Assembly (NCBI GenBank): GCA_035495955.1
Contig: DATJFE010000067.1
Location: 19,972 to 83,971, forward strand
From: Vicinamibacterales bacterium
GTDB lineage: Bacteria > Acidobacteriota > Vicinamibacteria > Vicinamibacterales > 2-12-FULL-66-21
DNA: 64,000 nt
Direction of reading: 5' to 3'
Shown here: positions 1 through 64,000 of the stretch, in pieces
How positions within the stretch are numbered: the stretch's first letter is position 1
How the letters are laid out: each line of letters opens with the position of its first letter
Translations under genes and position numbers: made by a program
Notes under the pieces: generated by a model
The model's database searches: none
Told to the model about the DNA's origin: nothing
What the model saw: only the letters and a program-made list of their open reading frames with translations

Positions 1-1430
1 GGGGCCGTGCGGAGCTCGATGAGGTGCATCGCTTCGCGCGCGTTCATCTCCATGTAGAAGCGCACGCGATACGCCATCGCGACGGCATATGGGGCCGTTG
101 AATCGAGCGCCGCGCCGCGCAGCGCCTCGTACAGATCGGCCGAGTCGTCCATGACTCGCGTCCACGCGTCGAGGACACCGGCTTCGCCGAGCGCATCGGG
201 CTCCGAGTAGCCGTGGCGGGTGGACAACGGCTGCCATTCGATCGTCAGCAGCCGGTGCCGCTGCAGATCGCGGAACGCGCCGTAGTCCGTCAGCACATCG
301 AACCGGTACGCGGTGCGTTCGAAGGCGCGGCCGGGACGATGGCGGCGGTTCCCGCGATCCCCGACGTAGGCGTCGAGCACCGCAAGGCGGTCGGCGGGGG
401 TCATCGCTCGGGCGGCGGCGAGAAGCTGATCGTCGGGCAGGCCGGAGACGGCATACAGCGCCGACGCGACGATCTTGATCTCGCCGTCGGGATCGAAGCC
501 GGTCAGCGTGACCTCGTCGCGCGGCTCCGGGTCGAGATCGGCGAGCAGCGCGTCGGCAAGCCCGCGCGTCGCGTCGCGCGTCGCGGCGAAATACCGGCTC
601 CAGCGGCCCCCCCGCTCCGGCTGATCGACGCGGGTCAGAAACGCCGGGATGACCTTGCGCAGCTCGCCGAGCATCTGCGCCGCGCAGGCGCGGACTTCGT
701 CGAGCGGGTGCGCCTGCATCCGGAGCAGGAGCGCCTCGTATGCCTGGCCGGTCCCGTAGATCCCGACGTTCGACTGGGTGGCGGCGGGCAGCATCCCCCG
801 CAGCGTGTCGAGCGCTTTTGCGCGAATCGCCGCGCGATGGACGCTCTCGGAATCCTGCGGCCCTCGCGGGTAGCGCGCGGAGAAAAAACGCTGCATCGGA
901 TCGATCAGCGACGCGTAGGCCTCGAACGCACGATCCATGACGGCCACGTAGCGATCGCGCAGCGCGCCCTGCACCTCCGCGGGGACGTGATACCGCCATC
1001 GCCCGTGGAGCTTGTCGGTGTAGGGCACGTAGCGCGTGGACTGTTCCAGGTACGCCATCAGGCGGCCCCACTCCAGCACTTTCGTCAGGACGTTCGACAC
1101 GTACTCGCACGCGACGTGCGCGCCGCCGAGCTGCGCCACCGAGTCGTCGCCGTAGTCGTTGAAGACCCTGGAGTACAGCTTCTCGGCGCGCTCGACGCCG
1201 ACGTCCGATCCTCCCGCGGCCGCCCCCTCGAGATTGCCCGCGAACTCGTCGAGAAAAAGGCGCCGGAGCGACTTCGCCGACCGCGAGTAGCGCGCGAACA
1301 GCGCGCCCTTGACCGTCTCGGGAAGATTCGTCAGCGCGAAGACGTGGCCGTCAAGATTCGTGAAATACGGCTGGAGGATGCGGCGCTCGCGTTCCGTGAA
1401 CGTTTCCGCCGCCGCGGCCGAGATCGACAC
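1..1430 (-). CDS. ThyX-like (FAD-dependent thymidylate synthase family) protein, N-terminal ~476 aa; 3' end lies beyond the left window edge
   Basis: My translation of the minus strand from GTG 1430-1428 is stop-free to base 1: VSISAAAAETFTERERRILQPYFTNLDGHVFALTNLPETVKGALFARYSRSAKSLRRLFLDEF...YGAFRDLQRHRLLT. The ALFARYSRS and RHR motifs recall long ThyX-like proteins. An in-frame stop at 1442-1440 leaves GTG 1430 as the only start. It is absent from the ORF track because it has no stop in the window. The + ORF 213..1871 over this span is its shadow frame. Confidence 0.6.
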   Translation of the reverse strand, partial: MSISAAAAETFTERERRILQPYFTNLDGHVFALTNLPETVKGALFARYSRSAKSLRRLFLDEFAGNLEGAAAGGSDVGVERAEKLYSRVFNDYGDDSVAQLGGAHVACEYVSNVLTKVLEWGRLMAYLEQSTRYVPYTDKLHGRWRYHVPAEVQGALRDRYVAVMDRAFEAYASLIDPMQRFFSARYPRGPQDSESVHRAAIRAKALDTLRGMLPAATQSNVGIYGTGQAYEALLLRMQAHPLDEVRACAAQMLGELRKVIPAFLTRVDQPERGGRWSRYFAATRDATRGLADALLADLDPEPRDEVTLTGFDPDGEIKIVASALYAVSGLPDDQLLAAARAMTPADRLAVLDAYVGDRGNRRHRPGRAFERTAYRFDVLTDYGAFRDLQRHRLLTIEWQPLSTRHGYSEPDALGEAGVLDAWTRVMDDSADLYEALRGAALDSTAPYAVAMAYRVRFYMEMNAREAMHLIELRTA

Positions 1431-1457
1431 GCGCCAATGTTAGCATTTGTGGTTGCC

Positions 1458-1871
1458 ATGAATGCCTTCGTGCACCGAGTCGAAGTCCGATTCCGCGACT
1501 GCGATCCCATGGGCCACACCAACAATGCGGTCTATCTCACCTATCTGGAGCAGACGCGGTTCGCGCACTGGCGATCGCTGTGGGGATTCGGCTCCCCGCA
1601 GCTCCCGCCCGGCATGCCGGGCGTCATCCTCGCGCGCGTGGAGTGCGACTACAAACGCCCCACACGCTACGGGGACGTGCTGGATGTGCGGATGAAAGTC
1701 GCGGCGCTCGGACGATCGAGCTTCCGCTACGAGTACGAGATCGTGGACGAACAGGGCAGGACGGTCCTCGAGGCGAAGACGGTTCAGGTGATGTACGATT
1801 ACGCGGCGGAGAAACCGGTCGCGATTCCAGACGACATCCGCAAACGACTCTTGGAATTGCAGAATCTGTAA
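1458..1871 (+). CDS. acyl-CoA thioesterase, 4HBT/YbgC-like hotdog fold
   Basis: C-terminal 137 aa of ORF 213..1871: MNAFVHRVEVRFRDCDPMGHTNNAVYLTYLEQTRFAHW... The DxD-PMGH-V/N-N-xxY pattern is typical of the 4-hydroxybenzoyl-CoA thioesterase family. ATG at 1458; alternative ATG at 1437. Confidence 0.85.
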   Translation: MNAFVHRVEVRFRDCDPMGHTNNAVYLTYLEQTRFAHWRSLWGFGSPQLPPGMPGVILARVECDYKRPTRYGDVLDVRMKVAALGRSSFRYEYEIVDEQGRTVLEAKTVQVMYDYAAEKPVAIPDDIRKRLLELQNL

Positions 1872-1872
1872 A

Positions 1873-1902
1873 TCCCCCCGATTCCGCAATTCCCCGATTC
1901 CC
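1873..1902. repeat. short direct repeat tccccgattcc x2 immediately after the thioesterase stop
   Basis: Sequence aatccccccgattccgcaattccccgattccc begins 2 nt after TAA 1869-1871. Confidence 0.6.
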
Positions 1903-1932
1903 AGGGCGCCGTCCAGGCGCGCGCTAGACCCC

Positions 1933-2139
1933 TCAGGTGCCGCCGAAACCGATCGTCACCGTTTCCCTATCGACGATGACAGGTACTTCGCGCCGACCGC
2001 GGCTGTACTCGAGCATCCGCGCCAGATCGGCGGCGTTCTTCTTGACGTTCACGTATTCGAACGGGACGCCCTCGTCCCGATAGTGATCGCGCGCCGCGAG
2101 GGTGTACGGGCACGTATCCTTGCCGAAGATCAGGACCAT
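1933..2139 (-). CDS. glutaredoxin-like small redox protein (CPYT monothiol-type motif)
   Basis: Last 68 aa of ORF 1933..2397: MVLIFGKDTCPYTLAARDHYRDEGVPFEYVNVKKNAADLARMLEYSRGRREVPVIVDRETVTIGFGG. This is the thioredoxin-fold layout of Grx/NrdH. ATG confirmed at 2139-2137. The upstream part of the ORF looks non-coding. Confidence 0.75.
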   Translation of the reverse strand: MVLIFGKDTCPYTLAARDHYRDEGVPFEYVNVKKNAADLARMLEYSRGRREVPVIVDRETVTIGFGGT

Positions 2140-2188
2140 GCTCAAACTGTAGCACTGCAGGCGTATCATCGTGCGCGAGAGGCCACCC

Positions 2189-4177
2189 ATGAACCTTACC
2201 GTCCGTCGTGTGTTTCTCGCCTCAATCGTCGCCTTGACCAGCGCCGCGGCGCTCCCCTTCGCGCAGGGGCGCGGAGCGATGACGACCGAACAGCAGCAGC
2301 GCCGATGGGAGATGGAGCGGGAGCTCCAGTCGATTGCCGTGGTCGATCGCAAGGTGATGATGCCGATGCGGGACGGCGTTCGGCTGGCGACCGACATCTA
2401 TCGGCCCAGGAACGCAACCGGGAAGGTGCCGACGATCTTCGTGCGCACGCCCTACAACTTCAACTTCTGGGACGTGCGCAACGGCGTGCCGGCCGATATG
2501 ACCGCGCCGCTGACCGCAGTCAAGCGCGGCTACGCCTACGTCGTCCAGAACGAGCGCGGGCACTTCTTCTCCGAAGGCAACTACGACATCCTGGGGCCGC
2601 CGCGGACGGATGGGTACGATGCGATCCAGTGGATGACGAAGCAGACATGGTCCAACGGAAAAGTTGGCACGACCGGCTGCTCGTCGACCGCGGAGTACCA
2701 GATGGGCGTGGCGGCGACCGAGCCGCCCGGCTTCGCGGCCATGAACGTCCAGGGGTTCGGCGCGGGCGTGGGGCGCGTGAAACCATATTACGAACAGGGA
2801 AACTGGTATCGGGGCGGCGCGGTGCAGATGCTGTTCGTCACCTGGATCTACGGGGAGCAGAACCAGGTGCGGCCGATGTTCCCGCGCGATACGCCGCAGG
2901 AGGATCTGATCCGCGCCTCGAGGGCGTTCGATCTGGCGCAGCAGCTCCCACCGGTCGACTGGTCCAAGGCGCTCTGGCACCTGCCGGTGCAGGACATCCT
3001 CGAGTCGGTCGATGCCCCGCACGGTATCTTCGCGGATGCGATGCCCGTCGAGACCGGCGGCCGCATGATTCAGCGGGAGCCAAACGATCCGGCGTGGTAC
3101 AAAGGCGGCCTGTACCACGACGACATGCCGATCAATCTGCCAGGTCTCTGGTACATGTCGTGGTACGACGTCTCGGTCGGCCCGAACCTGGCGCTCTACA
3201 ACCACGTGCGCAAGACGGCGCCGAAGGCGATCGCCGACCAACAATGGGCGATCATCGCTCCTGTCGCGCACTGCTCGTACACGCGGGCCGCGGAAGACAC
3301 GATCGTCGGCGAGCGCCACATGGGCGACGCCCGGCTCGACTACCAGGAGATCATGTATGGCTTCTTCGACAGGTTCCTGAAGGGGGAGAGCAGCGACCGA
3401 CTTGCGAAGCTGCCCAGAGTGACGTACTACACGATGGGCCTGAACAAGTGGCAGACATCGGAGACATGGCCGCCCGCTGGCGCGCGCCCCGTGACGTTCT
3501 ATCTATCGAGCGCCGGGCACGCCAACACGTTGACCGGTGACGGGCAGCTGATCCTCTCGGCGCCCGACACCGACATGCCGGATTCGTTCACGTACGATCC
3601 GATGAATCCGGTCCCGTCGTACGGCGGCAACGTCTGCTGCACCGGAACAGCGATCCAGGCGGGGTCGTTCGATCAGCGCCAGATGGAAGCGCGGCCCGAC
3701 ATCCTCGTATTCACATCGGAGCCGTTCAAGGAGGGGACCGAAGTCAGCGGCCCGATCGAGCCCACGCTGTTCGTGTCGTCGGACGCGCGGGACACGGATT
3801 TCACGATCAAAGTGATCGACGTCTATCCCGACGGGCGCGCCTATAACCTGGACGAGTCCATTCAACGGATGCGGTACCGCGACGGGTACGAGAAGCCGCC
3901 CGTCTGGATGGAACGCGGTCGTACCTACAAAGTCACGCTGCAGCCGCTGACGACGAGCAACTATTTCGAGGCGGGGCACAAGCTGCGCATCGAGGTCTCG
4001 AGCAGCAACTTTCCGCGCTTCGACCGCAACCTGAACACCGGCGGCCGGAACTACGACGAGGCCACCGGCATCGCCGCGCACAACGTCGTGCACCATTCGA
4101 AGCAGTATCCGTCGCAGGTGACGGTGAGGGTCGTGAAGCGGTCGTCCTCCACGGCGCAGCACGCGGATCGAAACTAG
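2189..4177 (+). CDS. CocE/NonD family hydrolase (X-Pro dipeptidyl-peptidase S15-like), secreted
   Basis: 668-aa ORF with signal peptide [27 protein letters not shown], a GCSSTAEYQ nucleophile-elbow-like motif, and the C-terminal beta-sandwich typical of CocE/NonD. ATG 2189 is preceded by gagagg; GTG 2171 is an alternative start. Confidence 0.85.
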
Positions 4178-4193
4178 CGTCCGCCCGAGAGGA

Positions 4194-4276
4194 CAGTGGG
4201 GTCGGATCTTGATTTTCGACGACAGTCGGACTTCACGTCCTCCTGCGCCGTCGAAAATCAAGATCCGACCCCACTG
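4194..4276. repeat. perfect 28-bp inverted repeat (27-nt loop) between convergent genes
   Basis: 4194-4221 cagtggggtcggatcttgattttcgacg is the exact reverse complement of 4249-4276 cgtcgaaaatcaagatccgaccccactg. It lies 17 nt after the CocE stop. Confidence 0.9.
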
Positions 4277-4330
4277 TCACTGGAAGAGGACGGCCGAGGT
4301 CAACTCCCAGACTATCGAACCCGCGTTTTG

Positions 4331-4359
4331 AGAGTTGGAGGTGGGGAGTTGGCAGTTGG
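4331..4359. repeat. period-7 tandem repeat (agttgg core) abutting the stop of the wHTH regulator gene
   Basis: agagttggaggtggggagttggcagttggc; agttgg occurs at 4333, 4347 and 4354. The minus-strand stop is at 4360-4362. Confidence 0.7.
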
Positions 4360-4755
4360 CTACGCCGGCTGAAAGCCGGGCGGCAGATCCGGCGACCGTT
4401 CGGGGCGCTTGGCCGCCTTGGGCAGCGCGTCGCGCACGACCTGTTCGAGCTCTTCGAGATAGGCCACGAAACGGCCGCGTCCCTCGCTCGTCAGGCGATA
4501 GAGCGTCTGTGGACGGCCGCCGTCGGTGCCGCGCCACGCTTCGACCAGGCCCGCTTCGAGCAGGACGTCGATATGCCGGCTCAAATTCCCGTCGGTCAGC
4601 GCGCAGAGCCGCTTCAGCTCGTTGAATACCGCGCCTTCCGGGCGCGTGACGAGCGAGGTCATGATCCCGAGCCGCGCCTTCTCGTGGAGGACCCGATCGA
4701 GTCCCTCGTACGCGTATCGGCCGGGTTCTTCGCGATGAGGCTGTTTCTTGGGCAT
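4360..4755 (-). CDS. winged-helix transcriptional regulator (ArsR/MarR-like wHTH)
   Basis: C-terminal 131 aa of ORF 4360..5016: MPKKQPHREEPGRYAYEGLDRVLHEKARLGIMTSLVTRPEGAVFNELKRLCALTDGNLSRHIDVLLEAGLVEAWRGTDGGRPQTLYRLTSEGRGRFVAYLEELE. ATG at 4755. It lies 2 nt downstream of the preceding membrane-protein gene. Confidence 0.8.
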   Translation of the reverse strand: MPKKQPHREEPGRYAYEGLDRVLHEKARLGIMTSLVTRPEGAVFNELKRLCALTDGNLSRHIDVLLEAGLVEAWRGTDGGRPQTLYRLTSEGRGRFVAYLEELEQVVRDALPKAAKRPERSPDLPPGFQPA

Positions 4756-4757
4756 GG

Positions 4758-5393
4758 CTATGACCGCTCCAGGTTCCACCACAGCACGAGCGCGGCGAGC
4801 AGCTGCCCGGCGCCGAACGGGCCGCCGACCCACCAGGGACTGACCGTCGCGGTCCCGCGCGCCATCCACAACAGCGCGGTGCCCGCGGCGCAGTAAAACA
4901 GCGCGACCCATCCCGTCGCCCGCGGCAGGTACGGACGCGAGGCGAAAGTCCCGAGCCCGAAGCAGATCGCCCAGAGTCCCGGCAGCAGCCGGACGAGATC
5001 CGCGCCGAGCCGGCACAGGCAGATCGTGATCGCGGTCGCCGCCATCGCGCTCGGCAGGAATTGTCCGACGACCATGCGCGTGCGGCGCCGCCGCGATGCA
5101 TCCTCGTGGACGACGTAGTTGTAGATGATTTCGATCGACCCGACCAGCGCCGCCCCGCCCGCGACGGCGGCCCAGTAGATCACCCAGCCGATCGGATCCG
5201 CACCGAGCGCGGCCGGCTGCAGCGCCGCCGCCGCGAGGCCGATCGCGCCCGCCGCCGCAAACGGCACGGAGCGGTAGCCGCGATACACCTCGCCTTTGGC
5301 GATCTGTTCGTGAATCTCGGCGATCTGGTCGAGCGCGCGGGTCACGTCCACGATCATACTTTGCAGCGTAAAGACGCTGCGGTCAAGTGCCAC
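4758..5393 (-). CDS. hypothetical polytopic membrane protein, co-oriented and near-contiguous with the wHTH regulator
   Basis: 211-aa ORF with several hydrophobic stretches (WVIYWAAVAGGAALVGSIEII, LPGLWAICFGLGTFA, GWVALFYCAAGTALLWM, GAGQLLAALVLWW). I do not recognise a family. Confidence 0.55.
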   Translation of the reverse strand: MALDRSVFTLQSMIVDVTRALDQIAEIHEQIAKGEVYRGYRSVPFAAAGAIGLAAAALQPAALGADPIGWVIYWAAVAGGAALVGSIEIIYNYVVHEDASRRRRTRMVVGQFLPSAMAATAITICLCRLGADLVRLLPGLWAICFGLGTFASRPYLPRATGWVALFYCAAGTALLWMARGTATVSPWWVGGPFGAGQLLAALVLWWNLERS

Positions 5394-5637
5394 GGCGTGA
5401 CGGCTCGGGGGCCACTGACGGCACGGACGTCACCGATCATGTCGAGACCTTGAACAGGGGAAACAAGAGATGCAGGAGTTTCTTGCAAGAGCACAAGAAG
5501 AGCTACTCCTGAGCTCCTGTCCTCCTGCAACGATCCCCCTGATCGACTCGCGATGAAGACTTCAAGACGATCAGGAAATCAGGAGTATCTTAAGAAAAGG
5601 AATTGCTCTCGAACTCCCGATCTCCTCATGTGAAGAA

Positions 5638-6468
5638 ATGATGGCCTATCCGAATTCGCAGCTCTTGACGACACCGACCGAACTGGCCGACGCATTGAAG
5701 CGCGATCGGAAGCCGCTGCTGCTCGATCTACGTCCTTCCGAGGACTTCGCCGCCGGACACATCCCGAGCGCGGTCCATCTCGATCTCTGGGGCGTCTCGC
5801 TGATCGACACGGATCCTGCGCCGCTGAAGGCGTTCATGTGGATGATCGATCATCTCTTCAACCTGCGCGGCGTCGACGCCTCGACGCCCGTCGTCGTCTA
5901 CGACGATCAGTCGGGCATGCGGGCGGCGCGCGCGTTCTGGTTCCTCGAGTACTTCGGCCACCCGCGCGTGCAGATGCTCGACGGCGGGTTCGGCGCGTGG
6001 ATCCGCGCCGGCCTGCCGGTGACCCGGGACGTGTCCGCGCCGCCGAAGAGCGCCTGGACCGGGACGCCGCAGGAACGCACGATTGCGACATGGCGCGACG
6101 TGAAAGCCCGTTTGGGGAATCCCGACACGGTCATCCTGGACACGCGCAGCGACGGCGAATACCGCGGGACAACGGTGAGGGCGAAGCGCGGCGGGGCCAT
6201 TCCTGGTGCCATCCATATCGAATGGAGCCAGAATCTCGGTCCCGACGGCGCGTTCAAGCCCGCCGCGGAGCTCCGACAGATGTACGAGCGCGCCGGGATC
6301 ACACCGGACAGGGAGGTCATCACATACTGCCAGGGAGGATATCGCGCGGCCCACAGCTACGTCGCCCTGAGACTCCTGGGCTATCCGAAGGTCCGGAATT
6401 ACACGGGATCCTGGAAGGAGTGGGGGGACCGGGAGGAACTCCCGGTCGAAGTCCCGAAAGTCTCTTGA
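5638..6468 (+). CDS. sseA: thiosulfate/3-mercaptopyruvate sulfurtransferase (tandem rhodanese domains)
   Basis: 276 aa with two rhodanese domains. Active-site loop YCQGGYRAAHS (CxxGxR) lies in the C-terminal domain. The family symbol is given loosely. Confidence 0.85.
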   Translation: MMAYPNSQLLTTPTELADALKRDRKPLLLDLRPSEDFAAGHIPSAVHLDLWGVSLIDTDPAPLKAFMWMIDHLFNLRGVDASTPVVVYDDQSGMRAARAFWFLEYFGHPRVQMLDGGFGAWIRAGLPVTRDVSAPPKSAWTGTPQERTIATWRDVKARLGNPDTVILDTRSDGEYRGTTVRAKRGGAIPGAIHIEWSQNLGPDGAFKPAAELRQMYERAGITPDREVITYCQGGYRAAHSYVALRLLGYPKVRNYTGSWKEWGDREELPVEVPKVS

Positions 6469-6533
6469 CTCCGCTCCGCAGCGCATGTACATCTCACTTG
6501 CGAAAACGCTTTAATTAAGTTCGGGAGGGAAAC

Positions 6534-9500
6534 ATGATGAAGCGCCCAACGCGCGCGGCGGCTGCGGCAGCGTGTCTTACCGTTCTATTCGCCGCCAGCG
6601 CCTCGGCGCAGGCGGTCAAAGGCGGACTTCTCGGCAATGTTGTGGATCAGGCCGGACTGGCGCTGCCGGGCGTGACCGTCACCATCACCGAGCAGAATAC
6701 AAACATCCAATCCACCACGACGACGAACGAGTCGGGGTATTACATCTTCTCGAACCTGAAGGACGGCATCTACCGCGTCGAAGCGGAGCTCACGGGCTTC
6801 AAGAAGAGCCTCCGCAAAGATATCGAGGTGCAGGTCAATACGACGGTGCGGATCGACATGAAGCTGGAAGTCGGCGCCGTCCAGGAGACCGTCACGGTCA
6901 CGGGCGAGACGCCGATCCTGCAGACCGACCGCGCCGACACCGGACGCGTGATCCAGAGCGTGCAGCTGACCGAAGCGCCGCTCGGCTTCAACCGGAATTT
7001 TCAGGGAATGCTGCTGACCGTCCCGGGCGCCACCCGCCCGTTCCGTCCGCATTCCTCGTTTTTCAACGCGCAGGACAGTCTCTCCACGAACGTCAACGGC
7101 CAGTCGCGGCTCGCGAACAACGTCCAGATCGAAGGCATCGATGACAATCACCGGACGGGACTGCTGACCACGCTGATTCCGTCGATTGAAGCGATCGAGA
7201 CGGTCAACATTACGACGAGCGCGTACGACGCCGAGTTTGGCCGCGCGGGCGGCGCGATTACGAACGTGACGCTGCGGTCCGGGACGAACAACCTCAAAGG
7301 CGGCGTGTTCGTTTTCGGCAACACCGATAGCACGAATGCGCCCGGGTACTTTTCGCACACCGTTCCTCCCTCGTCTTACTTCCAGAGCGGTTTCACGCTG
7401 GGCGGTCCGATCCAGCACAACAAGCTCTTCTTCTTCGGCGACTACCAGCACACCGCCGACCACGGCGGCGCGACGCAGCGCGCCACCATTCCGCCGATTG
7501 CGTTCCGGACCGGCGACTTCAGCAGCGCGTCGACGATCATCTACGATCCCGCAACCGGAAACGCCGATGGGACCGGCCGCACGCCGTTTGTCGGCAACGT
7601 CATCCCCGCGAACCGAATCAGCCCGATTGCGGCGGCGCTCCTCGCCAAGGTCCCGGCGCCGAATCTGTCGGCGGCCAACGGTCAGACGAACTTCCAGCAG
7701 GACTTCACCCGAATCAAGAACACCGACTCGTTCGACACGAAGATCACCGCACAATTGAGCAAGTCCGATCAGCTGTCGGCGCGGCTCAGTTTTCTTCGGC
7801 CGAAACAGACCGATCCGCCGATCTTCGGCGTCTATGGCGGCGGCGGAAAGGATTTTTCGGGCACCGGCATCGATACCACCTACAGCACCGGCGCCAACTA
7901 CACTCGCGCCTGGAGCAGCACCTTCATCTCGGAGTTCCGCGGCGGTCTGAATTATTTCCACAACGAAGCACTGGCCCCCGACCACGGCCAGACGCTCGCC
8001 TCAGACCTGGGTATCCGGGGGGCGAACATCGATGAATGGACGAGCGGCATCACGACGATCGATATCGGGAACGGTACCGCCAGTCCGCTGATCGGGCATG
8101 CCAACAGTCTCCCGTGGGACCGCTCGGAGCGCACTGCCCAGTTCGCCGCCGTGGGCACCAAGCTGTGGGGCAACCACACGATCAAATTCGGCGAGGACTT
8201 CCGCAACACGCGCGATTTCCTGCTGCAGACGCAGGACAATGGCGGCCCGCGCGGACGATTCCAGTTCCGCGGCGGCCAGACGTCCATTCCGAGCGACGGC
8301 GCCGCGACCAGCGGCTATGCGAACGCGATCGCCTCGTTCCTTCTCGACGTGCCGTCGGTCGTCGAACGCGATCTGAAAATCGTCGATCCGGGCGTCCGGT
8401 TCTGGGCGTTCTTCACCTTCGTCCAGGACAAGTGGCAGGTGAACAAATCGCTCACACTCGACATCGGCCTGCGCCACGAGTACTACACGCCCTTCAAGGG
8501 GCTGAGCGACAAGGGCGGCCTGTCGAACTACGATCCCGTGACCAACGCGCTGCAGGTGGCGGGCTACGGCAGCGTGTCTCAGAGTGTAGGCGTGAAAAGC
8601 TACTGGAAGAACTTCGGGCCGCGGCTGGGCGCCTCGTACCGCTTGAATGACAAGACCGTCGCGCGCGCCGGCTACGGCGTGAGCACGCTGCCGTTCCCGG
8701 ACAACAGCTATGCGTACAACTTCCCCGTCAAACAGAACAACCAGTTTACGGCGCCGAACAGCTTCGTGGCGGCGGGATCGATGGCGGCGGGCTTCCCCGA
8801 TCCGATTGTCGCGAACATCCCGCCGAGCGGCCTCATCGACGCGAGCACGGCCGCACTGAGGGCGGCGTCGTTCTTCCACATCAAACCCGACCGCCACGAA
8901 GGCGCACTGCATTCGTTCAACGTCGCGGTGCAGCGCGAACTGCCGTGGCAACTGACCCTCGACGTCGCGTACGTCGGCAATCGCGGCCATGACGTCGAAA
9001 CCTCGTACGACGAGAATGCGGCGACGGTCCTAGGGCTCGATGACGCCGGCCGGCCGCTGTTCGGTCCGTTCAAAAAAACGGCGAGCGTCACCACGTGGAT
9101 CCCGCTGAAGACGTCGTACAACTCGCTTCAGATGAAAGTGGATCGCCGATTTTCGAACGGCCTTCTGTTGAACACGTCGTACACGTTGGGGCGGGGTTAC
9201 AGCTACAACACCGGAGACAGCAACGGCGGCATTCCCACGCCGGCCGATCTCGCGCTGAGCTGGGCGAGAACCGACCAGGATCGCCTCCACTCCTTCGTGG
9301 AGAGTTTCGTGTACCAGTTGCCGATCGGCCCGGCCAAGCGGTGGATCAACCGCGGCGTCGCGAGCCAGGTTCTAGGCGGCTGGCAGGTCAGCGGGTTCTT
9401 CACCGCGCAGTCTGGCACGCCGATCAACATCACGATGAGCAACGCGACCCTGCACGCGCCGGGCAATACGCAGCGTCCCAACGTCAGCGGCACGCCGAAT

Positions 9501-9818
9501 GTGCTGGGCGGAATCGGCACGGGCAATCTGTGGTTCGACACGTCCGTGTTCTCGACGCCGGCAACGAATACGTTTGGGAACGCGAAGCGTAACGGCGTCC
9601 TCGATGGTCCGGGCTATGCGAACCTGGACGCGACGATCGCGAAGCTGTTCACACTGCCGCGCGGTGCGCACGGCGAATTCCGCGTGGACGTCTTCAACCT
9701 GACGAATACGCCGCATTTCAACAATCCGGCGTCGACGTACCTCGGCAACAACTTCGGCGTCGTCACGAGCGCCTTCGGCGAGCGATCGATGCGTTTCGGA
9801 GGGCGCGTCACGTTTTAG
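6534..9818 (+). CDS. TonB-dependent outer-membrane receptor with N-terminal carboxypeptidase-regulatory-like domain
   Basis: 1094 aa. Signal peptide ...VLFAASASAQA. CarboxypepD_reg-like segment GVTVTITEQNTNIQSTTTTNESGYYIFSNLKDGIYRVEAELTGF. Plug-like segment QETVTVTGETPILQTDRADTG. Terminal ...RFGGRVTF aromatic residue typical of beta-barrels. Confidence 0.9.
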   Translation: MMKRPTRAAAAAACLTVLFAASASAQAVKGGLLGNVVDQAGLALPGVTVTITEQNTNIQSTTTTNESGYYIFSNLKDGIYRVEAELTGFKKSLRKDIEVQVNTTVRIDMKLEVGAVQETVTVTGETPILQTDRADTGRVIQSVQLTEAPLGFNRNFQGMLLTVPGATRPFRPHSSFFNAQDSLSTNVNGQSRLANNVQIEGIDDNHRTGLLTTLIPSIEAIETVNITTSAYDAEFGRAGGAITNVTLRSGTNNLKGGVFVFGNTDSTNAPGYFSHTVPPSSYFQSGFTLGGPIQHNKLFFFGDYQHTADHGGATQRATIPPIAFRTGDFSSASTIIYDPATGNADGTGRTPFVGNVIPANRISPIAAALLAKVPAPNLSAANGQTNFQQDFTRIKNTDSFDTKITAQLSKSDQLSARLSFLRPKQTDPPIFGVYGGGGKDFSGTGIDTTYSTGANYTRAWSSTFISEFRGGLNYFHNEALAPDHGQTLASDLGIRGANIDEWTSGITTIDIGNGTASPLIGHANSLPWDRSERTAQFAAVGTKLWGNHTIKFGEDFRNTRDFLLQTQDNGGPRGRFQFRGGQTSIPSDGAATSGYANAIASFLLDVPSVVERDLKIVDPGVRFWAFFTFVQDKWQVNKSLTLDIGLRHEYYTPFKGLSDKGGLSNYDPVTNALQVAGYGSVSQSVGVKSYWKNFGPRLGASYRLNDKTVARAGYGVSTLPFPDNSYAYNFPVKQNNQFTAPNSFVAAGSMAAGFPDPIVANIPPSGLIDASTAALRAASFFHIKPDRHEGALHSFNVAVQRELPWQLTLDVAYVGNRGHDVETSYDENAATVLGLDDAGRPLFGPFKKTASVTTWIPLKTSYNSLQMKVDRRFSNGLLLNTSYTLGRGYSYNTGDSNGGIPTPADLALSWARTDQDRLHSFVESFVYQLPIGPAKRWINRGVASQVLGGWQVSGFFTAQSGTPINITMSNATLHAPGNTQRPNVSGTPNVLGGIGTGNLWFDTSVFSTPATNTFGNAKRNGVLDGPGYANLDATIAKLFTLPRGAHGEFRVDVFNLTNTPHFNNPASTYLGNNFGVVTSAFGERSMRFGGRVTF

Positions 9819-9871
9819 GTGCTGCCGGGCCTGCGGGGCCTACTGGTGCTGCAGGTGCTCAGGGTCCTACG
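9818..9871. repeat. 9-nt tandem repeat x6 starting inside the TAG stop of the TonB receptor gene
   Basis: ggtgctgcc gggcctgcg gggcctact ggtgctgca ggtgctcag ggtcctacg, counted base by base from 9818. Confidence 0.85.
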
Positions 9872-9892
9872 GCAACCGACCCTGATCTTGAT

Positions 9893-9930
9893 CGCCGCGA
9901 TCCTGTTTGGGGTCGCGGCGTTTTTGTTTT
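9893..9930 (+). terminator. intrinsic terminator of the TonB receptor gene
   Basis: Stem cgccgcgatcc (9893-9903) pairs with gggtcgcggcg (9910-9920) over 11 bp including one G-U. Loop tgtttg, followed by tttttgtttt. Confidence 0.85.
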
Positions 9931-9999
9931 GATCGTCCGTGACAAGCGCCGTTTGCAGCGGGCGCCATCTGCGAGCGACAATGGCGCGGCAGCATTCAT

Positions 10000-11367
10000 A
10001 TGAACAATGTCATCGATTTCATCAACACCAACCGCGACAAGTACGTCGACGAGCTGAAGGCCTACCTCGCCATTCCGAGCATCAGCGCTCTGCCCGAGCA
10101 TGCGGGGGACGTGAAGCGCGCCGCCGAATGGAGCGCGGAGGAGATGCAGCGCATCGGGATGCAGAACGTCCGCCTGATCGATACGCCGGGCTTTCCGGTC
10201 GTCTACGGCGACTGGCTGGGCGCCGCCGGCGCGCCGACGATTCTCTTCTACGGCCATTACGACGTGCAGCCGGTCGATCCCGTGGATCTCTGGGAGTCCC
10301 CTCCGTTCGAGGCGACCGTGCGCGACGGCGAGCTGTACGCGCGCGGGGCGGCCGACGACAAGGGGCAGGTCTTCATGCACTTCAAGGCGATCGAAGCGCA
10401 CCTGAAGCAGAACGGCCGCCTGCCGGTGAACATCCGCATCATCCTCGAAGGCGAAGAGGAGGTCGGCTCGGCCAATCTCGACAACTTCGTGAAGGCGCAC
10501 AAGGACGAGCTGAAGGCCGACGTGGTCGTCATCTCCGATTCGCCGATGTTCGACCGCGGGATCCCCTCGATCTGCTACGGCCTGCGGGGCCTCGTGTACT
10601 TCCAGATCGATCTTCGCGGCACGAAGTCCGATCTCCACTCAGGCTCGTTCGGCGGCGCCGTGGCCAATCCCGCATTCGTGCTGGCGAACATCCTGGCGCA
10701 GATGAAGGATCGCGGCGGTCACGTCAAGATTCCCGGTTTCTATGACGATGTGAGGGAGTTGCGGGAAGAGGAGCGGGAGCAGTGGCGGCGTCTGCCCTTC
10801 AACGAGAAGCGGTACGCGAAGGAGCTCGGCGCGCCGCGGCTCTGGGGCGAGACGGGATACTCCACGCTCGAACGCGTTTGGGCGCGGCCGACCTTCGAGG
10901 TCAACGGCATTCTCTCGGGCTTTACCGGCGAAGGCGCGAAGACCGTCATTCCCGCCATCGCGATGGCGAAGGTCAGCATGCGCCTCGTGCCGAACCAGGA
11001 TCCGGACAAGATCGCGCAGCTCTTCGAGGATTACGTCAAGAAGGTCGCGCCGAAAACGGTCGACGTGAAAGTGACGCGCATGCACGGCGGAAAGCCCTGG
11101 ATGACCGACTTCGACAACAAGTACGTGCAGGCCGCGGGCCGGGCGATTCAGAAAGGCTTCGGCCAGGAGCCGGTGTTCAATCGCGAGGGCGGCTCGATTC
11201 CGGTCGTCGCGACGTTCCAGGAGATCCTCGGGCTGCCGTCGGTATTGTTCGGCGTGGGCCTTCCGGACGAGAACGCGCACGCGCCGAACGAGAAACTGGA
11301 TCTGGGCAACTTCCACGGCGGCATCATTGCGTCCGCGTTTCTGTACGACGAGATTGCGAAGAGCTGA
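10000..11367 (+). CDS. M20 family dipeptidase (ArgE/DapE/CPG2-like)
   Basis: 455 aa: ...ILFYGHYDVQPVDPVDLWESPPFEATVRDGELYARGAADDKGQ...RIILEGEEEVGS... These are the classic M20 metal-binding blocks. Confidence 0.9.
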   Translation: MNNVIDFINTNRDKYVDELKAYLAIPSISALPEHAGDVKRAAEWSAEEMQRIGMQNVRLIDTPGFPVVYGDWLGAAGAPTILFYGHYDVQPVDPVDLWESPPFEATVRDGELYARGAADDKGQVFMHFKAIEAHLKQNGRLPVNIRIILEGEEEVGSANLDNFVKAHKDELKADVVVISDSPMFDRGIPSICYGLRGLVYFQIDLRGTKSDLHSGSFGGAVANPAFVLANILAQMKDRGGHVKIPGFYDDVRELREEEREQWRRLPFNEKRYAKELGAPRLWGETGYSTLERVWARPTFEVNGILSGFTGEGAKTVIPAIAMAKVSMRLVPNQDPDKIAQLFEDYVKKVAPKTVDVKVTRMHGGKPWMTDFDNKYVQAAGRAIQKGFGQEPVFNREGGSIPVVATFQEILGLPSVLFGVGLPDENAHAPNEKLDLGNFHGGIIASAFLYDEIAKS

Positions 11368-11380
11368 CGGCCGGTGGGGC

Positions 11381-11415
11381 ATGAGCCATGAGCCCTGAGC
11401 CATGAGCCATAGAGC
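11381..11415. repeat. heptamer tandem repeat atgagcc x5 containing the start codon of the next gene
   Basis: atgagcc atgagcc ctgagcc atgagcc atagagc. The ATG of the fourth unit (11402) is the lipoprotein start. ATG 11381 is in frame but hits TGA at 11396. Confidence 0.85.
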
Positions 11416-12064
11416 GGCCCTCGTCTTCGCCATCGCCGCGTGCGCATCCCTCAGCGCCTGCCACGATGCGGAGAAAGAGCGCATCAAGGAGACGACCAGG
11501 CCGACCTACGACAAGAAGACCGGCAGGCTGACGCAGCTCACCTACGATCGCAACAAGAACGGCAAAATCGACACGTGGACCGACATGAACGGGGCGACGC
11601 CCGTCCAGTCGCGGATCGATCTCGACGAGGACGGAAAGATCGATCGCTGGGAGTACTACGGCCCAAACGGCAAGCTCCTCAAGGTCGGCTTCTCGCGGAA
11701 GAACGACGGCAAGGTCGACGCCTGGGCGTTTGCCGGGCCCGACGGCAAGGTGCTCAGGGTGGAAATCTCCTCGACCGGCGACGAGAGGAAGATCGACCGC
11801 TGGGAGCGCTACGATCCGGCGCGCATCGGCGCCGACGGCGATCTGTCGAAGGCGCTCGCCAGCGCGGAGGAAGATACGAACGGGGATGGAAAGCCGGACA
11901 AGTGGGAGACCTACGAGAACGGAGCCCTCAAGATCGTCGCGTTCGACGAGAACGCCGACGGCAAGCCCGATCGCCGGATGACGTACGAGAACGGACAGCT
12001 CGTTCTGATCGAAAGCGAGCCCGACACGACAGGCGCGTTCACGAGGCGCGTCCGGGTGAAATAA
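11402..12064 (+). CDS. lipoprotein with repeated Dx[DN]xDGKxD (EF-hand-like) motifs
   Basis: 220 aa. Lipobox ASLSAC. Repeats DRNKNGKIDTW, DLDEDGKIDRW, RKNDGKVDAW, DTNGDGKPDKW, DENADGKPDRR alternate with short beta-like segments. Confidence 0.7.
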   Translation: MSHRAALVFAIAACASLSACHDAEKERIKETTRPTYDKKTGRLTQLTYDRNKNGKIDTWTDMNGATPVQSRIDLDEDGKIDRWEYYGPNGKLLKVGFSRKNDGKVDAWAFAGPDGKVLRVEISSTGDERKIDRWERYDPARIGADGDLSKALASAEEDTNGDGKPDKWETYENGALKIVAFDENADGKPDRRMTYENGQLVLIESEPDTTGAFTRRVRVK

Positions 12065-12079
12065 TGTGAGGGAGAGACC

Positions 12080-13042
12080 ATGACCTCAGGGCCCAGGGTA
12101 TACGTCGCCGGGCACCGCGGCCTCGTCGGATCGGCCGTCGTGCGGCGGCTCCAGCGGAATCACAGCGTCCACGTCCTCACCGCGACGCGCGAACAGCTCG
12201 ATCTCCGCGACCAGGCCGCGGTGAACTACTGGTTCAAGGCCAATCGCCCGGAATATGTGTACCTCGTCGCCGGCACGGTCGGCGGGATCCTGGCCAATTC
12301 CACGCGCCCTGCGGAGTTCATCTACGACAACATGATGATTCACGCGACCGTCGTCGAGGCGGCTCACCGGTTCGGCGTGAAGAAGCTGCTGTACCTCGGG
12401 AGCTCGTGCATCTATCCGCGCAACTGCGACCAGCCGATGCGCGAGGAGGAGCTGCTCACCGGCGCGCTCGAGCCGACGAACGAGTCCTACGCGGTCGCCA
12501 AGATTGCCGGCATCAAGCTGTGCCAGGCATACCGGACCCAGTACGGCGACGATTTCATCTCGGCGATGCCGACGAATCTCTACGGGCCGAACGACAACTT
12601 CGATCTCGCCAGCTCGCACGTGCTGCCGGCGATGATCCGTAAGTTCCACGAGGCGAAGATCGCCGGCGCACGCGAAGTCGTCATTTGGGGCACCGGGTCG
12701 CCGCGGCGCGAGTTCCTGCACGTCGACGATCTCGCCGACGCGTGCATGTTCCTGATGGACCGCTACGACGAGGCGCCGCACATCAACGTCGGCACAGGCG
12801 AGGATTTGAGCATCCGTGAGCTCGCCGAGATGGTCCGATCCGTCGTCCATCCAGACGCGACGCTCGCCTTCGACACGTCCAAGCCCGACGGCATGCCGCG
12901 GAAGCTGCTCGATGTCTCGCGTCTACACGCGCTCGGCTGGCGCCATCGGATCGGCCTGCGCGACGGCATCGCTTCGACCTACCAGTGGTTCCTCACCCAC
13001 CAGGGAAGTCTGCGCGCCGGCCACGTCGCGCGCACGGCCTGA
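12080..13042 (+). CDS. fcl: GDP-L-fucose synthase (GDP-4-keto-6-deoxymannose 3,5-epimerase/4-reductase)
   Basis: 320 aa. [18 protein letters not shown] Rossmann motif, LGSSCIYPR and YAVAKIAG (YxxxK) motifs, length typical of Fcl/WcaG. Confidence 0.9.
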
Positions 13043-13047
13043 GAGAA

Positions 13048-13779
13048 ATGTCGCTGCGAATCGGATTCGACATGGATGGCGTGCTCGCCGACTTCGACTC
13101 GGCCTTTCGCGCCGTCGCGGAGCGCCTCTATGGGGCGCCGACGCCGCCGACGGGCGACGCCGATCCTGAAGCCGAACCGCGCGCGCAAGCCGAAGAAGAA
13201 GAAAAAAACGCGAGCGGCGACGAGGGGCAGGCGGGCGCGGAAGAGGCGAAGCAGCACGTTCATGCTCTTCGGCGCCGGCGCGATGCAGTCTGGCAGACGA
13301 TCGCCTCGACTCCCGACTTTTGGATGACGCTCAGGCCGGTGCAGGACGACGCCGTGCGGCGCATCCACGAGCTGGCGCTGCGCCATCGATGGGAGGTGTT
13401 CTTCCTCACGCAGCGGCCCGCAACCGAAGGCGATTCGGTCCAGCGCCAGACGCAGCAGTGGCTCATCGCGCAGGGATTCGATCTGCCGAGCGTGCTGCCG
13501 ATCGCCGGCTCGCGCGGCGCCGCCGCCGGCGCGCTTCGGCTTGATTATCACGTCGACGACAGCGCCAGAAACTGCATCGACATCAAGGCGGAATCCAGCG
13601 CAAAGCCGCTCCTGATCGTCGAATCCGGCGACACAGCCATGATCGCCCGCGCGCGGAGCCTCGGCATCGGCACCGCCGCCTCGATCTCGGAGTGCCTCAC
13701 GATTCTCGAAGAAGCGACGCTGAAGCAGGCCCAGCCGCGGCTGCTGCACAAGCTCGCGCAGCTCGTGGGGTGGGATTGA
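13048..13779 (+). CDS. HAD-superfamily hydrolase, 5'(3')-deoxyribonucleotidase (NT5C)-like, with an acidic low-complexity insert
   Basis: In-frame ATG 13048, 5 nt after the fcl stop, preceded by gagaga. MSLRIGFDMDGVLADFDSAF (DxDGV motif)...FFLTQRP...WL. Insert EAEPRAQAEEEEKNASGDEGQAGAEEAK. Confidence 0.6.
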   Translation: MSLRIGFDMDGVLADFDSAFRAVAERLYGAPTPPTGDADPEAEPRAQAEEEEKNASGDEGQAGAEEAKQHVHALRRRRDAVWQTIASTPDFWMTLRPVQDDAVRRIHELALRHRWEVFFLTQRPATEGDSVQRQTQQWLIAQGFDLPSVLPIAGSRGAAAGALRLDYHVDDSARNCIDIKAESSAKPLLIVESGDTAMIARARSLGIGTAASISECLTILEEATLKQAQPRLLHKLAQLVGWD

Positions 13780-13780
13780 T

Positions 13781-13850
13781 CGGAGGTCGGGTGACGGAGG
13801 TCGGGTGACGGGGGTCGGGTGAGGGGGGTCGCGTGCCGGGGGTTCGAGGT
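13781..13850. repeat. 14-nt tandem repeat cggaggtcgggtga x~5, G-rich on the + strand, starting 2 nt after the stop
   Basis: cggaggtcgggtga cggaggtcgggtga cgggggtcgggtga ggggggtcgcgtgc cgggggttcgaggt. It contains a canonical G4 motif at 13803-13828 (GGG-4-GGGGG-2-GGG-3-GGGGGG). Confidence 0.85.
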
Positions 13851-13863
13851 TCCGAGCGGTCGT

Positions 13864-13902
13864 TACGAAAAAAGAAAGGCCGGACCCCGCGGATCCGGCC
13901 TT
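13864..13902 (-). terminator. intrinsic terminator on the minus strand
   Basis: Minus-strand reading: aaggccgga-tccgcgggg-tccggcctt (9-bp stem, 13876-13884 pairs with 13894-13902), followed by tcttttttcg. Confidence 0.8.
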
Positions 13903-14119
13903 GCCTCCCTCCCGAGCGAATCGGAAATCCGATTAGCACGAGGAGTGCCAGCTTCAGCCGCTCGTCTGCACCTTTGGTCCGACGTCTGGACGCTGCAGGT
14001 AACCTGCACCGCGACCGTCAGTTATCAACGATGACTTTTGACAACGACCTTCGTTGGACCGATCGTCGGCGCGGCCCGGATTCAAGGGCTTGAATCCGGA
14101 GATCCAAACGGGAGTTGTG

Positions 14120-15073
14120 TCAGTTGAAACCGGCAACCCGGCGACGCAGCGTCTTCACGTGCTCCCAGATTTGCGCTGACTCCGAAGACGCGCGTTCCTC
14201 TTCATTGCTCTCGTCTTGCATCGCGTGCGGATCCGGATCCGCGCCGTCGCCGTGCGGCATCAGACGTAGGTACGCTTCGAGATCGCGCAGCGCCGACGCG
14301 AAATCTTCCATGTGATACGCGAGAAGGCCGCGGTCGCGAAGCTCCGAGAGCGCCGAAGGGTCGACCGCGAGCAGCAGGTTCGCGATTGCGCGCGCTTGCG
14401 GAAACGATCGCATCCGCACGTAGAGCCGCTTGAGATTGACCAGCATACGCACGACGATGTGCTGGCGGGTGGCGGTGGCGAGGAGCGCGCGATCGAACGC
14501 CGCCTCCTCGCCGAGATGCTGCCGCAGCAGTTGGCGGCAGTCGACTTCCGACAGCAGGGCGCCGGCATGGAATGGATCGATGATCGCATCCTCGGCACCC
14601 GTCTCGCGCTCGCCTGGCGCGCGCACGAGGAAGTGGCCGGGGAAGTTGACGCCTTCGAGCCTGAGTCCGGCGCGGCGGCCGATCTCCATGTAGATCGCCG
14701 CGAGGCTGATTGGAATCCCGAGCCGTCGATCGAGGACCTCGTTCAGGAAACTGTTTCGTGGATCGTCGTAGCGATCGCGGTTGCCGCTGAAGCCCAGCTC
14801 TTCGTAAAGGTAGGTATTGAGCGTCGCAATGCGCGCCGCGGTGCCCGCGGCATCCTGCCGCCGCAGCCGTCCCGATGCGGCTTCCCCCATTCGCTCCAGG
14901 CGCTGCAGGTACGGAGCGGGGTCGAGCGCCGGGTACTCCACGCGCGCGATCGCCAGGGCCGCCGGCGCCAGCGCCTCCCCGGGCTCGTTCAGCGCGCCAA
15001 GCAGATCTTCGGTGATCTGCGGAAGCCGCGACTGCAGGGACAGCGGCACGGAGCGATTGTAACGCGGACGCAC
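14120..15073 (-). CDS. SirB1/YchA-like protein (transglutaminase-like N-domain + TPR)
   Basis: 317 aa: ...LNTYLYEELGFSGNRDRYDDPRNSFLNEVLDRRLGIPISLAAIYMEIGRRAGLRLEGVNFPGHFLVR... then TPR-like ...ARAIANLLLAVDPSALSELRDRGLLAYHMEDFASALRDLEAYL. GTG start at 15073. Confidence 0.8.
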   Translation of the reverse strand: MRPRYNRSVPLSLQSRLPQITEDLLGALNEPGEALAPAALAIARVEYPALDPAPYLQRLERMGEAASGRLRRQDAAGTAARIATLNTYLYEELGFSGNRDRYDDPRNSFLNEVLDRRLGIPISLAAIYMEIGRRAGLRLEGVNFPGHFLVRAPGERETGAEDAIIDPFHAGALLSEVDCRQLLRQHLGEEAAFDRALLATATRQHIVVRMLVNLKRLYVRMRSFPQARAIANLLLAVDPSALSELRDRGLLAYHMEDFASALRDLEAYLRLMPHGDGADPDPHAMQDESNEEERASSESAQIWEHVKTLRRRVAGFN

Positions 15074-15111
15074 TCAGGGGATATCGACGGCGGCCGCCGT
15101 GGGCTGCAGGC

Positions 15112-15222
15112 TCCGCAGCTCCCAACTCTCAGCTCCCCCATCCCCACTCCCAATCCGCGAGATCCGACATCCCACATCCGACCCCCGCCCCCGACCCCCG
15201 CCCCCCGACCCCCGACTCCCGA
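15112..15222. repeat. composite C-rich (on +) short-repeat tract between two minus-strand genes
   Basis: cagctcccaactctcagctcccccatccccactcccaatcc...gacccccgcccccgacccccgccccccgacccccgactcccgac. The right part (15182-15220) is a multi-tract G4 motif on the minus strand, directly after the HAD stop (15223-15225). Confidence 0.8.
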
Positions 15223-15879
15223 CTACAGGCGGCGGACGAACTCGGCCGTGATGGCATCCAGCGAGTCGACCACCACGTCGGCTTCGGTCAGCTTCTCGCG
15301 GGAATACGTGTGGGTCACCGCGATAGTCCGCATGCCCGCGCCGCGCGCCGACTGCAGCCCCCAGTGCGAGTCCTCGATCGCCGCGCAGCGCGCCGGATCG
15401 ACGCCGTGCAGTTCCGCGGCTCTGAGGTAGGGGTCCGGCGCCGGCTTGGTGCGTTCCGTATCGCCGGACGCGACGATGAAGCGGAACGCGCCGTCGAGGC
15501 CCGCGCCGCGCAGCATCAGCTCGATGTCGCGCCGCAGAGCGCCCGAGGCGATCCCGATCGGCCAGTGCGCCGACAGCCGGCGCACGCATGCGGCCGCGCC
15601 GCCATACAGGACGTCGGTGCCCGCGACGAGCGCCTCGAACCGGCGGCCCTTCTCGGCGATCAGCATCTCGATCTCCTCGTCGCCGAGCAGCAGTCCGTAA
15701 TCCGACGCCACCTGCCTGAACACGCCCTCGTCGTCGAATCCGAGATAGCGCGCGCAGTATTGCTCCTTCGTCAGCGAGACTCCGGCGGGCGCGAACAGTT
15801 CCTGATAAGTCCGCAGGTGGAGCGGCTCGGAGTCGGCCAGGACGCCGTCGAAATCGAAGACGATGGCTTTGATTGGCAT
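15223..15879 (-). CDS. HAD family hydrolase (beta-phosphoglucomutase/phosphatase-like)
   Basis: MPIKAIVFDFDGVLADSEPLHLRTYQELF... is the classic HAD motif I. ...IASGALRRDIE... then ...IEDSHWGLQSARGAGMRTIAV. ATG 15879 preferred; GTG 15915 is an alternative. Confidence 0.85.
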   Translation of the reverse strand: MPIKAIVFDFDGVLADSEPLHLRTYQELFAPAGVSLTKEQYCARYLGFDDEGVFRQVASDYGLLLGDEEIEMLIAEKGRRFEALVAGTDVLYGGAAACVRRLSAHWPIGIASGALRRDIELMLRGAGLDGAFRFIVASGDTERTKPAPDPYLRAAELHGVDPARCAAIEDSHWGLQSARGAGMRTIAVTHTYSREKLTEADVVVDSLDAITAEFVRRL

Positions 15880-15893
15880 CTCTCTCAACAGGC

Positions 15894-15951
15894 GATCAGG
15901 AGACCAGAGACTCACTCTCCTTGTACTGAAGATTCTCCTGTTCTCCTGATC
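15894..15951. repeat. 10-bp inverted repeat gatcaggaga / tctcctgatc in a caggag-rich spacer
   Basis: 15894-15903 gatcaggaga and 15942-15951 tctcctgatc. The same caggag/ctcctg words fill spacer 5460-5637. Confidence 0.65.
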
Positions 15952-15967
15952 TCCTGTGTCGCCGTCC

Positions 15968-16579
15968 TCACCGGTGCGGGGCAGCGAGGCGCTCGCCTGC
16001 GCGAATCGGAACTTTCAGCCGGTTCTCCGCGGGAGGGTACGGGCAGTCATAGGCGGGATTGAACAGGCAGAACGGGTGAAACGCGCGATTGAGATCCAAA
16101 TCGTAAAACCCCGTCGCCGTGCGTTCGAGCTCGAGATAGCGGCCCCCCTGATAGGTTTCGACGCCGTTGGTCAGGTCGCCGAACGGCACGAACAGCCGCC
16201 GCATGTCCTTTTCGCCCGCCTCGATGAACGCTCCCAGCGTCATCGGTCGTCCCTGGAGCGTGAACGACAGCGTGCCGACGCGCTGCATCTTCCGTCGCTG
16301 CCCTGTCGACGTCGGCATCTCGACGACCGGTCCCGGAGGCGCGGGCTGCAGGACCGCGGGAACGCGATAGGCCGGATCGACGGGAAAATATGACAGCGGT
16401 GGGAAGGACGCGCGCTGGGCTTCGGGAACGGGCGAATCCGCCGATTCGCGCATGAAACGGTCCTTTTGGGCGTGCCACTCCGCGATCTGGTCTGGGTAAG
16501 GCAGAGGTTCACGGCTGCAGGCTCCGGCGGCAATCGCGATCGCGCCGACCATCAGCCGCCGCCGAATCGAAGGTCCCAT
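15968..16579 (-). CDS. DUF1684 domain-containing lipoprotein
   Basis: 203 aa. Lipobox AAGAC. ...WHAQKDRFMRESADSP...FPPLSYFPVDPAYRV...GRYLELERTATGFYDLDLNRAFHPFCLFNPAYDCPYPPAENRLKVPIRAGE matches my memory of DUF1684. Confidence 0.8.
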   Translation of the reverse strand: MGPSIRRRLMVGAIAIAAGACSREPLPYPDQIAEWHAQKDRFMRESADSPVPEAQRASFPPLSYFPVDPAYRVPAVLQPAPPGPVVEMPTSTGQRRKMQRVGTLSFTLQGRPMTLGAFIEAGEKDMRRLFVPFGDLTNGVETYQGGRYLELERTATGFYDLDLNRAFHPFCLFNPAYDCPYPPAENRLKVPIRAGERLAAPHR

Positions 16580-16608
16580 CTCGTGTCGTGATATTTATAT
16601 CCTTTCTC

Positions 16609-17817
16609 ATGAACCGCATAGCTGGGGGCCTGCTTCTCCTTCTTGGCGTCGCCGCGTGCGGCCGCGACCGGGGACTCCAGGCGGCCGAAGGGCAGAAGGC
16701 GCGCCGCGTCAAGATCGAAACGGCGCAGGTCCGCGACGTCCGCCGCCAGGTCGATCTCGTCGGCACGCTTGCCGCGCAGGAGGAAGCCGTCGTCAGCGCC
16801 GAGGTTGCCGGGCGGGTCTCGCGCGTCGTTCGGGACCTGGGCGATCGGGTCGCGGCGGGCACGCCGCTGCTGGAGCTGGACCCCGAAAAACTGCAATATC
16901 GCGCCGAGGCGCAGCGCGCCGCGCTCGATCAGGCGCGCGCCCGCTACGGCGCGTCTGCCGGAGGGGAGCTGCCGCCGCTCGAGAAGGTTCCTACCGTCGT
17001 CAGCACGGCCGCGCAGATGGCCGACGCGCGGCAGCAGCTCGATCGGGCGACGAACCTGTCGTCGCGCAGCCTGCTGTCGCGATCGGATTTCGAGGCGGCG
17101 CAGACGCGATACGACACGGCGAAAGCGGCGCACGATCAGGCGCTCGCATCGGCGCGTCAGCTCCGGGCGGACATCGAAGCCCAGGCCTCGTCGCTCCGCC
17201 TGGCGGAGCGAGAGCTGCGCGACTCGGTGATCCGCGCGCCTTTCGACGGGTACGTCGCCGAACGCCTCGTCTCGCAGGGCCAGTTCGTCCAGCCGCAGGC
17301 GCCGGTCGTCCGTCTCGTCCGGCTGCAGCCGCTGAAGCTCACGGCGGAAGTGCCCGAGAAGTTTGCGCCCTGGATCGAAACGGGCCGGGCGCTCGCCATC
17401 AAGGTCGACGCGTTTCCCGATCGGACGTTCGCGGGCAAGGTCGTGCGCATCTCTCCAGCCGTCAGTCTGAAGTCCCGCGCGTTCGCCATCGAGGGAGAAG
17501 TGCCGAACCCCGACGGCAGGCTGAAGCCCGGCACTTTCGCGCGCGTTCAGATCGCGACCGATCGCGTCGAGCGCGCGGTCACCATCCCCGCCGCCGCGGT
17601 GCAGAGCCGCTACGGCACCAACCGCGTCTTCCTGGTGCAGAACGGACAGCTCGTGGGGCGCGAGGTCGTTCTCGGCGATCGCGTGGGCGACCGCGTGGAA
17701 GTCTCACAGGGGCTCGAGGCCGGCACGCCGATCGTCGCGGACGATGTCGAACAACTCGCGGAGGGGATGAAAGTAACTCCCAACTCCACAACTCTCAACT
17801 CCCAAGGCGTTCGGTGA
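16609..17817 (+). CDS. efflux RND transporter periplasmic adaptor subunit (MFP/HlyD family)
   Basis: MNRIAGGLLLLLGVAACG lipobox, coiled-coil hairpin region, then beta-barrel ...VIRAPFDGYVAERLVSQGQFV... ATG 16609 (GTG 16588 alternative). The C-terminal tail TPNSTTLNSQGVR is encoded by a heptamer repeat. Confidence 0.9.
   Translation: MNRIAGGLLLLLGVAACGRDRGLQAAEGQKARRVKIETAQVRDVRRQVDLVGTLAAQEEAVVSAEVAGRVSRVVRDLGDRVAAGTPLLELDPEKLQYRAEAQRAALDQARARYGASAGGELPPLEKVPTVVSTAAQMADARQQLDRATNLSSRSLLSRSDFEAAQTRYDTAKAAHDQALASARQLRADIEAQASSLRLAERELRDSVIRAPFDGYVAERLVSQGQFVQPQAPVVRLVRLQPLKLTAEVPEKFAPWIETGRALAIKVDAFPDRTFAGKVVRISPAVSLKSRAFAIEGEVPNPDGRLKPGTFARVQIATDRVERAVTIPAAAVQSRYGTNRVFLVQNGQLVGREVVLGDRVGDRVEVSQGLEAGTPIVADDVEQLAEGMKVTPNSTTLNSQGVR
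17775..17805. repeat. heptamer repeat caactcc x4 inside the 3' end of the adaptor gene
   Basis: aactcc caactcc acaactc tcaactcc. This is the reverse complement of the gggagtt-type repeats at 4331 and 26868. Confidence 0.75.
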
Positions 17818-17830
17818 GGTCGTTGAGTTC

Positions 17831-20800
17831 ATGACCATCGCCGGTTTCTGCGTCAGGCGCCCCGTCTTCACGACGATGCTCGTCGTGCTGCTCGTCGTCA
17901 CGGGCATTTTCTCGTTCCGCGATCTCAGCGTCGATCTGCTGCCCAAGGCCGATCCCGCCGTCGTCAACGTCCAGCTCCTGCTTCCGGGCGCCAGTCCCGA
18001 CGAGCTCAACAGCGCCGTCGTCGAGCCGACCGAGCAGGCCCTCAGCAGCATCTCCGGCATCGACGAGATGACGACGCGCATCACGGAAGGATCGGCGCGC
18101 ATCTCGCTCAGATTCGTGCTCGAGCGCGAGATCAACGACGCCGCGCAGGATGTCCGCGAGAAGGTCGCGCAGGCGCGGCGGGACTTGCCGCCAGAGCTTC
18201 TCCCGCCCGTCATCACCAAGGTCGATCCGGACGCCGATCCCGTGATCAGCTTCTCGGTCTCCGGGCCGCTGCCGATCCGCGCGCTGACGGAAATCGCGCA
18301 GAAGCAAATCGCCCGCGCGATTCAGACGGTCGACGGCGTCGGCGAAGTGACGGTCGAGGGCGGACAGGCGCGCGAGATCCACATCATTCTCGACGTCGAG
18401 AAGCTCAACGCGCACGGCCTGACGGTCGACAAGGTGCGCGACGCGATTGTCGCCCAGAACGTCGAGATCCCCGGCGGCTACATCGAGCAGGGGGACGCCG
18501 AGCTCTCGCTTCGAACGCTCGGCCGGATCGAATCCGCCGGCCAGTTCGAGAACATCGTGGTCGCGTCGGCCGGATCGACGCCCATCCGCATCCGCGATAT
18601 CGCGTCGGTCGAGGATTCCAGCGAAGAGGCCCGCTCCGAAGCGATGTTCGACGGCGAGCGGACGGTGGTGATGGACGTGCGACGCCAGTCAGGCGAGAAC
18701 ACGGTGAAAGTCGTGGACGCCGTCAAGGCGAAGCTGGCGGCGGTCCGCCGGACGCTGCCGCCGGACGTGAAGCTCACGCCGACGCGCGACGACTCGGTCT
18801 TCATTCGCGCGTCGATTGCGTCGCTCAACGAGCACCTGCTGCTCGGCAGCCTGCTCGCCAGCCTCGTGATCATGCTGTTCATCCGGAACCTGCGGGTCGT
18901 CCTCATCTCGTCGCTCGCGATTCCGGCGTCGATCATCGCCAGCTTCGCGCTCATCCGCGCCGCCGGCTTCACGCTGAACAGCATGACGCTGCTCGCGCTC
19001 ACCCTTGCCGTCGGGATCGTCATCGACGATGCGATCGTCGTGCTGGAGAACATCTTCCGTCACATGGAAGAGGAGGGCGTTCCGCCGTTCACGGCGGCGA
19101 TTCAGGGAACGAACGAAGTGTCGCTGGCGGTCATCGCCACGTCGGTGTCGCTGATCGTCATCTTCCTGCCTCTCGCGTTCATGACGGGCTACACACAGCG
19201 CTTCATCTACCCGTTCGGCCTGACGATGGCGTTTGCCGTCATGGTGTCGCTGCTGGTGAGCCTCACGCTGACGCCGATGCTCAGCGCGCGCATGATACGG
19301 ACCGACGGCCGGGTGCATCGCCACGGCGAAGGCTTCTCCGGGAAGCTGGGCGCATGGTACCGACGGAGCCTCGAATGGTCGCTCGATCACCGCGGGGTGA
19401 TCGTCGCAATCAGCGCGCTCGTGTTCGCGACGAGTTTCGTGCTGACCGGGCGCGTGGGCCGATCGTTCCTGCCAAACGAGGACATGGGCGAGTTCCAGCT
19501 CATCGTCGACACGCCGGAAGGCACGTCGCTGCGGGGCACGGAAAAGACGCTCGATACCCTGACGAGGCAGCTCAGGAACATTCCGGGCGTGGCGCACGTG
19601 ATGCCCACGGTGTTCGAGCGCGTCAACCATTCGCACATCTTCGTGCTGCTCAAGCCGCTCGGCGAACGCCGCCAGTCACAGGAGGAGATTGCGGCGAACG
19701 TCCGGACGATGGCGGCCGCCCATCCGTCGCTGAAGCCGACGATTCTGATGCGCACGCCGATCGGCGGCGGCGAGGGCCAGGCCTACCCGATCATGGCCAA
19801 CCTGACGGGACCCGATCTGCGGACCCTGGCGGTGTACGCCTTGAAGCTGCTCGGCGACGTCGAGAAGCTGCCCTACATCAGCGACTCGAAGGCGGTCGTG
19901 AATCTGTCGAACCCCGAACTGCGCGTCGCGGTCGATCGGCAGCGCGCCGCGGACCTCGGCGTGCGCGTGGACGATCTCGCGAGCGCCCTCCGGCTGATGG
20001 TGAGCGGCGAGGACGAGATCTCGAGCTACCGTGAGGCCGGCGAGCGATATCCGGTGACCATTCGCGTGCGCGAGAACCAGCGATCCGACATGGCGGCGAT
20101 CGGCAGCCTGATGGTGCCCTCGGTGCGCGGCGAGCCCGTGCGCGTCGACAACGTGGCGACGCTCACGCGCGGGTTCGGCCCGACCACGATCCAGCGCCTC
20201 AACCGCCAGTTCTCCGTCGGCGTCTATGCCGACATCAAGCCCGGGCAGCCGCTCGATCAGGCGCTCCGCGCAATCAGCGCGCGGGCGAAATCCCTGAGCC
20301 TGCCGCCCGGGTACGGCGTGAAGTTCACGGGCCAGTCGAAGCTGCTCGACGAGACGACGAACAACATGGTGCTGGCGCTTGCCCTCGCCAGCGTCTTCAT
20401 CTACATCGTCCTCGCGATGCAGTTCGAGAGCTTCGTGCAGCCGCTCGTGATCATGACGGCGCTGCCGCTGTCGGTGCCCTTTGCGCTGTTGACGCTGTGG
20501 ATGACGGGGCGCGTCCTGAATCTGTGGAGCGCGCTGGGCGTCCTGCTGCTGCTCGGAATCGTGAAGAAGAACTCGATCCTGCAGGTCGATTACACGAACG
20601 TCCTCCGCCGGCAGGGGATGCCGCTGCGCGAGGCGCTGGTGCAGGCGTCGGAGACCCGGCTGCGGCCGATCCTCATGACGACCGCGGCCATCGTCGCCGG
20701 CCTGATCCCGACGGCGCTGGGCGTCGGCGCAGGCGCCGCGCAGCGGGCCGACATCGCCGTCACGATCGTCGGGGGCCAGTCGCTCTGCCTGTTCCTGACC

Positions 20801-20905
20801 CTGCTGCTCGTTCCCGTCAGCTACTCGCTGGCCGAAGAGGGCGTCGAGCGCGCGAAACTCCTGGGGCGGACGAAGCTGAAGAAAGACGCGCCCGCCGAGG
20901 CATAG
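17831..20905 (+). CDS. efflux RND transporter permease subunit (AcrB/HAE1-like)
   Basis: 1024 aa with a 12-TM RND layout. MTIAGFCVRRPVFTTMLVVLLVVTGIFSF..., ...VGIVIDDAIVVLENIFRH..., ...LGIVKKNSILQVDY... Confidence 0.95.
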   Translation: MTIAGFCVRRPVFTTMLVVLLVVTGIFSFRDLSVDLLPKADPAVVNVQLLLPGASPDELNSAVVEPTEQALSSISGIDEMTTRITEGSARISLRFVLEREINDAAQDVREKVAQARRDLPPELLPPVITKVDPDADPVISFSVSGPLPIRALTEIAQKQIARAIQTVDGVGEVTVEGGQAREIHIILDVEKLNAHGLTVDKVRDAIVAQNVEIPGGYIEQGDAELSLRTLGRIESAGQFENIVVASAGSTPIRIRDIASVEDSSEEARSEAMFDGERTVVMDVRRQSGENTVKVVDAVKAKLAAVRRTLPPDVKLTPTRDDSVFIRASIASLNEHLLLGSLLASLVIMLFIRNLRVVLISSLAIPASIIASFALIRAAGFTLNSMTLLALTLAVGIVIDDAIVVLENIFRHMEEEGVPPFTAAIQGTNEVSLAVIATSVSLIVIFLPLAFMTGYTQRFIYPFGLTMAFAVMVSLLVSLTLTPMLSARMIRTDGRVHRHGEGFSGKLGAWYRRSLEWSLDHRGVIVAISALVFATSFVLTGRVGRSFLPNEDMGEFQLIVDTPEGTSLRGTEKTLDTLTRQLRNIPGVAHVMPTVFERVNHSHIFVLLKPLGERRQSQEEIAANVRTMAAAHPSLKPTILMRTPIGGGEGQAYPIMANLTGPDLRTLAVYALKLLGDVEKLPYISDSKAVVNLSNPELRVAVDRQRAADLGVRVDDLASALRLMVSGEDEISSYREAGERYPVTIRVRENQRSDMAAIGSLMVPSVRGEPVRVDNVATLTRGFGPTTIQRLNRQFSVGVYADIKPGQPLDQALRAISARAKSLSLPPGYGVKFTGQSKLLDETTNNMVLALALASVFIYIVLAMQFESFVQPLVIMTALPLSVPFALLTLWMTGRVLNLWSALGVLLLLGIVKKNSILQVDYTNVLRRQGMPLREALVQASETRLRPILMTTAAIVAGLIPTALGVGAGAAQRADIAVTIVGGQSLCLFLTLLLVPVSYSLAEEGVERAKLLGRTKLKKDAPAEA

Positions 20906-20916
20906 CGACGGATCGC

Positions 20917-21501
20917 TTACGGCCCGCTGACGCTGACGACGCTGATGACGGGTGTCATCCGGTAGCGGCCATTGCCGGTGTCCTTGACCGATTGGTCCCC
21001 ATCGAAGTCCAGCAGCATCGTGGTTGCGGTCGTCGATGTGACATCGAACTCGCGATTGAGCCGTACCTCGCCAGACGGAACGTCGACGGCGGCGCTCCGG
21101 CCGCCCGGCGCGGCGATCGTAGGCGCGCACGGCGATCCCGCCGAGGCGTTGTCGAAGTAAATGGAGGCGCTCGCCACGACGAGCCGCAGCTCCGTGTAAT
21201 GACCGGTCGGCAGGGGTCCTGTGCCCAGCACGTCCTGCGCCGTCGTGAGCTTCTTCAGGTCGCAGGTGCGGCTGGTCGCGCCAGACGCGAACGCGAGCGG
21301 CATGAAATCGCCGCCCGAGAGATGCGCGCTGACGGAGGAGAACGTAACGAGGAGCGCTTTTGCGTCGCCGAACGGACTGTCCTTGAGCATCACGTTGAGC
21401 GTCGCTCCGGCGGTCGACGGCGCGGTCGGCGACGAGCTCGAGCCGCCGCACGCCCATGAAGCCAGAATGAAGACGGCGAGGATCGGTCGTGCGAGCCTCA
21501 T
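20917..21501 (-). CDS. DUF4382-like lipoprotein
   Basis: MRLARPILAVFILASWACGG lipobox. ...LNVMLKDSPFGDAKALLVTFSSVSAH..., ...GHYTELRLVV..., ...MLLDFDGDQSV... GGAGG lies 6 nt before ATG 21501. Confidence 0.65.
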   Translation of the reverse strand: MRLARPILAVFILASWACGGSSSSPTAPSTAGATLNVMLKDSPFGDAKALLVTFSSVSAHLSGGDFMPLAFASGATSRTCDLKKLTTAQDVLGTGPLPTGHYTELRLVVASASIYFDNASAGSPCAPTIAAPGGRSAAVDVPSGEVRLNREFDVTSTTATTMLLDFDGDQSVKDTGNGRYRMTPVISVVSVSGP

Positions 21502-21585
21502 AGGAACCTCCGGCGCCCTGCGGTGCAGAATCTGCGCCATCCAAAACCAGCCGAGCTGCCGAGCGCGGCCATTTCGGCGCGGGCT

Positions 21586-23331
21586 CTAGAAGAGGTATGT
21601 CCTGCGCTCGACGGTGGCGTCGGCGAGCCGGCGGCGCAGCGCGATCGTGTTGATCGGGCTCACCTTCAGGAGTCGCCGCAGCGCGGCGAGCAGCGTGCGC
21701 AGCGCGTCCCCTTCCGCCATCGCCGCGAGCGCGGTTTTCGCCGCTGCCTCGAGGCGCCCGGCGGCGTCGTTCACGTAGACGGCGGCGGCCGCTTCGTGCA
21801 GGAGTCCACCCGTCTGCCGCGCGCGCAGGACCGCACTCTCCGACGCGTAGGCGTCGATGATGATGTCGGCCGTGGCAAGCAGGATCTCCTGCTCGTCGGC
21901 GAGTTTGTCGCCGAAGGTCTGCATCGCCGTACCGAGGATCATCAGCGCGACCTTTTTGAACCCGACCACGGCGCGGCGTTCAGCTTCGAGCGGCGCGCCG
22001 GCGGAGGGCTCCATCGAAGGCGGCGACATGATCTCGTCCATCAGCCGTTTCGCGGCCGGAATCAGCGGAAGCCCGCCCTTCACCGCCCGGCGCGCCAGCA
22101 TGCCCGGAATCAGCAGCCGGTTGATCTCGTTCGTGCCTTCGAAGATGCGGTTGACTCGCGCATCCCGGTAGTGGCGCTCGGCGGGGTAGTCGCGCACGAA
22201 GCCGTTGCCGCCGTGGATCTGGACGTTCTCGTCCAGGATGAAATCGAGGGTCTCGCTGCTCGCGACCTTGAGGATGGACGATTCGATCGCGAACTCCTCG
22301 AGCGAGGCCAGCACTCGCTCCGGCTCATGACCGGCTTCCAGCATGTCCTCGATCAGCCCGGCCGTCCGGTACAGCATGGCTTCCACCGCGTACTGCCGCG
22401 ACGCCATGTCGCCCAGCTTCTGCCGGATCGCGCCGAACGAGGCGATCGGCTTGCCGAACTGCTTCCGCTGCGCTGCGTAGCGGGCGGCCTCCTCGATCGC
22501 GAGCCGCGCGCCGCCGCTGCACATCGCGCCGAGCTTCAGTCGACCGTAGTTGAGCGTGTTGAACGCGATCTTGTGGCCCTTGCCGATTTCGCCCAGCAGG
22601 TTCTCCGCCGGCACTCGGGCGTCCTGCAGGATCAGCGGGGTCGTCGACGATCCGAGCAGCCCGAGCTTGTGCTCCTCCTTTCCGCTGCTGACGCCGGGGA
22701 AGCCGCGTTCCACGATGAAGGCGCTGAACTGCTCGCCGTCGGCTTTCGCGAAGACGATGAACAGGTCCGCGAAGCCGCCGTTCGTGATCCACATCTTCTC
22801 GCCGTTCAGCGTGTAGCTGCCGTCGGCCTGGCGCGTCGCCTTCGCGCGCGCGCCGAGCGCATCCGATCCGGATCCGGATTCGCTGAGCGCGTACGCTCCG
22901 ACGATCTCGCCGGTGATCAGACGCGGCAGGTACGTCTGACGCTGCGCCTCGGTGCCGAAGCAGAGGATCGGCGTGATCGCGAGCCCCGTCTGCGCGCCGA
23001 ACGTCGTGGCCATCGACGCGCATCGGCCGACGGCTTCGCCGACGACAATCGTCGAGATCTTGTCGAGGTCGAGGCCGCCGTAGGCCTCCGGCACGTCGGT
23101 CGCGAGCAGGCCCAGCTCTCCGGCGCGCCGCACCAGCGTCCGCGCGAGCGCCCAGTCCTTCTGCTCGAGGCGATCGAGCGCGGGCGTCGCCTCGCCGTCG
23201 GTGAACTCCTGCGCCGTCCGTCCGATCATTTTCTGCTCGTCGTCGAGGCGCTCGCGAGTGAAGACGCCGTCAACCGGCGCGTCCTCGATCAGCCAGCTTC
23301 CACCCCGCGCCGCGACCTGTGTTGTGCCCAT
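21586..23331 (-). CDS. fadE: acyl-CoA dehydrogenase (long, FadE/ACADVL-like with extra C-terminal domain)
   Basis: MGTTQVAARGGSWLIEDAPVDGVFTRERLDDEQKMIGRTAQEF..., ...YALSESGSGSDALG..., ...KMWITNGGFADLFIVFAK..., ...IHGGNGFVRDYPAERHYRDARVNRIFEGTNEINRLLI. GGAG lies 8 nt before ATG 23331. Confidence 0.9.
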   Translation of the reverse strand: MGTTQVAARGGSWLIEDAPVDGVFTRERLDDEQKMIGRTAQEFTDGEATPALDRLEQKDWALARTLVRRAGELGLLATDVPEAYGGLDLDKISTIVVGEAVGRCASMATTFGAQTGLAITPILCFGTEAQRQTYLPRLITGEIVGAYALSESGSGSDALGARAKATRQADGSYTLNGEKMWITNGGFADLFIVFAKADGEQFSAFIVERGFPGVSSGKEEHKLGLLGSSTTPLILQDARVPAENLLGEIGKGHKIAFNTLNYGRLKLGAMCSGGARLAIEEAARYAAQRKQFGKPIASFGAIRQKLGDMASRQYAVEAMLYRTAGLIEDMLEAGHEPERVLASLEEFAIESSILKVASSETLDFILDENVQIHGGNGFVRDYPAERHYRDARVNRIFEGTNEINRLLIPGMLARRAVKGGLPLIPAAKRLMDEIMSPPSMEPSAGAPLEAERRAVVGFKKVALMILGTAMQTFGDKLADEQEILLATADIIIDAYASESAVLRARQTGGLLHEAAAAVYVNDAAGRLEAAAKTALAAMAEGDALRTLLAALRRLLKVSPINTIALRRRLADATVERRTYLF

Positions 23332-23345
23332 CTCATTGCTCCGTT

Positions 23346-24509
23346 TCAGCATTTCTCGAAAATACCAGCCGCGCCCATTCCACCGCCGACGCACATCGTC
23401 ACCAGGCCGTATCGGGCGTTCCGGCGCTTCATTTCATACAGCAGCGTCGTCGTCAGCTTCGATCCCGTGCAGCCGAGCGGGTGGCCGAGCGCGATCGCGC
23501 CGCCGTTGACGTTGAGTCGATCGGGATCGATCGGCAGATCGCGCAGGCACGCAATCACCTGCGCGGCGAAGGCCTCGTTCAGCTCGACCAGATCGATCCG
23601 GTCGAGCGCCAGCCCGGTCCGCTTCAGCAGTTTGCGGACGGCCGGCACCGGGCCGATGCCGAATCGCTCCGGTTCCACGCCTGCGGTGGCGAAGCCGACG
23701 AAGCGGCCGAGGGGAGCGAGTCCCAATTCCTTCACTCGGTCGGCGCTCGCAAGGAGGACCGCCGAGGCGCCGTCGCTCATCTGCGACGAGTTGCCCGCCG
23801 TCACGGTGCCCGTCGCGTGGAAGGCCGGCTTGAGCTTCGAGAGGGCCTCCATGGACGTATCGCGCCGCGGTCCTTCGTCGACCTGGAAAACGGTCGCCCC
23901 CGACTCAGGGCCGTCCCCACCACCGGCTCTGACCCCGACGACTTCGTCCAGAAAGCGTCCCGCGTCGATCGCCGCGGCCGCGCGCTGGTGGCTGCGAAGC
24001 GCGAAGGCGTCCTGTTCCTCGCGGGAAATGCCGAAGTCGCGGACGTGGTTTTCGGCGACGAGGCCGGTCGTCAGATAGACGTCCGGGTAACTGTCGACGA
24101 GCGCCGGGTTCGGCGCGATCTTGTTGCCGCCCATCGGCACCATGCTCATCGACTCGGTCCCGCCGGCGACGACGACCTGCGCGCCGCCGGTTCGGATCTG
24201 TTCCGCGGCGTACGCAATCGCCTGCAGGCCCGACGAGCAGAAGCGATTCACGGTGACGGCGGACGCGCCGATCGGAATGCCGGCGCGCAGGCTCGCGATG
24301 CGCGCGACGTTGAGGCCCTGCTCGGCCTCAGGCATCGCACAGCCCAGGATGACGTCTTCGATTTCCGCCGGATCGATAGCCGGCGCCCGGCGCAGCGCCT
24401 CCCCGATGACGAGCGCCGCCATCTCGTCGGGGCGCGTGTAGCGAAGCGCCCCGTGCGGCGCCTTCCCGACCGGCGTCCGTACTGCGGAAACGATGTAGGC
24501 GTCGGTCAC
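23346..24509 (-). CDS. fadA: acetyl-CoA C-acyltransferase (thiolase)
   Basis: GTG 24509 after ggagcaagg. [35 protein letters not shown]..., ...[12 protein letters not shown] (active Cys)..., ...[18 protein letters not shown]..., ...[18 protein letters not shown]. 387 aa. The upstream part of ORF 23346..24821 is non-coding. Confidence 0.9.
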
Positions 24510-25153
24510 GGCCTTGCTCCGGGTTCCGTGAAGTCGATCAGCAGATCCTCGAGCGCCTCGCCGACTTCGGACGAATGGCCGTCGAACAGATGGTCGGCGG
24601 CGTCGATGACGACCAGCTCCTTCGGCTCGGGAAGCGCTCCGTAGAACTTCCACATGTCCTGGATGGGGCAGATCTCGTCCGCTTCTCCCTGGACGAAGAA
24701 TTTCGGCTTCGTGCTGGTGCGCGTCCGCGAGAAGTCGTATCCCTCCCGCGTGACGGGCGGCGCGATGCCGATGAGGACCCTGACCCGGTCGTCGGCCGCG
24801 CCCGTCTCGAGCGCGATCCATGCGCCGAACGAGAAGCCCGCGCTCCAGAGCGGCAGCTTCGGATATCGTCCGGCCATGTAATCGAGCGCCGCCTTGAAGT
24901 CCTCCGTCTCGCCCGGCCCGCCCGTGAACGTGCCGCGGCTCTTGCCGACGCCGCGAAAATTGAATCGCAGCACGGCGCAGCCGGCGCGAACCAGTCCCTT
25001 GGTGCCCTGATACACCGCCTTCGTGTGCATCGTCCCGCCGTGCGTCGGGAGCGGATGCGCGAACACGACGGCCGCTGTCGGCGGCCCGTTCGGTTCGTCC
25101 AGCAGCGCTTCGAGGGCGCCCGACGGGCCGTTCAGATCATGGATGGCTGGCAT
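24506..25153 (-). CDS. alpha/beta hydrolase (small, single-domain)
   Basis: [21 protein letters not shown]...[17 protein letters not shown]..., nucleophile elbow AGFSFGAW, ...[12 protein letters not shown]..., ...[11 protein letters not shown]. Its stop overlaps the thiolase GTG (GTGA). Confidence 0.75.
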
Positions 25154-25886
25154 GGACGAATTCACCTGCAATGCGCGCGAAGCGCTCCGGCTGGGTCACG
25201 AGCCCGATGTGCCCGGTTCCGTTCATCATCTCGTACCGTGCGCCGGCGATCAGCCGCGCGTACTCCCGCGTCGATTGCACGGGGACGACCTGATCGAGCA
25301 TCTCGTCGCCGGTGACGACGAGCGTCGGCGCCGTCACGCGCGCGCAGTCGGCGAGAAAATCCTGACCGTTCAGCAGGCCGAGGCGCGCGGCCATCCCGGC
25401 CGGCACGATCGGCGCGGCGAGAATTCTCGCCACGTGCGCCGCCGCAAACCGCACCCGGCCGATCGGCGAATCGATCGCCATCCTGATCTCCGGCCACAGC
25501 CGGCCCGGCGACGTCGCCAGAAATGCCGGCGTCGACAGCCACGGGCGCGCGAGGTACTGCGCCTGCTGCGGTGTCGGTTTCCACGACGGTGACGGAGCGC
25601 TCACCATGATCAGCGCTGACGTGCGGTCGCGCCGCGACGCGGCGTAGCGAAGCGCGACCAGGCCCCCGAACGATACGCCGCATACCGCGGCGGACGGGAT
25701 TCCGCGATCGTCCAGCAGCCGATCCACCTGCGCGACGAGCTCGGCAATCGTTCCCGCCTTTCCGAGCGAATAGCTGATCGTCCTGCATCGGCGCGACAGC
25801 GCCCGCAGCGCGGGCAGCATCCACTCCCAGCGCCCCTGGAGACCCGGAATGACCACGATCGGCGGACCATCGCCTTCGTCGAACAT
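25137..25886 (-). CDS. alpha/beta hydrolase
   Basis: MFDEGDGPPIVVIPGLQGRWEWMLPALRAL..., nucleophile elbow CGVSFGGLVAL, ...LVVTGDEMLDQVVP..., ...MNGTGHIGLVTQPERF. ATG 25886. The rest of ORF 25137..26948 is shadow. Confidence 0.75.
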   Translation of the reverse strand: MFDEGDGPPIVVIPGLQGRWEWMLPALRALSRRCRTISYSLGKAGTIAELVAQVDRLLDDRGIPSAAVCGVSFGGLVALRYAASRRDRTSALIMVSAPSPSWKPTPQQAQYLARPWLSTPAFLATSPGRLWPEIRMAIDSPIGRVRFAAAHVARILAAPIVPAGMAARLGLLNGQDFLADCARVTAPTLVVTGDEMLDQVVPVQSTREYARLIAGARYEMMNGTGHIGLVTQPERFARIAGEFVHASHP

Positions 25887-25894
25887 GTGCCCGA

Positions 25895-28018
25895 TCAATT
25901 CCGCAGCGGCTTCCCGGTCTTCAGCGTGTACGCGATCCGCTCGAGCGTCTTGCGCTCGCCGCACAGGCTGAGAAACGCCTCGCGTTCCAGATCCAGCAAC
26001 TGCTGTTCGCTGAGCGTCGCCGGGTGCGCGAGGCTGCCGCCGGCGAGAATCCACGCGAGCTTGCGGCCGATGAGTGCGTCGTGATCGCTGATGCGGCCGG
26101 CGCGCCATGCGAGATGGACGCCGAGCTTGAGCGCCGCGAACACGCCTTCTCCGCCGACGCGGATCGCGTCGCGCGGCCGCCTCGCCGGGCGGTGGCCCGG
26201 CGCGAGCTGGAGCGCCAGAGCCTTCGCGTCCGCGAGGAGACGGTCGCGGTTCATGGTCACCTCGTCGGCGTCGCGCAGATAGCCGATGCGGCGCGCATCG
26301 GGCGCGCTCGTTCCGACCTTCGCGAATCCGATCGTCTCGAAGACGCGCTGCACGTAGGGAAGCGGATCCCCCGGTCCAGGCGCGTCCTCCATAGCGCGCG
26401 CCAGCATTTCCTTCGTCCCGCCACCCGCGGGAATCAGGCCGACGCCGACCTCGACGAGCCCGATATAGGCCTCGGCGGCGGCCTGCACGCGGCTCGCGTG
26501 CAGCACGATCTCGCAGCCGCCGCCGAGCGTCAGCCCGGCAGGCGCGACGACGACGGGGACGTCCGCGTGCTTCAGCGCCATCGTGGCGGCCTGAAATGCG
26601 CGGACCATGAGATCCACTTCGTCCCAGTTGCCTTCCTGGGCTTCCAGCAGCAGGAGCATCAGGTTGGCCCCGGCGGAAAAATTCGGCGCGTCGTTGGCGA
26701 CGACCAGCGCGGCGAAATTGCGCGACGCTTCCGCAACGCCCGCGCGGAGCATCTCGATCGTGTCGCCGCCGATGGCGTTCATCTTCGAATGGAAGACCAC
26801 CTGCAGCACGCCGTCGCCGATATCGACAAGCGATGCGCCGGGGTTCTTGCGGACGACGCGTGACGCCTTGGGAGTCGGAGGTTGGGAGTTGGGAGTTGTC
26901 AAGACCGCCCGCGTTTCGAGCGGCCCCAGTTCCCAGCCAAAGCCCCAACGCATCGCCTTGTCGATGTCGGCGGGGGAGTACGCGATCTCGTCCGCGATCT
27001 TCTCCGTGTAGTCGAGCGTCGGTCCGAGCGTGGCCCGAAGAAACGCGCCGACCTTGTCCTTCCCTTCGTACAGCGTCCGGATACGCGCGCCGGTGGACTC
27101 GATTGAGCGCGCGGCCTCCAGCGACGGCAGCTTCGGGGTGTGCTTCGCGCGGTACTCGAGCGTGTGCGGATCGAGCACCAGGATCGCGTCGCCATTCTTC
27201 TCGTAGAACCCGCGGCCGGCTTTCGCCCCGATCATCCCCCGCGCGAGCATTCCGGCGACGAACTCAGGCAGCTCGAATGACAGCGTGCGCGCGACGTGCG
27301 CGAGAACGTCGACGCCCGCGATATCGACGGTCCTGAACGTGGCGCTCTTCGGCCGGCCGATCACGGGTCCCGTGATCGCGTCGACCTCCTCGATCGTGTA
27401 CTCGCCGGACTCGACGGCCCGCAGCACCTGCACGAGACCGAAGATGCCGATCCGATTGGCGATGAAGCCGGGAACGTCTTTCGCGAGCACGACGCCCTTG
27501 CCGAGCCGCCGATCCGCGAACTCCCCGATCGCCTCCACCACGCGTGGATCGGTCTCGGCCGTCGGGATCAGCTCCAGCAGGTGGAGATACCGGGGCGGAT
27601 TGAAGAAGTGCGTGCCGAGCCAATGACGGCGGAAACCGTCCGTTCGTCCCACGGCGATCGACGCGATCGGAATTCCTGACGTATTGGAGCTGACGACGGC
27701 GTCGGCGCGGCGGACGCCATCGACGCGCGCCATCAGCGCCTGCTTCGCGTCGAGCTTCTCGACGATCGCCTCGACGATCCAGTCTGCGTCGCCGATCGAC
27801 GGCAGGTCCTCGTCGAAGCCGCCGGTCGCGATCAACGACGCGGCGTCCGCGGTGAAGAAGGGCTCGGGCTTGAGCCGCTTCGCGCGCTCCAGCCCTTCGC
27901 GCGCGGCGTCGCGCGTCACGTCGAGCAGCCGGACGCGCAGGCCCGCATTCGCCGCGTGCGCCGCAATCTGCGCCCCCATCACGCCGGCTCCCAGCACGGC
28001 CGCGGACCGGACTCTCAT
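25895..28018 (-). CDS. fadN: bifunctional 3-hydroxyacyl-CoA dehydrogenase / enoyl-CoA hydratase (FadN-type domain order)
   Basis: MRVRSAAVLGAGVMGAQIAAHAANAG (NAD fold) ... then crotonase part ...VVFHSKMNAIGGDTIEML...ALVVANDAPNFSAGANL... 707 aa from ATG 28018, which overlaps the tetR stop (ATGA). Confidence 0.9.
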   Translation of the reverse strand: MRVRSAAVLGAGVMGAQIAAHAANAGLRVRLLDVTRDAAREGLERAKRLKPEPFFTADAASLIATGGFDEDLPSIGDADWIVEAIVEKLDAKQALMARVDGVRRADAVVSSNTSGIPIASIAVGRTDGFRRHWLGTHFFNPPRYLHLLELIPTAETDPRVVEAIGEFADRRLGKGVVLAKDVPGFIANRIGIFGLVQVLRAVESGEYTIEEVDAITGPVIGRPKSATFRTVDIAGVDVLAHVARTLSFELPEFVAGMLARGMIGAKAGRGFYEKNGDAILVLDPHTLEYRAKHTPKLPSLEAARSIESTGARIRTLYEGKDKVGAFLRATLGPTLDYTEKIADEIAYSPADIDKAMRWGFGWELGPLETRAVLTTPNSQPPTPKASRVVRKNPGASLVDIGDGVLQVVFHSKMNAIGGDTIEMLRAGVAEASRNFAALVVANDAPNFSAGANLMLLLLEAQEGNWDEVDLMVRAFQAATMALKHADVPVVVAPAGLTLGGGCEIVLHASRVQAAAEAYIGLVEVGVGLIPAGGGTKEMLARAMEDAPGPGDPLPYVQRVFETIGFAKVGTSAPDARRIGYLRDADEVTMNRDRLLADAKALALQLAPGHRPARRPRDAIRVGGEGVFAALKLGVHLAWRAGRISDHDALIGRKLAWILAGGSLAHPATLSEQQLLDLEREAFLSLCGERKTLERIAYTLKTGKPLRN
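26868..26898. repeat. gggagtt-type heptamer repeat inside fadN, encoding the interdomain linker
   Basis: ttgggagtcggaggttgggagttgggagttg on +. Read on the minus strand it encodes LTTPNSQPPTPKAS, between the dehydrogenase and hydratase parts. Confidence 0.75.
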
Positions 28019-28638
28019 CGGCCCAGGCCGCCGACGAAAACGTCCACGATCGCGTCGGCTTCGGATCGCAGTGAATACGTCCGCCGGCTGAGGATCCAGT
28101 TGGTCGCCATTTCGTCGAGGCCGCCGAAGAACAGCTTTGCCGCCAGCGTGGCATTGAGATCGCGCCGGAACGCGCCCGATTGCTGGCCCGAGACGATGAT
28201 GCCGCGGATGATGCCGAGGTACTCGCGCAGCAGCGTCGCCGAGAACCGCTCCATGAATTTCGTCGACTGCCGCAGCTCGACCTGAAAGACGATCGCCAGG
28301 CTGCGATCGCGGCCCATGCGGCCGAGATGCACCCGCGCGACCGCGCGAAGCTGCTCGATCGGATCGGACAGCGGCGCCACGCACGCGCGTCCTTCCTGGA
28401 TCGCCTCCCTCATGGTCCGCTCGAAGATCGAGACGAGAAGATCGTCCTTGCTCCGAAAGTACAGATAGACCGTGCCGGCGGCGACGCCCGCCGAACGGGC
28501 GACGTCAGCCACCTGGGCGTTGAAGAAGCCGCGCGCGGCGAACACGTCGATCGCGGCGCGCAGAATCGCCTCGCGCTTGTCTCCACGCTCGAGGGAGCGG
28601 GCGGAACGCGCCATGGTAGCCACTGAATGAATGGTCAT
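28015..28638 (-). CDS. TetR/AcrR family transcriptional regulator (FadR-like, first gene of the beta-oxidation operon)
   Basis: ...RGDKREAILRAAIDVFAARGFFNAQVADVARSAGVAAGTVYLYFRSKDDLLVSIFE is the typical TetR N-terminal HTH. Starts are possible at 28638 or 28614. Confidence 0.9.
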   Translation of the reverse strand: MTIHSVATMARSARSLERGDKREAILRAAIDVFAARGFFNAQVADVARSAGVAAGTVYLYFRSKDDLLVSIFERTMREAIQEGRACVAPLSDPIEQLRAVARVHLGRMGRDRSLAIVFQVELRQSTKFMERFSATLLREYLGIIRGIIVSGQQSGAFRRDLNATLAAKLFFGGLDEMATNWILSRRTYSLRSEADAIVDVFVGGLGR

Positions 28639-28643
28639 TCATT
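28624..28643. promoter_or_regulatory. palindromic operator TGAATGA-atgg-TCATTCA at the 5' end of the tetR/fad operon
   Basis: tgaatgaatggtcattcatt reads as a perfect 7-4-7 (28624-28641) or 8-2-8 (28626-28643) inverted repeat. It overlaps candidate start codon 28638. Confidence 0.7.
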
Positions 28644-28671
28644 AAGGCGCGCCTGTCAAGCGGACACGGCG

Positions 28672-29484
28672 CTACCGCCACCGGGTAAGGATCGTTTCCC
28701 GCTCGAAAAGCGCCACGCTCAGCAGGACCAGCACGACCCAGACGGCGGTCATCGCCCCCGAGGCGGCGACGAGCATCCAGGTCGAGATGTAGAACAGCCC
28801 CGACAGTTGGCCGACGAGCATCCCGGCGAGCGGCAGCACCAGCAGGACCGCGATCTGCTGCGCGCTGCGCGCGTCGTTCACGCGCGACGACACCGCGATC
28901 GCCGCCTGCAGCGCCGCCAGCGACGCGAAGGGCCCCAGAATGCCGAGCAGGAGCACAGTACGCATTGTCAATAGCGTCGCAAGGACGCCCGGGGACCCGA
29001 GCGCGGCGATCAGCGCCAGGTAGACAACGGTCCCGGCCGCCTCGATCGCCACTGCGGGCAGAAAAGCGGCCACCGCCTTCGCGACCAGCAGTTCCACCGT
29101 CGAGACCGGCGTCGTCAGCAGCGGTTCGAGCGTGCGTCCCTGTTTCTCGCCGACCACGGCGTACGCCGCGAGCGAGACGGCGCCGACGATCGGCGCCATG
29201 AGGAACAGCATCAGGAACTGCTGGAACATGAACGCCTCCGCCGCGGTCTGCGCGTCGAGCGCCGCAAGCGCCGGAAGATGCCCCGTGGCGGCTGCGACCA
29301 CCTGCTGCATGCTCCGGTCGTCCGCGATCGACTGGCCTGTGGCACGGGGCACCACGACGACGACGACGAACGGGAGGATCGTGCAGAGGACCACGACGAT
29401 CAGCACGGGAATGATGACCGATGGATTCGCGCGGAATTCGCGGATCTCCTTGCCGACGAGGACGGCAATCCGACGCACGTTCAT
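28672..29484 (-). CDS. ABC-2 type transporter permease
   Basis: MNVRRIAVLVGKEIREFRANPSVIIPVLIVVVLCTILPFVVVVV... 270 aa, about 6 TM segments. Its ATG overlaps the ATPase stop (ATGA). Confidence 0.8.
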   Translation of the reverse strand: MNVRRIAVLVGKEIREFRANPSVIIPVLIVVVLCTILPFVVVVVVPRATGQSIADDRSMQQVVAAATGHLPALAALDAQTAAEAFMFQQFLMLFLMAPIVGAVSLAAYAVVGEKQGRTLEPLLTTPVSTVELLVAKAVAAFLPAVAIEAAGTVVYLALIAALGSPGVLATLLTMRTVLLLGILGPFASLAALQAAIAVSSRVNDARSAQQIAVLLVLPLAGMLVGQLSGLFYISTWMLVAASGAMTAVWVVLVLLSVALFERETILTRWR

Positions 29485-30401
29485 GACGCGCTGCCCGCCA
29501 GGAGCTTGAGATACACGGCCTCCAGGGCGGGCTCCTCGTCGAATACCTCGCGGATCTCGCCGCCCGCTGTCACGAGCGCCCGAATCACCGCGGGCGCCCC
29601 CGTGTCGGGCGCATCGACAATCATCGACAGGCCGTCGGCCTCGACGCGCACGTCGCGCGCTCCGGCGCGCAGGGCGGCCTCGATGAGGCCGCCGGCCGCC
29701 GGCTTTCCACTCAATCTGACGCGCAGCCGGCAACCGAACATTTCGCGCCTCAGGGCGGACGGCTCGCCGATCGCGATCAGCCTGCGGCTGACGAGCCCCA
29801 CCCGGTCAGCCATGCGCTCGGCTTCGTCGAGATTGTGTGTCGAGACGACGATGGCGCGGCCCAGGCTGCGAAGGTGCTGAAGCAGATCGCGCACCGTGCG
29901 CGACGTCTGCGGATCCAGGTTGGCGGTGGGCTCGTCGAGCAGCACCACTTCGGGATCGTGGACGAGCGCCCGCGCCAGCGCGAGCTTCTGCTTCATGCCC
30001 TTTGAGAGGAGGACGACGCGGTCGGCTCGGCGGTCCAGGAGTTCGAACAGGCGCAGGACGCGCTCAACGGCCGCGGCCGGCTGTGCGAGCCCGAACAGCC
30101 GCGCATAGACGATCAGGTTGTCCTCGACCGTAAGGTGGTCCCAGAGTCCGGGCGTTTCGGTGAGGAACCCGATGCGGGCGCGCAGCGCGGATCCGGTTGC
30201 GCGAGTAAACGGCCGCCCGTTGACCACCACCCGGCCGGATGACGGTGGGATCAATCCCCCGAGCATCCTCAGCGTCGTCGTCTTTCCGGCTCCGTTCGGC
30301 CCGAGCAGCCCAAAGACCTCACCGCGTTTGACCTCGAAAGAAAGGTCCTCGACGGCGATCCGCTCGCCAAACCGCCGCGTCACCGATTCAACGATCAGCA
30401 T
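29481..30401 (-). CDS. ABC transporter ATP-binding protein
   Basis: Walker A GLLGPNGAGKTTTLRML, signature LSKGMKQKLALARAL, Walker B VVLLDEPTANLD. Confidence 0.92.
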   Translation of the reverse strand: MLIVESVTRRFGERIAVEDLSFEVKRGEVFGLLGPNGAGKTTTLRMLGGLIPPSSGRVVVNGRPFTRATGSALRARIGFLTETPGLWDHLTVEDNLIVYARLFGLAQPAAAVERVLRLFELLDRRADRVVLLSKGMKQKLALARALVHDPEVVLLDEPTANLDPQTSRTVRDLLQHLRSLGRAIVVSTHNLDEAERMADRVGLVSRRLIAIGEPSALRREMFGCRLRVRLSGKPAAGGLIEAALRAGARDVRVEADGLSMIVDAPDTGAPAVIRALVTAGGEIREVFDEEPALEAVYLKLLAGSAS

Positions 30402-30412
30402 GTGAGCTCAGT

Positions 30413-30445
30413 CCCGATATCCGACACCCGACACCCGACACCCGG
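30413..30445. repeat. heptamer repeat ccgacac x3 in the divergent promoter region
   Basis: cccgatat ccgacac ccgacac ccgacac ccgg. It is G-rich on the minus strand, which is the sense strand of the ABC operon 5' leader. Confidence 0.8.
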
Positions 30446-30457
30446 CGCCCCATGTCC

Positions 30458-30483
30458 GACCCCAGGTGTATAGTGACCCCAGG
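30458..30483 (+). promoter_or_regulatory. direct repeat gaccccagg x2 flanking a tatagt -10-like box upstream of csoR-like gene
   Basis: gaccccagg (30458-30466) tgtatagt gaccccagg (30475-30483). ATG at 30508 is preceded by aaagaagga. Confidence 0.3.
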
Positions 30484-30507
30484 CTCCCCGCGAGAAAAGA
30501 AGGACCC

Positions 30508-30783
30508 ATGCTGGACGAGGCGCAGCAGCAGGCTATCGTCACACGATTGAATCGAATCGAGGGCCAGGTGCGGGGCATCCGGCGGATGGTCCAGGAGCCG
30601 CGGCTCTGCATCGAGATTCTTCAGCAGCTCGCGGCCGCGGAAGCTGCCCTCAATCGGATCAGCCTCGCGGTGTTCCGGTTTCATGTCGAGAAGTGCGTCC
30701 CGGAAGGAGTCGTCAAGGGCGATCCGGAGCGCAGCCAGCGGCTCAGCGAGCTGGTCGACATCTTCGATCGCTTCGCAAAGTAG
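30508..30783 (+). CDS. CsoR/RcnR/FrmR family metal-sensing transcriptional repressor (C-H-C fingerprint)
   Basis: MLDEAQQQAIVTRLNRIEGQVRGIRRMVQEPRLCIEILQQLAAAEAALNRISLAVFRFHVEKCV... Cys, then His 25 residues later, then Cys 4 residues later, as I recall for Cu(I)-sensing CsoR. Confidence 0.85.
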   Translation: MLDEAQQQAIVTRLNRIEGQVRGIRRMVQEPRLCIEILQQLAAAEAALNRISLAVFRFHVEKCVPEGVVKGDPERSQRLSELVDIFDRFAK

Positions 30784-30994
30784 CGCGTCCCTTCATCCAG
30801 CCGATTGAATCTCCGGATTCGTCCGTTCGGATCCGGACAACTGACTCATCCGTAGTATCCCGTCTAAGTCATTGAAATATCATGGCAAGTTCCCCTTGCT
30901 TTTTTCGCGCGTGCGTTTGCATAGTGAAGTGTCCGGGTCCGTACACCGTCCGGTCGTGCTATTCGATTCGGTCTTCTTTCTGTGGAGGATGGAG

Positions 30995-33886
30995 ATGGGA
31001 GTTCGATTGGCAAGAACGGTGGTGTTGTCCGCGGCCGTCGGGATACTGACGGCGTTTGCAGCACCATCAGCAGCGCAGGTTGCCTCGGGGCGTATCGACG
31101 CCACCGTGAGCGACACAACCGGCGCCGTGCTTCCAGGAGTCACGGTCGACATCAGCGGTCCTCAAAGCCGGACCGCCGTCACCGACACGCTCGGCGAGGT
31201 TCACTTCCTGAATCTCTCGCCCGGCACCTACAGCGTCAGCGCGAAGTTGACGGGCTTCAGCGACTATCTGAACAAGAACCTCCCGGTGGCGACCGGCACG
31301 AGCGTCCCGCTCAAGATCTCGATGTCGATCGCCGGCGTCTCGACACAGGTGCAGGTCACGAAAGAAGCGCCCGTGATCGACACCAAGAAGATGACGACGT
31401 CGACCAACGTCAGCGTCGAGGAGCTCCAGAACATTCCGTCTGCGCGCGACCCGTGGGTCGTGATGCAGACGATCCCCGGCATCGTCCTCGATCGCGTGAA
31501 CGTGGGCGGCGGCGAGTCGGGGCAGCAGCCCGGCTACCAGGCGAAGGGAGCGAACGGCGGCGACAACACGTGGAACATGGACGGCATCGCGATCACCGAC
31601 ATGGCCGCCACCGGTTCCAGCTCGACGTACTACGACTTCGACATGTTCCAGGAGATGCAGGTCACGACGGGCGGCGCCGACGTATCGAACCCGACGCCGG
31701 GCATCCAGTTGAACATGGTGCTGAAGAGCGGCAGCAACACGCCGCACGGCTCGACGCGGTTCTATTTCGAGAACGAGAGCCTCGAATCGAACAACATGCC
31801 GTCGGATCTCGCCGCGACGATCGGCGGCACGAGCGGCAAGGGCAACCGGATCCATCAGTACAAGGACTACGGATTCGAGCTCGGCGGGCCGATTCTCAAG
31901 GACCGCCTCTGGGGTTGGGGCGCAGCCGGCAAGACCGACATCCAGCTCCTGACGCTCACGGGGTATCCGGATCACACAATCCTTCAGGACACCTCGTTCA
32001 AGGGCACCGGACAACTGTCGACGTCAACGCGCGCGAACTTCACGTTCTTCCGCGGCAACAAGCAGAAGTTCGGCCGTAGCGCGAGCTCGACCCGGCCGCC
32101 GGAGACGACTTACGATCAGAGCGGCCCGACCGACATGTACAAGGGCGAGGTGAACTTCGTGCTCGGGAACAACATCTTCCTCGTCGCGAAGGGCGCCCAC
32201 ATCCACGGCGGATTCCAACTGGCGCCTGAAGGCGGCATCAACGCGCAGGAGTGGATTGACGATGCCGGCGTCCAGCACGGGACTGCGGACCTCTATAAAT
32301 CGAACCGCCCGCAGGACTCGATTGGCCTGGACGGGAGCGTGTTCCGCGGGCACCACGAGCTGAAATTCGGCTACGGCTGGCGCCGGGCGCCGGTGCAGTC
32401 GTCCGACGTCTATCCGGGCAATGGCGTCATCACGGCGCACAACGGATATCCCGAGATGATTGCGTATATCCGGCGCAATTGGGCCAGCTCGGAAACCGGC
32501 GTCTATAACAGCGCCTATGCCTCCGATACCTGGACGTTGAATCGACTGACCGCCAATCTCGGCCTTCGCTGGGATCGCCAGGTCAGCTCGCTCGAGGCGG
32601 CGTCGGTTCCCGGCAGCACGGTCCTGCCGAGTCTCCTGCCCGCGATCTCGACCACGGCCGTGAAGAACGCCGTCGTGTGGAATACGGTGGTGCCGCGGCT
32701 CGGGGTCACCTACGCGATTGACGAGAATCGCAAGACGATCCTTCGCGGCAGCTACGCGATGTTCGCGTCTCAGCTGGGCGACGCCGTGGCGAGCCAGATC
32801 TCGACGATTCAATACACCGGGATCTACTACTACGCGATCGATCTCAACGGAAACAAGCTCGCGGATCCGAACGAGATACTGTTCAATCTGGGACCGATCA
32901 ATTACTACGGCTTCGATCCGAGCAATCCGACCAGCGCGACGACCAACAACAAGATCGGCAAGTATACGACGCCGCGCACGCAGGAGGTTCTGCTTGGCAT
33001 CGATCACGAGCTGATGGCCAACTTCGGCGTCAGCGCGACGTTCACGTATCGCTATTACAACCACTTCGACTGGTATCCGCTCATCGGCGTCACGCGCGCG
33101 GACTACAGCCAGGCGGGTGTGTGTACGTCGAGTGCTGCCCCCTGCGCGCCGGCGAACGGGGACACGGGTCCCGTCGGTTCGTTCAGCACGCCGTATTTCG
33201 GGATAAATCCTGCGAAGATCCCTCCCGGCCAGGGCACCAGCTATGAGGCGCGGAATGGTTACCACCAGCGCTTCCTCGGAGCCGAGCTGAGCGCCACCAA
33301 GCGCATGTCCGATCGCTGGATGGCCAGGTTCGGTTTCTCGACAAACGATCACCGCGAGTACTTCGATAATTCGAACACGTCGCAGCTCGATCCGACATCG
33401 ACGCGCGACAACCCGAACATCAACGGCGGGCACGTCATCACCCGATCGGGCGGGAGCGGCAAGAGCAACATCTTCCTCGTGCTGCCGCAGTATCAGTTCA
33501 CGGCCAACGGGATGTACCAGGCTCGCTGGGGCATCAACCTCGGCGCGAACTGGGTCTTGCGGCAGGGATATGCTGAGCCCTTCTATCGAAGCCGCGTGAA
33601 TCCCGGGGACGGACTGGGGTTTAGAAATGTACTGGCCGTCACAGACGTCACCAAATTCCGGCTGCCGGCCGTCAGCTCGCTCGACGTACGTGTGGAGAAA
33701 GCATTCCAGATTCGTCGTGCAAAAGCTGCCGTCGACCTGGACATCTTCAACATCGGCAACGCCGCGACCGTGCTCGGCCGCCAGTACGACTTGCGTCTGA
33801 GCACCAGCAGTCCCACGGGGTTCAACCATGTCCTGGAGATCATGGATCCGAGGGTCGCTCGCATAGGAGTCCGGTTCAACTTCTAG
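30995..33886 (+). CDS. TonB-dependent receptor-like outer-membrane protein with carboxypeptidase-regulatory-like N-domain
   Basis: MGVRLARTVVLSAAVGILTAFAAPSAAQ signal. GVTVDISGPQSRTAVTDTLGEVHFLNLSPGTYSVSAKLTGF. Plug-like QVQVTKEAPVIDTKKMTTSTNVSVEELQNIP. C-terminal ...RIGVRFNF. ggagg lies 6 nt before ATG 30995; ATG 30989 is an alternative. Confidence 0.85.
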   Translation: MGVRLARTVVLSAAVGILTAFAAPSAAQVASGRIDATVSDTTGAVLPGVTVDISGPQSRTAVTDTLGEVHFLNLSPGTYSVSAKLTGFSDYLNKNLPVATGTSVPLKISMSIAGVSTQVQVTKEAPVIDTKKMTTSTNVSVEELQNIPSARDPWVVMQTIPGIVLDRVNVGGGESGQQPGYQAKGANGGDNTWNMDGIAITDMAATGSSSTYYDFDMFQEMQVTTGGADVSNPTPGIQLNMVLKSGSNTPHGSTRFYFENESLESNNMPSDLAATIGGTSGKGNRIHQYKDYGFELGGPILKDRLWGWGAAGKTDIQLLTLTGYPDHTILQDTSFKGTGQLSTSTRANFTFFRGNKQKFGRSASSTRPPETTYDQSGPTDMYKGEVNFVLGNNIFLVAKGAHIHGGFQLAPEGGINAQEWIDDAGVQHGTADLYKSNRPQDSIGLDGSVFRGHHELKFGYGWRRAPVQSSDVYPGNGVITAHNGYPEMIAYIRRNWASSETGVYNSAYASDTWTLNRLTANLGLRWDRQVSSLEAASVPGSTVLPSLLPAISTTAVKNAVVWNTVVPRLGVTYAIDENRKTILRGSYAMFASQLGDAVASQISTIQYTGIYYYAIDLNGNKLADPNEILFNLGPINYYGFDPSNPTSATTNNKIGKYTTPRTQEVLLGIDHELMANFGVSATFTYRYYNHFDWYPLIGVTRADYSQAGVCTSSAAPCAPANGDTGPVGSFSTPYFGINPAKIPPGQGTSYEARNGYHQRFLGAELSATKRMSDRWMARFGFSTNDHREYFDNSNTSQLDPTSTRDNPNINGGHVITRSGGSGKSNIFLVLPQYQFTANGMYQARWGINLGANWVLRQGYAEPFYRSRVNPGDGLGFRNVLAVTDVTKFRLPAVSSLDVRVEKAFQIRRAKAAVDLDIFNIGNAATVLGRQYDLRLSTSSPTGFNHVLEIMDPRVARIGVRFNF

Positions 33887-34012
33887 CCGCGGACTACGGC
33901 CGCGGACTACGGCCGCGGAATACGGCCGCGGAATACGCGGAATACGCGGACTACGGCCGCGGAACATGCGGACTACGGCCGCGGAATACGCGGAATACGC
34001 GGAGTACGGAAC
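33887..34012. repeat. tandem array of ~12 units cggaMtacg with optional gccg insert (period 9/13), starting at the base after the stop codon
   Basis: ccgcggactacgg ccgcggactacgg ccgcggaatacgg ccgcggaatacg cggaatacg cggactacgg ccgcggaacatg cggactacgg ccgcggaatacg cggaatacg cggagtacgg. Confidence 0.9.
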
Positions 34013-34031
34013 GTAAACGCGGTACACTAAA

Positions 34032-34068
34032 CCCCCGGAGCGGCTGCGGCGGCTCCGGGGTTTTTTTT
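34032..34068 (+). terminator. strong intrinsic terminator
   Basis: ccccggagc (34033-34041) pairs with gctccgggg (34052-34060), a 9-bp GC stem followed by eight T (34061-34068). Confidence 0.9.
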
Positions 34069-34120
34069 GCGAACCTGTTTCGCCGAAGCGAAGCGGAGGC
34101 GTGCCAGCGCCATTTTCCAA

Positions 34121-34231
34121 GGCGCGAGGTGCGCGAGGTGCGTGGGGTGCGCGAGGTGCGTGGCGTGCGTGACGTGCGCACTCCCCGCACCCCTCGCACG
34201 CCTCGCACTTCGCGCACATCCTCGCACCTCA
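34121..34231. repeat. 9-nt tandem repeat (gcgcgaggt x6) followed by its inverted counterpart (cctcgcac-type x5): a ~110-nt imperfect hairpin ending 9 nt before the next start codon
   Basis: gcgcgaggt gcgcgaggt gcgtggggt gcgcgaggt gcgtggcgt gcgtgacgt gcgcact | ccccgcac ccctcgcac gcctcgcac ttcgcgcac atcctcgcac ctc. Confidence 0.85.
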
Positions 34232-34239
34232 AGGTCTCA

Positions 34240-36072
34240 ATGTCCCGGATGCAGAAGTCGGGCGCGGCGCTCGCGCTCGCGGTACTGATCGCGGCCTGCG
34301 GTGGCGGCGGCGGAAACAGCGGCAGCAACTCGGGCTCCAATCCTGGCGGCGGCACGACGCCCGCGGCCAATCCGTGCACCGCGGCCGGCGCGGCGGACGT
34401 GCAGGCCGTCGGAAGCGTCGCGGCCGGCGCCGGCGTGCCGGACAAGAAAACGCTCATCGACGGCAACCCGCGCGGCCGGCTCGCCGAGGCGCTCTGGATC
34501 CACCAGGAGGCGCAGCAGCGGCGCGCGGCACGCCCCGCGGGAGCGGGCGCCCAGCCGTCCCTCACCACGCCGTCTCCCGTCGCGGACGACGTCGGAGAGA
34601 TCGCCGTTCTCCAGGATCAGGGCGACCTCATACTGGCGGCGAATCCGTACGATCTCCGCAGTACGGGCATACGTTTCACCCGCAACGGCTCGAGCTACAC
34701 GCTGTCGAAGATCGACGGAACCTTCCGGACGTCGCTCGGCAACCAGGTCACGCTGGGCGACGACGACAGCACCGGCGTCGCGATTCCATTCTCATTTCCG
34801 TTCTACGGAATCGCGCAGACCTCCGCGTTCGTCAATTCCGATGGCAACATCACGTTCGGCGAGGAAGACAAGGAGAGCACCGAGCGCAACGTCTCGCGCC
34901 TGCTCGCCGGCGCCCCACGCGTCGCGCCGTTCCTCGCGGATCTCGATCCCACGTCCGGCGGAAAGATCTTCGTCAATGCCGCGGCGGATCAGTACACCGT
35001 GACGTGGTGCAGCGTACGCGGATTCGATTCGACGCGCACGACGACGGCTCAGGCGACGCTGCTGCCCGACGGAAGCGTCGAGATGAAGTACGGCGACACC
35101 ATCACGCTGACCGACGCGGTGGTCGGGATCTCGCCGGGCCACACGGGCACCTTCACGACCGCCGATTTGAGCGTCGCCGCTGCCGTTTCCTCGAGCGGCG
35201 CCATCGGCGAGCGCTTCGCGCAATCCGGCACGCTCGATACGCAGGCGGTCGCGAAGAAGTTCTACGCGTCGCATCCGGACAACTACGACCAGATCCTGCT
35301 GTGGAGCGATCAGCCGCTCATACACGACGCGTTCGCGTACGAGGTCACGGTGGCGAACGAGATCCGCGGCATCGGACAGGACATCTTCGACCTGTCGACG
35401 GCTTTCGGCAGCGCCGGACGGCTTCGCTCGCTGGTCGTGATGGACTATCTCGGAAAATACCCTGACGATCCGACGGCGAAATTCCTGGGCGAGAACAACA
35501 CGCTCAGCGTCATGGGCCAGGAGGTCGGCCACCGGTGGCTGGCGTACCTCGAGTTCCGGGATCGGACCGGCGCGCGCTCCGACGTGCTGCTCGGACGCGA
35601 TCTGGCGCACTGGAGCTTCTTCTTCAATTCCGACGCGTCGGTGATGGAAGGCAACCAGATCGAGGATCAAGGCGGCGGCCAGTTTAGGACGGTCGATGCG
35701 GTCAAGCGCTACAACCGCCTCGATCAGTACGCGATGGGGCTCGTGCCGCCGAGCGCCGTGCCGCCGTTCTTCTACGTCGAGAGCCCGACCACCACGCATT
35801 CGCGGGAGGACGCGCCGCAGATCGGCGTCTCGTTCACGGGCACGCGCCGCGACGTGCTCGTAGACGACGTGATCGCGATCGAGGGAGCGCGCGCGCCCGC
35901 GTCCGCCGATTCATCGAAGACCCATCGTCAGGCCTTCATCTACATCGTCGGCGCCGGACGCGGCACGGATTCGGGCCAGGTGGCCAAGCTCGATCGCGTT
36001 CGCTCGGCGTGGGAGCCGTTTTTCGCGCAGGCGACAGAAGGCCGCATGACGGCCGTCACGCGACTTCATTAG
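34240..36072 (+). CDS. lipoprotein with NIDO-like N-terminal region and metzincin/leishmanolysin-like C-terminal region carrying QEVGH in place of HExxH
   Basis: MSRMQKSGAALALAVLIAACGGGGG lipobox. ...VAIPFSFPFYGIAQTSAFVNSDGNITFGEEDKES...RVAPFLADLDPTSGGKIFV... then ...LSVMGQEVGHRWLAYLEF...LAHWSFFFNSDASVMEGNQ. The codons gtc atg ggc cag gag gtc ggc cac were checked directly. The upstream 37 codons of ORF 34129 are repeat-derived (RTPRTPRT). Confidence 0.6.
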   Translation: MSRMQKSGAALALAVLIAACGGGGGNSGSNSGSNPGGGTTPAANPCTAAGAADVQAVGSVAAGAGVPDKKTLIDGNPRGRLAEALWIHQEAQQRRAARPAGAGAQPSLTTPSPVADDVGEIAVLQDQGDLILAANPYDLRSTGIRFTRNGSSYTLSKIDGTFRTSLGNQVTLGDDDSTGVAIPFSFPFYGIAQTSAFVNSDGNITFGEEDKESTERNVSRLLAGAPRVAPFLADLDPTSGGKIFVNAAADQYTVTWCSVRGFDSTRTTTAQATLLPDGSVEMKYGDTITLTDAVVGISPGHTGTFTTADLSVAAAVSSSGAIGERFAQSGTLDTQAVAKKFYASHPDNYDQILLWSDQPLIHDAFAYEVTVANEIRGIGQDIFDLSTAFGSAGRLRSLVVMDYLGKYPDDPTAKFLGENNTLSVMGQEVGHRWLAYLEFRDRTGARSDVLLGRDLAHWSFFFNSDASVMEGNQIEDQGGGQFRTVDAVKRYNRLDQYAMGLVPPSAVPPFFYVESPTTTHSREDAPQIGVSFTGTRRDVLVDDVIAIEGARAPASADSSKTHRQAFIYIVGAGRGTDSGQVAKLDRVRSAWEPFFAQATEGRMTAVTRLH

Positions 36073-36177
36073 CGGGTGACGGGGGACAGGGGAGGGGTGT
36101 CGGAGGACGACCTCCCCGACGCCCGACCACCCCCAACGCCCGACCTCCGACCCCCGACGCCCGACGCCGACGCCCGT
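36073..36177. repeat. G-rich arm / C-rich arm low-complexity tract filling the whole spacer between two convergent stops
   Basis: gggtgacgggggacaggggaggggtgtcggagg acga cctccccgacgcccgaccacccccaacgcccgacctccgacccccgacgcccgacgccgacgcccg. Canonical G4 motif on + at 36074-36097. Multiple GGG tracts on the minus strand at 36110-36176. Confidence 0.85.
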
Positions 36178-38250
36178 CTATTTCCAGGACAGCGCGGCGA
36201 GCGCTTCCTTCGCCTGTCGCTCGTAGGGGCCGCCGAGTTCCACGTATCTCTCGAAATTCGCGATCGCGCGGCGGCGATCCTCATCGCCGCCGATCCATTT
36301 CTGCGTGAACTGGTCGTAGCGCTGCGATTTGGCGAGGCGCATCTGGTGGGCGCGCGCCAGGTTGAAGTATCCGAGCGCGTCCGCAGGGCCTACCGTCGTC
36401 GCGCGCTCGAAGGATTCGATGGCCGCGTCCAGCGCGCCGCGCCGGACCTGAATCACGCCGATCGCGTCCGACACTTCCGGATCCTGAGGCCAGCGCTGCT
36501 CGGCGTCGCGCAGCGTCTTGATGGCCGTCCCCTCGTCGTGCTGCTGGCCGTACGCGTCCGCGAGCGAAAAGTACACGGGCTCGAACTCCGGGACCGCCCG
36601 GCGAACGCGCTCCCATGCCTCGGCGGCGTCGTGATAGCGCTGGAGAGCGTACCGCGACAGCCCCAGCGCGTAGTGGACCCACGGCCGCGCGTCGGGCGCG
36701 GCCGCCGCGGTTGCCAGCGTGCGCGCCGCCGACTCCACGTCGCCGCGTTGATACGCGCCCCAGCCCGCCACGGCCGCGGGCGAGTCGGTGGCGGAGGGCC
36801 CGGTGGGCGCTAAACGCGCCAACGAGGCGGACGCGGACGCCGGAGAGGGCGCCACCGTGGGTGTTACGCCGCCCACTGGTTCCGTGGGATGCGGTGCTTC
36901 GGGTGCTGCAGGTGCCGGCGGAGCTGGCGCGACGGGTACTGGCGCGACGGATCGTGGTGGAGCATCCGTAGCAGCCGTCGCCCCTTTAGGCCCAGCAGGT
37001 CCCATGGTATCCGTCGTGATTCGCGCTGGCGGCAGCGCTACGTATCCGCGCCGCGCGCGCACTTTGACGCCGGGTCTGGCCACATTGACCGCGATCGTCC
37101 GGTACTTCCCGTCGAAGGCCGCTTTGGCCGGACTGTAGGCAATCAGGTAGTACGTGCCGGCGTCCTGCTGGATTTCGTCGAGCGCCCGCCCGAAATTGTT
37201 TTCGTTGCGAATCGCGAATCCGCCGGTGTCGACGGCGAGGCTGTTGGGGGCGTCCGTCTGCAGGTCGAAGTGCGGCCCGCCGCCGCTTATCGTGCTCTCC
37301 GCGGCCAACTGGTCAATCATGGTCGCCTGGGCGCCCTTGTTGAGCCCGCGCGCGTCGAGTGCGTAAAAGCGCGCTCCCGCGCGGGCGGCCAGGCCGACGG
37401 CCTGACGGACCTGCGATTCGAGCTTCTCGGCCACGAAGCCTTCCGACAGGAAAACGACCGTCTTTTGTCCCGGCAATCGCGCCAGTCCGTTGGCCAGCGC
37501 CCCGACGGTCGTCAGCGTGCTCATCGTATCTCGCTGAATATCGCCGATCAGGCGGTTTGCCTTCTCGCGGACTTCAACGTCAGGGCTCCCCCGTTTGCAG
37601 TAGTCCGGGTCGTCCACGCACGCGCGCGTGACGACGATCTCCATCGTTTCGCGGTCGTTGTCCGCGAGTCGGAATAACTCGCCCTCGTCCTGAATCCGAG
37701 GCCAGTCGCGCGTCAACTCGATCTGCCTGCTGCGCGTGTCGCCCGGCATCTTGACAGCCTGCGCCGCGGCGCGAAGCTCCTCGCGATCCGTGGTCAGACG
37801 GTTGTTGGCCATCTTCCCGTCGACGACGACCCCGCCGATGTCGCCCTGCCGCCAGCGCTCGGCGACGAACTTCACGACGGCTTCGCGCGTCCGCTGGAGG
37901 CCGCCGGCCGAGAGGTGGTTGGAATCGAAGAGGAACAGCCAGACTGCCGGTGCCGCGGAGGCTGCAGGTGCGAGCGGTGCTGCGGGGTGCGCGGCCAAGG
38001 GTGTTTCCGGAGCTGACGGATGCGCGGAAGCCGCCTGCGCGCCGACGAGGACCACGGACTGGATCTTCTGCGGCGCTCCATCTTCGGTCAGCACGAAGTC
38101 GTCCGGCCCGAGATCCATCACGAAGCGGCCGTCCTTGAACACGCGCACGTCGACTTCGACGACATCCGTTCCGGAGCGGAACGTTTGCGGCGGCTGCGGC
38201 GGCGAGGGGGCCTGCGACGCGAGCAGCGCCGCGAACACCAGCGGGATCAC
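36178..38250 (-). CDS. VWFA-related acidobacterial-type (TIGR03436-like) domain protein with C-terminal TPR repeats
   Basis: GTG 38250 overlaps the upstream stop (GTGA). VIPLVFAALLASQ signal. ...TFRSGTDVVEVDVRVFKDGRFVMDLGPDDFVLTEDGAPQKIQSVVLV..., ...WLFLFDSNHLS..., C-terminal TPR ...YALGLSRYALQRYHDAAEAWERV... Confidence 0.8.
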   Translation of the reverse strand: MIPLVFAALLASQAPSPPQPPQTFRSGTDVVEVDVRVFKDGRFVMDLGPDDFVLTEDGAPQKIQSVVLVGAQAASAHPSAPETPLAAHPAAPLAPAASAAPAVWLFLFDSNHLSAGGLQRTREAVVKFVAERWRQGDIGGVVVDGKMANNRLTTDREELRAAAQAVKMPGDTRSRQIELTRDWPRIQDEGELFRLADNDRETMEIVVTRACVDDPDYCKRGSPDVEVREKANRLIGDIQRDTMSTLTTVGALANGLARLPGQKTVVFLSEGFVAEKLESQVRQAVGLAARAGARFYALDARGLNKGAQATMIDQLAAESTISGGGPHFDLQTDAPNSLAVDTGGFAIRNENNFGRALDEIQQDAGTYYLIAYSPAKAAFDGKYRTIAVNVARPGVKVRARRGYVALPPARITTDTMGPAGPKGATAATDAPPRSVAPVPVAPAPPAPAAPEAPHPTEPVGGVTPTVAPSPASASASLARLAPTGPSATDSPAAVAGWGAYQRGDVESAARTLATAAAAPDARPWVHYALGLSRYALQRYHDAAEAWERVRRAVPEFEPVYFSLADAYGQQHDEGTAIKTLRDAEQRWPQDPEVSDAIGVIQVRRGALDAAIESFERATTVGPADALGYFNLARAHQMRLAKSQRYDQFTQKWIGGDEDRRRAIANFERYVELGGPYERQAKEALAALSWK

Positions 38251-39008
38251 TGACGCACGTTGGCGATGAAGAGGTCGTATTTGTTCTTGCCGGCGCGCTG
38301 CAGGAAGGCGATCTTCGTGCCGTCGGCCGACCACGCGGGCAGGAGCACGCTCTTCGTCGCGTCGATCTGCTGCCTCTGGCCCTGCTGATCCATCAGCGCG
38401 AGGTGGCCCGACTGGTTGGTGTAGGCGATCATCCCGAGCCGCTCCGGCGACCAGCCGAACGTGTAGCCGGGCAGGAACTGCTGGTTGATGAATTCGCCGA
38501 CAGTCTCACCCTTCAGCGTGAGCGTGAAGACGTGCAGGTGCTGCGTCTGGCTCGCTTGCGTCGTCGCCTCTTCGACCGTCGAACCGGTCGCACTGGCGGA
38601 CGTGCCTCCCTTCGCGAGAGAGCCGCCCATCGGCGACGCGGTGGCGGTGGCCATCCGCTGGTCCTCCTTGATGTCGATCCCCCACGTCTTCGATCCTGGC
38701 GCGTACTTGTTCGACTTCCACGTCCAGTATCCGCTCTCCCACTCAGGCTTCGCGGAGACCGGCTCGGGCTTGCCATCCGCGGCCGACATCACGAAGTAGC
38801 GCGGATTGGTCACCATGCCGCGCCCGTCGCGATCGGACGTCTGCAGGAAGAGCTTCGTGCCGTCGTCCGACCATGCCAGCTCCGTCGGCTCGCCTTTGAG
38901 CCTGCCGGTATCGATCTCGGCCACCCTGGCCGGCACCTCGACGGTCAGCGTCTTTGCGGACGGCGTCTGCAGGAGACCCGACGCGACGATGAGCAGCGTG
39001 AGCACCAT
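38247..39008 (-). CDS. exported PD40/TolB-like beta-propeller repeat protein
   Basis: 253 aa with signal-like MVLTLLIVASGLLQTPSA and PD40-like segments LAWSDDGTKLFLQTS and PAWSADGTKIAFLQ. GGAGG lies before ATG 39008. Confidence 0.6.
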   Translation of the reverse strand: MVLTLLIVASGLLQTPSAKTLTVEVPARVAEIDTGRLKGEPTELAWSDDGTKLFLQTSDRDGRGMVTNPRYFVMSAADGKPEPVSAKPEWESGYWTWKSNKYAPGSKTWGIDIKEDQRMATATASPMGGSLAKGGTSASATGSTVEEATTQASQTQHLHVFTLTLKGETVGEFINQQFLPGYTFGWSPERLGMIAYTNQSGHLALMDQQGQRQQIDATKSVLLPAWSADGTKIAFLQRAGKNKYDLFIANVRQ

Positions 39009-39017
39009 GGAATCCTC

Positions 39018-41522
39018 CTAGCGGGCTCGCTCGATTTGCGCGAGCTTTGCGTGAAGCTCGGTTGAGTCCGGCAGCGCCTGCAGTCCGGCGCGCACGGCCT
39101 GCACGGCAAGCGCCGGCTGCGCGATCCGCAAGTACGCGTCGGCCAGCGCCAGATGCGCGGGCACCATCTTCGGATCGATCGACGCCGCGGCGCGCCACGC
39201 GCCGATCGCCCGCCGATGATCGCCCTGGCCTTCCCATGCCCAGCCGAGAACGAACGCCACCGAGGCGTTCGTCTGATCGAGGTGCATCGCGGCATCGAGC
39301 TCCGCCGCAGCCCCGGCGTAATCGCTCTGCGCGAATGCCTCGAATCCTTTCGTCGCCCGAACGGCGGCGGGCGCCGTTGAAAGCCTCAGCGATGCCCGCG
39401 CGCCGCGGACGAAATCCCCGTTCAGGATGTCCGACGGCCGGAACGCCGACGGAAGATCGATCGGGGCAGGCGGCGCGGTTCCGGCCGACACGTCCAACTC
39501 GCGCGACACGTCCGCGATTGTCTCGGAGCCGTCCGTGACCTTGACGCGCGCCACATACGCGCCGGGCGGAACCTTTGCGAGTGGAAACGAGAACCTTGCG
39601 CGGCGCATCACGCCCGCGCGCGCATCGACGGTGTCTCCCATCTCCGCACGGACGGTCTCGGTGGGGCCGCCGGCCTCGGCCGGCACGAGCGACGCCGTGG
39701 CGACGAGTCCCTTCAGTTGTTCCGCCGTCCGGCCATAGGCTTCGATCATGCCCGCCAGACCATCGTCTGCGTACGCCCGCGCGCGCACGGGAAGCGCGCC
39801 GTTCATTGAACCAAGAATCAGATCGCTGACCGCCACATCGGGTCCCGACAGCGGGCGCACGTCGAGCTTGCGATCCGCGCTGCCCACGAGGCCACCCGGT
39901 TCGCGCACGACGACGCGCATCAGATACGCGCCGGGCGGCACTTCGAACTGGACCCGAAACGCCGACCGCCCGGTCGCCGCGCCGGCCGCGGCCGCCGCCG
40001 GCAGCGGCATCGTGTCGGTCCCGCTCGACGCGACGCGCCCGTCTCTGGTGTTGCGGACGACGAAGACGACGTCCGCGGATTCGTGCGTCGCGTCCCGCAC
40101 GGGCAGGTCGGCGTCCAGGGAGAGGACGATGCGGGCGAGCGTGGGATTGTCGGAGCGAAGCGCGTACGTCGTGTAATCGACGCGCAGCGCCTGCTGCGCG
40201 AACGGCGCGGCCAGCGCCGCGTCGATTGTTGCGCGGCGATCGAATCCCGCGGCGGCTTTCGGCACGGCATACCCCGTGCGCGCGCTGACGTGCGCGCCCG
40301 CGCGCGTGACCCTGACGGAGACGTGCCGGTACTGGCCCGGAGAGGCGAGCGCCGTACTGCCGGGCGTGAAGCCGACGAGGTAATAGTCCTGCGCCTGATC
40401 GGCGATGCGATCGAGCGCCGCGTCGAGATGGCTGACGGCGTCTGGAATCAGCGCGCCGTCGGTTTCGGCCGCAAGGCTCCCCAGCGGCTCGAGGCGCGCC
40501 TGAATCTCGCTCGAGGTGCTGGTCGAGGACACTTCCGGCTGACTCGCATCGCCCTCGGCCCGGCGATTCAGATCGAAAGCATAGAACACGGCGTAGGTGT
40601 CGGCGGCGGCCGCCTCGACCTGTTCGAGCTCGCGCGTGACGCTCTCCTGGTGGAAGCCTTCCGAAAACAGGACAACGATCTTTCGTCCCTCGATCGCGCG
40701 ATACTGCTCGATCACGTCCGACAGCCGCTGCGTGAAGTCGCGCGATGCGGCGTCGGCCTGCGCGACGATCGTCCGCGCGTTCTCGAGAATCGCGTGCCGC
40801 ACGGCCGCGGGGTCCTCGGCCTGCCGTTCGGCCGCGCGGCTCGTGACGCGCGTCCCCGTCGGATCGGCGGCGCCGCCCACGTCCGCTCCCGCAGCCAGCG
40901 GCTGGCGTGTCATGACGTCGGTTGTGATGCGATCGTTGCCGCCGGCGATCTCGTACGCCTCCTGCAGCGTAAGGTTGCCCACGGCCGTGGTGACGTTGCG
41001 CTCGAGTCCTCCGCGGACTTTGGCGAGCTCCGCGATCGCACGGTTGCGATCCGCCGTGAAGCCGACCGATGGACCGGGTCCGGGGATGCCGACGAGGGCG
41101 ACGCGATCCGACGGCCGCACGCGCGTCCTGATGAAGGTCTCGGCGGCGCGACGCGCGGTCTGTTCGTTGCCGGGGGCGATGTGCGATTGATCGAACACGA
41201 GGAGATAGAGATGGCCCCGCGGCGCGCCGCGATTGCTCGAGACTTCGGCAGACACCGAACGCAGCGCGGCGTCGGCGTAGAGGCCGGCGGGCTCCTCGAT
41301 GTGCTGGAACAGCAGCAGCGGCAGGACGTGTCCGTCCTCGATGACTTGCACCTCGCCAGGGCGCACGTCGGCGATGGGCCGTCCGGAACTGTCGGTCACG
41401 CGGATGTCGAAGCGGACGAGATCCACGCCCGAGTGAAAGACGGGCTGGCCGGTCTGCGCCGCCATCGATACGGACGCGGCGGCTGCCACGATCGTCGCGA
41501 GCGGAAGTGCGCGCACCTTCAA
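39018..41522 (-). CDS. VWFA-related acidobacterial-type (TIGR03436-like) domain protein with C-terminal TPR repeats
   Basis: 834 aa. MKVRALPLATIVAAAASVSMAAQ signal. ...VFHSGVDLVRFDIRVTDSSGRPIADVRPGEVQVIEDGHVLPLLLF..., ...YLLVFDQSHI..., TPR tail. The TTG start at 41522 overlaps the upstream stop (TTGA), so the start is uncertain. Confidence 0.82.
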   Translation of the reverse strand: MKVRALPLATIVAAAASVSMAAQTGQPVFHSGVDLVRFDIRVTDSSGRPIADVRPGEVQVIEDGHVLPLLLFQHIEEPAGLYADAALRSVSAEVSSNRGAPRGHLYLLVFDQSHIAPGNEQTARRAAETFIRTRVRPSDRVALVGIPGPGPSVGFTADRNRAIAELAKVRGGLERNVTTAVGNLTLQEAYEIAGGNDRITTDVMTRQPLAAGADVGGAADPTGTRVTSRAAERQAEDPAAVRHAILENARTIVAQADAASRDFTQRLSDVIEQYRAIEGRKIVVLFSEGFHQESVTRELEQVEAAAADTYAVFYAFDLNRRAEGDASQPEVSSTSTSSEIQARLEPLGSLAAETDGALIPDAVSHLDAALDRIADQAQDYYLVGFTPGSTALASPGQYRHVSVRVTRAGAHVSARTGYAVPKAAAGFDRRATIDAALAAPFAQQALRVDYTTYALRSDNPTLARIVLSLDADLPVRDATHESADVVFVVRNTRDGRVASSGTDTMPLPAAAAAGAATGRSAFRVQFEVPPGAYLMRVVVREPGGLVGSADRKLDVRPLSGPDVAVSDLILGSMNGALPVRARAYADDGLAGMIEAYGRTAEQLKGLVATASLVPAEAGGPTETVRAEMGDTVDARAGVMRRARFSFPLAKVPPGAYVARVKVTDGSETIADVSRELDVSAGTAPPAPIDLPSAFRPSDILNGDFVRGARASLRLSTAPAAVRATKGFEAFAQSDYAGAAAELDAAMHLDQTNASVAFVLGWAWEGQGDHRRAIGAWRAAASIDPKMVPAHLALADAYLRIAQPALAVQAVRAGLQALPDSTELHAKLAQIERAR

Positions 41523-43690
41523 CGAATTTTAACCTGCCGCGCTTTCTCGGGTTCTCCGAACATCGTCCACAGTTGAGCCGCCAGCGCGCGTCCTTCGGGC
41601 GTCGGCGAGGCCCGCAGCAAATCGTCGATCGCCCGCTCGGAATCGGCGTCGCGCCCCATCGCGCGATACAGCATGGCGAGGCCGGCGCGGGCCCGGGTGT
41701 TGTGCGGAAAGAGGCGAATCTCTTCCTGGAAGCAGGGCTCGGCCTCCGGGTAGCGCTCGAGGTGAGCGAGGGAATCGCCGAGGTAATAGTTGAGCTCGTT
41801 GATCTGGATGGTGCGTCCGCGAAGCGCGTCGCGGGCCCGCATGAACGGCCCGAGCGCCTCGGCGTACCTGCCCTGGTTGTAGGCGATCAGCCCCTCGACG
41901 AACAGCGGCATCGGCAGCGTCGGATCCGCCTGCTGGGCGAGGCGGGCTTCGCGCAACGCGGCGTCGGGGTCGTGCCGCGCCAGCGCGATCTTGGCGAGCA
42001 GCTCGTGCGCCGCCGCGGGCGCGACGCTCACGGCGAGCTCCGCATGCTTCTGCGCTTCGTCGAGGCGGCCCAGTCGGAGCAGTCCGCCGCCCGCGCCGAG
42101 CAGGCTGCCCGCGTCCTTCGGATTGCGCTTGATCACTTCCCGGTACGCGCGCACGCCGTCTTCAGTGAGTCCCTGGCGCAGGCAGACTTCCGCGAGCTGG
42201 AGCCACGCGTCCGTCATTTCGGGATCGGCGGCGAGCAACTCGCGATAAAGAACCATCGCATCCGCGAACTTCAGCGCGCCCGCCAGGTCCGACGCGCGAC
42301 GATACTTTTCGAGGACCTGAATTTTGTCCTTCGGATCCGGCAGCGAATCGCCCGGCAGCGACAGCGACGCGCTGCTGCCGGTGCCGACGTAGCCCAGCGC
42401 CGCGAGGCGCTGGCGATCCTGCTCGTCGACGGCCGCCGGCGCCGCGATCGACGTCTTCGCAATCATCGATTCGAGCGCGCCGCGCATCGCCTGGCGGACC
42501 TGGGGCCGATCGGCGCCGATCGACTGCGATTCGGATCGATCGCGCTCCAGGTCGTACAGCTCGTCGCGCGGAGCGCGGATGAAGTGATACCGCGAATCGA
42601 CGAGCCCGTAAAGCTCGCTCCATCCGAAGTGGTACCGCGAATAGAGCGCTTCGGAATAGATGGGCGCATCCTGCAGGGCGCCGGTACCTTCGAGCAGTGG
42701 TCGCAGCGACCGGCCCCGGAGCTCCGTCCGCGCGGGCGCGCCGGCCAGATCGAGGATCGTCGGCGCCAGATCGATGTGCTGCACCGGCGCCGCCACGCGG
42801 CGTCCTCGATGGCGTCCGGGCAGCTTGACGATCAGCGGGACGCGGGTGGTTTCCTGATACAGAAACAAGCCGTGCTCCTGCTCGCCGTGATCGCCGAGAC
42901 CTTCGCCGTGATCCGCGAGCAATACGATCGTCGCGCGATCGTAGAGACCCGCGGATCGCAGGCGATCGAGGAAACGGCCGACCAGCTCGTCGCTGTAGGC
43001 GATCTCGCCGTCGTAGGGGCTGTAGGCGGCGAAGCGGGCCGGCGGCGCGTACGGCTTGTGCGGCTCGTAGAAGTGCAGGAACAGGAAGAACGGCTTCGCG
43101 CGATCGCGCGCGTCGATCCAGGAGATCGCCGCCGCCAGCGTCTTGTCGCCGCCGCGCTGAACCTGGCCGATCGATCGCTCGCCGGACGAAGCCGGCATGT
43201 CGCTGTCGTACGTATCGAATCCCTGATTGATCCCGGTTGCCGCGCGCAGCACGTACGCGGAGACGAACCCGCCGGTCGGCCACCCGCGCTCCTGCAGCGC
43301 GCGCTGGATGAACCATTGGCCCTTCTTGACCGTGAAGCCGACGTTGTCACGGACCCCGTGCTCGAAGGGGAGCTGGCCCGAAAGGAGACTGGTGTGGGCC
43401 GGAAGCGTCTGCGGCGCGTGCGACCAGGCGTGCTCGAACACGACGCCTTCGGCCGCCAGGGTATCGATGTTCGGTGTCCGGACTTTCGTATATCCGTACG
43501 CCGGAAGATGATCGGCGCGGAGCGTATCGATCGAGATCAGGACGATCGGTCCCGGCGCCGGCGGCCGCGTTGCCCGCCAGAGCGCCCAGGCCACGCCCAG
43601 AACGATGACCAGCGTGATGGCGATCCATGCAGCGCGCCTCGCCCCTCGCGCCTCGCGTCTCGGACCTCGCGGCTCGCGCCTCGCGCTCAT
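41519..43690 (-). CDS. sulfatase-like (alkaline phosphatase superfamily) hydrolase/transferase with N-terminal membrane anchor and C-terminal TPR domain
   Basis: ...IVLISIDTLRADHLPAYGY...NIDTLAAEGVVFEHAWSHAPQTLPAHTSLLSG... (Thr where Cys-type sulfatases have Cys), ...LLADHGEGLGDHGE..., then about 300 aa of TPR. ATG 43690 overlaps the upstream stop (ATGA). Confidence 0.85.
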   Translation of the reverse strand: MSARREPRGPRREARGARRAAWIAITLVIVLGVAWALWRATRPPAPGPIVLISIDTLRADHLPAYGYTKVRTPNIDTLAAEGVVFEHAWSHAPQTLPAHTSLLSGQLPFEHGVRDNVGFTVKKGQWFIQRALQERGWPTGGFVSAYVLRAATGINQGFDTYDSDMPASSGERSIGQVQRGGDKTLAAAISWIDARDRAKPFFLFLHFYEPHKPYAPPARFAAYSPYDGEIAYSDELVGRFLDRLRSAGLYDRATIVLLADHGEGLGDHGEQEHGLFLYQETTRVPLIVKLPGRHRGRRVAAPVQHIDLAPTILDLAGAPARTELRGRSLRPLLEGTGALQDAPIYSEALYSRYHFGWSELYGLVDSRYHFIRAPRDELYDLERDRSESQSIGADRPQVRQAMRGALESMIAKTSIAAPAAVDEQDRQRLAALGYVGTGSSASLSLPGDSLPDPKDKIQVLEKYRRASDLAGALKFADAMVLYRELLAADPEMTDAWLQLAEVCLRQGLTEDGVRAYREVIKRNPKDAGSLLGAGGGLLRLGRLDEAQKHAELAVSVAPAAAHELLAKIALARHDPDAALREARLAQQADPTLPMPLFVEGLIAYNQGRYAEALGPFMRARDALRGRTIQINELNYYLGDSLAHLERYPEAEPCFQEEIRLFPHNTRARAGLAMLYRAMGRDADSERAIDDLLRASPTPEGRALAAQLWTMFGEPEKARQVKIR
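43632..43687. repeat. cctcgcg-type short tandem repeat forming the first ~19 codons of the sulfatase-like gene
   Basis: gcgcgcctcgcccctcgcgcctcgcgtctcggacctcgcggctcgcgcctcgcgctc. On the minus strand it encodes MSARREPRGPRREARGARRA. Confidence 0.75.
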
Positions 43691-45792
43691 CGACCGAGCA
43701 TCCGCTTCACCCTGGCGACGTCGGCCGCGTATTGTGCGGGCGGAGCCTCCCGCACGAAGCGCTCGAGGTACGGCCGCGCCTCGTCATGCCGGCCCGCGGC
43801 GTCGAGCTCCACCGCAAGATTGTAGAGCGCGTCGAAATCGCTCGGCGACAGTTCCACGGCGCGCTTCCAGTGCGCGAACGCCTCGTCGCGCTTGCCGGCC
43901 TTCATCGCGACGACGCCGAGGCCGTTGTGCGCCCTGGCGGATCGGGCGTCGACGGCGAGGGCCTGTTCGAGCGCGCGCTGCGCTCCGGCGAGATTGCCGC
44001 GCTGCATCTCCAGCGTCCCGATATTCTCCAGCGCCTGAACGTTGGCGGGGCTTTCGTCGAGCGCGCGGTGGAACATGGCGTCCGCGCGGTCCGTTCGTCC
44101 GTCGCGCGCGTAGGCGATCCCGAGCGCGTTCAGCGCATCCGGATCCGCGTGCGTCTGCGACGCGAGCGGCTCGAGCAGCGCAATCGCGTCCGCGGGACGT
44201 CCCGCTTCGGCCAAATACGATCCGAGTTGCGTCGTCATGTCCGGTTCGATTGCGTCCGCGTGAAAGGCGCGCTCGAGCGTCTGGATCGCCGCGCGGGCCT
44301 GGCCGTTCTGCCACTGCAGGAACGCGAGATTCCGATAGCCGATCGCCATCGACGGCCGCTGCTCGATGATCCGTTCGTAGGTGCGCAGCGCCTCGTCCCG
44401 CCGCCCGTGCTGCCAGGCGTCGATGCCCTCCTGGATCCAGCGATCGAGCTGCGTGAGCTCCTTCGGATCGTCGTTCCGCGTGTAGTTCGCCCGCCGCGAC
44501 GCGCGGCCGGACGTGTAGCCGAGCGACTGCAGCTTTGCGGCAACCTCGGGCGCTTCGGCAACGCGTTCGCCCGGTGGCGCCGCATGGAAGTCTTGCAGCC
44601 TCGCTTCCAGAACACGCCGCCGGTCGGCGCGCTGATCCGCGAGGTTCGCCTTCTCGGAGGGATCGCGGTCCAGGTCGTACAGCTCCGGAATCGGCAGGTC
44701 GATGTACTTCTGGCGTCCCGCCACCACGCCCGACAGAGGCGCCCACCCTCGATTGAGCATGGCCGACATCGCTTCGAAGTACGACGCCACGTCGCCCTCA
44801 TTCGGCAGAGACGCGCCTGTCAACAGCGAGCGGCCCTGGAGGCCGGATGGCCGCGCGATCCCGACCGCATCGAGGAGCGTCGGCACGAGATCGATGTGAC
44901 GCGCGGGAAATCGGGAGACCGTCCCCGCCGTCGTCCGCGCGCCGAGCTGCGCGAGAATCAGCGGCACGCGCAGCGTCGTTTCGTACGCGAAGAGGCCGTG
45001 CGTCAGCTCGCCGTGATCGCCGAGCCCTTCGCCGTGATCCGACGTGATGACGAGGAACGTCGGACGGGACGATCGGCCGACCGCATCGAAGAGCGGCCCC
45101 AGCGCCTGGTCGACATAGGCGATCTCGCCGTAATACGGGCGGCCCGCGTATTCGGCGTCGAACGGCGCGGGCGGCGTGTACGGCGCGTGCGGATCGAAGA
45201 AGTGCACCCAGGCGAACCAGCGTCCCGGCTGGCGGCCGATCCACGCGAGCGCCGCGGCGACCACGTCACCGGCCGGCCGCTCCGCCAGCGTGAAGTCCGA
45301 CGAGCTGCCGCTCCGGCCGAAACGGTCGTCGTAGACGTCGAATCCGGCGTCGAGCCCGAAGGTTTTCGCGAGCGGAACGCCGCCGACGAACGCGCCCGTC
45401 GCAAAGCCGTCCTGTTTCAGCCGCGTCGCGATCGTCGCCGTCCCCGGCTTCATGCGATAGCCGCTGTGATCCCGAACGCCGTGCTCGTATGGATACAGCC
45501 CGGTGAGGATGCTCGCGTGCGACGGCCGGGTCAGGACTGCATGGGCGTGCGCGAAGTCGAAGCGGACGCCGCGGGCGGCGATCGCGTCGATGTTCGGCGT
45601 GTGGGCCTGGCCGCCGTAGACCGACAGCGCGTCGCCGCGGAGCGTATCGATCGTGACGAGGAGAACGTTCTGATCGGATCTGCGGGTGAGACTCGAGGAC
45701 TCGCGGCCGTGACAGCCCCAGGCCATCACGCCGAGCGCGATCGCGCCAAGCGCGCGCAGGGCCGCGCCCGTGCGGCCGAACGGCATCCTCAT
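43687..45792 (-). CDS. sulfatase-like (alkaline phosphatase superfamily) hydrolase/transferase with C-terminal TPR domain (paralog of the next gene)
   Basis: ...VLLVTIDTLRGDALSVYGG...NIDAIAARGVRFDFAHAHAVLTRPSHASILTG..., ...ITSDHGEGLGDHGE..., TPR tail. ATG 45792 or 45786 chosen (MRMPFGRTGAAL signal). The ORF extends to 45834. Confidence 0.85.
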   Translation of the reverse strand: MRMPFGRTGAALRALGAIALGVMAWGCHGRESSSLTRRSDQNVLLVTIDTLRGDALSVYGGQAHTPNIDAIAARGVRFDFAHAHAVLTRPSHASILTGLYPYEHGVRDHSGYRMKPGTATIATRLKQDGFATGAFVGGVPLAKTFGLDAGFDVYDDRFGRSGSSSDFTLAERPAGDVVAAALAWIGRQPGRWFAWVHFFDPHAPYTPPAPFDAEYAGRPYYGEIAYVDQALGPLFDAVGRSSRPTFLVITSDHGEGLGDHGELTHGLFAYETTLRVPLILAQLGARTTAGTVSRFPARHIDLVPTLLDAVGIARPSGLQGRSLLTGASLPNEGDVASYFEAMSAMLNRGWAPLSGVVAGRQKYIDLPIPELYDLDRDPSEKANLADQRADRRRVLEARLQDFHAAPPGERVAEAPEVAAKLQSLGYTSGRASRRANYTRNDDPKELTQLDRWIQEGIDAWQHGRRDEALRTYERIIEQRPSMAIGYRNLAFLQWQNGQARAAIQTLERAFHADAIEPDMTTQLGSYLAEAGRPADAIALLEPLASQTHADPDALNALGIAYARDGRTDRADAMFHRALDESPANVQALENIGTLEMQRGNLAGAQRALEQALAVDARSARAHNGLGVVAMKAGKRDEAFAHWKRAVELSPSDFDALYNLAVELDAAGRHDEARPYLERFVREAPPAQYAADVARVKRMLGR

Positions 45793-46110
45793 GCTGGGCG
45801 GCGACGACGCACAACGCAGAGTCACAGAGGTCACTGAGACGCACGGAGGACGATCTTTGTGCGTCGGCAGGCTGTCGCGTTGCTCGGGCCGGCGGCAAGC
45901 CTCACGATCGGTCCCACCGTGGGGAAGCGCCTTCGCCTAGACGACACGGGGATCAGACGCAGTCGCCGCACGCGTGACCAGTCGTGAGGCCATTGACCGG
46001 CCGCGGCGGGCTCACCCTCTGATCTCTGTGCGTCTCTGTGCACTCCGCGCCTCTGTGTTGATCTGTTCCGTTGACTTCACAACCACGCGCGTCGGTCGGA
46101 ATTCAAAAAG

Positions 46111-46116
46111 TATAAT
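46111..46116 (+). promoter_or_regulatory. TATAAT box 9 nt upstream of the ATG of the next gene (possible leaderless or very short leader)
   Basis: aaaaagtataatccagcggtgATG. There is no Shine-Dalgarno sequence between the box and the start. Confidence 0.35.
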
Positions 46117-46125
46117 CCAGCGGTG

Positions 46126-48546
46126 ATGTCGAGCCTTCACTCCGGGACCGTTCTCGCGAGCGCCGCTGCGCTGGCGATCTTGGCCACGCCGGCGTTCCAC
46201 GGCGTGGCGCGAGCCGCTTCGAGCGGGCAGCCGGCGCAGCGCGCCTCGGCGGCGACGCGGACCGGCATCGATCTCGCCAGGCTCGACGCCATTCCGGCGA
46301 TCGTCGAGCAGGCAATCGCCGACAAGAAGCTGCCCGGCGCGGTCATACTCATCGGCCGCGGCGATCGTGTCGTCTATCGGAAAGCGATTGGCCGCCGCGC
46401 CGTCGAACCGTCGTCCGAGCCGATGACGCTCGACACCATGTTCGACCTCGCGTCGCTGACGAAAGTCGTGGCGACGACGACGAGCGTGATGAAGCTCGTG
46501 GAGGAGGGCAAGATTCGTCTGAGCGATCGCGTGTCGACGTTCGTTCCCGGTTTCGAGCGCCACAACAAGACGGACATCACGATCCGCCACTTGATGACGC
46601 ACACCTCCGGTCTGCGTCCCGATCTGGATCTCGCCGATGCATGGAGCGGATATGACAAGGCGATCGAACTGGCGATCGACGAAGCGCCGACCGCGCCGCC
46701 CGGCGAGCGATTCGTCTACAGCGACATCAATTACCTTCTGCTCGGCGATATCGTGAAGCGCGTCGGCGGTATGCCGCTCGAGCGGTTTGCCGCGAAACAC
46801 GTGTTCGCGCCGCTCGGGATGAGCGACACGATGTTCCGGCCGCCGGCGGCCCTCGCGGCGCGCATCGCCCCGACCGAGCGGGTCGACGGCCGGATGCTCC
46901 GGGGCGTCGTGCACGATCCGACCTCGCGCCGGATGGGCGGGGTCGCCGGACACGCCGGGCTCTTCAGCACGGCGGCGGATCTCTCGATCTTCTGCCGCAT
47001 GCTGCTGAACGGCGGACGCTACAACGGCGTCCGGGTGCTGGCCCCGTTGACCGTCGCGAAGATGACGGCGCCCGCGAGCGCGCCCGGCGATCCGAACGTC
47101 CGCGGGCTCGGCTGGGACATCGACTCGTCGTTCTCCGCGAACCGCGGCGAGCTGCTGCCGATTGGATCGTACGGCCACACGGGCTTCACCGGGACGTCGA
47201 TCTGGATCGATCCGGCGACGCGCGAGTTCGTCGTGTTCCTTTCCAACCGCGTGCATCCCGACGGCAAGGGCGACGTGACGCCGCTGCGAGCCCGGATCGG
47301 AACGATTGCCGCGGCCGCCATCACCGACGTGGCGCCCGACATCGCGCGCACGCGGCCGATGACCGGCCGCGACTTCGGCGCGTCGGGCCCCGCGCCCGCT
47401 CGGCCGAAGACGGGCCCCGTGCTGACCGGACTCGACGTGCTCCGGGCCGGCGGCTTCGCGCCGCTGCGCGGGAAGCGCGTCGGCCTCGTTACCAATCAGA
47501 CCGGCCTCGCGCGGGATCGCGAGACGACGATCGACCTGCTGTTCAACGCGAAGGACGTCAGGCTGGCGGCGCTCTTCAGTCCGGAGCACGGCATCCGCGG
47601 CGTGCTCGACGCGAATGTGCCCGCCGAAGTGGACGAGAAGACGAAGCTGACGATCAACTCGCTCTACGGCGAGACCGAGAGGCCGACCGCCGCCATGCTC
47701 GAAGGGCTCGACGCGATCGTCGTCGATCTGCAGGACATCGGCGTGCGCTTCTGGACGTACGCGACCACGACGGCCTACGTGCTCGAAGAAGCCGCGAAGC
47801 GCAGGCTCCCGGTGTTCGTCCTGGATCGGCCGAACCCGATAGACGGCTGGCAGATCGAGGGGCCGGCGCTCGACAGGGAGTCGAGCGGCTTCACCGGCTA
47901 TTTTCTCGCGATGCCGATCCGGCACGGGATGACGCTCGGCGAGCTGGCACGCCTCTACAACGCGGAAAACAAGATCGGCGCGGATCTCACCGTCATCGGC
48001 ATGAAGAACTGGCGGCGCGACGACTGGTTCGACGAGACCGCGCTGCCCTGGATCAACCCCTCGCCGAACATGCGCAACATGAACGCGGCGGCGCTCTATC
48101 CGGGCATTGGCGCGATCGAAGGGACCAACATCTCGGTCGGCCGCGGCACCGACACCCCGTTCGAGCACGTCGGCGCGCCCTGGATCGACGGCGCCCGGCT
48201 GTCCGACACGCTCAACGGGCGGGCGCTGCCGGGCGTCCGCTTCTATCCCGTCCGCTTCACGCCGGCGTCGAGCAAGTACGCCGGCGAGTCGTGCGGCGGC
48301 GTCTTCATCATCGTGACCGATCGAACGGCGCTGCATCCCGTGCGCGTCGGGCTCGAGATCGCCGCCGCGCTCAACCGGATGTATCCGGCGCAGTATCAGC
48401 TCGAGACCGCGGCGCGCCTTCTCGGCTCGCGCGAAACACTCGCACGGATCAGGAACGGCGACGATCCGGCCGCGATCGCGGCGTCGTGGGCGCTCGCGGA
48501 ATCGAAGTGGCGATCGTTGCGTTCCAGATATCTCCTCTATCCGTAG
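46126..48546 (+). CDS. fusion protein: N-terminal beta-lactamase-fold serine hydrolase (AmiE/AmpH-like) + C-terminal DUF1343/NamZ-like exo-beta-N-acetylmuramidase domain
   Basis: Signal-like N-terminus. SxxK motif DLASLTKVV, YSDIN, HTG in GSYGHTGFTGTSIWIDP. Then ...TGLDVLRAGGFAPLRGKRVGLVTNQTGLARDRETTIDLLFNAKDVRLAALFSPEHGIRG... is typical of DUF1343. Confidence 0.85.
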   Translation: MSSLHSGTVLASAAALAILATPAFHGVARAASSGQPAQRASAATRTGIDLARLDAIPAIVEQAIADKKLPGAVILIGRGDRVVYRKAIGRRAVEPSSEPMTLDTMFDLASLTKVVATTTSVMKLVEEGKIRLSDRVSTFVPGFERHNKTDITIRHLMTHTSGLRPDLDLADAWSGYDKAIELAIDEAPTAPPGERFVYSDINYLLLGDIVKRVGGMPLERFAAKHVFAPLGMSDTMFRPPAALAARIAPTERVDGRMLRGVVHDPTSRRMGGVAGHAGLFSTAADLSIFCRMLLNGGRYNGVRVLAPLTVAKMTAPASAPGDPNVRGLGWDIDSSFSANRGELLPIGSYGHTGFTGTSIWIDPATREFVVFLSNRVHPDGKGDVTPLRARIGTIAAAAITDVAPDIARTRPMTGRDFGASGPAPARPKTGPVLTGLDVLRAGGFAPLRGKRVGLVTNQTGLARDRETTIDLLFNAKDVRLAALFSPEHGIRGVLDANVPAEVDEKTKLTINSLYGETERPTAAMLEGLDAIVVDLQDIGVRFWTYATTTAYVLEEAAKRRLPVFVLDRPNPIDGWQIEGPALDRESSGFTGYFLAMPIRHGMTLGELARLYNAENKIGADLTVIGMKNWRRDDWFDETALPWINPSPNMRNMNAAALYPGIGAIEGTNISVGRGTDTPFEHVGAPWIDGARLSDTLNGRALPGVRFYPVRFTPASSKYAGESCGGVFIIVTDRTALHPVRVGLEIAAALNRMYPAQYQLETAARLLGSRETLARIRNGDDPAAIAASWALAESKWRSLRSRYLLYP

Positions 48547-48548
48547 CG

Positions 48549-48597
48549 TCGGTCATCGGTCATCGGTCATCGGTCATCGGTCATCGGTTGTCGGCCA
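48549..48597. repeat. heptamer tandem repeat tcggtca x5 perfect + 2 variant, between convergent stops
   Basis: Counted unit by unit: 48549, 48556, 48563, 48570, 48577 (perfect), 48584 tcggttg, 48591 tcggcca. It starts 3 nt after TAG 48544-48546. Confidence 0.95.
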
Positions 48598-48605
48598 TCG
48601 TCCCG

Positions 48606-49031
48606 CTACACGGCCGGGTACAGCCGATACAGCATGAAGTACACGACCACGCCGGTCACCGAGACGTACATCCACAGCGGAAGCGTCCAGCGCGCGATTG
48701 CCCGGTGCCGGTCGTAGCGCGCCGAGAGGCCTCTCGAGAGAGTGATCAGCACGAGCGGGACGATCGCCGCCGCGAGGAACGTGTGAGTGATCAGGATGCC
48801 GAAGTAGACGACGCGGACGACGCCCTGGCCGGCGAAATGCTTCGAGCCGATGTGCGCGTGATAGACGAGGTACGAGATCAGGAACAGGATCGACGTGCAG
48901 AACGCCGCAATCATCACCGCGCGATGCGCGCGGTAGCGGCCGCGGCGAATCAGGATCCAGCCGATGGCGAGCAGGACGGCCGCGGTCGCATTGAGCGTCG
49001 CGTTCACCGCCGGCAGGTCAGAGAGAGTCAC
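48606..49031 (-). CDS. DUF420 domain-containing membrane protein
   Basis: MTLSDLPAVNATLNATAAVLLAIGWILIRRGRYRAHRAVMIAAFCTSILFLISYLVYH... 141 aa, 4 TM segments. This family is commonly found next to heme-copper oxidase assembly genes. Confidence 0.8.
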   Translation of the reverse strand: MTLSDLPAVNATLNATAAVLLAIGWILIRRGRYRAHRAVMIAAFCTSILFLISYLVYHAHIGSKHFAGQGVVRVVYFGILITHTFLAAAIVPLVLITLSRGLSARYDRHRAIARWTLPLWMYVSVTGVVVYFMLYRLYPAV

Positions 49032-49052
49032 GATATCGGGCGATGACCCGAT

Positions 49053-49901
49053 TCATGTGAGCCTGTCGGCGATCATCAGGATCCAGAGCAGCGGCAGGTA
49101 CGTGATGGATCCGAAGAACACGCGGCGGGCGTCGCGGATCGAGCGGGTGCGCGCGAATCTCAGGGTCAGCGCGAGGAAGGCGAGGCCGAGCACCAGCGCG
49201 CCGGCGAAATACGCGTCCGCCGTCATGTGCAGGAGCGTCGGCGCGAGGCTGACCGGCACGAGGGCGGCCGCGTACACGACCGCCTGGCGCCCCGTGCTCC
49301 GGCCGTCCGGCTCGATCACCGGCAGCATCTGAAAACCGGCGCGCGCGTAGTCGTCGCGGTACATCCAGGCGATCGAGAGGAAGTGGGGGAGCTGCCACAG
49401 GAACATGATGCCGAAGAGCACCCACGCCTTTGCCGGGAGCTCGCCCGACGCCGCGGCCCAGCCGATGATCGGCGGGAGGGCGCCCGGAATGGCGCCGATG
49501 ACGGTGCCGAAGGAGCTGCGCCGCTTCAGCGGCGTGTAGATCGCCACATACGTCGTCAGCGTTGTCAGCGCGACCGCCGCGGCGAGGACGTTCGAGGACG
49601 CGGCGATCATCAGCGCGCCGGCGATCGTAATGGCGCTGGCGAACAGGACGGCTTCGATCGGCTGCAGCCGCTGATCCGGCAGCGGCCGCGTGCGGGTCCG
49701 CCGCATGAGCGCATCGAGATCGCGCTCGAGCACCTGATTGAACGCCGAGGCGCCCCCGGCGACCAGACCCGTGCCGAGGAGGAGGCCGAGAATCCGCAGC
49801 GCCCCGAGCGGCTCGCCATCCGCCATGCCGTAGCCCACCAGCGTCGACGCCACGACGAGCATGTTCAGCCGCGGCTTTGCCAGCGCGACGAAATCGAGCA
49901 T
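49053..49901 (-). CDS. ctaB: protoheme IX farnesyltransferase (heme O synthase)
   Basis: MLDFVALAKPRLNMLVVASTLVGY...ASAFNQVLERDLDALMRRTRTRPLP... is UbiA-family. ATG 49901 is chosen so that it does not overlap ctaA; ORF start 49979 is an alternative. Confidence 0.85.
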   Translation of the reverse strand: MLDFVALAKPRLNMLVVASTLVGYGMADGEPLGALRILGLLLGTGLVAGGASAFNQVLERDLDALMRRTRTRPLPDQRLQPIEAVLFASAITIAGALMIAASSNVLAAAVALTTLTTYVAIYTPLKRRSSFGTVIGAIPGALPPIIGWAAASGELPAKAWVLFGIMFLWQLPHFLSIAWMYRDDYARAGFQMLPVIEPDGRSTGRQAVVYAAALVPVSLAPTLLHMTADAYFAGALVLGLAFLALTLRFARTRSIRDARRVFFGSITYLPLLWILMIADRLT

Positions 49902-49939
49902 GCGGGCGCGCGAAGCCGGAATCGCGACGGCGTCCGTTC

Positions 49940-50959
49940 TCACGATCGCGCCTCCGCCGCCGCGGAAGCCGCAGAACACGCGGAACCCGCGGAACCCCGG
50001 ACCCCCGGAACTGTGGCACCATGAAACGCGGAAAGCCCCCGGAACACGCGCAGCGACAAGACCAGCGACGTCCCCAGAACCAGCGCTCCGTTGACCACGT
50101 GCGCGGTGTTGATCAGCACATCCCTGCCGCTCCAGATCACGAACGCGCCGAGCGCGATCTGCACAACCACGAATGCCACGAGCGCGGTCACGGTACGTTT
50201 CAGACCCGGACGGCAGCTATGGCGACGCCAGATCCGCGCGGCCGTGGCCAGAACGAGCAGCGTCACGACCCCGGCACCCACACGGTGCGCGAAATGGATG
50301 GCGATGTGCGGGTTCCAGGACGGCGGCAGCAGGTGTCCGAACGACAACGGAAAGTCAGGAATCGCCAGACCCGATCCCGTGTGCCGCATCGTCGCGCCGA
50401 GCAGGATCTGCACGTAAATCGCGGCGGTGGTCGCGGCTGTCAACCGCCGCAGCGACGGATCGTCGACTGGCGACTCGGCGTCCCGCCACGTCTGCGACGT
50501 CACAACGGCCAGCGTCAGCGTCAGGCAGAAGAACAACTGGGCGAGCGCGGCATGTCCGGTGGAAACCGCGGGCGGCAGGAAGAACAGCACCGTGATTCCG
50601 CCGAGCACTCCCTGCAGGACTACCGCGCCCAGGCACGCGACGCCGAGCCAGCGGACCCAGCGGCGGGTTTCGATGCGCCAGGTCCAGATCGCGAGAATGA
50701 TGGTCAGGAAGCCGACGCTGCTCGCGATGAGTCGATGCGAGTGCTCGTACCGCACGCCGCCTACCATCTTGCTCAGGGGGAAGGCGAACATGTTCAGGCC
50801 GTAGGTCGTGGGCCAGTCGGGAACCGACAGGCCCGAATCGGTGCTCGTGACCAGGCCGCCCGCCGCGATCAGCACCACCGTGCACGCCGCCACGAACTTT
50901 GCGTAGCGGTGGTGCCACACGATCGAGGCTCGAGGCTCGAGGTTCGAGGTCATCGACAC
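49940..50959 (-). CDS. ctaA: heme A synthase (COX15/CtaA family)
   Basis: ...VLIAAGGLVTSTDSGLSVPDWPTTYGLNMF...YEHSHRLIAS...FAHRVGAGV... with 8 TM segments. GTG 50959 (aagg 7 nt upstream) or ATG 50953. Both termini are encoded by short tandem repeats. Confidence 0.85.
   Translation of the reverse strand: MSMTSNLEPRASIVWHHRYAKFVAACTVVLIAAGGLVTSTDSGLSVPDWPTTYGLNMFAFPLSKMVGGVRYEHSHRLIASSVGFLTIILAIWTWRIETRRWVRWLGVACLGAVVLQGVLGGITVLFFLPPAVSTGHAALAQLFFCLTLTLAVVTSQTWRDAESPVDDPSLRRLTAATTAAIYVQILLGATMRHTGSGLAIPDFPLSFGHLLPPSWNPHIAIHFAHRVGAGVVTLLVLATAARIWRRHSCRPGLKRTVTALVAFVVVQIALGAFVIWSGRDVLINTAHVVNGALVLGTSLVLSLRVFRGLSAFHGATVPGVRGSAGSACSAASAAAEARS
49962..50011. repeat. gcggaac-type short repeat inside the 3' tail of ctaA
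   Basis: gcggaagccgcagaacacgcggaacccgcggaaccccggacccccggaac encodes VPGVRGSAGSACSAAS on the minus strand. Confidence 0.7.
50924..50951. repeat. heptamer repeat cgaggct x4 inside the first codons of ctaA
   Basis: cgaggct cgaggct cgaggtt cgaggtc encodes (M)TSNLEPRAS on the minus strand. Confidence 0.85.
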
Positions 50960-50963
50960 ACCG

Positions 50964-51743
50964 TCAGCCTTGCGCCTTGAACGTGAAGGTGATCTCTTTC
51001 TTGTCCTTCTCGCCGAGCGTGATCGCCTGCGTCTGGCGGCCGAGCTTTTCGTGCACGGCTTCGATGGTATACGTCCCCGGCGGCACCGTGCGCAGCTCGA
51101 ACTTCCCGCCGTTGGCCGACACGGCGAAGTACGGATGATCGACGACGCCGATGTAGGCGTTCATCCACGCATGCACGTCGCACTTGAACGGAATCAGCAC
51201 TTCAGGCGTGGTGAACGTGACCGTGTTCTTGAGTCCCGCCACCATCTGCCCGAAGTTGAATTCGCGGTTTGATTCCGGCATGCCGTGGATGTTGTGCATC
51301 GTATTGTCGTTGTTCACGATCTCCAGCGGCTGCGTCGTCCGGACGCCGAGCACGTGCGGGACGTAGTGGCAGCCGGTCTGTTCCAGCTTCACGGGCTCGG
51401 TTGGCGTGTCGAAAATATACTTGTTTCCGAGCCCGTCCTTTATGTAAACGAAGACGTTCTCGAGGCCGCCATCGTCGACGACGATCCTTTCAGATTTCAG
51501 GTCGCCCTTGTTCGCCTGCGTGCACGCTGGATCCGACGCCGTGCTGATGACCGGCGCCTGCGGCGGCGTGCCTTCGAACACCACTTTGCCGGTGATGGTC
51601 GACGCCGTTTTCTCGTCCACCTTTTTCGCGTCGGGCGCCGCGGCCGGCGAGGATGGCTTCCCGGACTTGCTGCTGTCGGATCCGCAGGCGGCGACGGCTG
51701 CGCAGACGACAACCGCCGCTAACACTCGATAGAGACGAGACAT
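50964..51743 (-). CDS. cupredoxin-like (type-1 copper site) lipoprotein with C-terminal carboxypeptidase-regulatory-like beta-sandwich
   Basis: Lipobox AAVAAC. Candidate ligands H in NTMHNIHGMP and C-x2-H-x2-M in FKCDVHAWM. The tail ...GKFELRTVPPGTYTIEAVHEKLG resembles a CarboxypepD_reg fold. Confidence 0.7.
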   Translation of the reverse strand: MSRLYRVLAAVVVCAAVAACGSDSSKSGKPSSPAAAPDAKKVDEKTASTITGKVVFEGTPPQAPVISTASDPACTQANKGDLKSERIVVDDGGLENVFVYIKDGLGNKYIFDTPTEPVKLEQTGCHYVPHVLGVRTTQPLEIVNNDNTMHNIHGMPESNREFNFGQMVAGLKNTVTFTTPEVLIPFKCDVHAWMNAYIGVVDHPYFAVSANGGKFELRTVPPGTYTIEAVHEKLGRQTQAITLGEKDKKEITFTFKAQG

Positions 51744-51765
51744 AACCTTCTACGAATATCACAGA

Positions 51766-53139
51766 TTAGCTGGCGCCGGCCTCGCGCAGCTTCCTGAGGA
51801 TCCGGTCCTGAATCCAATGCTGGTCCCACCACTCGACTGGATTCACCATCTGGCCGTTGACGAGCATCGTGAAGTGCAGGTGATCGCCGCCGGCGAGCCC
51901 GGTCATGCCGCTCTTGCCCAGCTCCTGTTCCTTCTCGACCATGTCGCCGACCTTGACCGTGATCGTCGAGAGGTGCCCGTAGAGCGACTGGACGCCCATT
52001 CCGTGGTCGATGATCACGCAGTTGCCGTAGATGCCCAGCGGCGCCGCGTGGAGGATTTTGCCTCGATTCGCCGCGACCACGGGAGAATTGACGACGCGAG
52101 CGAGATCGAAGCCCAGGTGCGTCTGCCGATCGACCTCCTTGCCCTGATAGATGTAGGTGCGCTGATCGGCGAACGCCGCTTCGACGGCGGTGTTCGTGAA
52201 GGGATGAAAGACCGCTCCGCCCCAGAGGATCTCCGGCGCCGTCTGCTTCGCGTAGCCGGCGATCGTCTCGGCGTTCTTCCGCCGCAGCTCGCCGTTGAGG
52301 ACCAGGAACTTCTCGAGATTGCTGCCCTGCGGATTCACTTCCGTGGTGGTCTCGAGGATGGACGGGACGACGCGATCGAGGAACTTGTCGTCGAGCTGGA
52401 TGCGGCTCTTCTTGAACGGCTTCGGGAAGCTGAGGCGATCGAAATCGGCGCGCCCGCTGTTGCCCGCTTCGTCCCGCGCGAACGCGAACATCGGCGTATT
52501 CACGTCCTGGTCGTAGCGCAGCGCGAAGAACGCGATCTTCACGGCGGGATCGGTAATGTGGACGCCCTCGATCTTCGCGCCGCTGCCGGGATACCCCGGG
52601 TATTTCAGATCGCCGACCTGGACGCCGGACTCGACGTCGGCCGGCGTCACGCGATACACGACCATCTCGGATCCGCCGAGGTTGACGTAGTGCTTCGTCG
52701 AGAGGACGGCGATCTGCGGCCGCTCGAGCCGCACCTGGACGTCGCGCGCGGCGGTCGACTGCGCTTTGCGCAGGCCAAACAGCACGGGGCGCTCTGCGGT
52801 CACGAGAATCCGGGCCGCCCCGCTCTTCAGATCCGGAATGACCTGGCGGCCGATGCTGCGCGTGATCCGGACGCGATCGGCGCCGTCCTGCTTGACGTCG
52901 GCGGCCGGCTGGTCGAGCGAGAAAATCGGCGTCTGCTTGCCGTTCTGTTCGAACGCAATCTGAATCCGCGTGAACCGCGCCCGCGGCGCAGTCACCTCCA
53001 CCTCGACCGGCGTCGACTGGCCGACGTATTTGACGGGCTTGTCGATTTGAATGGCCGGGCCGGCCATCCGCCCGGCGTACACGAACATTCCACAGGCGAG
53101 GAGCACGATGACGAGCAGCAAGCCGAGCAGATAGCGCAT
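51766..53139 (-). CDS. M23 family metallopeptidase (LytM-like), membrane anchored
   Basis: N-terminal TM MRYLLGLLLVIVLLACGMFVY. C-terminal HLGFDLA...IIDHGMGVQSLYGHLS...GKSGMTGLAGGDHLHFTMLVNGQMVNPVEWW. Confidence 0.88.
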   Translation of the reverse strand: MRYLLGLLLVIVLLACGMFVYAGRMAGPAIQIDKPVKYVGQSTPVEVEVTAPRARFTRIQIAFEQNGKQTPIFSLDQPAADVKQDGADRVRITRSIGRQVIPDLKSGAARILVTAERPVLFGLRKAQSTAARDVQVRLERPQIAVLSTKHYVNLGGSEMVVYRVTPADVESGVQVGDLKYPGYPGSGAKIEGVHITDPAVKIAFFALRYDQDVNTPMFAFARDEAGNSGRADFDRLSFPKPFKKSRIQLDDKFLDRVVPSILETTTEVNPQGSNLEKFLVLNGELRRKNAETIAGYAKQTAPEILWGGAVFHPFTNTAVEAAFADQRTYIYQGKEVDRQTHLGFDLARVVNSPVVAANRGKILHAAPLGIYGNCVIIDHGMGVQSLYGHLSTITVKVGDMVEKEQELGKSGMTGLAGGDHLHFTMLVNGQMVNPVEWWDQHWIQDRILRKLREAGAS

Positions 53140-53228
53140 CTGTCGATGATAACCGCTCCTCCACGGCGCGACGGCATATGGGCTAGACTTCCTCGCGACG
53201 TCGACTGGAATCCCTCAAGGAGCGTTGA

Positions 53229-53663
53229 ATGGCGACTGTGGATGCACCGCGCGATGATCGGACGACGGATTCCTCGTCTCCGGCGAAACCGGCCGTCGAG
53301 GAGCGCCGCGTCAGCGCCTGGATCGGGCAGGGCGTCGTCGTCGAGGGGAAAATCACGAGCACGCAGGATCTCCGGATCGACGGCGCGGTCCAGGGCACGA
53401 TTGAGGTCGGCCGCCATGGACTGGTGATCGGAGCCAGCGCCGCCATTCGGGCCAACCTCTCCGCCAGGTCCATCCTCATCAGCGGCGCCGTGACCGGGAA
53501 CGTCGCGGCAACCGAGAGAATCGATCTTCAGCCCACGGCGTCGGTGGAAGGCGACGTCAGCGCGCCGCGCGTGGCCATGGCCGACGGCGCCGTCGTCAAG
53601 GGCAAAGTCGAGGCAGGCGGCAATCGCGTGGCGAAGCCGCGGACGGGCGAGCCGGAAGCTTGA
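53229..53663 (+). CDS. bactofilin family cytoskeletal protein
   Basis: ...WIGQGVVVEGKITSTQDLRIDGAVQGTIEVGRHGLVIGASAAIRANLSARSILISGAVTGNVAATERIDLQPTASVEGDVSAPRVAMADGAVVKGKVE shows DUF583 beta-helix periodicity. aaggag lies before the ATG. Confidence 0.88.
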   Translation: MATVDAPRDDRTTDSSSPAKPAVEERRVSAWIGQGVVVEGKITSTQDLRIDGAVQGTIEVGRHGLVIGASAAIRANLSARSILISGAVTGNVAATERIDLQPTASVEGDVSAPRVAMADGAVVKGKVEAGGNRVAKPRTGEPEA

Positions 53664-53709
53664 CCGGCTCGAAGAGCGCCGGTACAATCGAAAGTTCCGA
53701 CGGCCCTGT

Positions 53710-53784
53710 GCCGCTATCGTCTAGGGGTCAGGACACGTGGTTCTCAGCCACGGGACCGGGGTTCGAATCCCCGTAGCGGTACCA
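53710..53784 (+). tRNA. tRNA-Glu (anticodon CUC), CCA encoded
   Basis: Folded by hand. Acceptor gccgcta/tagcggt (G1-U71 wobble at the top), D stem gtct/ggac, anticodon stem cgtgg/ccacg, loop ttCTCag, 4-nt variable loop, T arm cgggg-ttcgaat-ccccg, discriminator A, CCA. Confidence 0.92.
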
Positions 53785-53804
53785 ACCTTCCAAGCCGAAG
53801 GCTT

Positions 53805-54082
53805 TCAGTTACTTCTAGAAATTTCCTTCGAGCCGTCAGAGTCTTCGGCGGGGTTCTGTTCGGTCGGAACTTGAAAGATTATTGAAAGTCTGTCCATAGC
53901 GTCAGTGACGGCGTCGAATGCCTTGCCGGTTTCGAGCCGTGCGACCGCGGCCTGCAGCGCTTCGAGCCGCTGGTTGTCGTAGCGCTCGGGTGCAGCTCGC
54001 GCCACTCGCACGCTGTGTAGATGGTGTCGCGGCTGACGCCGGCGTACTCGGCGCCCTCACTCACGGTGAACCAGATCTTCAT
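53805..54082 (-). pseudogene. excisionase/AlpA-type HTH gene, apparently frameshifted
   Basis: ATG 54082 after ggaggg. MKIWFTVSEGAEYAGVSRDTIYTACEWRELH then turns to compositional nonsense. The natural-looking continuation (P)ERYDNQRLEALQAAVARLETGKAFDAVTDAMDRL... is in another frame (ORF 53805..54011). The frame switch is near 53979-53998. Confidence 0.55.
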
Positions 54083-54802
54083 ACGGCCCTCCGCCCCGGT
54101 CCGCGTTCGCGGACCTCGAAACGAGTTGTGATGGGGAGTCACGGGCCAAGGCGCGCCGGGCGGCGCGGTGCCAGTGACAGGCGCGGGATGCTGGTGCGGC
54201 ACCAGCATCAAGTCGTGGGCATGTGGTGCGCACGGAACTTGGTGATGCGTCCCGGCTGAGGGCTTGGGCCGTCGGTCGGAACGCGCTCCGCAGGTGGTGC
54301 CGCGGAGGGGGTGCTCTCAGAGCACCGATGCCAGCAGGATAGGACCGAGCGAAACCGGCGTCAACCTCAACGGCCGTGAGGGCAGACGTCTGCCGGCGTG
54401 GCACTGTCTCAGCCCCGATGCGCTTCGACGTGGCGCGACGCACGGGCTCATCGTGATACCGCGCGCGCAGGCCGTGCCGACATCAACGAGCAGTTTCGTG
54501 ACGGTGTCGATCAACGATCATCTTCGCGAGCTGGTTCATACGCGCAGGCGATTCGGTCTGGTCATGGCGTTCGGCGCAAAACAACGATCAACTTCCACGC
54601 ACCGAGGAGGATGGCGAGGGTGATGGTGGCGCCGACGAGCCAGGCGCGCCAATCGTCGGAAACCGCAAACACGATCCGCGTGGGTAGCCAGCTCGCAAAC
54701 GTCATCGGCCCTCGCCAGCTTGTACTTTTCGGCAGACAGCGTCAAACCTGAGACAGTGCCGCGGGCGTTGACATCATATCGAGGAAGCTCTACCTTCGAG
54801 CC

Positions 54803-55048
54803 ATGGGGACGCTGCCGATCAAGTCAGAGAGGCTCGCTGAACTCGAGGAGTTTGCACGCCGACGCGGAAAGACGCCCGCGGATGCCCTCGACGAAGCGTT
54901 GGCCGAATACCTGGAGTGGGAGCGTCAGGACTACCAGCAGGCCGTCCAGGCGGTTCAGCAGGGCATCGAGGACGTGAAAGCTGGCCGCACGAAGCCCGCC
55001 GAGGAGTGCCTCGACGAATTCGCGCGGAAGCATGGCCTTTCGCGTTGA
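54803..55048 (+). CDS. type II antitoxin (ParD/RelB-like)
   Basis: 81 aa: MGTLPIKSERLAELEEFARRRGKTPADALDEALAEYLEWERQDYQQAVQAVQQGIEDVKAGRTKPAEECLDEFARKHGL. It overlaps the toxin gene by 17 nt. Confidence 0.75.
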   Translation: MGTLPIKSERLAELEEFARRRGKTPADALDEALAEYLEWERQDYQQAVQAVQQGIEDVKAGRTKPAEECLDEFARKHGLSR

Positions 55049-55352
55049 ACTCTCCGGCCAAGCGCAGCGCGACATCTCCGCAATCTACGATTGGCTTTGT
55101 TCGCAGCAGGCTGGAGATGCCGGCGAACGCTGGTTCCGCGCTCTACGCACGGCGATTGGATCGTTGGCAGACATTCCAGCCCGGTGCCCGCTTGCAGCGG
55201 AAGATCGAGACGCACCCGTAGAAGTTCGCCAACTGCTCTACGGTCGTCGACCGCATACCTACCGCATCCTATTCACGATCGAAGGCGACGTCGTTCAGGT
55301 GCTGCACGTCCGCCATGCGCGGCGGCGGCCGGCCGCGATCCAGCCTCGGTGA
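55032..55352 (+). CDS. type II toxin, RelE/ParE family
   Basis: 106 aa: MAFRVELSGQAQRDISAIYDWL...ERWFRALRTAIGSLADIPARCPLA...VRQLLYGRRPHTYRILFTIEGDVVQVLHVRHARR. Confidence 0.8.
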   Translation: MAFRVELSGQAQRDISAIYDWLCSQQAGDAGERWFRALRTAIGSLADIPARCPLAAEDRDAPVEVRQLLYGRRPHTYRILFTIEGDVVQVLHVRHARRRPAAIQPR

Positions 55353-55370
55353 GCGCGTAGGGAAATTGTT

Positions 55371-55505
55371 ATGAAGCGCACGGGATCGGCAAGAAGGGAT
55401 TTAAGCGCAAGCGGTACCTCGACGAGAGGTAAGGCCGGGGCGACTCCGACGTTTGCGGTCTGTGTCCGCAACGAGGGATACGAGGCATCGCTCGAGCGCA
55501 ATAAG
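55371..55505 (+). pseudogene. 5' fragment of a small conserved-looking gene (…TPTFAVCVRNEGYEASLERNKI…), truncated
   Basis: The reading frame loses protein-like character at about 55505, the same point where the opposing permease fragment ends. Confidence 0.3.
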
Positions 55506-55507
55506 AT

Positions 55508-56046
55508 CAGCCGAATCGTGCGACCGATCACGTTCGAGTCGGCCCCGAACGCTCTGCGCCACAACCCATCACTGATTACAGCCTCCTGGGATTGAAAGGA
55601 ATCGCTCTCCGTGAACACACGGCCGAGCGACGCCTGTACGCCGACGAGCGTGAAGAAGTTCGGCGTCGCGAACGCGCCACGCAATCGGTCTGCGCGGTCC
55701 GTGGCAATCAGATCGAATTCAGGTGAAAGTTCATGTTTCCAGATGACAACGGTGGCGAGGCTCTCGAAGGACCGGCTGTACGCGCGCCAGTCCAGGAACG
55801 CGCCAGCGCTTTGGGGACCGTCGGATGGATCGTAGGTGCTACTGGCGCCGCCGCCGGTGTTCGCCTTCCACACAACCACGACACGATCCGGATCTCGGAA
55901 TGTTAGCGGCCGAAGGAGCACGCTCCGACGAGCGCAAGGACGGCGCCGTTCAGCCCGATACCGAGGCCAAGAGTGAGGACCGTCGCCGTCGCGAAGCTAC
56001 GATTGCGGACGAGCAGTCGGCCGGCGAACCGCAGATCCTTGCTCAT
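55508..56046 (-). pseudogene. N-terminal fragment of an ADOP/MacB-like permease gene, with a 1-nt frameshift and 3' truncation
   Basis: MSKDLRFAGRLLVRNRSFATATVLTLGLGIGLNGAVLALVGA (frame of ORF 55903..56244) continues as VLLRPLTFRDPDRVVVVWKAN...FLDWRAYSRSFESLA...NFFTLVGVQASLGRVF...AVISDGLWRRAFGADSNVIGRTIRL in the frame of ORF 55295..55921. Family resemblance stops near 55508. Confidence 0.7.
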
Positions 56047-56146
56047 TGCCGTGGGATTCCTCGGAATCGTGATCCTGGTCGCCGCGTATGTCCCGGCACG
56101 TCGCGCCCTCATGATCGAACCTCTCGCCGCGCTCCGCGACGAATAG
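56045..56146 (+). pseudogene. isolated 3'-terminal fragment (33 codons) of an FtsX/ADOP permease gene
   Basis: IAVGFLGIVILVAAYVPARRALMIEPLAALRDE* is the typical C-terminus of this family. The upstream in-frame sequence is not permease-like. The fragment begins exactly at the start codon of the opposing pseudogene. Confidence 0.55.
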
Positions 56147-56568
56147 ATAGGAATCGCCGAGCTGTCCGACTGACGTTGGGGAGAACGTTTGGCGAGAAGG
56201 GATGCTGTCACCGAATCGGGACCACGATGAGGTGCTTCCCGCAAATGATAGGTCGCCGGAAGTCGGCAAGGGTAGAGGAATCAACGGGTCAGGGCCGGTA
56301 AACCCGTCGGCGTTGTTCTCGACCTATCTGGAAAGGAATCGCGTTGGCCAGGCGTGCTACTTGGCGCCTCCGCCGATGTAGATGCACGCGTCAGCGACTT
56401 TGGCCGAGGTGAGCGTACTACCCTTCAATCTGCGCTGGGCCAATGCGTGCAAGGAGCGTGGTCGCCCGAGCTCCCGCTCCCACAACGCCAAAGACAGGCG
56501 CCGGCGGCCCGCCCTGCGCCTTCAGCAGAGTCGTAGTCGCGCCACCGTGCCGAGGAATTCGCGTCTGT

Positions 56569-57861
56569 TCATGGACGTGGTGTCAACCTGCCACAACATC
56601 TCTTGTACTTCTTGCCGCTGCCGCACACACAGGAATCATTTCGTCCGCGCACCCGATCCATGACATTGGCAGGAGGTCGTTGCTGACGAAACTCTTCGGC
56701 CATGAATCGCATGTAGGGATCGATGTGCTTGAAGAAGATCTTGTAGCCGGCGCACAAGTAATTCAGCCCCTCTTCCCCGTCTGGCGTTCGAACGAACCGG
56801 TGCTTTGGACACTCACCATTGCAGGCAAAGCGGACCTCACACGCACGACAATATTCGGGCAGCGTGTCTCTCTTATCAAGGCCGAATCTGCGCTGCTGTG
56901 CTGAGTTGACGAGGACTCCCAGCGGGTTTTCCCTGATGTTGCCGAGTCTGTTCTCCGGATATACGTAGTGGTCGCACGAGTAGAGGTCGCCGTTGTGTTC
57001 GATCGCCATGGCCGAACCGCACGTCTCGCGGAAGACGCACAGACTCGGCTGCATCCCGAGCCAACTTTGCAGCGCAACGTCGAAGATCTGAACGTAATGT
57101 CGCCCCACGTCGTGTCGAACCCACTCGTCGAAGATGCTGTTTAGGAATCTCCCGTACTGTACGGGCTCCACGGACCACGCCGACACTTGCGCCCGCGTCG
57201 GGTAACCAGGACCGATGAGCGTCAGACCATCGGCGGGGGATTCAGCAATCCTTTCGACGATCGGGATGAACTGCATGAATCCGCTGCCTACCTCTTTCAG
57301 GAAGCGATAGACCTCGAGCGGGTGGTACGAATTATCGCGCTGCACGACCGTTAGCGTGTTGAACTCGACGCCGTGCTTTTTCAGGCAGCCGAGTCCGCGC
57401 ATGACTTTGTCGAACGTAGGCTGGCCGCCTTTGTCGACGCGGTACTTGTCGTGCAGCTCCCGGGGACCGTCGATCGAGAGCCCCACCAGAAATCCGTTCT
57501 CGGCCAGAAACTCGCCCCACTCATCGTCGACAAGAACGCCGTTGGTCTGGAACGCATTCTCGATGCGCTTCCCTCCGGCGTACTTCTTTTCAAGCAACAC
57601 AGCCTTGCGGAAATAGTCCACACCGAGCAGCGTTGGCTCACCCCCTTGCCAGGCGAAGGTTATGACTGGGACGGACTGCGCTTCGATGTACTGGCGTATA
57701 TACGCTTCCAGGACCTCCTCCGGCATCGACCAGGTCGTGTTCCTCGGATAGAGGTTTTCTTTTTCAAGGTAGAAGCAGTACTTGCAATCCAAGTTGCAGA
57801 TCGGGCCGATCGGCTTCGCCATGACGTGAAAGGCCCGAAGCCGATCGGAGGCCGGCGCCAT
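56569..57861 (-). CDS. anaerobic sulfatase-maturating enzyme (radical SAM/SPASM) with C-terminal SEC-C-like zinc motif
   Basis: ...FHVMAKPIGPICNLDCKYCFY (CxxxCxxC)..., ...FAWQGGEPTL..., SPASM cysteines ...CVFRETCGSAMAIEHNGDLYSCDHY...CRACEVRFACNGECPKHR..., tail CVCGSGKKYKRCCG. ATG 57861; GTG 57891 is an alternative. Confidence 0.9.
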   Translation of the reverse strand: MAPASDRLRAFHVMAKPIGPICNLDCKYCFYLEKENLYPRNTTWSMPEEVLEAYIRQYIEAQSVPVITFAWQGGEPTLLGVDYFRKAVLLEKKYAGGKRIENAFQTNGVLVDDEWGEFLAENGFLVGLSIDGPRELHDKYRVDKGGQPTFDKVMRGLGCLKKHGVEFNTLTVVQRDNSYHPLEVYRFLKEVGSGFMQFIPIVERIAESPADGLTLIGPGYPTRAQVSAWSVEPVQYGRFLNSIFDEWVRHDVGRHYVQIFDVALQSWLGMQPSLCVFRETCGSAMAIEHNGDLYSCDHYVYPENRLGNIRENPLGVLVNSAQQRRFGLDKRDTLPEYCRACEVRFACNGECPKHRFVRTPDGEEGLNYLCAGYKIFFKHIDPYMRFMAEEFRQQRPPANVMDRVRGRNDSCVCGSGKKYKRCCGRLTPRP

Positions 57862-57904
57862 CACGCGCGATCCTTCACGTCCTCGCCCCACTCATCGTGC
57901 AATT

Positions 57905-59413
57905 TCAAGCGATGGGGTTCCACGCCAGAAGCCGCGAGCGCAGGTCGGCGGCCTTGGCGGCGTATTGCGGCTCCGCGGCCACGTTGTGCAATTCGTCAGG
58001 GTCGGATTCCAGGTTGTACAACTCCGGTATATCGTGCGCCCAGCAGGTGTATTTCCAGGCGCCGTCGCGGATCATGGTCTTCGCGTTGCGGCTGGGCAGC
58101 GCATATTCGGCAAATACGGGACCAGGATCCTTTCGCGTCTTCGGATCTTCGATCCACGGCACCAGGCTCGTCCCGTCGTTCGGAGCGACCTGTGCCACTC
58201 CTGCCAGCGCTGTCAGTGTGGCGGAGAGCGAGACCAGGCTGACCGGCGCTGCGCACACCCCGGCCGCGCGTCCCGGCACGCGGATGAGAAGCGGCACGCC
58301 GCATGACCCTTCGTAAAACTGGAACTTCTGCCAAAGACCGAGCTCGCCCAGCATTTCACCGTGATCGGACGTATAGCAGACAATCGTATCGTTTTCCAGG
58401 TTCAGTTCCTTGATCGCGGCCAGCACTTGGCCGAGGCAATCGTCCATCTGGGCCAGGTTGGCGTAATAGTAGGCGATGTGCTCGCGAGCCCGGTCGGGGT
58501 CGGCGACTTCGGGTGTAGGGCCGTTGTTCTCGATGGATCGAATCACTTCTTTGGGAAGGCGGCTCTTGTCGGCCTTCCCGAAGCTGCGCGGGAGCTGCAT
58601 CTGTTCGGCGCGGAACATGTCGGCGAAGCGCTGTGCCGGCATGAACGGATCGTGGGGCTTGAGAAAAGAGGAGACCAGAAAGAACGGTTGACTGGATTTA
58701 CCGAAGCGTCGTAGGAAACGGATGGATTCACGGGCCACGAAGCTTTCGAAATGGTCCTTCTCTTCCAACAGGGAAACGCGTCCGATCCCGACCGAACCCT
58801 TCCGCACGTCCAGATTGCGATGCCCCTTCCAGGGATCGTCCTCGTCGCGCCACAGGTCGTCGATTTCCGGAAGTCCCGAGCCCGAGTTGGGCTGCCCCAG
58901 TTCGTCGGCAAAAAGCTGCGTCTTCGGTCCCAGGTATTGGAACCAGTCGTTGAAGTCCAGCTTGTAGTCGAACCCGTGCGTCTGCGCGTCCACGAAATGC
59001 ATTTTTCCGATCAGCGCCGTCACGTACCCGGCCGCGCCGAAATGGTGCGCCATCGTGCGCCGCAGCGGCGAGAACGGCGTGCCGTTGTTCTGCGCTTCGA
59101 AGTGGTGATTGTAGAGGCCGGTCAGCATAGAAGCCCGCGACGGCATGCAAACCGGGTTGGTGCAATAGGCGTTGGTAAAGCGGACCGCGCTGCGCGCCAA
59201 TTGGTCCAGGTTCGGCGTCTTCGCCACTGGATCGCCGTACGCGCCCATACAGGTGCGTTTGTGCTGATCGGCCATCAGCAGCAGAACATTCGGACGCTTG
59301 CCGCCCGGCTCCTGTGTACTGCGCCCCCCTTGCGGCGCCGCGAATAGCGCGGGCACCCGCACGCCCGCCAAACTTGCGGCGGCTACATTCGCTAGGAATC
59401 TCCTGCGGTGCAT
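57905..59413 (-). CDS. Cys-type (formylglycine) sulfatase with twin-arginine signal
   Basis: MHRRRFLANVAAASLAG... (Tat-like), ...NVLLLMADQH..., signature CTNPVCMPSRASMLTG (C-x-P-S-R), ...YTSDHGEMLGE... Confidence 0.9.
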   Translation of the reverse strand: MHRRRFLANVAAASLAGVRVPALFAAPQGGRSTQEPGGKRPNVLLLMADQHKRTCMGAYGDPVAKTPNLDQLARSAVRFTNAYCTNPVCMPSRASMLTGLYNHHFEAQNNGTPFSPLRRTMAHHFGAAGYVTALIGKMHFVDAQTHGFDYKLDFNDWFQYLGPKTQLFADELGQPNSGSGLPEIDDLWRDEDDPWKGHRNLDVRKGSVGIGRVSLLEEKDHFESFVARESIRFLRRFGKSSQPFFLVSSFLKPHDPFMPAQRFADMFRAEQMQLPRSFGKADKSRLPKEVIRSIENNGPTPEVADPDRAREHIAYYYANLAQMDDCLGQVLAAIKELNLENDTIVCYTSDHGEMLGELGLWQKFQFYEGSCGVPLLIRVPGRAAGVCAAPVSLVSLSATLTALAGVAQVAPNDGTSLVPWIEDPKTRKDPGPVFAEYALPSRNAKTMIRDGAWKYTCWAHDIPELYNLESDPDELHNVAAEPQYAAKAADLRSRLLAWNPIA

Positions 59414-59871
59414 CGCTTCTTTCTTCGCTCCAATGGAATCGAAGAGTATCGCCGCCCTGGTCCCGTGTAAAGCGGCTAATCTTCGTTACCCTGCCGCTCG
59501 TCCCGAAGATCCGTACCGGTGTAGGTCGGACATCTTTTCCGTCTTTTCGGCTGCGAGCTGCTTGCGTCGTCGCCTACCTTCGCGGATTGCCTGCGTTTGC
59601 GCGAATGAAGCCGCGCCAGCTCGCGTCGTTGGATGGATCGCAATTCACGATCGGATTGGTTTGTTGGGTGTCGGTCACAGTCGGGTGGAGTGGCCGGCCA
59701 TCGCGCGGTTCAGGGTGGAGCTGTGCTCGTCGCCGTCAACGCTCTCCGCTGCGCTCCGACCGCGCGTGCGCGCGGCCTCCGGGCGTTGACGGCGGCTCCG
59801 CGCAGCTCATCGATCACATCTGCGCGATGACCCGTATGCGCACTCCGAGCCGCCATGGATCAGCGCGACGG

Positions 59872-62316
59872 CTATGCGTGCCGCAACACCTGTGCCGGGT
59901 CGGCCTGTGATGCACTCCGTGCTGGCAGCCAGCCGGCGACGACGCTGCTCGCCACGAGTAAGAATGCACCGGCTCCGAGGGTGAAGAAATCCTGCGGCTG
60001 AACACCGTAGAGCAACGTGGAAACGAGTGGCGAAACCCAGAGACTCGCAATGGCGCCGAGCGCCACGCCCATCGCGACCTGCAACCCGACGCGTCGAAGG
60101 ACCATTACAACGATGACGCCCGGCGCCGCCCCGAGCGCCAGCCGAACTCCGATTTCAGCACGTCGGCGACTGACACCGTAAGCCGTCACGCCATACAGCC
60201 CAAGCGCGGCAAGCAGCAGCGCCAGTCCACCGAAGAGTCCCGAGAGAATCGCGATTACACGCTCTTGAGCAACCGAGCTGTCGATCTGTTCTGATAGCAG
60301 TCGCGGCGAGAGCCGCGCTTCAGGATCGACCGCGCTGATGGCATGAACGACGCCGGGTCCCAGGAGTGCCGGCGCGCCTCCAGCTGCACGCACGCTGATA
60401 TTGATATACGGCGGCGGCTGTGAACGTTGCGCGATCGGAAGATACACGGTCGGCTCATGCACATCTCGAAGGGTGCGATAGACGGAATCCTCCGCGCAGC
60501 CGACAATCTCACGTTCGGTTGTCGGCCGGCCCGCGTAACCGGCCTGGCGGATGTGCTGACCGACAACACATCGCCCTCCGAGGTACTTCTTGACGAACGA
60601 TTCGTTCACGATCACGACCGGCGGCGCGAGCCGTCCATCAGATCGGCCGAATTCGCGTCCTGTCAGCAGGCGTGTGCCCAGCGTCGAAAAATAGTTCGGC
60701 CCGACGAGATTCGCGACCATGCTCCGTTCGCTTTCCGGCATCGACGGCGCATCGCGTACGTCGAGCAGAAATTGCCAGAGCATCCCGTTCACCGGGGTCA
60801 TCGCCGATATGGTCGCGCTCGCGACACCAGGCACCTCGGCAGCTGCGGTCCGCAGGCGCTCAAATTCAGCAAGCGCAGCCTCTGGCGACGCGCTGCGAAA
60901 GTCGCTGTCGACGCGCACCGTGAACACGCGATCGCGATTCACGCCGACGTGTTGCTTCGTAAGGGCCAGGAACGTTCGGATGAACAATCCGGCGGAGAAC
61001 ACGAGCACCATCGCGAGCGCGACTTGAGCCACCATGATCAGCTGGCTCGACGAGACGCTGCGACCTCCCATGACGTTTCGCGCGTGCTCCTTGAGCACGT
61101 CGCTCGCCTGTGTCCGCGCTGCACCCAGGGCCGGTGCCGTGCCGAACAGCACTGCGGTCCCCAGCGTCACTGCAACCGTGAACGCGAGGACTCGCCAGTC
61201 GACCGAGAGGTCAAGAGAAATGAGGCGGTTGAAGGTTGACAGCTGTTGCACGAGCAGACGGCTGCCCCACACAGCACCACATAGTCCGATGGCGGCGCCG
61301 ATGCCCGCTAGCAACAGACTTTCGGACGCCAACTGCGCTGCTAACTGTCGACCCGACGCGCCGAGTGCCCGACGCACGCTCAGCTCATGTCGTCGCGATA
61401 GCGTACGTGCCAGAAGCAGGTTGGCGACGTTGGCGCACGCGATCAAGAGTACCAGAAAGGTGATCGCCAGTAACATTATCAACGGTCGCTGATACTGGGC
61501 GCCAAGCTGCGAAGGGCCCTGAGAGACAGGCACGAGCTCGAATGGGGCAGCCAGGTACTCCGCCGCCTCCTGCCCACTATACGTGCTGGGCACCGTGGCC
61601 ATGCGAATGCCCGACTGGATCCCGCGAAGGGATGCCGTGCTCGCCGCGAGGGACTGGCCGGGCCGACCTCTCACGATGACCTTCACCCACCAGGCTGTCG
61701 GAGCAGACACGAGGGAAGGACTCCCGTGAAGTAACGGCTCGGCACTGTACGGCACGGCCACATCAAACCCCGTTCCGACATCGAGCCCTAAGAACCGTGA
61801 CGGTACAACGCCGACGATCGTGAATGGATGCCGGCCGACCACGAGGGTCGTCCCGATCACATCTGTCCTGCCCGCAAATTTGCGCTGCCACAACCTGTGG
61901 CTGATCATGGCCACGGGGTTGTTGCGACCCTCGGCGCGGTCGTCGGCCATCGAGATAGCCCGGCCCATTTCAGCGGTCACACCCAGTATCTCGAAAAAGC
62001 CGCCACTGACGAACACGCCATCGACAAACTCGGACTCGCCGCGTGGCGACAGATCGAACCGCTCCTCCGACCAGGCGCCAACTCCGTCAAAAAGCTCCTG
62101 ATGCTGCTGAATCTGTTGCCAGATCGGGAACGTCAGGAGGCCCTGTGGACTCTGGGGGGACGAAACGAACGCCAACCGATCGCGGTCGTGCACGGGCAGC
62201 GGGCGGAGCAGAAGGCTGTCGATAATCGAGAAGATCGTCGCGTTGGCGCCGATCCCGAGCGCACAGGACACGATCGCCACGAATGACAACAGCGGAGACG
62301 ATCTAAGGAAATGCAT
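59872..62316 (-). CDS. ADOP family duplicated permease (MacB-like, two FtsX domains)
   Basis: 814 aa. ...SFVAIVSCALGIGANATIFSIIDSLLLRPLPVHDRDRLAFV..., two FtsX modules (...LLIACANVANLLLARTLSRRHELSVRRALGA... and ...YGVTAYGVSRRRAEIGVRLALGA...). Confidence 0.9.
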   Translation of the reverse strand: MHFLRSSPLLSFVAIVSCALGIGANATIFSIIDSLLLRPLPVHDRDRLAFVSSPQSPQGLLTFPIWQQIQQHQELFDGVGAWSEERFDLSPRGESEFVDGVFVSGGFFEILGVTAEMGRAISMADDRAEGRNNPVAMISHRLWQRKFAGRTDVIGTTLVVGRHPFTIVGVVPSRFLGLDVGTGFDVAVPYSAEPLLHGSPSLVSAPTAWWVKVIVRGRPGQSLAASTASLRGIQSGIRMATVPSTYSGQEAAEYLAAPFELVPVSQGPSQLGAQYQRPLIMLLAITFLVLLIACANVANLLLARTLSRRHELSVRRALGASGRQLAAQLASESLLLAGIGAAIGLCGAVWGSRLLVQQLSTFNRLISLDLSVDWRVLAFTVAVTLGTAVLFGTAPALGAARTQASDVLKEHARNVMGGRSVSSSQLIMVAQVALAMVLVFSAGLFIRTFLALTKQHVGVNRDRVFTVRVDSDFRSASPEAALAEFERLRTAAAEVPGVASATISAMTPVNGMLWQFLLDVRDAPSMPESERSMVANLVGPNYFSTLGTRLLTGREFGRSDGRLAPPVVIVNESFVKKYLGGRCVVGQHIRQAGYAGRPTTEREIVGCAEDSVYRTLRDVHEPTVYLPIAQRSQPPPYINISVRAAGGAPALLGPGVVHAISAVDPEARLSPRLLSEQIDSSVAQERVIAILSGLFGGLALLLAALGLYGVTAYGVSRRRAEIGVRLALGAAPGVIVVMVLRRVGLQVAMGVALGAIASLWVSPLVSTLLYGVQPQDFFTLGAGAFLLVASSVVAGWLPARSASQADPAQVLRHA

Positions 62317-62328
62317 CTGAGACGGATT

Positions 62329-62505
62329 TTAGCCCGGCAGGGTGGGAACGCCGGCCTGAGTCTGCGCTGCCGCGTCGGCGAGCGAGGCTTCGTATCGGTC
62401 CTTGATCGTCTTCAGTTCGCGGCTCGTCGCGTGCGCAGTAAAGCGGAGATCTTCGAGTTCTTTCTCCTCAGCGTCCGCCCGTTCTGATCGACGAGATCTG
62501 TCCAC
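62329..62505 (-). CDS. hypothetical small coiled-coil protein, 12 nt upstream of the ADOP permease; start uncertain (GTG 62505 or ATG 62643)
   Basis: Only the C-terminal part looks protein-like: DRSRRSERADAEEKELEDLRFTAHATSRELKTIKDRYEASLADAAAQTQAG. No family recognised. Confidence 0.3.
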   Translation of the reverse strand: MDRSRRSERADAEEKELEDLRFTAHATSRELKTIKDRYEASLADAAAQTQAGVPTLPG

Positions 62506-62664
62506 TGCGCTCGATGGGTGAGTACGGCAGGTCACCTTCACTTGAAAGAAACTTGAAACTCTGCGCACGAAAAGGGCCGTTTCGACCGGAGACGGCCGAA
62601 GCGACTGTGCGAATTTCCTAAGAAAACCGACGCAGCCGGACACCGCCGACGTGTCCGGTTGCGT

Positions 62665-62711
62665 TTCTCAGCCACGGGACCGGGGTTCGAATCCCCGTAG
62701 GGGTATACCAA
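62665..62711 (+). repeat. direct repeat of the 3' half of tRNA-Glu (att-like site)
   Basis: ttctcagccacgggaccggggttcgaatccccgtag is identical to 53741-53776. It continues gggtatacca versus cggtacca in the tRNA. There is no matching 5' half or anticodon stem upstream, so this is not a second tRNA. Confidence 0.85.
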
Positions 62712-62934
62712 TATTCTTCGAGGGGCTTCGCTCCTCGAACTCCCCGACACGCGCTCTCGCTCGCGCTGGGCCGTTCGCGTGGCCCACCGGAATGAGGGTC
62801 ACTACGGTCACCCCTTCTCCCTCGCCATTAAGGAACCGCAGGATCTAGTCTTAGTGACGAAGACTTACAGTACTGATTCGCTCGAACTTCTCGACTATTT
62901 GCGTGGTGAAGCGGATGGGGCTATAACCCACCCC

Positions 62935-64000
62935 ATGTGGTTACTCTCGCACGACCTCCGGCTCGCGTGTCGCCGCTTGCGTCTTGCGCCGGGTTTCACC
63001 CTGTTTGCTGTGGCGTCGCTCGCCCTTGGCATCGGCATCACGACGGTCGTCTATTCGGGCGTGCGTACGTTGCTGTGGAGGCCGCTCGGCGTCCCGAATG
63101 CGGAGCAGTTGATGGCCGTTCGGAACGGACGCAACTGGCAGTCGGCGTCGTGGCCGGATTTCACCGATCTTCGCCAGCAGCAGACGACGTTCCGCTCGCT
63201 TGCCGCTGTCTATCCGATCACGACGGCGATCGGTGCCGGAGATGGATCGCAGACGATTCTGGCTGAGGCTGTGTCCGGGGATTACTTCGCCGTTGCCGGC
63301 GTGCGAGCGCGGCTCGGACGTTTGCTCGACGCCGTCGACGAGTCGGAAGGTGCGCGTGTCGTGGTCGTGTCCGAATCGTTCTGGGAGGTGAATCTGCACG
63401 CCGAGCCTTCCGCGATCGGGCGGACGATCAAGATCGGCGGCGAAGCATTCGAGCTCGTAGGAGTCGTTGCTGGACCTTTTCACGGACTGCAGCCGATCTT
63501 CCCGCACTCGGCGTGGCTACCCGTGACCGCCATCCCTCGCAATTCAGTGGGGTTCCGAGTGCCACGAGGGTTCTTGGAACAACGGGCGGCACCTGCCTTT
63601 GAAGTCTGGGGACGACTCCGATCTCCGCGTGATTTCGGAAACGCGAGCGCGGAAGTTGCGTTGATTGGCCGCCGGCTCGAAGCCGCGTATCCCAAGGATG
63701 AGCAGCGCGGTACTCGGCGCCAATGGCGGGTGCAGGCGGACGCCGCAACGCCGCCGGATAACGAGAGCCGGTACACGATCGTCTTTATGATCCTGACGGG
63801 GATCGCGACCGTCCTGCTGATCGCGTGCACGAATCTGGCGAATCTGGCGCTCGCCAAGGGGACCGCGCGCGCGCAGGAGACCGCCATCCGAACCGCACTG
63901 GGCGCGAGCCGGTGGCGTTTGATCCGCGAGCAACTCATCGAGGCGCTCCTCATCGTCGGAACGGGTGGTTTGCTCGGCGTGCTCGTCATGCTCCAGGCAG
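62935..64000 (+). CDS. ADOP/MacB-like permease, N-terminal 355 aa; continues beyond right window edge
   Basis: My translation from ATG 62935 is stop-free to 64000: MWLLSHDLRLACRRLRLAPGFTLFAVASLALGIGITTVVYSGVRTLLWRPLGVPNAEQLMAV...GDYFAVAGVRARLGRLL...VVVSESFWEVNLHAEPSAIGRTIKIGGEAFELVGVV...LIACTNLANLALAKGTARAQETAIRTALGASRWRLIREQL... It is not in the ORF track because it has no stop in the window. Confidence 0.85.
   Translation, partial: MWLLSHDLRLACRRLRLAPGFTLFAVASLALGIGITTVVYSGVRTLLWRPLGVPNAEQLMAVRNGRNWQSASWPDFTDLRQQQTTFRSLAAVYPITTAIGAGDGSQTILAEAVSGDYFAVAGVRARLGRLLDAVDESEGARVVVVSESFWEVNLHAEPSAIGRTIKIGGEAFELVGVVAGPFHGLQPIFPHSAWLPVTAIPRNSVGFRVPRGFLEQRAAPAFEVWGRLRSPRDFGNASAEVALIGRRLEAAYPKDEQRGTRRQWRVQADAATPPDNESRYTIVFMILTGIATVLLIACTNLANLALAKGTARAQETAIRTALGASRWRLIREQLIEALLIVGTGGLLGVLVMLQA

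Follow-up and report, generated by a model that had tools for sequence, protein, structure and literature searches.

Why do so many genes in one stretch of bacterial DNA run up against a short tandem repeat? The preliminary description of this window from a soil acidobacterium of the Vicinamibacterales (64,000 nucleotides, the whole stretch that was analysed) reported such repeats at nearly every gene boundary and suggested roles ranging from terminators to a by-product of polymerase activity. Here we consider whether the arrays are real, where they lie, how they differ between close relatives and what may have produced them.

Tandem arrays in the window

TRF and inspection of the sequence recovered tandem arrays at essentially all of the loci first listed, although some are weak or degenerate (1873, 4331, 9818 and 45809/46015). 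At a TRF score of at least 50 the whole window holds 13 arrays, compared with 1.8 ± 1.2 (maximum 5) in 100 block-wise dinucleotide shuffles; at a score of at least 40 there are 10 intergenic arrays, compared with 0.56 ± 0.75 (maximum 3) when each spacer was dinucleotide-shuffled (n = 200). The listed arrays take up 947 of 3129 intergenic nt (30.3%) and 184 of 45963 coding nt (0.4%). The shuffle test and the coding-density check proposed earlier both come out on the side of the arrays, which are real and strongly confined to non-coding DNA; this excess and this intergenic bias also support an origin by slippage. Most arrays sit directly 3' of a stop codon: the placement originally noticed holds at nine loci, within −1 to +5 nt of a stop, and arrays adjoin stops even in spacers of 170–360 nt, a position that uniformly placed arrays would very seldom take. 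The claim that almost every boundary carries a repeat was overstated, as arrays occupy 13 of the 21 spacers of at least 20 nt between 1872 and 50963 and about 16–17 of 35 gene boundaries.

On the minus strand, degenerate GGGAGTT/CCAACTC-type heptamers (4331–4359; recognized by sequence, with no TRF report at a score of at least 30) abut the TAG of an HTH_34 regulator gene (4360–4755, minus strand), and about 16 heptamers at 15112–15223 (TRF 15134–15179 and 15178–15223, 7 × 6.7, score 71), which read on that strand grade from TCGGGGG into TTGGGAG, abut the TAG (15223) of a HAD hydrolase gene. On the plus strand, degenerate 9-mers GGNNCTNCN at 9818–9871 (TRF 9822–9841, score 33) begin at the TAG of a TonB-type receptor gene; described as one 9-mer repeated six times, they are only about 55–65% alike. 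The 14-mer array at 13781–13850 (TRF 13781–13843, 14 × 4.5, score 91) starts 1 nt past a TGA, each unit consisting of two heptamers, TCGGGTG and ACGGRGG, and the TAG of a second TonB-type receptor gene is directly followed by CGCGGAMTACGG(C) units of 9, 13 and 22 nt at 33887–34012 (TRF 33886–34008, 13/22-nt units, scores 95–112).

Downstream of each of these three plus-strand arrays lies a separate hairpin terminator: a canonical intrinsic terminator with a 12-bp stem and T tract (9893–9930, plus strand; hairpin 9893–9920), a hairpin/terminator at 13876–13902, and a canonical terminator with a 9-bp GC stem and T8 (34033–34068, plus strand). The arrays at 9818, 13781 and 33887 therefore lie in 3'UTRs and are not themselves terminators, and a terminator role, one of those first suggested, is unsupported for most arrays.

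Three further arrays lie between convergent genes. A weak 8-nt, CCCCAATT-like array (1873–1902; TRF 1876–1902, period 8 × 3.4, score 33) starts 1 nt past the TAA of a thioesterase gene. G-rich heptamers followed by CCCGACG × 8.6 (TRF 36115–36176, 7 × 8.6, score 55) form the entire 105-nt spacer at 36073–36177, with both TAG stops 0 nt away, and TCGGTCA × 7.4 (48549–48600; score 83) occupies the 59-nt spacer between the NamZ-fusion and DUF420 genes; none of the three is assigned a strand.

Inverted arrangements, likewise without a strand, occur at three places. The pair CAGGAGA/TCTCCTG at 15894–15957 (TRF 15933–15957, score 43) is a hairpin separating two minus-strand genes. Six copies of GGTGCGCGA and six of its reverse complement at 34121–34231 (TRF 9-mer arrays 34122–34179 and 34177–34227) make a hairpin with a stem of ~47 bp, its end 17 nt short of the ATG at 34249. 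Weak inverted CACAGAG/CTCTGTG arrays (45809–45865 and 46015–46069; TRF 46023–46041 only, score 38) bracket ~150 nt of a divergent spacer.

At gene starts, CATGAGC × 5 (11380–11415, plus strand; TRF 7 × 5.0, score 56) contains the ATG of a lipoprotein gene (11402) in its last unit and out-of-frame ATGs in the units upstream; CCCGACA × 4.6 (30413–30445, minus strand; TRF 30413–30444, 7 × 4.6, score 50) lies in a divergent spacer with the ATG of an ABC-transporter ATPase gene 11 nt downstream; and TCGAGGC × 3.9 (50923–50951, minus strand; TRF 50923–50949, score 47), between an upstream stop (50964) and the conserved CtaA start, is either 5'UTR or the first 10 CtaA codons.

Two arrays first counted as spacer repeats are within reading frames. 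CGCGCCT × 7.7 (43632–43687, minus strand; TRF 43633–43686, score 73) encodes the Arg-rich N-region SARREPRGPRREARGARRA of a sulfatase-TPR protein, the ATG of which (43690) overlaps the TGA of the upstream gene, and CCGCGGAAC × 6 (49960–50011, minus strand; TRF 9 × 6, score 62) falls in the C-terminal tail of the CtaA ORF, past the COX15 domain (Pfam residues 19–297 of 339), and in the ctaB start region. AACTCCC × 4.3 (17775–17805, plus strand; TRF score 46) lies within the final 14 codons of an HlyD-family gene, whose stop is at 17817, and AcrB begins 26 nt after the array. The arrays at 17775, 49960 and 43632, which have been taken into the ends of ORFs, count in favor of slippage. The sole truly gene-interior array in the window, TTGGGAG × 4.4 (26868–26898, minus strand; TRF score 41), has as its unit the reverse complement of that at 17775 and falls in the inter-domain linker of a 3HCDH-ECH fusion gene (Pfam domains 128–395 and 523–664). 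The idea of a different unit at each locus is only partly true: about seven loci have units of the TYGGGNG/CCCGACN and AACTCCC types. The arrays are, as was recognized from the start, not CRISPR, their 7–14-nt units running head to tail with no spacers, nor are they a REP/BIME family, there being no dispersed 20–40-nt palindromic unit.

Folding and positional rules

Single-orientation arrays are predicted to fold no better than shuffles (z 0 to +1.4); the array at 15112–15223, at z +1.4, has no fold, and the prediction for 36073–36177 is not above shuffles. The array at 33887–34012 gives z −2.8, the hairpin at 15880–15968 an MFE of −35.0 (z −3.4), the hairpin at 34115–34250 an MFE of −85.8 (z −6.7), and the whole spacer holding 45809–46069 z −2.5/−3.4. 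Five of the six G4 motifs in the window are inside arrays, at only four to five loci (13803–13828, 15195–15220, 30427–30451 and, on both strands, 36073–36177). The terminators 3' of arrays and the unfolded state of single-orientation arrays are both in keeping with slippage.

The rules seen in the window also hold across 1 Mb of related loci. Among 92 arrays in 1.06 Mb of Vicinamibacterales-like loci, 68 (74%) are intergenic, compared with about 11% non-coding DNA; the commonest periods are 7 (31 arrays), 9 (20), 8 (14) and 14 (10), and in-gene arrays mostly have multiple-of-3 periods or lie at gene edges. The median distance is 15.5 nt from stops versus 79 nt from starts. For 34 of 46 arrays in co-directional spacers the stop is the nearer gene end, and divergent spacers are depleted (4 observed versus 20 expected, p = 8e-5). 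Where an array lies no more than 20 nt from a stop, the sense strand is G-rich by 25:9 (p = 0.009), compared with 109:111 in array-free 3' flanks. An inverted partner accompanies 26 of the 68 arrays (38%; 0–1 in controls) and is absent from 62%; relatives have inverted pairs bracketing cores of 50–250 nt. Units are many and diverse, and a stop codon or gene end often forms the first of them, while near-identical pairs number 26 versus 12.2 ± 3.0 by chance. Density ranges from 0 to 3.4 arrays per 10 kb among relatives of similar GC. The NamZ-DUF420 spacer carries TCGGTCA, TCGGTCC (L120/L124) or TTCGGTTC units in lineages only 62–72% identical in protein.

Such regularities invite a functional explanation, in which the arrays would be selected structural modules of 3'UTRs and intercistronic spacers, analogous to REP/BIME, whose inverted-array hairpins or G3N4 G-quadruplexes hold up RNA polymerase, shield the 3' ends of mRNA from exonucleases or insulate convergent genes. 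The 3'-end bias, the depletion of divergent spacers, the G-rich sense strand, the frequency of inverted pairs, the strong hairpins at 34115–34250 and 15880–15968, the concentration of G4 motifs, the arrays at 36073–36177 and 48549–48600 as sole sequence between convergent genes, and the recurrence of arrays at one spacer in distant relatives are all consistent with it. However, the majority of arrays have neither a fold nor a G4 motif, three are followed by their own terminators, unit diversity is high, no family in Rfam matched, and the arrays are gained, lost and resized among near-identical strains; in addition, Rehm et al. saw no regulatory role for analogous Xanthomonas repeats (PMC4692102). 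We therefore regard this explanation as possible but rather unlikely.

Variation between strains

Independent soil metagenome contigs 99–100% identical to the window carry its arrays, and assemblies spanning those at 4331, 9818, 11380, 13781, 30413 and 50923 have the same flanks and units. Short-read contigs often stop inside arrays (L163 breaks at 1873–1902, and L081/L082, 100% identical at 48549–48600, end within the array), which might suggest artefacts of assembly or sequencing, but the agreement of independent samples and the occurrence of arrays in dozens of related MAGs, long-read ones included, leave that a negligible chance and dispose of an earlier worry.

The comparison of copy number revealed whole-unit changes between strains more than 99% identical. 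The arrays at 9818–9871 and 11380–11415 (L170/L171) and 50923–50951 (L172/L173) are identical; the one at 13781 has exactly one 14-nt unit fewer in L170/L171 (−14 nt), and that at 30413 four heptamers more in L168, 99.0% identical (+28 nt). These whole-unit differences arise in the same population, and no other indel of more than one base occurs in the 5.6 and 2.9 kb concerned. The array at 4331–4359 is unchanged in the 99.8% identical L163/L165, altered in L166/L167 and missing in L164, and L085 and L086 differ by two units. At 94–96% identity, entire arrays are present in one strain and absent from another. L019 and L131 (94.4% identical) differ in this way at two, and where L019 has its array 8757, L131 keeps a short dyad built of that array's unit.

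Might the arrays be contingency loci, where adding or losing units turns a neighboring gene on or off or adjusts its expression? The strain differences in copy number are suggestive, as are individual cases: a change of one unit at 43632–43687, in a 5' coding region, would frameshift the sulfatase; the array with four extra units at 30413 is 11 nt from an ATG; a start codon lies inside 11380, and 50923 is at the CtaA start. But the majority of arrays come after a stop codon, and their length there has no evident bearing on expression, the genes nearby have housekeeping or metabolic roles (CtaA/B, FadN-type, peptidases), and divergent promoter spacers are poor in arrays, making phase variation improbable as the general explanation.

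The occurrence of entire arrays in some strains but not in others, the recurrence of units above chance at unrelated loci within and between genomes, and the inverted pairs around cores in relatives could instead point to mobile footprints or cargo, either MITE-like with tandem-repeat termini or REP-like through a RAYT-type transposase. Yet there is no conserved core common to the loci, nor a shared terminal inverted repeat or target-site duplication; most units are unique, the changes are of single units, and the window has no transposase. The dyad in L131 allows growth in place, though L131 may instead have lost the array by palindrome-stimulated deletion. We consider mobility very improbable.

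Slippage as the probable origin

With near-identical strains differing by whole units, the reading best supported here is that the arrays are a by-product of slippage or polymerase activity, as had been among the early suggestions. Judged from sequence comparison, we think it somewhat probable that they are slippage-born, hypermutable long SSRs (mini-satellites of 7 nt and its relatives 8, 9 and 14 nt) tolerated in the least constrained DNA. Replication slippage would create and resize arrays, and template switching or fold-back copying would produce inverted pairs. Arrays would persist only where a 7-nt step is harmless, which would exclude gene interiors, by frameshift, and divergent promoter spacers. 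Deletion bias may then trim unique DNA until the array meets a stop codon, the boundary of constraint. For most arrays no function tied to their sequence is expected; side effects are conceivable for some, through a 3' hairpin, a G-quadruplex or an altered 5' leader, and an array at a gene 5' end could act as a frameshift switch. Several observations count against slippage: the non-random orientation near stops, the inverted partners, which simple slippage does not predict, the related units at the NamZ-DUF420 spacer of distant lineages, the excess of near-identical unit pairs and the spread of density at similar GC. Unit diversity speaks for it, as does literature on the same class, in which slippage was proposed and heptamers are commonest.

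Comparison with known systems

In the literature we found no description of such repeats in Acidobacteriota or Vicinamibacterales. A described class that behaves in this way, of which the preliminary description knew none, does exist: heptamer-type long SSRs (Mrazek 2007; Xanthomonas; Nostoc) share the positional rules, and the window arrays match this known, poorly understood class. As recounted in PMC4692102 and PMC4679880, the long SSRs of Mrazek, Guo and Shah (PNAS 2007) have 5–11-nt units, most commonly heptanucleotides, are intergenic and over-represented relative to randomized sequence, and occur with many units per genome in large genomes of free-living bacteria; polymerase slippage was proposed. 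On that account, the arrays here are alike in their mostly 7-nt units, intergenic location, excess over shuffles and many units, and unlike in filling ~30% of the region's intergenic bases and lying flush with stop codons.

The Xanthomonas GGGAATC and Nostoc/Anabaena GGGGA(C/T)T repeats are 89–93% intergenic, a mean of 28 nt from the neighboring ORF, G-rich on the coding strand downstream, scarce between divergent ORFs, transcribed, variable in length between close relatives and, in Xanthomonas, found as paired inverted arrays (Rehm et al., 2015, PMC4692102). Our arrays share the intergenic, ORF-proximal location, G-rich sense strand, scarcity in divergent spacers, inverted pairs and length variation, but Xanthomonas and Nostoc have one dominant G4-forming unit, with four copies preferred (PMC4692102), whereas here there are many units and G4 motifs at only four to five loci. 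Short tandemly repeated heptamers of Calothrix/Nostoc, mentioned in PMC4692102, and TAACTGA direct repeats of Beggiatoaceae, Cyanobacteria and Bacteroidetes (MacGregor, 2015, PMC4679880) are likewise tandem intergenic heptamers with indels in 7-nt steps between strains, but they use a few fixed units genome-wide (PMC4692102, PMC4679880), and TAACTGA lies mainly just upstream of start codons (PMC4679880), whereas most arrays here follow stops.

REP/BIME elements also occupy 3' intergenic spacers, often of convergent genes, and are hairpin-capable; REP, however, is dispersed copies of one 20–40-nt imperfect palindrome, in contrast to a locus-specific 7–14-nt direct repeat that in 62% of cases has no inverted partner. 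The contingency SSRs of Haemophilus and Neisseria are similarly hypermutable in unit number, and a few arrays here are at gene 5' ends (43632, 30413, 11380), but those SSRs have units of 1–5(7) nt and are found in promoters of surface genes or the 5' parts of their coding regions, whereas most of the arrays described here come after the stops of ordinary metabolic genes.

Arrays at gene boundaries

The tandem arrays are a real and statistically solid feature of this DNA. TRF confirmed them at nearly all of the loci listed in the preliminary description, mostly with period 7, followed by 9, 13/14 and 8, while five listed loci at four sites (1873, 4331, 9818 and the pair 45809/46015) are weak or degenerate. 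At a score of at least 50, the window holds 13 arrays against 1.8 ± 1.2 in block-wise dinucleotide shuffles, and when each spacer was shuffled separately, 10 were observed against 0.56 ± 0.75 at a score of at least 40. Period 7 accounts for nine of 13 window arrays, and the TRF periods are 7, 8, 9 and 14, the last being twice 7. Between 1872 and 50963, arrays cover 30.3% of intergenic bases but only 0.4% of coding bases. The statement that almost every gene boundary carries an array went too far, because only 13 of the 21 spacers of at least 20 nt hold one, but its core stands. The placement against stop codons is also real: for nine arrays the distance to a stop is only −1 to +5 nt, even in spacers of 170–360 nt, and two arrays (36073-36177 and 48549-48600) each take up an entire convergent spacer. 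The placement in spacers fails for four arrays within ORFs, at 43632-43687, 17775 and 49960 (both within C-terminal tails) and 26868 (within an inter-domain linker). By eye, no chromosome strand bias is seen in the window, G-rich and C-rich arrays being about equal on the + strand.

The gene map on which these placements rest was made from codon statistics and Pfam. The window is a bacterial chromosome segment of 66% GC, about 93% coding from 1 to 53.7 kb, with gene content typical of Acidobacteriota: CarboxypepD_reg + OMP_b-brl_4 receptors, MacB/FtsX permeases and sulfatase-TPR proteins, together with AcrB/HlyD, a FadN-type beta-oxidation cluster and CtaA/CtaB. In genome and metagenome scans, the NamZ-fusion protein (46123-48546) has its best relatives in Vicinamibacterales MAGs, at no more than 77–80% identity. 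A tRNA-Glu(CTC) lies at 53710-53784, and from there to 64000 GC falls to 0.60–0.64, codon scores are lower and no tandem array reaches a score of 40; this part, which encodes a sulfatase, a radical-SAM/SPASM maturase and MacB/FtsX permeases, may be of different origin.

It had been noted that the unit differs from locus to locus. Units are indeed many, but families recur at several loci: a TYGGGNG/CCCGACN-AACTCCC family at 4331, 13781, 15112-15223, 17775, 26868, 30413 and 36073-36177, and CGCGGAA-type units at 33887 and 49960, with 26 near-identical unit pairs against 12.2 ± 3.0 by chance. Three ideas about the units were rejected. Stop triplets that would make the unit a three-frame 'stop trap' occur in few units (13781, 11380) and are missing from most. 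TAG is used at 8 of 11 array-adjacent stops in the window against 8 of 32 others, but stops beside arrays in the pooled related loci (TGA 11, TAG 6, TAA 3) match the background of 28/15/8, and we therefore treat the window excess as chance. Polar growth, with the purest units by the stop, is unsupported (11 versus 5, p 0.21).

Known repeat classes and RNA structure

CRISPR loci consist of 23–55-nt repeats with unique spacers of similar length, and the units here, of 7–14 nt, abut directly without spacers, in agreement with the earlier exclusion. REP/BIME elements are many dispersed copies of one 20–40-nt imperfect palindrome, with an IS200/IS605-like RAYT transposase in the genome. Their exclusion holds as well: the arrays are locus-specific direct repeats with only partial unit sharing, and 42 of 68 intergenic arrays in the pooled loci lack an inverted partner. 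No RAYT-type gene was found among the scanned ORFs of the 64-kb window.

A terminator role, raised in the preliminary description, does not fit. Intrinsic terminators close a transcription unit with a GC-rich hairpin that runs straight into a T tract. The arrays lack T tracts, and true hairpin-plus-T-tract terminators lie 20–30 nt downstream of 9818, 13781 and 33887, so that these three arrays belong to 3'UTRs. As terminators, the arrays are rejected for most loci. Folding of single-orientation arrays is not above that of shuffles (z 0 to +1.4) and exceeds it only in inverted arrays (34115-34250, z −6.7; 15880-15968, z −3.4). G-quadruplexes were rejected as a unifying feature, with motifs in only 4–5 arrays: five motifs were found (loci 13781, 15195, 30427, 36074/36114) and none at the other ~14 loci. 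An Rfam search returned only the tRNA-Glu, with no known RNA family at the arrays. Separate from the array at 4331-4359, the convergent spacer between an S15 peptidase and an HTH regulator contains a near-perfect palindrome (4192-4278; ~30-bp stem, MFE −72.5 kcal/mol, z −10.4). Two contigs 96–99% identical to the window (L166 and L167) carry a deletion of its loop and one arm.

Arrays at gene 5' ends

A phase-variation contingency locus is a simple sequence repeat (SSR) in a promoter or 5' coding region whose unit number switches expression. The position of the array fits at 43632, which is at a coding 5' end, and at 30413, 11380 and 50923. Translated, 43632-43687 gives the Arg-rich N-region MSARREPRGPRREARGARRAA of a sulfatase-TPR protein, followed by a TM helix; the sulfatase ATG (43690) overlaps the TGA of the upstream paralogue as ATGA. 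At 43632, gain or loss of one unit would put the sulfatase-TPR gene out of frame, and such a layout, here in a soil bacterium, is classical for phase variation. No such fit exists for the ~12 arrays located after stop codons, and a phase-variation role, which is plausible for no more than the few 5'-end arrays, seems very unlikely to account for the feature. In the CATGAGC array at 11381-11402, three ATGs precede the real lipoprotein start at ATG 11402 and are not in its frame; the two that were checked, at 11381 and 11388, are each followed by a TGA that closes a mini-ORF of 5 codons.

Variation between strains

The arrays are not an artefact of assembly, as contigs 99–100% identical to the window, from several independent soil metagenomes, contain them. 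Soil samples in which this population occurs include JGI 3300050218/3300050219 and SRR35795377. These same-population contigs were retrieved by exact-protein look-ups, which yielded none for the hairpin arrays 34121 and 36073 nor for 43632. Arrays 4331, 9818, 11380 and 50923 are unaltered in same-population contigs, and at two others copy number changes by whole units. Among contigs 99–99.8% identical to the window, array 13781 has exactly one 14-nt unit fewer in L170 and L171, and array 30413 has four more heptamers (+28 nt) in L168. The unit change is the sole gap in L170 and L168 (5.6 and 2.9 kb aligned); L171 shows one further gap, of 1 nt, within the loop of terminator 9893-9920. Array 4331 is wholly missing from a 96% identical contig (L164). 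Between relatives, the L085 and L086 loci (98.6% identical) differ by two units, and two inverted-array elements present in L019 are absent from L131 (94.4% identical): L131 retains only the short dyad GGCTGATG/GCCATCGGCC at L019 site 8757 and only a degenerate right arm at site 18879. In-frame coding repeats also vary by whole units between these two loci, namely a 12-nt unit inside the NamZ orthologue (L131 11155-11194, L019 ~11119) and 27/28-nt GGTGCTG-type units in another gene (L019 5811-5917).

Many short-read and Logan contigs of this population end inside or at the edge of arrays, for instance at window positions 48591/48563 (L081/L082), 1900 (L163), 30423 (L169), 13821 (L171) and 50926 (L173). 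The arrays therefore systematically fragment short-read metagenome assemblies at gene boundaries, and they are also open to mis-annotation as N- or C-terminal coding sequence.

Related loci

The window was pooled with 86 Vicinamibacterales-like NamZ loci (1.0 Mb), giving 92 non-redundant arrays. Non-coding DNA makes up ~11% of this pool and holds 68 of the 92. Period 7 is the largest class (31/92), followed by 9 (20), 8 (14) and 14 (10), and most in-gene arrays either repeat in multiples of three (period 9, 12, 15 or 27) or sit at the edge of a gene. The median distance of arrays is 15.5 nt from stops versus 79 nt from starts. A stop is no more than 3 nt away for 22 of 82 arrays, where 10.5 would be expected, and in co-directional spacers the array is closer to the stop in 34 of 46. 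By spacer type, 46 are co-directional, 18 convergent and 4 divergent, against length-based expectations of 34.8, 12.8 and 20.4 (p 8e-5). The sense strand is G-rich at near-stop arrays by 25:9 (p 0.009), compared with 109:111 in array-free 3' flanks. Tandem reverse-complement units occur within 300 nt of 26 of the 68 intergenic arrays versus 0–1 in controls, which makes inverted pairs a major architecture.

Arrays of differing units stand at the NamZ stop boundary in many relatives, the NamZ-DUF420 spacer contains related units (TCGGTCA, TCGGTCC, TTCGGTTC) in distant lineages, and the first unit sometimes includes the stop codon, as seen in several cases. Relatives have between 0 and 3.4 arrays per 10 kb, and the density is 0.39 in non-Vicinamibacterales loci (mainly Terriglobia and Verrucomicrobiota, e.g. 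Opitutaceae) versus 0.92 in Vicinamibacterales. Different relatives have different kinds of repeats in the NamZ 3' spacer: in array-free ones, REP-like GC-rich hairpins recur just after the NamZ stop, such as GTAGCGCAGGGCTTCAGCCCTGC and CTTCCGCCTAAAGGCGGAAG (L007/L104 ~12335-12400; L010 ~12420-12450; also L003/L093, L090, L102, L141 and L122). Downstream of the NamZ locus in L010, a related MAG, a higher-order repeat of hairpin-forming arrays (13720-14260) comprises three tandem ~190-nt units, each (CAGGAGAT)n, a loop, (ATCTCCTG)n and a conserved tail, with a unit similar to that of window 15894-15957.

Discussion

These are hypermutable tandem arrays, restricted to DNA that tolerates a 7-nt step, concentrated after stop codons and frequently duplicated in inverted orientation. 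A largely passive origin, as slippage-born satellites tolerated in the least constrained DNA, is probably the best account. Arrays would arise and change by replication slippage, and selection would purge them from gene interiors and promoter-only spacers. The inverted pairs could come from template switching or fold-back copying, or, as L131 compared with L019 suggests, from a small dyad that grew symmetrically. We propose that the flush position against the stop codon may reflect a deletion bias that strips unique unconstrained DNA, the far side of the spacer being kept for a terminator or for the promoter and ribosome-binding site of the next gene.

Passive accumulation does not predict three of the features: the G-richness of the sense strand, the large proportion of inverted pairs and the lasting presence of arrays at one spacer. 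These keep alive the idea, which we regard as rather unlikely, that the arrays are structural 3'UTR modules. It is tempting to speculate further that the arrays are not passive debris, being both product and tool of a transcription-coupled process acting where translation ends. Ribosome-free, G-rich nascent RNA past the stop might promote R-loops or G4 structures, which might seed and orient tandem duplication, and arrays and their fold-back inverted copies might then be retained throughout Vicinamibacterales as 3'UTR modules resembling REPs, with convergent cases in Xanthomonas and Nostoc. We consider this improbable; if true, it would give a single explanation for the abutment to stops, the G bias of the sense strand and the 38% share of inverted pairs. 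Loci at which unit number is documented to vary between strains are now available for 3'-end mapping and reporter tests.

The cause and role of the build-up of heptamer-type repeats in the intergenic DNA of some bacteria have been in question since 2007, and the window is a high-density case in an abundant, little-studied soil lineage, the Vicinamibacterales (Acidobacteriota). Our literature search returned no paper linking Vicinamibacter to tandem repeats. The preliminary description knew of no described element class of this kind, but heptamer-dominated long SSRs fit: as portrayed in PMC4692102 and PMC4679880, the long SSRs of Mrazek et al. 2007 are dominated by heptamers. As in that class, the arrays have head-to-tail units of 5–11 nt beyond what composition predicts, heptanucleotides are commonest, units of a length not divisible by 3 are intergenic and kept out of genes, and copy number changes by whole units, a slippage-type polymorphism. 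For the Xanthomonas/Nostoc repeats, the discussion of Rehm et al. 2015 (PMC4692102) states that the function is not known. The arrays resemble those repeats in detail. As a group they do not show the G4 heptamers of that study (a G3+ tract, at least four copies, and a G3+N1-7 x4 motif), but they follow the positional rules that its discussion lists: they lie near an ORF with the G-rich coding strand downstream, are rare between divergent ORFs and form inverted pairs. They differ from the Xanthomonas, Nostoc and Mrazek repeats in phylum, unit diversity, density and tight abutment to stops, and the positional rules shared with Xanthomonas and Nostoc argue for a common cause across phyla.

Follow-up and report, generated by a model that had tools for sequence, protein, structure and literature searches.

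What relates a set of short repeats, each seemingly unique, that are scattered over 64,000 nucleotides of a Vicinamibacterales (Acidobacteriota) genome? In this stretch, hereafter the window (66% GC; every relative of its FadB-like protein comes from a Vicinamibacterales/Acidobacteriota MAG, with a top identity of 80%), an earlier note had sorted eleven loci into a few families by recurring words, GGGAGTT/AACTCCC (a), GTCGGG (b) and CAGGAG/CTCCTG (c), and had read the recurrence at unlinked sites as the trace of a common generating process or a mobile seed. All eleven loci are repetitive where it had placed them; as a set they are genuine arrays of 7-base units, related to one another, at the gene ends of a soil acidobacterium. 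One G-rich heptamer, YGGRNGT, underlies families (a) and (b), which are in-register arrays of its variants (TGGGAGT, CGGGNGT); family (c) consists of a 76-nt leader hairpin that is present twice, the copies being 74% identical.

The recurring words support this kinship unevenly. GGGAGTT is rare, with 13 copies at 10 window sites vs 2.9 ± 1.7 expected under a Markov-3 model, but GTCGGG (83 copies vs 63 ± 9, same model) and CAGGAG (60 vs 45 ± 6) are ordinary hexamers in 66% GC DNA. With two of its three words that common, an argument built on shared hexamers carries little weight. These two words fit a reading, very improbable in our judgement, in which words are shared simply because a GC-rich genome abounds in such k-mers, and the loci arose independently from random sequence. 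It also draws on viral contigs, where (GGGAGTT)3 is not privileged (6 loci vs 45 and 18 for two permuted heptamers of equal composition), and on the pairwise alignments of family (b), which reach only z = 2-5 over shuffles, being low because G-rich composition alone scores high. Against it stand the excess of GGGAGTT and the local alignments of the three core family (a) loci (z = 8.6-9.1) and of the family (c) pair (5569-5640 vs 15951-15877, z = 13), scores that 0 of 500 shuffles reach in either case (dinucleotide shuffles for family (a)). In addition, in-register runs of YGGRNGT, a pattern derived after the loci were seen, number 6 in the window vs 0.8 expected in Markov-3 simulations; they are the family (b) loci (CGGRNGT) plus 4329-4356 and 26869-26896 of family (a). 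Within the window, chance is largely refuted, and a common generating process is plausible given the shared 7-nt register and YGGRNGT unit type.

Exact GGGAGTT/AACTCCC copies define the core of family (a), at 4344, at 17775 and 17797, and at 26884 and 26891. The first array (4329..4359, minus strand) abuts the stop codon (4360-4362) of an HTH_34 regulator gene, has a lone AACTCCC partner at 4302-4308 and, because the gene lies on the minus strand, reads CCAACTGCCAACTCCCCACCTCCAACTCT on the sense strand. The other two sit in ORFs rather than spacers: AACTCCC x 4.3 at 17775..17805 (plus strand) falls within the last 14 codons of an HlyD-type membrane-fusion gene (16609-17817(+)) and codes for ...VTPNSTTLNSQGVR before the stop, and 26868..26898 (minus strand; AACTCCC on the sense strand) lies inside the FadB-like gene (25895-28018(-)), where it codes for the linker TTPNSQPPTPKA at the 3HCDH-ECH domain junction, a short site, hypervariable across the clade. 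The assignment of 15112-15150 to this family is weak, since AACTCTC and CAGCTCCC stand there in place of any exact copy; this stretch (GGGAGCTGAGAGTTGGGAGCTG on the minus strand) occupies the distal part of a 149-nt G-rich intercistronic spacer (15074-15222) and aligns to the family at z = 4.2. Orientation is markedly uneven: AACTCCC lies on the sense strand in 25 vs 4 cases beside stops and 10 vs 1 in ORFs, and the C-arm comes first in 29 vs 2 hairpins. Family (a) arrays hold only 1-3 G3 tracts.

Family (b) presents its G-rich strand as the sense strand at all five loci. The array at 13781..13850 (plus strand; CGGRGGT/CGGGTGA heptamers, TRF period 14 x 4.5) begins 1 nt past the stop of gene 13048-13779(+), carries a canonical G4 motif (13803-13828) and is unstructured as RNA (z +0.7); 15160..15221 (minus strand; CGGGGGT/CGGATGT; G4 motif at 15195-15220) likewise lies 1 nt past the stop of a HAD hydrolase gene (15223-15879(-)). 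At 30410..30445 (minus strand), CGGGTGT x 4.6 stands in the 5' leader of an ABC ATPase gene (29481-30401(-)), 8 nt upstream of its ATG (G4 motif at 30427-30451). The CGGGNGA array at 36074..36106 (plus strand; G4 motif at 36074-36097), which holds GTCGGA without GTCGGG, lies 1 nt past the stop of gene 34240-36072(+), and CGGGCGT x 8.6 at 36110..36176 (minus strand; G4 motif at 36114-36141) 1-7 nt past that of a convergent TPR gene (36178-38250(-)). The last two form a convergent pair of G-arrays on opposite strands of one 105-nt spacer, and a hairpin at 36110-36176 is no better than shuffles (z -1.5 and +0.2). The description of the loci as unlinked fails for this pair and for 15112-15150 and 15182-15220, which share the 149-nt spacer. 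Canonical G4 motifs (regular expression G3+N1-7 x 4) number 6 in the window vs 0.8 expected, 5 of the 6 at family (b) loci; five window motifs are intergenic, each on its neighbouring gene's sense strand. At family (b) loci, the sense strand would thereby carry a tract able to form a G-quadruplex just past the stop codon. G4 potential is no general trait of the lineage (23 of 111 post-stop arrays vs 17.3 in the null). Slippage alone leaves unexplained the AACTCCC sense strand and C-arm-first order of family (a) and the opposite strand of family (b).

The similarity within family (c) is that of a duplicated hairpin (74% over 76 nt; E = 1e-4 against 2 Mb); the claimed relationship holds up against shuffles, but the word that had defined the family is itself common. 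One copy, GATCAGGA...CTCCCGATC (5569..5640, plus strand), ends at the ATG of a rhodanese gene (5638-6468(+)) and occupies one divergent spacer with a second purine-arm/pyrimidine-arm hairpin, CAGGAG...CTCCTG x 3 (5455..5545, plus strand; z -2.4). The other copy, CAGGAGATCAGGAGAACAGGAGA...TCTCCTGATCGCCTG (15877..15957, minus strand; z -3.2 for the fold of 15880-15967(-)), fills the spacer from the stop of a DUF1684 gene to the ATG of the HAD gene. That the 76 nt common to both include the non-repetitive loop would suit a REP/MITE-like hairpin copied to gene ends by a transposase and then diverging by slippage, an origin that we consider improbable. The same origin could account for the likeness of the 4329-4359 region to 26868-26907 (80% over 40 nt), in which an irregular unit, GGAGGT, is shared by 4328-4367 and 26868-26907 at an identical position, and for a hairpin architecture and post-stop location reminiscent of REP/BIME elements. 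It is at odds with the single-armed, non-palindromic build of many arrays and with the finding that none of the 40 ORFs scanned in the 64-kb window encodes a Y1-transposase (RAYT) or other transposase domain.

The notion of a few families covers the (a), (b) and (c) loci, which are related, and not all loci of the window, since at least eight further arrays have unrelated units. They include CGCGGAATA/CCGCGGACTACGG units at 33886..34008 (plus strand; z -3.5), starting at the stop of a TonB-dependent receptor gene, and GCGCGAGGT x 6 followed by its complement CGCACTCCT x 5.6 at 34122..34227 (plus strand), the strongest repetitive-stem hairpin of the window (fold of 34110-34239, -84.3 kcal/mol, z -8.4). 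With the latter, (CGCGCCT) x 7.7 at 43633..43686 (minus strand), directly 3' of the stop of a sulfatase-TPR gene (43687-45792(-)), has CCTCGCG words in common. Two arrays fill spacers, (TCGGTCA) x 7.4 (48549..48600, no strand assigned) the 59 nt separating two convergent genes and (CATGAGC) x 5 (11380..11415, plus strand) the 34 nt separating two co-directional ones, and (CCCCRATT) x 3.4 (1876..1902, plus strand) lies directly 3' of the stop of a thioesterase gene (1449-1871(+)). TRF gives period 7, with 4.3-8.6 copies, at 15178, 17775, 26868, 30413, 36115, 43633 and 48549; read by eye, window arrays start with CGG or TCGG, except for CGTC at 48547. All-against-all comparison of the window's spacers returned only low-complexity or 70-80% matches, the units varying by locus.

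As RNA, the single-arm window arrays have no structure (z from -0.7 to +1.9). Identity as intrinsic terminators was rejected, window arrays being absent from terminator-like matches; hairpins with U-tracts instead follow further along, at 9893-9920 and about 34035-34070 (beyond the 33886..34008 array), which places the arrays upstream of them inside 3' UTRs. Membership in a known structured RNA family was likewise rejected: among Rfam 15 covariance models no array scores above the gathering threshold, which tRNA-Glu alone exceeds, and at E <= 1 only spurious miRNA-precursor matches appear, to the long hairpins 4191-4279 and 34124-34225.

Across 80 related genomes, short arrays of period 7, 14 or 8 are concentrated in spacers. 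Intergenic periods in 1.6 Mb are dominated by 7 (57 arrays), 14 (36), 21 (13) and 8 (22), with 6 absent (0) and 10 scarce (4), and arrays with periods that are multiples of 7 are intergenic in 92 cases vs 20 coding, though 86% of the DNA is coding. Arrays persist where constraint is lowest, in spacers (3' untranslated or intercistronic) and in the tails and linkers of proteins. Three features escaped the earlier note. Arrays are anchored at stop codons (111 of 214 start within 25 nt of one), and they have a strand preference, with G exceeding C on the sense strand in 84 of the 111 post-stop arrays (median skew +0.28), compared with a skew of 0.0 in 495 array-free post-stop 40-mers. A reverse-complement partner lies within 200 nt of 60 of the 111 (24.1 ± 3.5 under shuffled pairing), and, as the third feature, many G-rich/C-rich 'pairs' are the two arms of a single inverted arrangement. 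Stem mismatches show no significant excess of G.U over A.C (30 vs 19, p = 0.15) and therefore offer no proof of RNA-level selection.

Sharing of unit words is about four times commoner within one genome than between genomes: for 81 Vicinamibacterales loci, at least five 7-mers are common to both sites in 12.1% of the pairs that one genome holds more than 1 kb apart, compared with 2.8% of pairs between genomes and 2.5% between GC-matched genomes. The within-genome count of 28 exceeds all 2000 label permutations (6.9 ± 2.6, maximum 16), which again speaks against chance. Where FadB nucleotide identity is down to 81% and 74%, an orthologous site still carries arrays, unchanged in unit type but with copy numbers that differ between species (e.g. 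L012 vs L023). No copy-number difference shows in those arrays that a 99.88% identical contig (L001) covers, so array hypermutability is unsupported. Genome-specific families could also result from transposition, but the idea of a mobile seed with target sites gains no support from the comparison: the (GGGAGTT)n arrays have no conserved end motif, and their 78 upstream and 77 downstream flanks in high-GC metagenome contigs (12 nt each side) carry no motif (information content at most 0.21 bit per position), so a transposon-like seed is unsupported; near-identical multi-copy sequences are absent, the loci all differ and orthologous sites carry different units.

The repeats belong to a known bacterial class, and family (b), with its G4 motifs on the sense strand beside gene ends, matches the G-rich heptamer repeats of Xanthomonas (GGGAATC) and Nostoc (GGGGA(C/T)T). 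Of those repeats, 89-93% are intergenic, the mean distance to the 5' neighbouring ORF is 28 nt, and convergent pairs are frequent (Rehm et al., 2015, PMC4692102). Both sets consist of tandem 7-nt units with a G3+ tract, are about 90% intergenic, lie near the 5' neighbouring ORF in frequent convergent (inverted) pairs, have no link to gene function and vary widely in sequence and length among related species; the G4 likeness, at least four G3+ tracts at heptamer spacing at five window loci, is one of predicted motifs. They differ in unit, YGGRNGT (CGGGNGT, CGGAGGT, TGGGAGT) here and GGGNATC-type there; in host, here an acidobacterium whose genome also holds many unrelated, non-G-rich units; and in strand, the window's one pre-start array lying on the coding strand, whereas the non-coding strand was favoured upstream in the earlier study. 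STRR heptamers (CCCCA(A/G)T, TT(G/T)GTCA and CAACAGT) are not known outside cyanobacteria; the window's TCGGTCA (48549-48600) is one base from STRR2 TTGGTCA. The STRR (Mazel et al., 1990, as cited in PMC4692102) and the single-unit TAACTGA repeats just upstream of Beggiatoaceae start codons (MacGregor, 2015, PMC4679880) are, like the present arrays, intergenic tandem heptamers with few unit families per genome, but the present arrays mostly lie past stop codons and draw on a much wider range of units.

The long simple-sequence repeats (LSSR) of Mrazek (2007), as summarized in PMC4679880 and PMC4692102, have 5-11 nt units, occur in large high-GC genomes of non-pathogens with a scattered phylogenetic distribution, are most abundant as heptamers and have been attributed to polymerase slippage. 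Their dominance by heptamers, their head-to-tail 5-11 nt copies beyond chance length, and their exclusion from coding regions where the period is not a multiple of 3, recur here, as does the scattered phylogenetic distribution; those two summaries do not describe stop-codon anchoring or sense-strand G bias, nor do they mention repetitive-stem hairpins, genome-specific unit families or Vicinamibacteria. REP/BIME elements (RAYT-associated, e.g. PMC3733652) are likewise 3' untranslated or intercistronic, hairpin-forming, genome-specific and often in inverted pairs, but REPs have 20-40 nt units in many near-identical copies, are tagged with GTAG or CGTC and come with a transposase of their own, whereas each locus here has its own sequence and internally tandem-repetitive arms, with no tag or transposase found. 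Identity with REP/BIME is improbable, as the window spacers hold no near-identical 20-40 nt palindromic copies and the (GGGAGTT)n arrays have no conserved terminal tag or flank.

A different account would have a genome-specific trans-acting factor (an RNA-binding protein, RNase or small RNA) recognize the heptamer, the arrays being kept as functional mRNA 3'-end punctuation and the families reflecting co-evolution with that factor. It gains from arrays of the same unit type persisting at orthologous sites despite 19-26% gene divergence, from the strong, family-specific strand preference, from the genome specificity of the families and from words recurring in arrays across genomes (TCAGG in 16 vs 4.1 expected, GGTTC in 17 vs 5.2). 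We nevertheless regard it as unlikely: no candidate factor was identified, the window alone holds at least eight unrelated units, SD-like motifs and stop triplets are no commoner in arrays than composition predicts, and no known RNA family is matched. Array retention at 74-81% gene identity exceeds the expectation for neutral filler, which counts against the explanation that we favour.

That explanation, which we hold to be reasonably probable, is that slippage in untranslated DNA at gene ends has given rise to long simple-sequence repeats of a 7-nt unit, which form genome-specific families. Arrays would expand and homogenize in place by replication slippage, the 7-nt register being favoured in bacteria, and complementary arms would stem from inverted duplication or template switching. 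Words already common in a genome's arrays may seed new arrays there, which would yield genome-specific families without transposition machinery. The arrays are probably transcribed within the 3' end of the mRNA, and their main effect would be structural, inverted pairs giving rise to long repetitive-stem hairpins that could pause or protect the transcript 3' end.

The repeat loci that the earlier note had singled out are real, and they are related. Every coordinate it cited proved repetitive, and in local alignments, each scored against 500 dinucleotide shuffles, the core loci of family (a), built on GGGAGTT/AACTCCC, matched at z = 8.6-9.1 (a score reached by 0 of 500 shuffles), the family (c) loci (CAGGAG/CTCCTG) at z = 13 and the pairs of family (b), of the GTCGGG type, at z = 2-5, against -0.7 to 2.2 for control alignments of unrelated arrays. 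The locus at 15112-15150, with z = 4.2 and no exact heptamer, is a weak member of family (a). The argument from shared words on which the grouping had been founded survives in part: compared with Markov-3 expectations, GGGAGTT is unusual in the window (13 occurrences at 10 separate sites versus 2.9 ± 1.7), but GTCGGG (83 versus 63 ± 9) and CAGGAG (60 versus 45 ± 6) are not, so that the shared-hexamer argument is weak for families (b) and (c). Of the listed loci, 36074-36106 and 36110-36176 are neighbouring opposite-strand arrays within a single 105-nt spacer, and 15112-15150 and 15182-15220 lie in a common 149-nt spacer.

The units follow a heptamer register, TGGGAGT in family (a) and CGGGNGT or CGGAGGT in family (b), and one member of (a) aligns with one member of (b) at z = 9.4. 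A profile YGGRNGT (at most one mismatch per unit, at least three units) captures six loci against 0.8 expected; having been drawn up after the loci were seen, it serves as a descriptor rather than as an independent test. The two copies of family (c), 5569-5640(+) and 15951-15877(-), have 74% identity across 76 nt, non-repetitive sequence included, and both are purine-arm/pyrimidine-arm hairpins terminating at a start codon, that of a rhodanese gene (5638-6468, +) and that of a HAD hydrolase gene (15223-15879, -), respectively. At least eight further arrays in the window have unrelated units, namely CATGAGC, TCGGTCA, CGCGCCT, CGCGGAATA, GCGCGAGGT with its complement, CCCCRATT, TCGAGGC and CCGCGGAAC. 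The unlinked arrays at 43633-43686 and 34122-34227 have CCTCGCG/GCCTCGC words in common (seven 7-mers) and would constitute a fourth within-window family, absent from the earlier list.

On the gene map of the window, which derives from a codon-usage model and was checked by Pfam on 40 ORFs, the family (b) arrays at 13781, 15160-15221 and 36074 lie 1 nt past a stop codon, the one at 36110-36176 lies 1-7 nt past it, and the one at 30410-30445 sits 8 nt before an ATG; in each case the sense strand is G-rich. These five loci contain five of the six canonical G-quadruplex (G4) motifs of the window (0.8 expected), and family (b) contributes tracts predicted to be G4-capable on the sense strand. In family (a), the sense strand is C-rich (AACTCCC): the array at 4329-4359 abuts a stop codon, and two others lie inside ORFs, at 17775-17805, where the array specifies the C-terminal residues of a HlyD-type protein, and at 26868-26898, where it encodes the linker TTPNSQPPTPKA of a FadB-like fusion (25895-28018, -). 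This linker is short and hypervariable in the clade of the window and about 60 residues long in other orthologues; in that clade (the window and the related loci L002-L005 and L051), low-complexity linkers take the place of the approximately 60 residues that join the 3HCDH domain to the ECH domain, and the L003 linker is itself a repeat (PETVTVTV twice). Relatives of the fusion protein come only from Acidobacteriota/Vicinamibacterales metagenome-assembled genomes (MAGs), the best at 80% identity. U-tract hairpins at 9893-9920 and approximately 34035-34070 lie downstream of arrays, which places those arrays within 3' untranslated regions. Folding is strong at 34110-34239 (-84.3 kcal/mol, z = -8.4) and also evident at 33887-34010 (z = -3.5) and 15880-15967(-) (z = -3.2), whereas single-arm arrays are unstructured (z from -0.7 to +1.9).

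The window, with a GC content of 61-69%, holds several other features of note. At 4192-4278, 15 nt past an S15 peptidase stop codon, lies a nearly perfect inverted repeat whose stems measure about 30 bp; it lacks tandem repetition and occurs once in the window and 2 Mb of loci. The palindrome ATGAATGGTCATTCAT at 28615-28671, immediately upstream of a TetR-family gene (28015-28614, -), is probably the operator of that gene. Three successive minus-strand genes at 39018-45792 carry C-terminal TPR repeats; two of them, 41519-43594 and 43687-45792, also contain a sulfatase domain, and the CGCGCCT array sits between these two. The 3' half of a tRNA-Glu(CTC) gene at 53710-53784 recurs about 9 kb downstream, at 62644-62716 (80% over 75 nt, about 37 nt of which form a near-exact core), and the intervening DNA has a lowered GC content (0.61-0.63) and encodes an HTH_17 excisionase-like ORF, a radical-SAM/SPASM and sulfatase pair, and MacB/FtsX permease genes. 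This interval has the appearance of an integrated island bearing repeats of the att type; no integrase was observed.

Shared words at unlinked sites had been taken to suggest a common generating process or a mobile seed, and the latter can be judged from the distribution of the GGGAGTT unit. In metagenomes, (GGGAGTT)3 is present on more than 120 contigs with GC contents from 33% to 72%. Among the matches listed, those on contigs of at least 60% GC have an upstream (AACTCCC)n arm no more than 120 nt away in 29 of 65 arrays and a downstream one in 2; also among the matches listed, the sense strand of the adjoining gene is AACTCCC in 25 arrays abutting a stop codon and the opposite strand is in 4, and arrays inside ORFs, counted from the table, divide 10 to 1 in the same direction, in agreement with the three family (a) loci of the window. 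The contig L092 (Ga0310810_10381616; 61% GC), from the same sample as the 8.9-kb contig that is 99.88% identical to the window (JGI metagenome sample 3300033412), shows at 790-890 a textbook family (a) architecture in a different organism: a stop codon, (AACTCCC)3, a GGTTC-repetitive loop and (TTGGAAG/TTGGGAA)n. The 12 nt on either side of the (GGGAGTT)n arrays contain no motif among the matches listed (at most 0.21 bit per position), and no transposase domain was found by Pfam in the 40 ORFs of the window. Among viral contigs, 6 loci carry (GGGAGTT)3, compared with 45 and 18 for permuted heptamers of the same composition and 33 for GGGGATT; the unit is therefore not privileged, and we rejected a special status for it. 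Taken together, the motif-free flanks, the lack of a transposase domain and the unprivileged unit do not support a transposon-like seed with defined ends. Family (c) may nevertheless have arisen by copying of whole elements, and so may 4328-4367 and 26868-26907, which have an irregular GGAGGT unit in common.

The core intuition that dispersed arrays within one genome are related holds for the whole lineage. A tandem-repeat finder (TRF) was run on the window together with 80 Vicinamibacterales loci, each about 20 kb long (1.6 Mb altogether), and the intergenic array periods that stand out are 7 (57 arrays), 14 (36), 21 (13) and 8 (22), compared with 0 for period 6 and 4 for period 10. Arrays whose period is a multiple of 7 are intergenic in 92 cases and coding in 20, although the DNA is 86% coding. 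For 214 intergenic arrays there is a gene end upstream, and in 111 of them the distance from the stop codon to the array start is at most 25 nt; 84 of these 111 have more G than C on the sense strand, with a median skew of +0.28, as against -0.12 for arrays farther from the stop and 0.0 for 495 array-free post-stop 40-mers. A reverse-complement-unit array lies within 200 nt of 60 of the 111 near-stop arrays (24.1 ± 3.5 under shuffled pairing), and folding yields long hairpins whose stems are tandemly repetitive, as in the related loci L026, L041 (6825-6910), L043 and L058. The vocabulary is diverse and specific to each genome: 67 period-7 arrays comprise 54 distinct canonical heptamers, and in the spacer just past the FadB stop codon the unit varies between genomes or the array is absent. 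When only site pairs more than 1 kb apart are considered, 12.1% of same-genome pairs share at least five 7-mers, compared with 2.8% between genomes and 2.5% between GC-matched genomes; the 28 word-sharing same-genome pairs exceed the permuted expectation of 6.9 ± 2.6 (maximum 16 in 2000). At the same time, L012 and L023, with 81% FadB nucleotide identity, have GGATTTG arrays of different lengths at one site, and L042 and L044 (74%) have GTTGG-type arrays in common. Across L002-L081, certain sense words are over-used in near-stop arrays, TCAGG occurring in 16 (4.1 expected) and GGTTC in 17 (5.2 expected), and GGTTCAGG-type units occur in L055, L057, L071, L072 and L074.

The arrays of the window belong to a known repeat class that is itself functionally unexplained. 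Heptanucleotides are the commonest class of long simple sequence repeats (SSRs) in bacteria with large GC-rich genomes, and polymerase slippage has been put forward as their cause (Mrazek 2007, as relayed in PMC4679880 and PMC4692102). Rehm et al. 2015 (PMC4692102) described GGGGAYT repeats in Nostoc and GGGAATC repeats in Xanthomonas, where two genomes had 186 and 183 loci and 89-93% of these were intergenic; their repeats formed convergent pairs in 70-75 cases, were not functionally associated with any class of gene and formed G4 in vitro. Apart from the unit consensus, family (b) has all sequence-level features of these G-rich repeats; the wider long-SSR class accommodates family (a) and the arrays that are not G-rich. 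Tested as REP/BIME elements, intrinsic terminators and Rfam members, the arrays conformed to none of these, and a full-text literature search returned no description of such repeats in Acidobacteria.

Several functional ideas were also weighed. Shine-Dalgarno decoys were rejected, 34 of the 111 near-stop arrays containing GGAG, GAGG or AGGA where a unit-permuted null gives 36.6, as was a stop trap, in which stop-bearing heptamers would place stops in all three frames (24 observed, 19.5 under the null, z = 1.5). G4 potential as a lineage-wide principle was likewise rejected (23 of 111 arrays versus 17.3 expected, z = 2.2) and is confined to family (b) of this genome. A Rho-related logic was discarded, the skew being equal whether the context is co-directional or convergent and whether the spacer is short or long. 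Stem mismatches, inspected for RNA-level selection, comprise 30 G.U and 19 A.C (p = 0.15); the arrays match no known RNA family, and those covered by the 99.88% identical contig display no strain-level change in copy number. None of these properties is supported as a general principle.

The best account is that these are slippage arrays in a heptamer register which persist in the least constrained gene-end DNA; their unit families differ from genome to genome, and inverted partners are common. Three unexplained points give some scope for a selected 3'-end signal: strand polarity depends on the family, each genome has its own vocabulary but shows no signatures of mobility, and arrays persist while sequences diverge by 20-25%. 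It is conceivable, if improbable, that genome-specific heptamer arrays and repetitive-stem hairpins mark the 3' ends of Vicinamibacterales genes and operons, where a lineage-specific trans-acting factor would read them and define or protect mRNA 3' ends, the recognition word drifting between genomes and new arrays being copied from existing ones rather than arising by independent slippage. If so, heptamer arrays would amount to a post-transcriptional 'punctuation' system.

Gene-end heptamer repeats are found in Xanthomonas, Nostoc, Burkholderia, Beggiatoaceae and now an abundant, little-studied soil phylum, and to our knowledge they have yet to be given a function. In practical terms, the arrays lengthen or shorten ORFs at their ends and are a potential source of error for gene callers, assemblers and predictors of G4 or terminators. 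The Vicinamibacterales data place three constraints on any explanation: stop codons anchor the arrays, which show a bias on the sense strand; a complementary array accompanies more than half of them; and the unit words are genome-specific, yet orthologous sites keep arrays while the genes diverge by 20-25%. These constraints, together with the many long-read MAGs available, make Vicinamibacterales a good lineage in which to test whether gene-end heptamer repeats are neutral products of slippage or 3'-end signals.

Follow-up and report, generated by a model that had tools for sequence, protein, structure and literature searches.

The G-rich tracts that follow stop codons in a 64 kb stretch of DNA (hereafter, the window) from a soil acidobacterium of the Vicinamibacterales (Acidobacteriota) are heptanucleotide arrays of a class that is common in Vicinamibacterales genomes and mostly has a period of 7 nt. 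Their main location is immediately behind stop codons, the stop often being part of the first unit, and a canonical G-quadruplex (G4) motif arises only in the minority of arrays whose unit happens to hold at least three consecutive G. With a probability of about 0.45, we read them as lineage-wide, slippage-prone heptamer arrays that act after stop codons as RNA structures separating transcription units.

Tandem arrays in the window

Canonical G4 motifs (four runs of at least three G on the same strand, with loops of 1–7 nt) were located by a regular-expression scan, tandem arrays were called with TRF, and G-richness was scored with G4Hunter. The window contains six canonical motifs, compared to 1.9 ± 1.3 in dinucleotide shuffles. 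Five of them lie in the 7.1 kb of intergenic DNA (11% of the window), where 1.5 were expected when each spacer was shuffled separately (five were matched in 1 of 200 such shuffles), and one lies in the 57 kb of coding DNA. The first-pass annotation had reported four G-rich sites just after stop codons, and all four were confirmed base by base, the G-rich strand being the sense strand of the gene that had just ended (G4Hunter peaks: 2.0–3.24). What it overlooked is that every intergenic G4 motif of the window is part of a degenerate period-7 or period-14 tandem array (TRF). The flanking genes are genuine (HAD, TPR, and transglutaminase-like family matches or conserved orthologues), with a weak NT5C match for one of them. 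Using Rfam covariance models at gathering score, tRNA-Glu was the sole match in the window, and the arrays had none.

The array at 13781–13843 (plus strand) comprises 4.5 copies of a 14-nt unit made of two heptamers, CGGGGGTCGGGTGA, and the stop codon TGA at 13777–13779 reads as the start of its first unit; its G4 motif (13803–13828; GGG-TGAC-GGGGG-TC-GGG-TGA-GGGGGG) begins 24 nt past that stop. At 15074–15222 (minus strand), the entire gap between two minus-strand genes is a G-rich spacer filled with degenerate heptamers in the sense direction (GGGTCGG x6.7 at 15178–15223; TGTGGGA x6.4 at 15134–15179). This tract has no complementary arm, and its G-rich segment 15182–15220, which adjoins the minus-strand stop at 15223–15225, is a canonical motif with the top G4Hunter score of the window (3.24). 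The remaining two sites face each other in one convergent spacer. Directly after the stop of the gene at 34240–36072, a G-rich arm (36073–36109, plus strand) reads GGGTGAC GGGGGAC AGGGGAG GGG... and corresponds to the (GGGGGAC)n array of the closest relative, L014; its motif (36074–36097; GGG-TGAC-GGGGG-ACA-GGGG-A-GGGG) begins 2 nt past the TAG at 36070–36072. The opposite arm (36110–36177, minus strand; CGTCGGG x8.6), G-rich on the minus strand over 36110–36176, directly follows the stop (36178–36180) of the TPR gene at 36178–38250 and has a canonical motif inside (36114–36141). Since the two arms are roughly complementary, this spacer is, as a whole, a degenerate hairpin composed of inverted arrays. 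The fifth intergenic motif (30427–30451, minus strand), which was absent from the first-pass annotation, belongs to a TGTCGGG x4.6 array (30413–30451, minus strand) in a divergent spacer; it is located 5′ of both genes and thus follows no stop codon.

At least ten further intergenic arrays of 7-, 8-, or 9-nt units in the window are incapable of forming a G4 (e.g., TCGGTCA, CATGAGC, AGGCGCG, and CGCGGAATA). For example, TCGGTCA x7.4 (48549–48600, plus strand) fills the convergent spacer 48547–48605, CATGAGC x5 (11380–11415, plus strand) fills a 34-nt gap between two plus-strand genes, and AGGCGCG x7.7 in sense orientation (43633–43686, minus strand) adjoins a minus-strand gene at its stop (43687). 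The stop of a TonB-dependent receptor gene marks the start of a CGCGGA(A/C)TA(CGGC) array with a period of 9/13/22 nt (33886–34008, plus strand), and a canonical terminator (hairpin plus U8) comes next, at about 34033–34070. Two adjacent 9-nt arrays (34122–34227, plus strand), GCGCGAGGT followed by its rough complement CGCACTCCT, lie upstream of the start at 34240, another 9-nt array (49960–50011, minus strand; CCGCGGAAC on the plus strand) lies at the junction of two minus-strand genes, and an 8-nt array upstream of the HAD gene (15933–15957, minus strand; sense CAGGAGAA) resembles a Shine-Dalgarno site.

Position, polarity, and turnover across Vicinamibacterales

In a sample of 90 loci related to the window (882 kb), we found 145 intergenic tandem arrays, with a density of 2.0 per kb compared to 0.24 per kb in genes. 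The period was 7 nt in 83 of these arrays, 14 nt in 10, and 21 nt in three. Among the 107 arrays with a period of 7 or 8 nt (or multiples), 65 lie within 30 nt of a stop codon. Array-stop distances are ≤10 nt in 52% of the measured cases, compared to 15% for array-start distances, and about 40% of the stop-abutting arrays overlap the stop codon itself. The 83 period-7 arrays are built from 58 distinct units and have no shared consensus or common core among them. Runs of three or more G or C occur in 25 of the 58 units (28% expected; p = 0.011), with units containing three or more consecutive G enriched 1.5-fold. A sense-strand G4 motif is present in only 13 of the 65 stop-abutting arrays.

The strand bias of G4 motifs after stop codons, as claimed in the first-pass annotation, is real and is also seen outside the window, but it is not specific to G4 motifs. 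Within 80 nt after stop codons, 16 canonical motifs lie on the sense strand and three on the antisense strand (p = 0.004), the corresponding counts being 13 and three (p = 0.02) when the window is left out, and all eight tracts with G4Hunter scores of at least 2.0 are on the sense strand (antisense: 0). The same polarity characterizes the stop-abutting arrays in general (G > C on the sense strand: 43 vs. 16), including those without any G4 motif (30 vs. 12). After collapse to exact-unit families the ratio is 28 vs. 9, and under single-linkage grouping of units it loses significance (11 vs. 4), the independence of the arrays being uncertain. Start-abutting arrays lean in the opposite direction (C > G: 16 vs. 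7).

Comparisons between nearly identical contigs showed that the arrays gain and lose whole units, as slipped-strand mispairing predicts. The window and L094, a 99.94% identical contig of another sample, differ by four mismatches in 6.85 kb and one 21-nt indel, which corresponds to three TCGGTCA units fewer in L094 at 48549–48600, and L016 and L017 (99.8% identical) are one 7-nt unit apart. These were the sole indels (7 nt and 21 nt) between the 99.8–99.94% identical contigs, and the 21-nt one lies in an array of the window itself that is incapable of forming a G4. Between more distinct relatives, the units change fast: a single orthologous spacer carries GGGGGAC, GGCTCAG, ATGCCAA, GGCTTTG, or GGGCTCA, and in some relatives the array is wholly missing from this spacer. 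Three of these units found at orthologous spacers (ATGCCAA, GGCTCAG, and GGCTTTG) are incapable of forming a G4. Many orthologous spacers are array-free, showing that the arrays are dispensable.

Candidate roles of the arrays

We infer from sequence that the arrays would be transcribed as 3′ untranslated or intergenic RNA, and any termination or stabilization is deduced in the same way. Under the preferred reading, this RNA would form a bulky structure, which would be a hairpin where a complementary arm is present and possibly a G4 where it is not. Such structures would separate neighboring transcription units in spacers without a hairpin-plus-U terminator, either because transcription stalls or ends there or because 3′ exonucleases are blocked. 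The G-rich side may come first after the stop due to selection against exposed C-rich RNA that loads Rho, a rule that would need no selection for G4 folding. Where a spacer holds two arrays, one is often an inverted copy of the other and the pair is predicted to form a long hairpin, with folding z-scores of −11 in L014 (a near-perfect hairpin of 129 nt), −5.5 in L010, −3.2 in L004, and −1.5 in the window. Because the sense and antisense strands fold equally well, G-U pairing shows no sign of RNA-level selection. Ordinary hairpin-plus-U terminators are in use in this genome, as evidenced by a canonical intrinsic terminator at 9893–9930 (plus strand) after the gene at 6534–9818. Such terminators were found in 10 of 102 spacers with arrays compared to 44 of 177 without (p = 0.0025), a deficit that falls to p = 0.06 after control for spacer length outside the array and that weakly supports a role at the 3′ end.

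It is also conceivable, although we consider it rather unlikely, that the arrays are a neutral by-product, i.e., non-functional slippage products that persist where they are harmless. The region after a stop codon would be safe in this respect since the protein is not altered by a tandem duplication spanning the stop, and the overlap of about 40% of stop-abutting arrays with the stop codon fits this expectation, as do the hypervariable copy number, the 58 units in 83 arrays without a consensus, and the irregular presence and absence of arrays at orthologous spacers. Polarity and terminator deficit would then reflect purifying selection that removes harmful arrangements, or limited spacer room; spacer length outside the array does explain part of the deficit, and neither strand folds better. 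However, the arrays show a consistent polarity, with 43 vs. 16 after stops and the reverse before starts, the L014 hairpin (z = −11) suggests that arm pairing was maintained or recently homogenized, and two arrays per kb of intergenic DNA is a very high density for a compact genome.

More doubtful is a stronger version of a 3′-end role, according to which the stop-adjacent, G-first heptamer arrays would be lineage-specific, U-tract-free 3′-end elements (G4 when alone, hairpin when paired) that end or insulate transcription and so replace canonical terminators, with slippage varying read-through. If this were true, copy-number slippage would cause heritable cell-to-cell variation in read-through into the next gene. 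The replacement of terminators, which the first-pass annotation had considered, does not apply to two to three cases in the window, in which a terminator-type hairpin lies downstream of an array; the hairpins at 9893–9930 and 34033–34070 are followed by a clear U run. In addition, a canonical terminator with a hairpin and a T run is located at 13876–13902 (minus strand), and on the plus strand this hairpin is found 33 nt beyond the G-rich array. The four G-rich tracts were rejected as intrinsic terminators themselves, given that they lack a hairpin immediately followed by a U/T run; no T run follows the G-rich tract at any of the four sites. They were also rejected as rut sites, which are C-rich, G-poor, and unstructured, given that all four sites yield a G-rich sense RNA and the C-rich form corresponds to the antisense transcript.

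Selection after stop codons for the G4 as such, in RNA or in non-template DNA, for termination or 3′-end protection is improbable. It would agree with the sense-strand excess of post-stop motifs (16 vs. 3) and high-scoring G4Hunter tracts (8 vs. 0), with the 1.5-fold enrichment of units with three or more G, and with the presence of a canonical terminator in only 1 of 16 spacers that have a sense G4 array. Furthermore, the G4 prevails in the predicted fold of 15225–15074 (minus strand), which has no complementary arm (−116 vs. −65 kcal/mol; ViennaRNA G4 model), and appears in the predicted minimum-energy fold of isolated G-rich arms. In contrast, a hairpin beats the G4 in the predicted folds of 36073–36177 and 13777–13900 once the downstream sequence is included, and G-rich arms taken together with their complementary arm have no G4 in the minimum-energy fold. 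Sense-strand G4 capability is limited to one-fifth of the stop-abutting arrays (13 of 65), AT-containing non-G4 units occupy orthologous positions, the polarity persists without any G4 motif, the motif at 30427 follows no stop, and ten further syntenic loci (184 kb) contained zero G4 motifs after any stop codon. Nothing singles out the G4 fold proposed in the first-pass annotation as the selected feature, the motifs being units of hypervariable heptamer arrays. Because these motifs are the G-rich minority of a larger, fast-changing heptamer set, the repeats probably bring about the four-stranded fold only as a side effect.

Least likely of all, each array would serve an RNA- or DNA-binding protein as a multivalent site, as proposed for Beggiatoaceae TAACTGA repeats and Nostoc heptamers upstream of genes (PMC4679880; bioRxiv 10.1101/2022.06.06.494920) and in keeping with arrays that extend to TATAAT boxes of the next gene in some relatives and with Shine-Dalgarno-like units (e.g., CAGGAGAA at 15933–15957), but the units differ between orthologous sites, and 58 units in 83 arrays without a common core make a single sequence-specific binder unlikely.

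Comparison with known repeat systems

The arrays show the properties of heptamer simple sequence repeats: head-to-tail 7-nt units, a non-coding location, dispersal with different units, and whole-unit indels. In enterobacteria, REP/BIME elements are structured repeats in 3′ untranslated or intercistronic regions, often a few nt from stop codons, and REP elements protect upstream mRNA and interfere with terminating ribosomes. The arrays are likewise structured repeats close to stop codons, whereas REP is a genome-wide consensus palindrome that is not tandem; a REP/BIME identity was rejected because the arrays share no consensus palindrome. A separate REP-like palindrome (CTTCCGCC-N-GGCGGAAG), unrelated to the arrays, occurs in the relatives.

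A survey of bacteria found intergenic DNA close to gene boundaries enriched in G4 motifs and stresses the start-proximal side (PMC12563890), whereas the motifs described here lie on the sense strand after stop codons and are built from tandem arrays. Similar to TAACTGA of marine Beggiatoaceae and GGGACCG x4 of Geobacter metallireducens, which are intergenic tandem heptamers at tens to hundreds of loci with a proposed regulatory function, the arrays are intergenic tandem heptamers; however, these two systems have one dominant unit per genome compared to dozens of units here, and TAACTGA is found just upstream of start codons, whereas the arrays lie mostly just downstream of stop codons. Long simple sequence repeats are summarized as non-coding and scattered over phyla, with polymerase slippage as the proposed origin (PMC4679880), and heptamers as the commonest class of 5–11 nt prokaryotic repeats (Mrazek 2007 as summarized in PMC4679880). 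The arrays share with them whole-unit indels between strains. As far as that summary goes, Mrazek 2007 does not place Acidobacteria among the repeat-rich genomes and reports no strand polarity with respect to stop codons and no pairs of inverted arrays.

In cyanobacteria, 7-bp STRR arrays located between hupS and hupL fold into hairpins, with a suggested role in transcript stability or translational coupling (PMC2670836). The arrays are like STRR in having tandem 7-bp intergenic units, many different units per genome, and the capacity to form hairpins. Unlike STRR, they occur in Acidobacteriota (Vicinamibacterales; 66% GC) with GC-rich, often G4-capable units, and they favor positions that abut stop codons and have a G-first polarity; neither feature is described for STRR in the literature examined. 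Given that the hosts are Vicinamibacterales (Acidobacteriota) rather than heterocystous cyanobacteria, we refer to the arrays as STRR-like and not as STRR. No earlier description of the G-rich-first polarity was found in the literature searched. Overall, the arrays are like the STRR of cyanobacteria and like the long simple sequence repeats known from elsewhere among prokaryotes, and they extend arrays of this kind to a new lineage.

G-quadruplex motifs past stop codons

Canonical G-quadruplex (G4) motifs, defined as four runs of at least three G with loops of 1–7 nt, occur six times in the 64 kb by a regular-expression scan, compared to 1.9 ± 1.3 in dinucleotide shuffles. The intergenic fraction, 7.1 kb in all, holds five of them, where 1.5 are predicted when spacers are shuffled individually (at least five in 1 of 200 shuffles), and a single motif falls within genes (57 kb). 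The first-pass annotation had described four G-rich sites immediately after stop codons, at 13803–13828 (+), 15182–15220 (−), 36074–36097 (+), and 36110–36176 (−). Read base by base, its G-run patterns and stop distances were right at all four, and the G-rich strand is in each case the sense strand of the preceding gene. The surrounding ORFs are real genes, encoding a HAD hydrolase, a TPR protein, a transglutaminase-like protein, a weak NT5C match, and a conserved 610-aa protein (34240–36072) with orthologues in many relatives. The fifth intergenic motif (30427–30451, −) is located in a divergent spacer and thus does not follow a stop.

The best relatives of the window are metagenome-assembled genomes of Vicinamibacterales (Acidobacteriota). 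We compared three sets of related loci (L-numbers hereafter): 13 from genomes and 80 from metagenomes, all centred on orthologues of gene 34240–36072, and 10 syntenic loci (L094–L103, 184 kb) with orthologues of gene 46123–48546. Gene calling used codon log-odds learned from the window, and the gene calls supplied with the last set appeared consistent with ours by inspection. The survey base was 882 kb, including 72 kb of non-coding DNA. A strand-aware test found 16 sense and 3 antisense G4 motifs within 80 nt past stops (p = 0.004), a bias that was replicated without the window (13 vs 3, p = 0.02). Counted manually by distinct spacers, the ratio was 14 to 3, and tracts with a G4Hunter score of at least 2.0 were divided 8 to 0. 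Between the two strands, canonical motifs were nearly balanced before starts (4 vs 3) and within genes (8 vs 7). The last set contained no G4 motif past any stop and added no power to this test.

Heptamer arrays at gene ends

Tandem Repeats Finder showed that every intergenic G4 motif of the window is part of a degenerate heptamer array: 13781–13843 (unit CGGGGGTCGGGTGA, which is two heptamers), 15178–15223 (CCGACCC), 36115–36176 (CCCGACG), and 30413–30444 (CCCGACA). Many further intergenic arrays are incapable of G4 formation, including 1876–1902 (CCCCAATT), 11380–11415 (CATGAGC), 17775–17805 (AACTCCC), 33886–34008 (CGCGGAATA / CGCGGACTACGGC), 43633–43686 (AGGCGCG on the sense strand), 48549–48600 (TCGGTCA), and 50923–50949 (TCGAGGC), as well as 9-nt units at 34122–34227 and 49960–50011. 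Two others, 15933–15957 and 5506–5527, are octamer arrays of the CAGGAGAA type; in minus-strand sense, CAGGAGAA / CAGGAGG forms tandem Shine-Dalgarno-like motifs upstream of the HAD gene and of gene 4758–5393. The G4 motifs belong to the G-rich members of a class of heptamer arrays that are prone to slippage and occur across the lineage, and G4 capability is mostly a consequence of amplifying a GC-rich heptamer.

Over the 882 kb, 145 intergenic tandem arrays were found (2.0 per kb, compared to 0.24 per kb within genes), with a fundamental period of 7 in 83, 14 in 10, and 21 in three; periods of arrays inside genes are mostly multiples of 3. Taking periods 7 and 8 and their multiples together, 65 of 107 arrays are no more than 30 nt away from a stop (hereafter, stop-abutting), and 52% of measured stop distances, compared to 15% of start distances, are 10 nt or less. 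The stop-abutting arrays run into the stop codon in about 40% of cases. The stop frequently lies inside the first unit (window 13777–13794 and 15220–15225; L014 3526–3540; L073 3207–3215), for example as TGA(T)CGGAGGTCGGG followed by TGACGGAGGTCGGG, TAG in TAGGCTT units, or AG in AGTCGGG units, which suggests seeding by tandem duplication across the stop codon, an event that would leave the protein unaltered. A role as backup stops is unsupported, given that stops in all three frames were present in 9/63 stop-abutting arrays in sense and 17/63 in antisense orientation. The 83 period-7 arrays comprise 58 distinct units that share no common core. A run of at least three G or C is present in 25/58 units, a modest excess over the 28% expected if heptamers were drawn at random from the base composition of the spacers (p = 0.011).

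The arrays turn over quickly. L016 and L017 differ by 12 mismatches in 8.8 kb, and their sole indel is one 7-nt unit within an array. Likewise, L094, which comes from a different sample, differs from the window by four mismatches in 6.85 kb and a sole indel of 21 nt, corresponding to three TCGGTCA units of the array at 48549; in a third contig this spacer is 38 nt rather than 59 nt, again 21 nt apart when compared by spacer length. For the G4 arrays, a search for other assemblies gave no exact-protein match for genes 14120–15073 and 15223–15879. Past the 610-aa gene, the unit is GGGGGAC in L014, the closest relative, and GGCTCAG, ATGCCAA, GGCTTTG, GGGCTCA, GGCGATG, CAACTCC, AGCTCCC, and others in further relatives, some of which have only a small hairpin or nothing. 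By manual count, roughly half (about 30/62) of the spacers of at least 40 nt at this position carry an array, and a sense G4 motif is present only in the window, L014, and L089. Some of these spacers (L049, L053, L064, L068, L072, L077, L085, L089) have a TATAAT box 5–8 nt before the start of the next gene, as in GTTCTATAATCCGGGCATG, and this spacing suggests possible leaderless mRNAs. Several heptamer arrays reach up to this −10 box and thus occupy the −35 and upstream promoter region.

The strand bias reported for post-stop G4 motifs is also a property of the arrays at large. The sense strand has more G than C in 43 vs 16 stop-abutting arrays (p = 6e-4), in 30 vs 12 of those without any G4 motif (p = 0.008), and in 15 vs 7 of those without GGG or CCC. 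The polarity exists at G4 motifs but is not confined to them, and strand bias by itself is not proof of selected G4 folding. It was retained after collapse to exact-unit families (28 vs 9, p = 0.003), and was not significant (11 vs 4) after aggressive single-linkage grouping of units. Arrays of the last set are G-first as well, and start-abutting arrays lean in the opposite direction (C>G in 16 vs 7). Replication strand is an unlikely cause because 13803 (+) and 15182 (−), 1.4 kb apart on opposite strands, each match their own preceding gene. Ascertainment bias, with C-rich arrays lacking stop triplets hidden in ORFs, accounts for two to three cases, too few to abolish the polarity, and all are at one orthologous site (window 26868, L022, L026). 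Here, a CAACTCC array (26868–26898) lies in frame within the FadB-type fusion gene 25895–28018 (−), in the linker ...TTPNSQPPTPK... between the 3-hydroxyacyl-CoA dehydrogenase and enoyl-CoA hydratase domains; in L022 and L026, the corresponding gene also contains arrays and the ORF stops 150–260 nt further on. Given that a one-unit change would shift the frame, this array could be a switch between split and fused forms of the gene, or else an artefact of sequencing.

Inverted pairs, predicted folds, and terminators

In convergent spacers, the arrays behind the two genes are reverse complements of each other, so that the identical unit follows each gene on its own sense strand and the spacer forms a long hairpin. 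Such a palindrome is identical on both strands, and the rule accordingly becomes that a G-rich arm precedes a C-rich one whichever way the spacer is transcribed. Predicted spacer folds reach −118.8 kcal/mol in L014 (z = −11 against shuffles), −37.9 kcal/mol in L010 (z = −5.5), and −74.3 kcal/mol in L004 (z = −3.2), and −51.5 kcal/mol in the degenerate window spacer 36073–36177 (z = −1.5). Inverted pairs also exist in co-directional spacers (e.g., L008 3912/4374, L002 3505/4100, L100 16019/16073, L077). These pairs were counted manually and from the arrays, because a crude 7-mer inverted-repeat scan of all spacers was too noisy (114 scored vs 47 after shuffling). G–U wobble asymmetry, considered as a mark of RNA-level selection, gave no signal (sense folds better in 6/12 co-directional spacers). 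With the ViennaRNA G4 model, a G4 is preferred for 15225–15074 (−) (−116 vs −65 kcal/mol) and for isolated G-rich arms; the predicted minimum-energy fold loses the G4 once the complementary arm (36070–36180) or the downstream hairpin (13777–13900) is added.

Among the longest arrays is that at L102 6376–6520, where AGCGGAT is repeated about 20 times and fills a convergent spacer; it is G-rich on a single strand and has no inverted partner. In the window, 15 nt past the stop of gene 2171–4177, a perfect 30-bp inverted repeat (4192–4221 / 4249–4278) encloses a loop of 27 nt and makes a very long hairpin without tandem units. Intergenic spacers of several relatives (L002 at about 17411, L022, L068/L070, L077, L079, L090) contain a REP-like palindrome, (G)CTTCCGCCT-NNA-GGCGGAAG(C), sometimes as two inverted copies, which appears to be a dispersed element separate from the heptamer arrays.

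Ordinary terminators are in use in the window (9893–9930, +; 13902–13876, −; a hairpin plus U8 at about 34033–34070). In two to three cases, the order is stop, array, and terminator-type hairpin (33886–34008; 13781–13843, with a weak plus-strand U run; and the loosely repetitive tract 9819–9890), and here the array is within the 3′ untranslated region and does not substitute for the terminator. Using a simple hairpin-plus-T scan over the data set, canonical terminators were found in 10/102 post-stop spacers with arrays and 44/177 without (p = 0.0025); when at least 70 nt of spacer lay outside the array, the counts were 8/46 and 42/131 (p = 0.06). Arrays and canonical terminators as alternative occupants of the spacer is a suggestive reading of these counts, not a proven one. 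About 220 nt (13903–14119) separate the stop of minus-strand gene 14120–15073 from the terminator 13902–13876; this stretch, which has no Rfam match, is a long 3′ untranslated region or else contains a small gene or RNA that escaped annotation.

The sole Rfam match in the window is tRNA-Glu. The 3′ half of this tRNA-Glu(CTC) is a 41-nt direct repeat (53741–53781 / 62665–62705, 98% identical) bounding 8.9 kb of lower GC (0.60–0.64) with genes for a sulfatase, a radical-SAM/SPASM maturase, a MacB-type permease, and an Rv0623-like antitoxin. The segment looks like a candidate island integrated at a tRNA gene, with no integrase identified.

Interpretation and relation to known repeats

Taken together, the heptamer arrays are stop-abutting, turn over quickly, are often paired in inverted orientation, and are G-first. 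At 3′ ends or in the spacers separating genes, they may work through their structure, as hairpins or perhaps as G4s. The rival explanations are a neutral origin throughout, with purifying selection against harmful arrangements, the G4-specific function advanced by the first-pass annotation, and a reading of the arrays as multivalent protein-binding sites. If the arrays are mere slippage products, the results still show that G4 scans of GC-rich genomes catch tandem repeats. If polarity and terminator shortage are functional, the arrays would be simple, variable gene-end marks in a high-GC phylum with sparse hairpin-plus-U terminators, and a concrete sequence set for Term-seq and reporter assays. 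Whole-unit copy-number differences are possible strain markers for metagenomes. Vicinamibacteria are abundant in soil and, to our knowledge, have almost no molecular genetics.

In the literature searched, we found no report of repeats in Vicinamibacteria or Acidobacteria, or of G4 motifs or sense-strand polarity past bacterial stop codons. The kind of repeat has precedents. One is the STRR sequences of filamentous cyanobacteria, 7-bp arrays that form hairpins between genes (PMC2670836). Among 5–11 nt repeats in prokaryotes, heptamers are the commonest class, with slippage as the proposed origin, according to the summary of Mrazek 2007 in PMC4679880. Heptamer systems with a single unit are present in Beggiatoaceae, Geobacter, and Nostoc, and bacterial G4 motifs are enriched in intergenic DNA (PMC12563890). 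Therefore, the arrays are a known kind of repeat, here in Vicinamibacteria, whose G-first polarity and terminator deficit merit follow-up.
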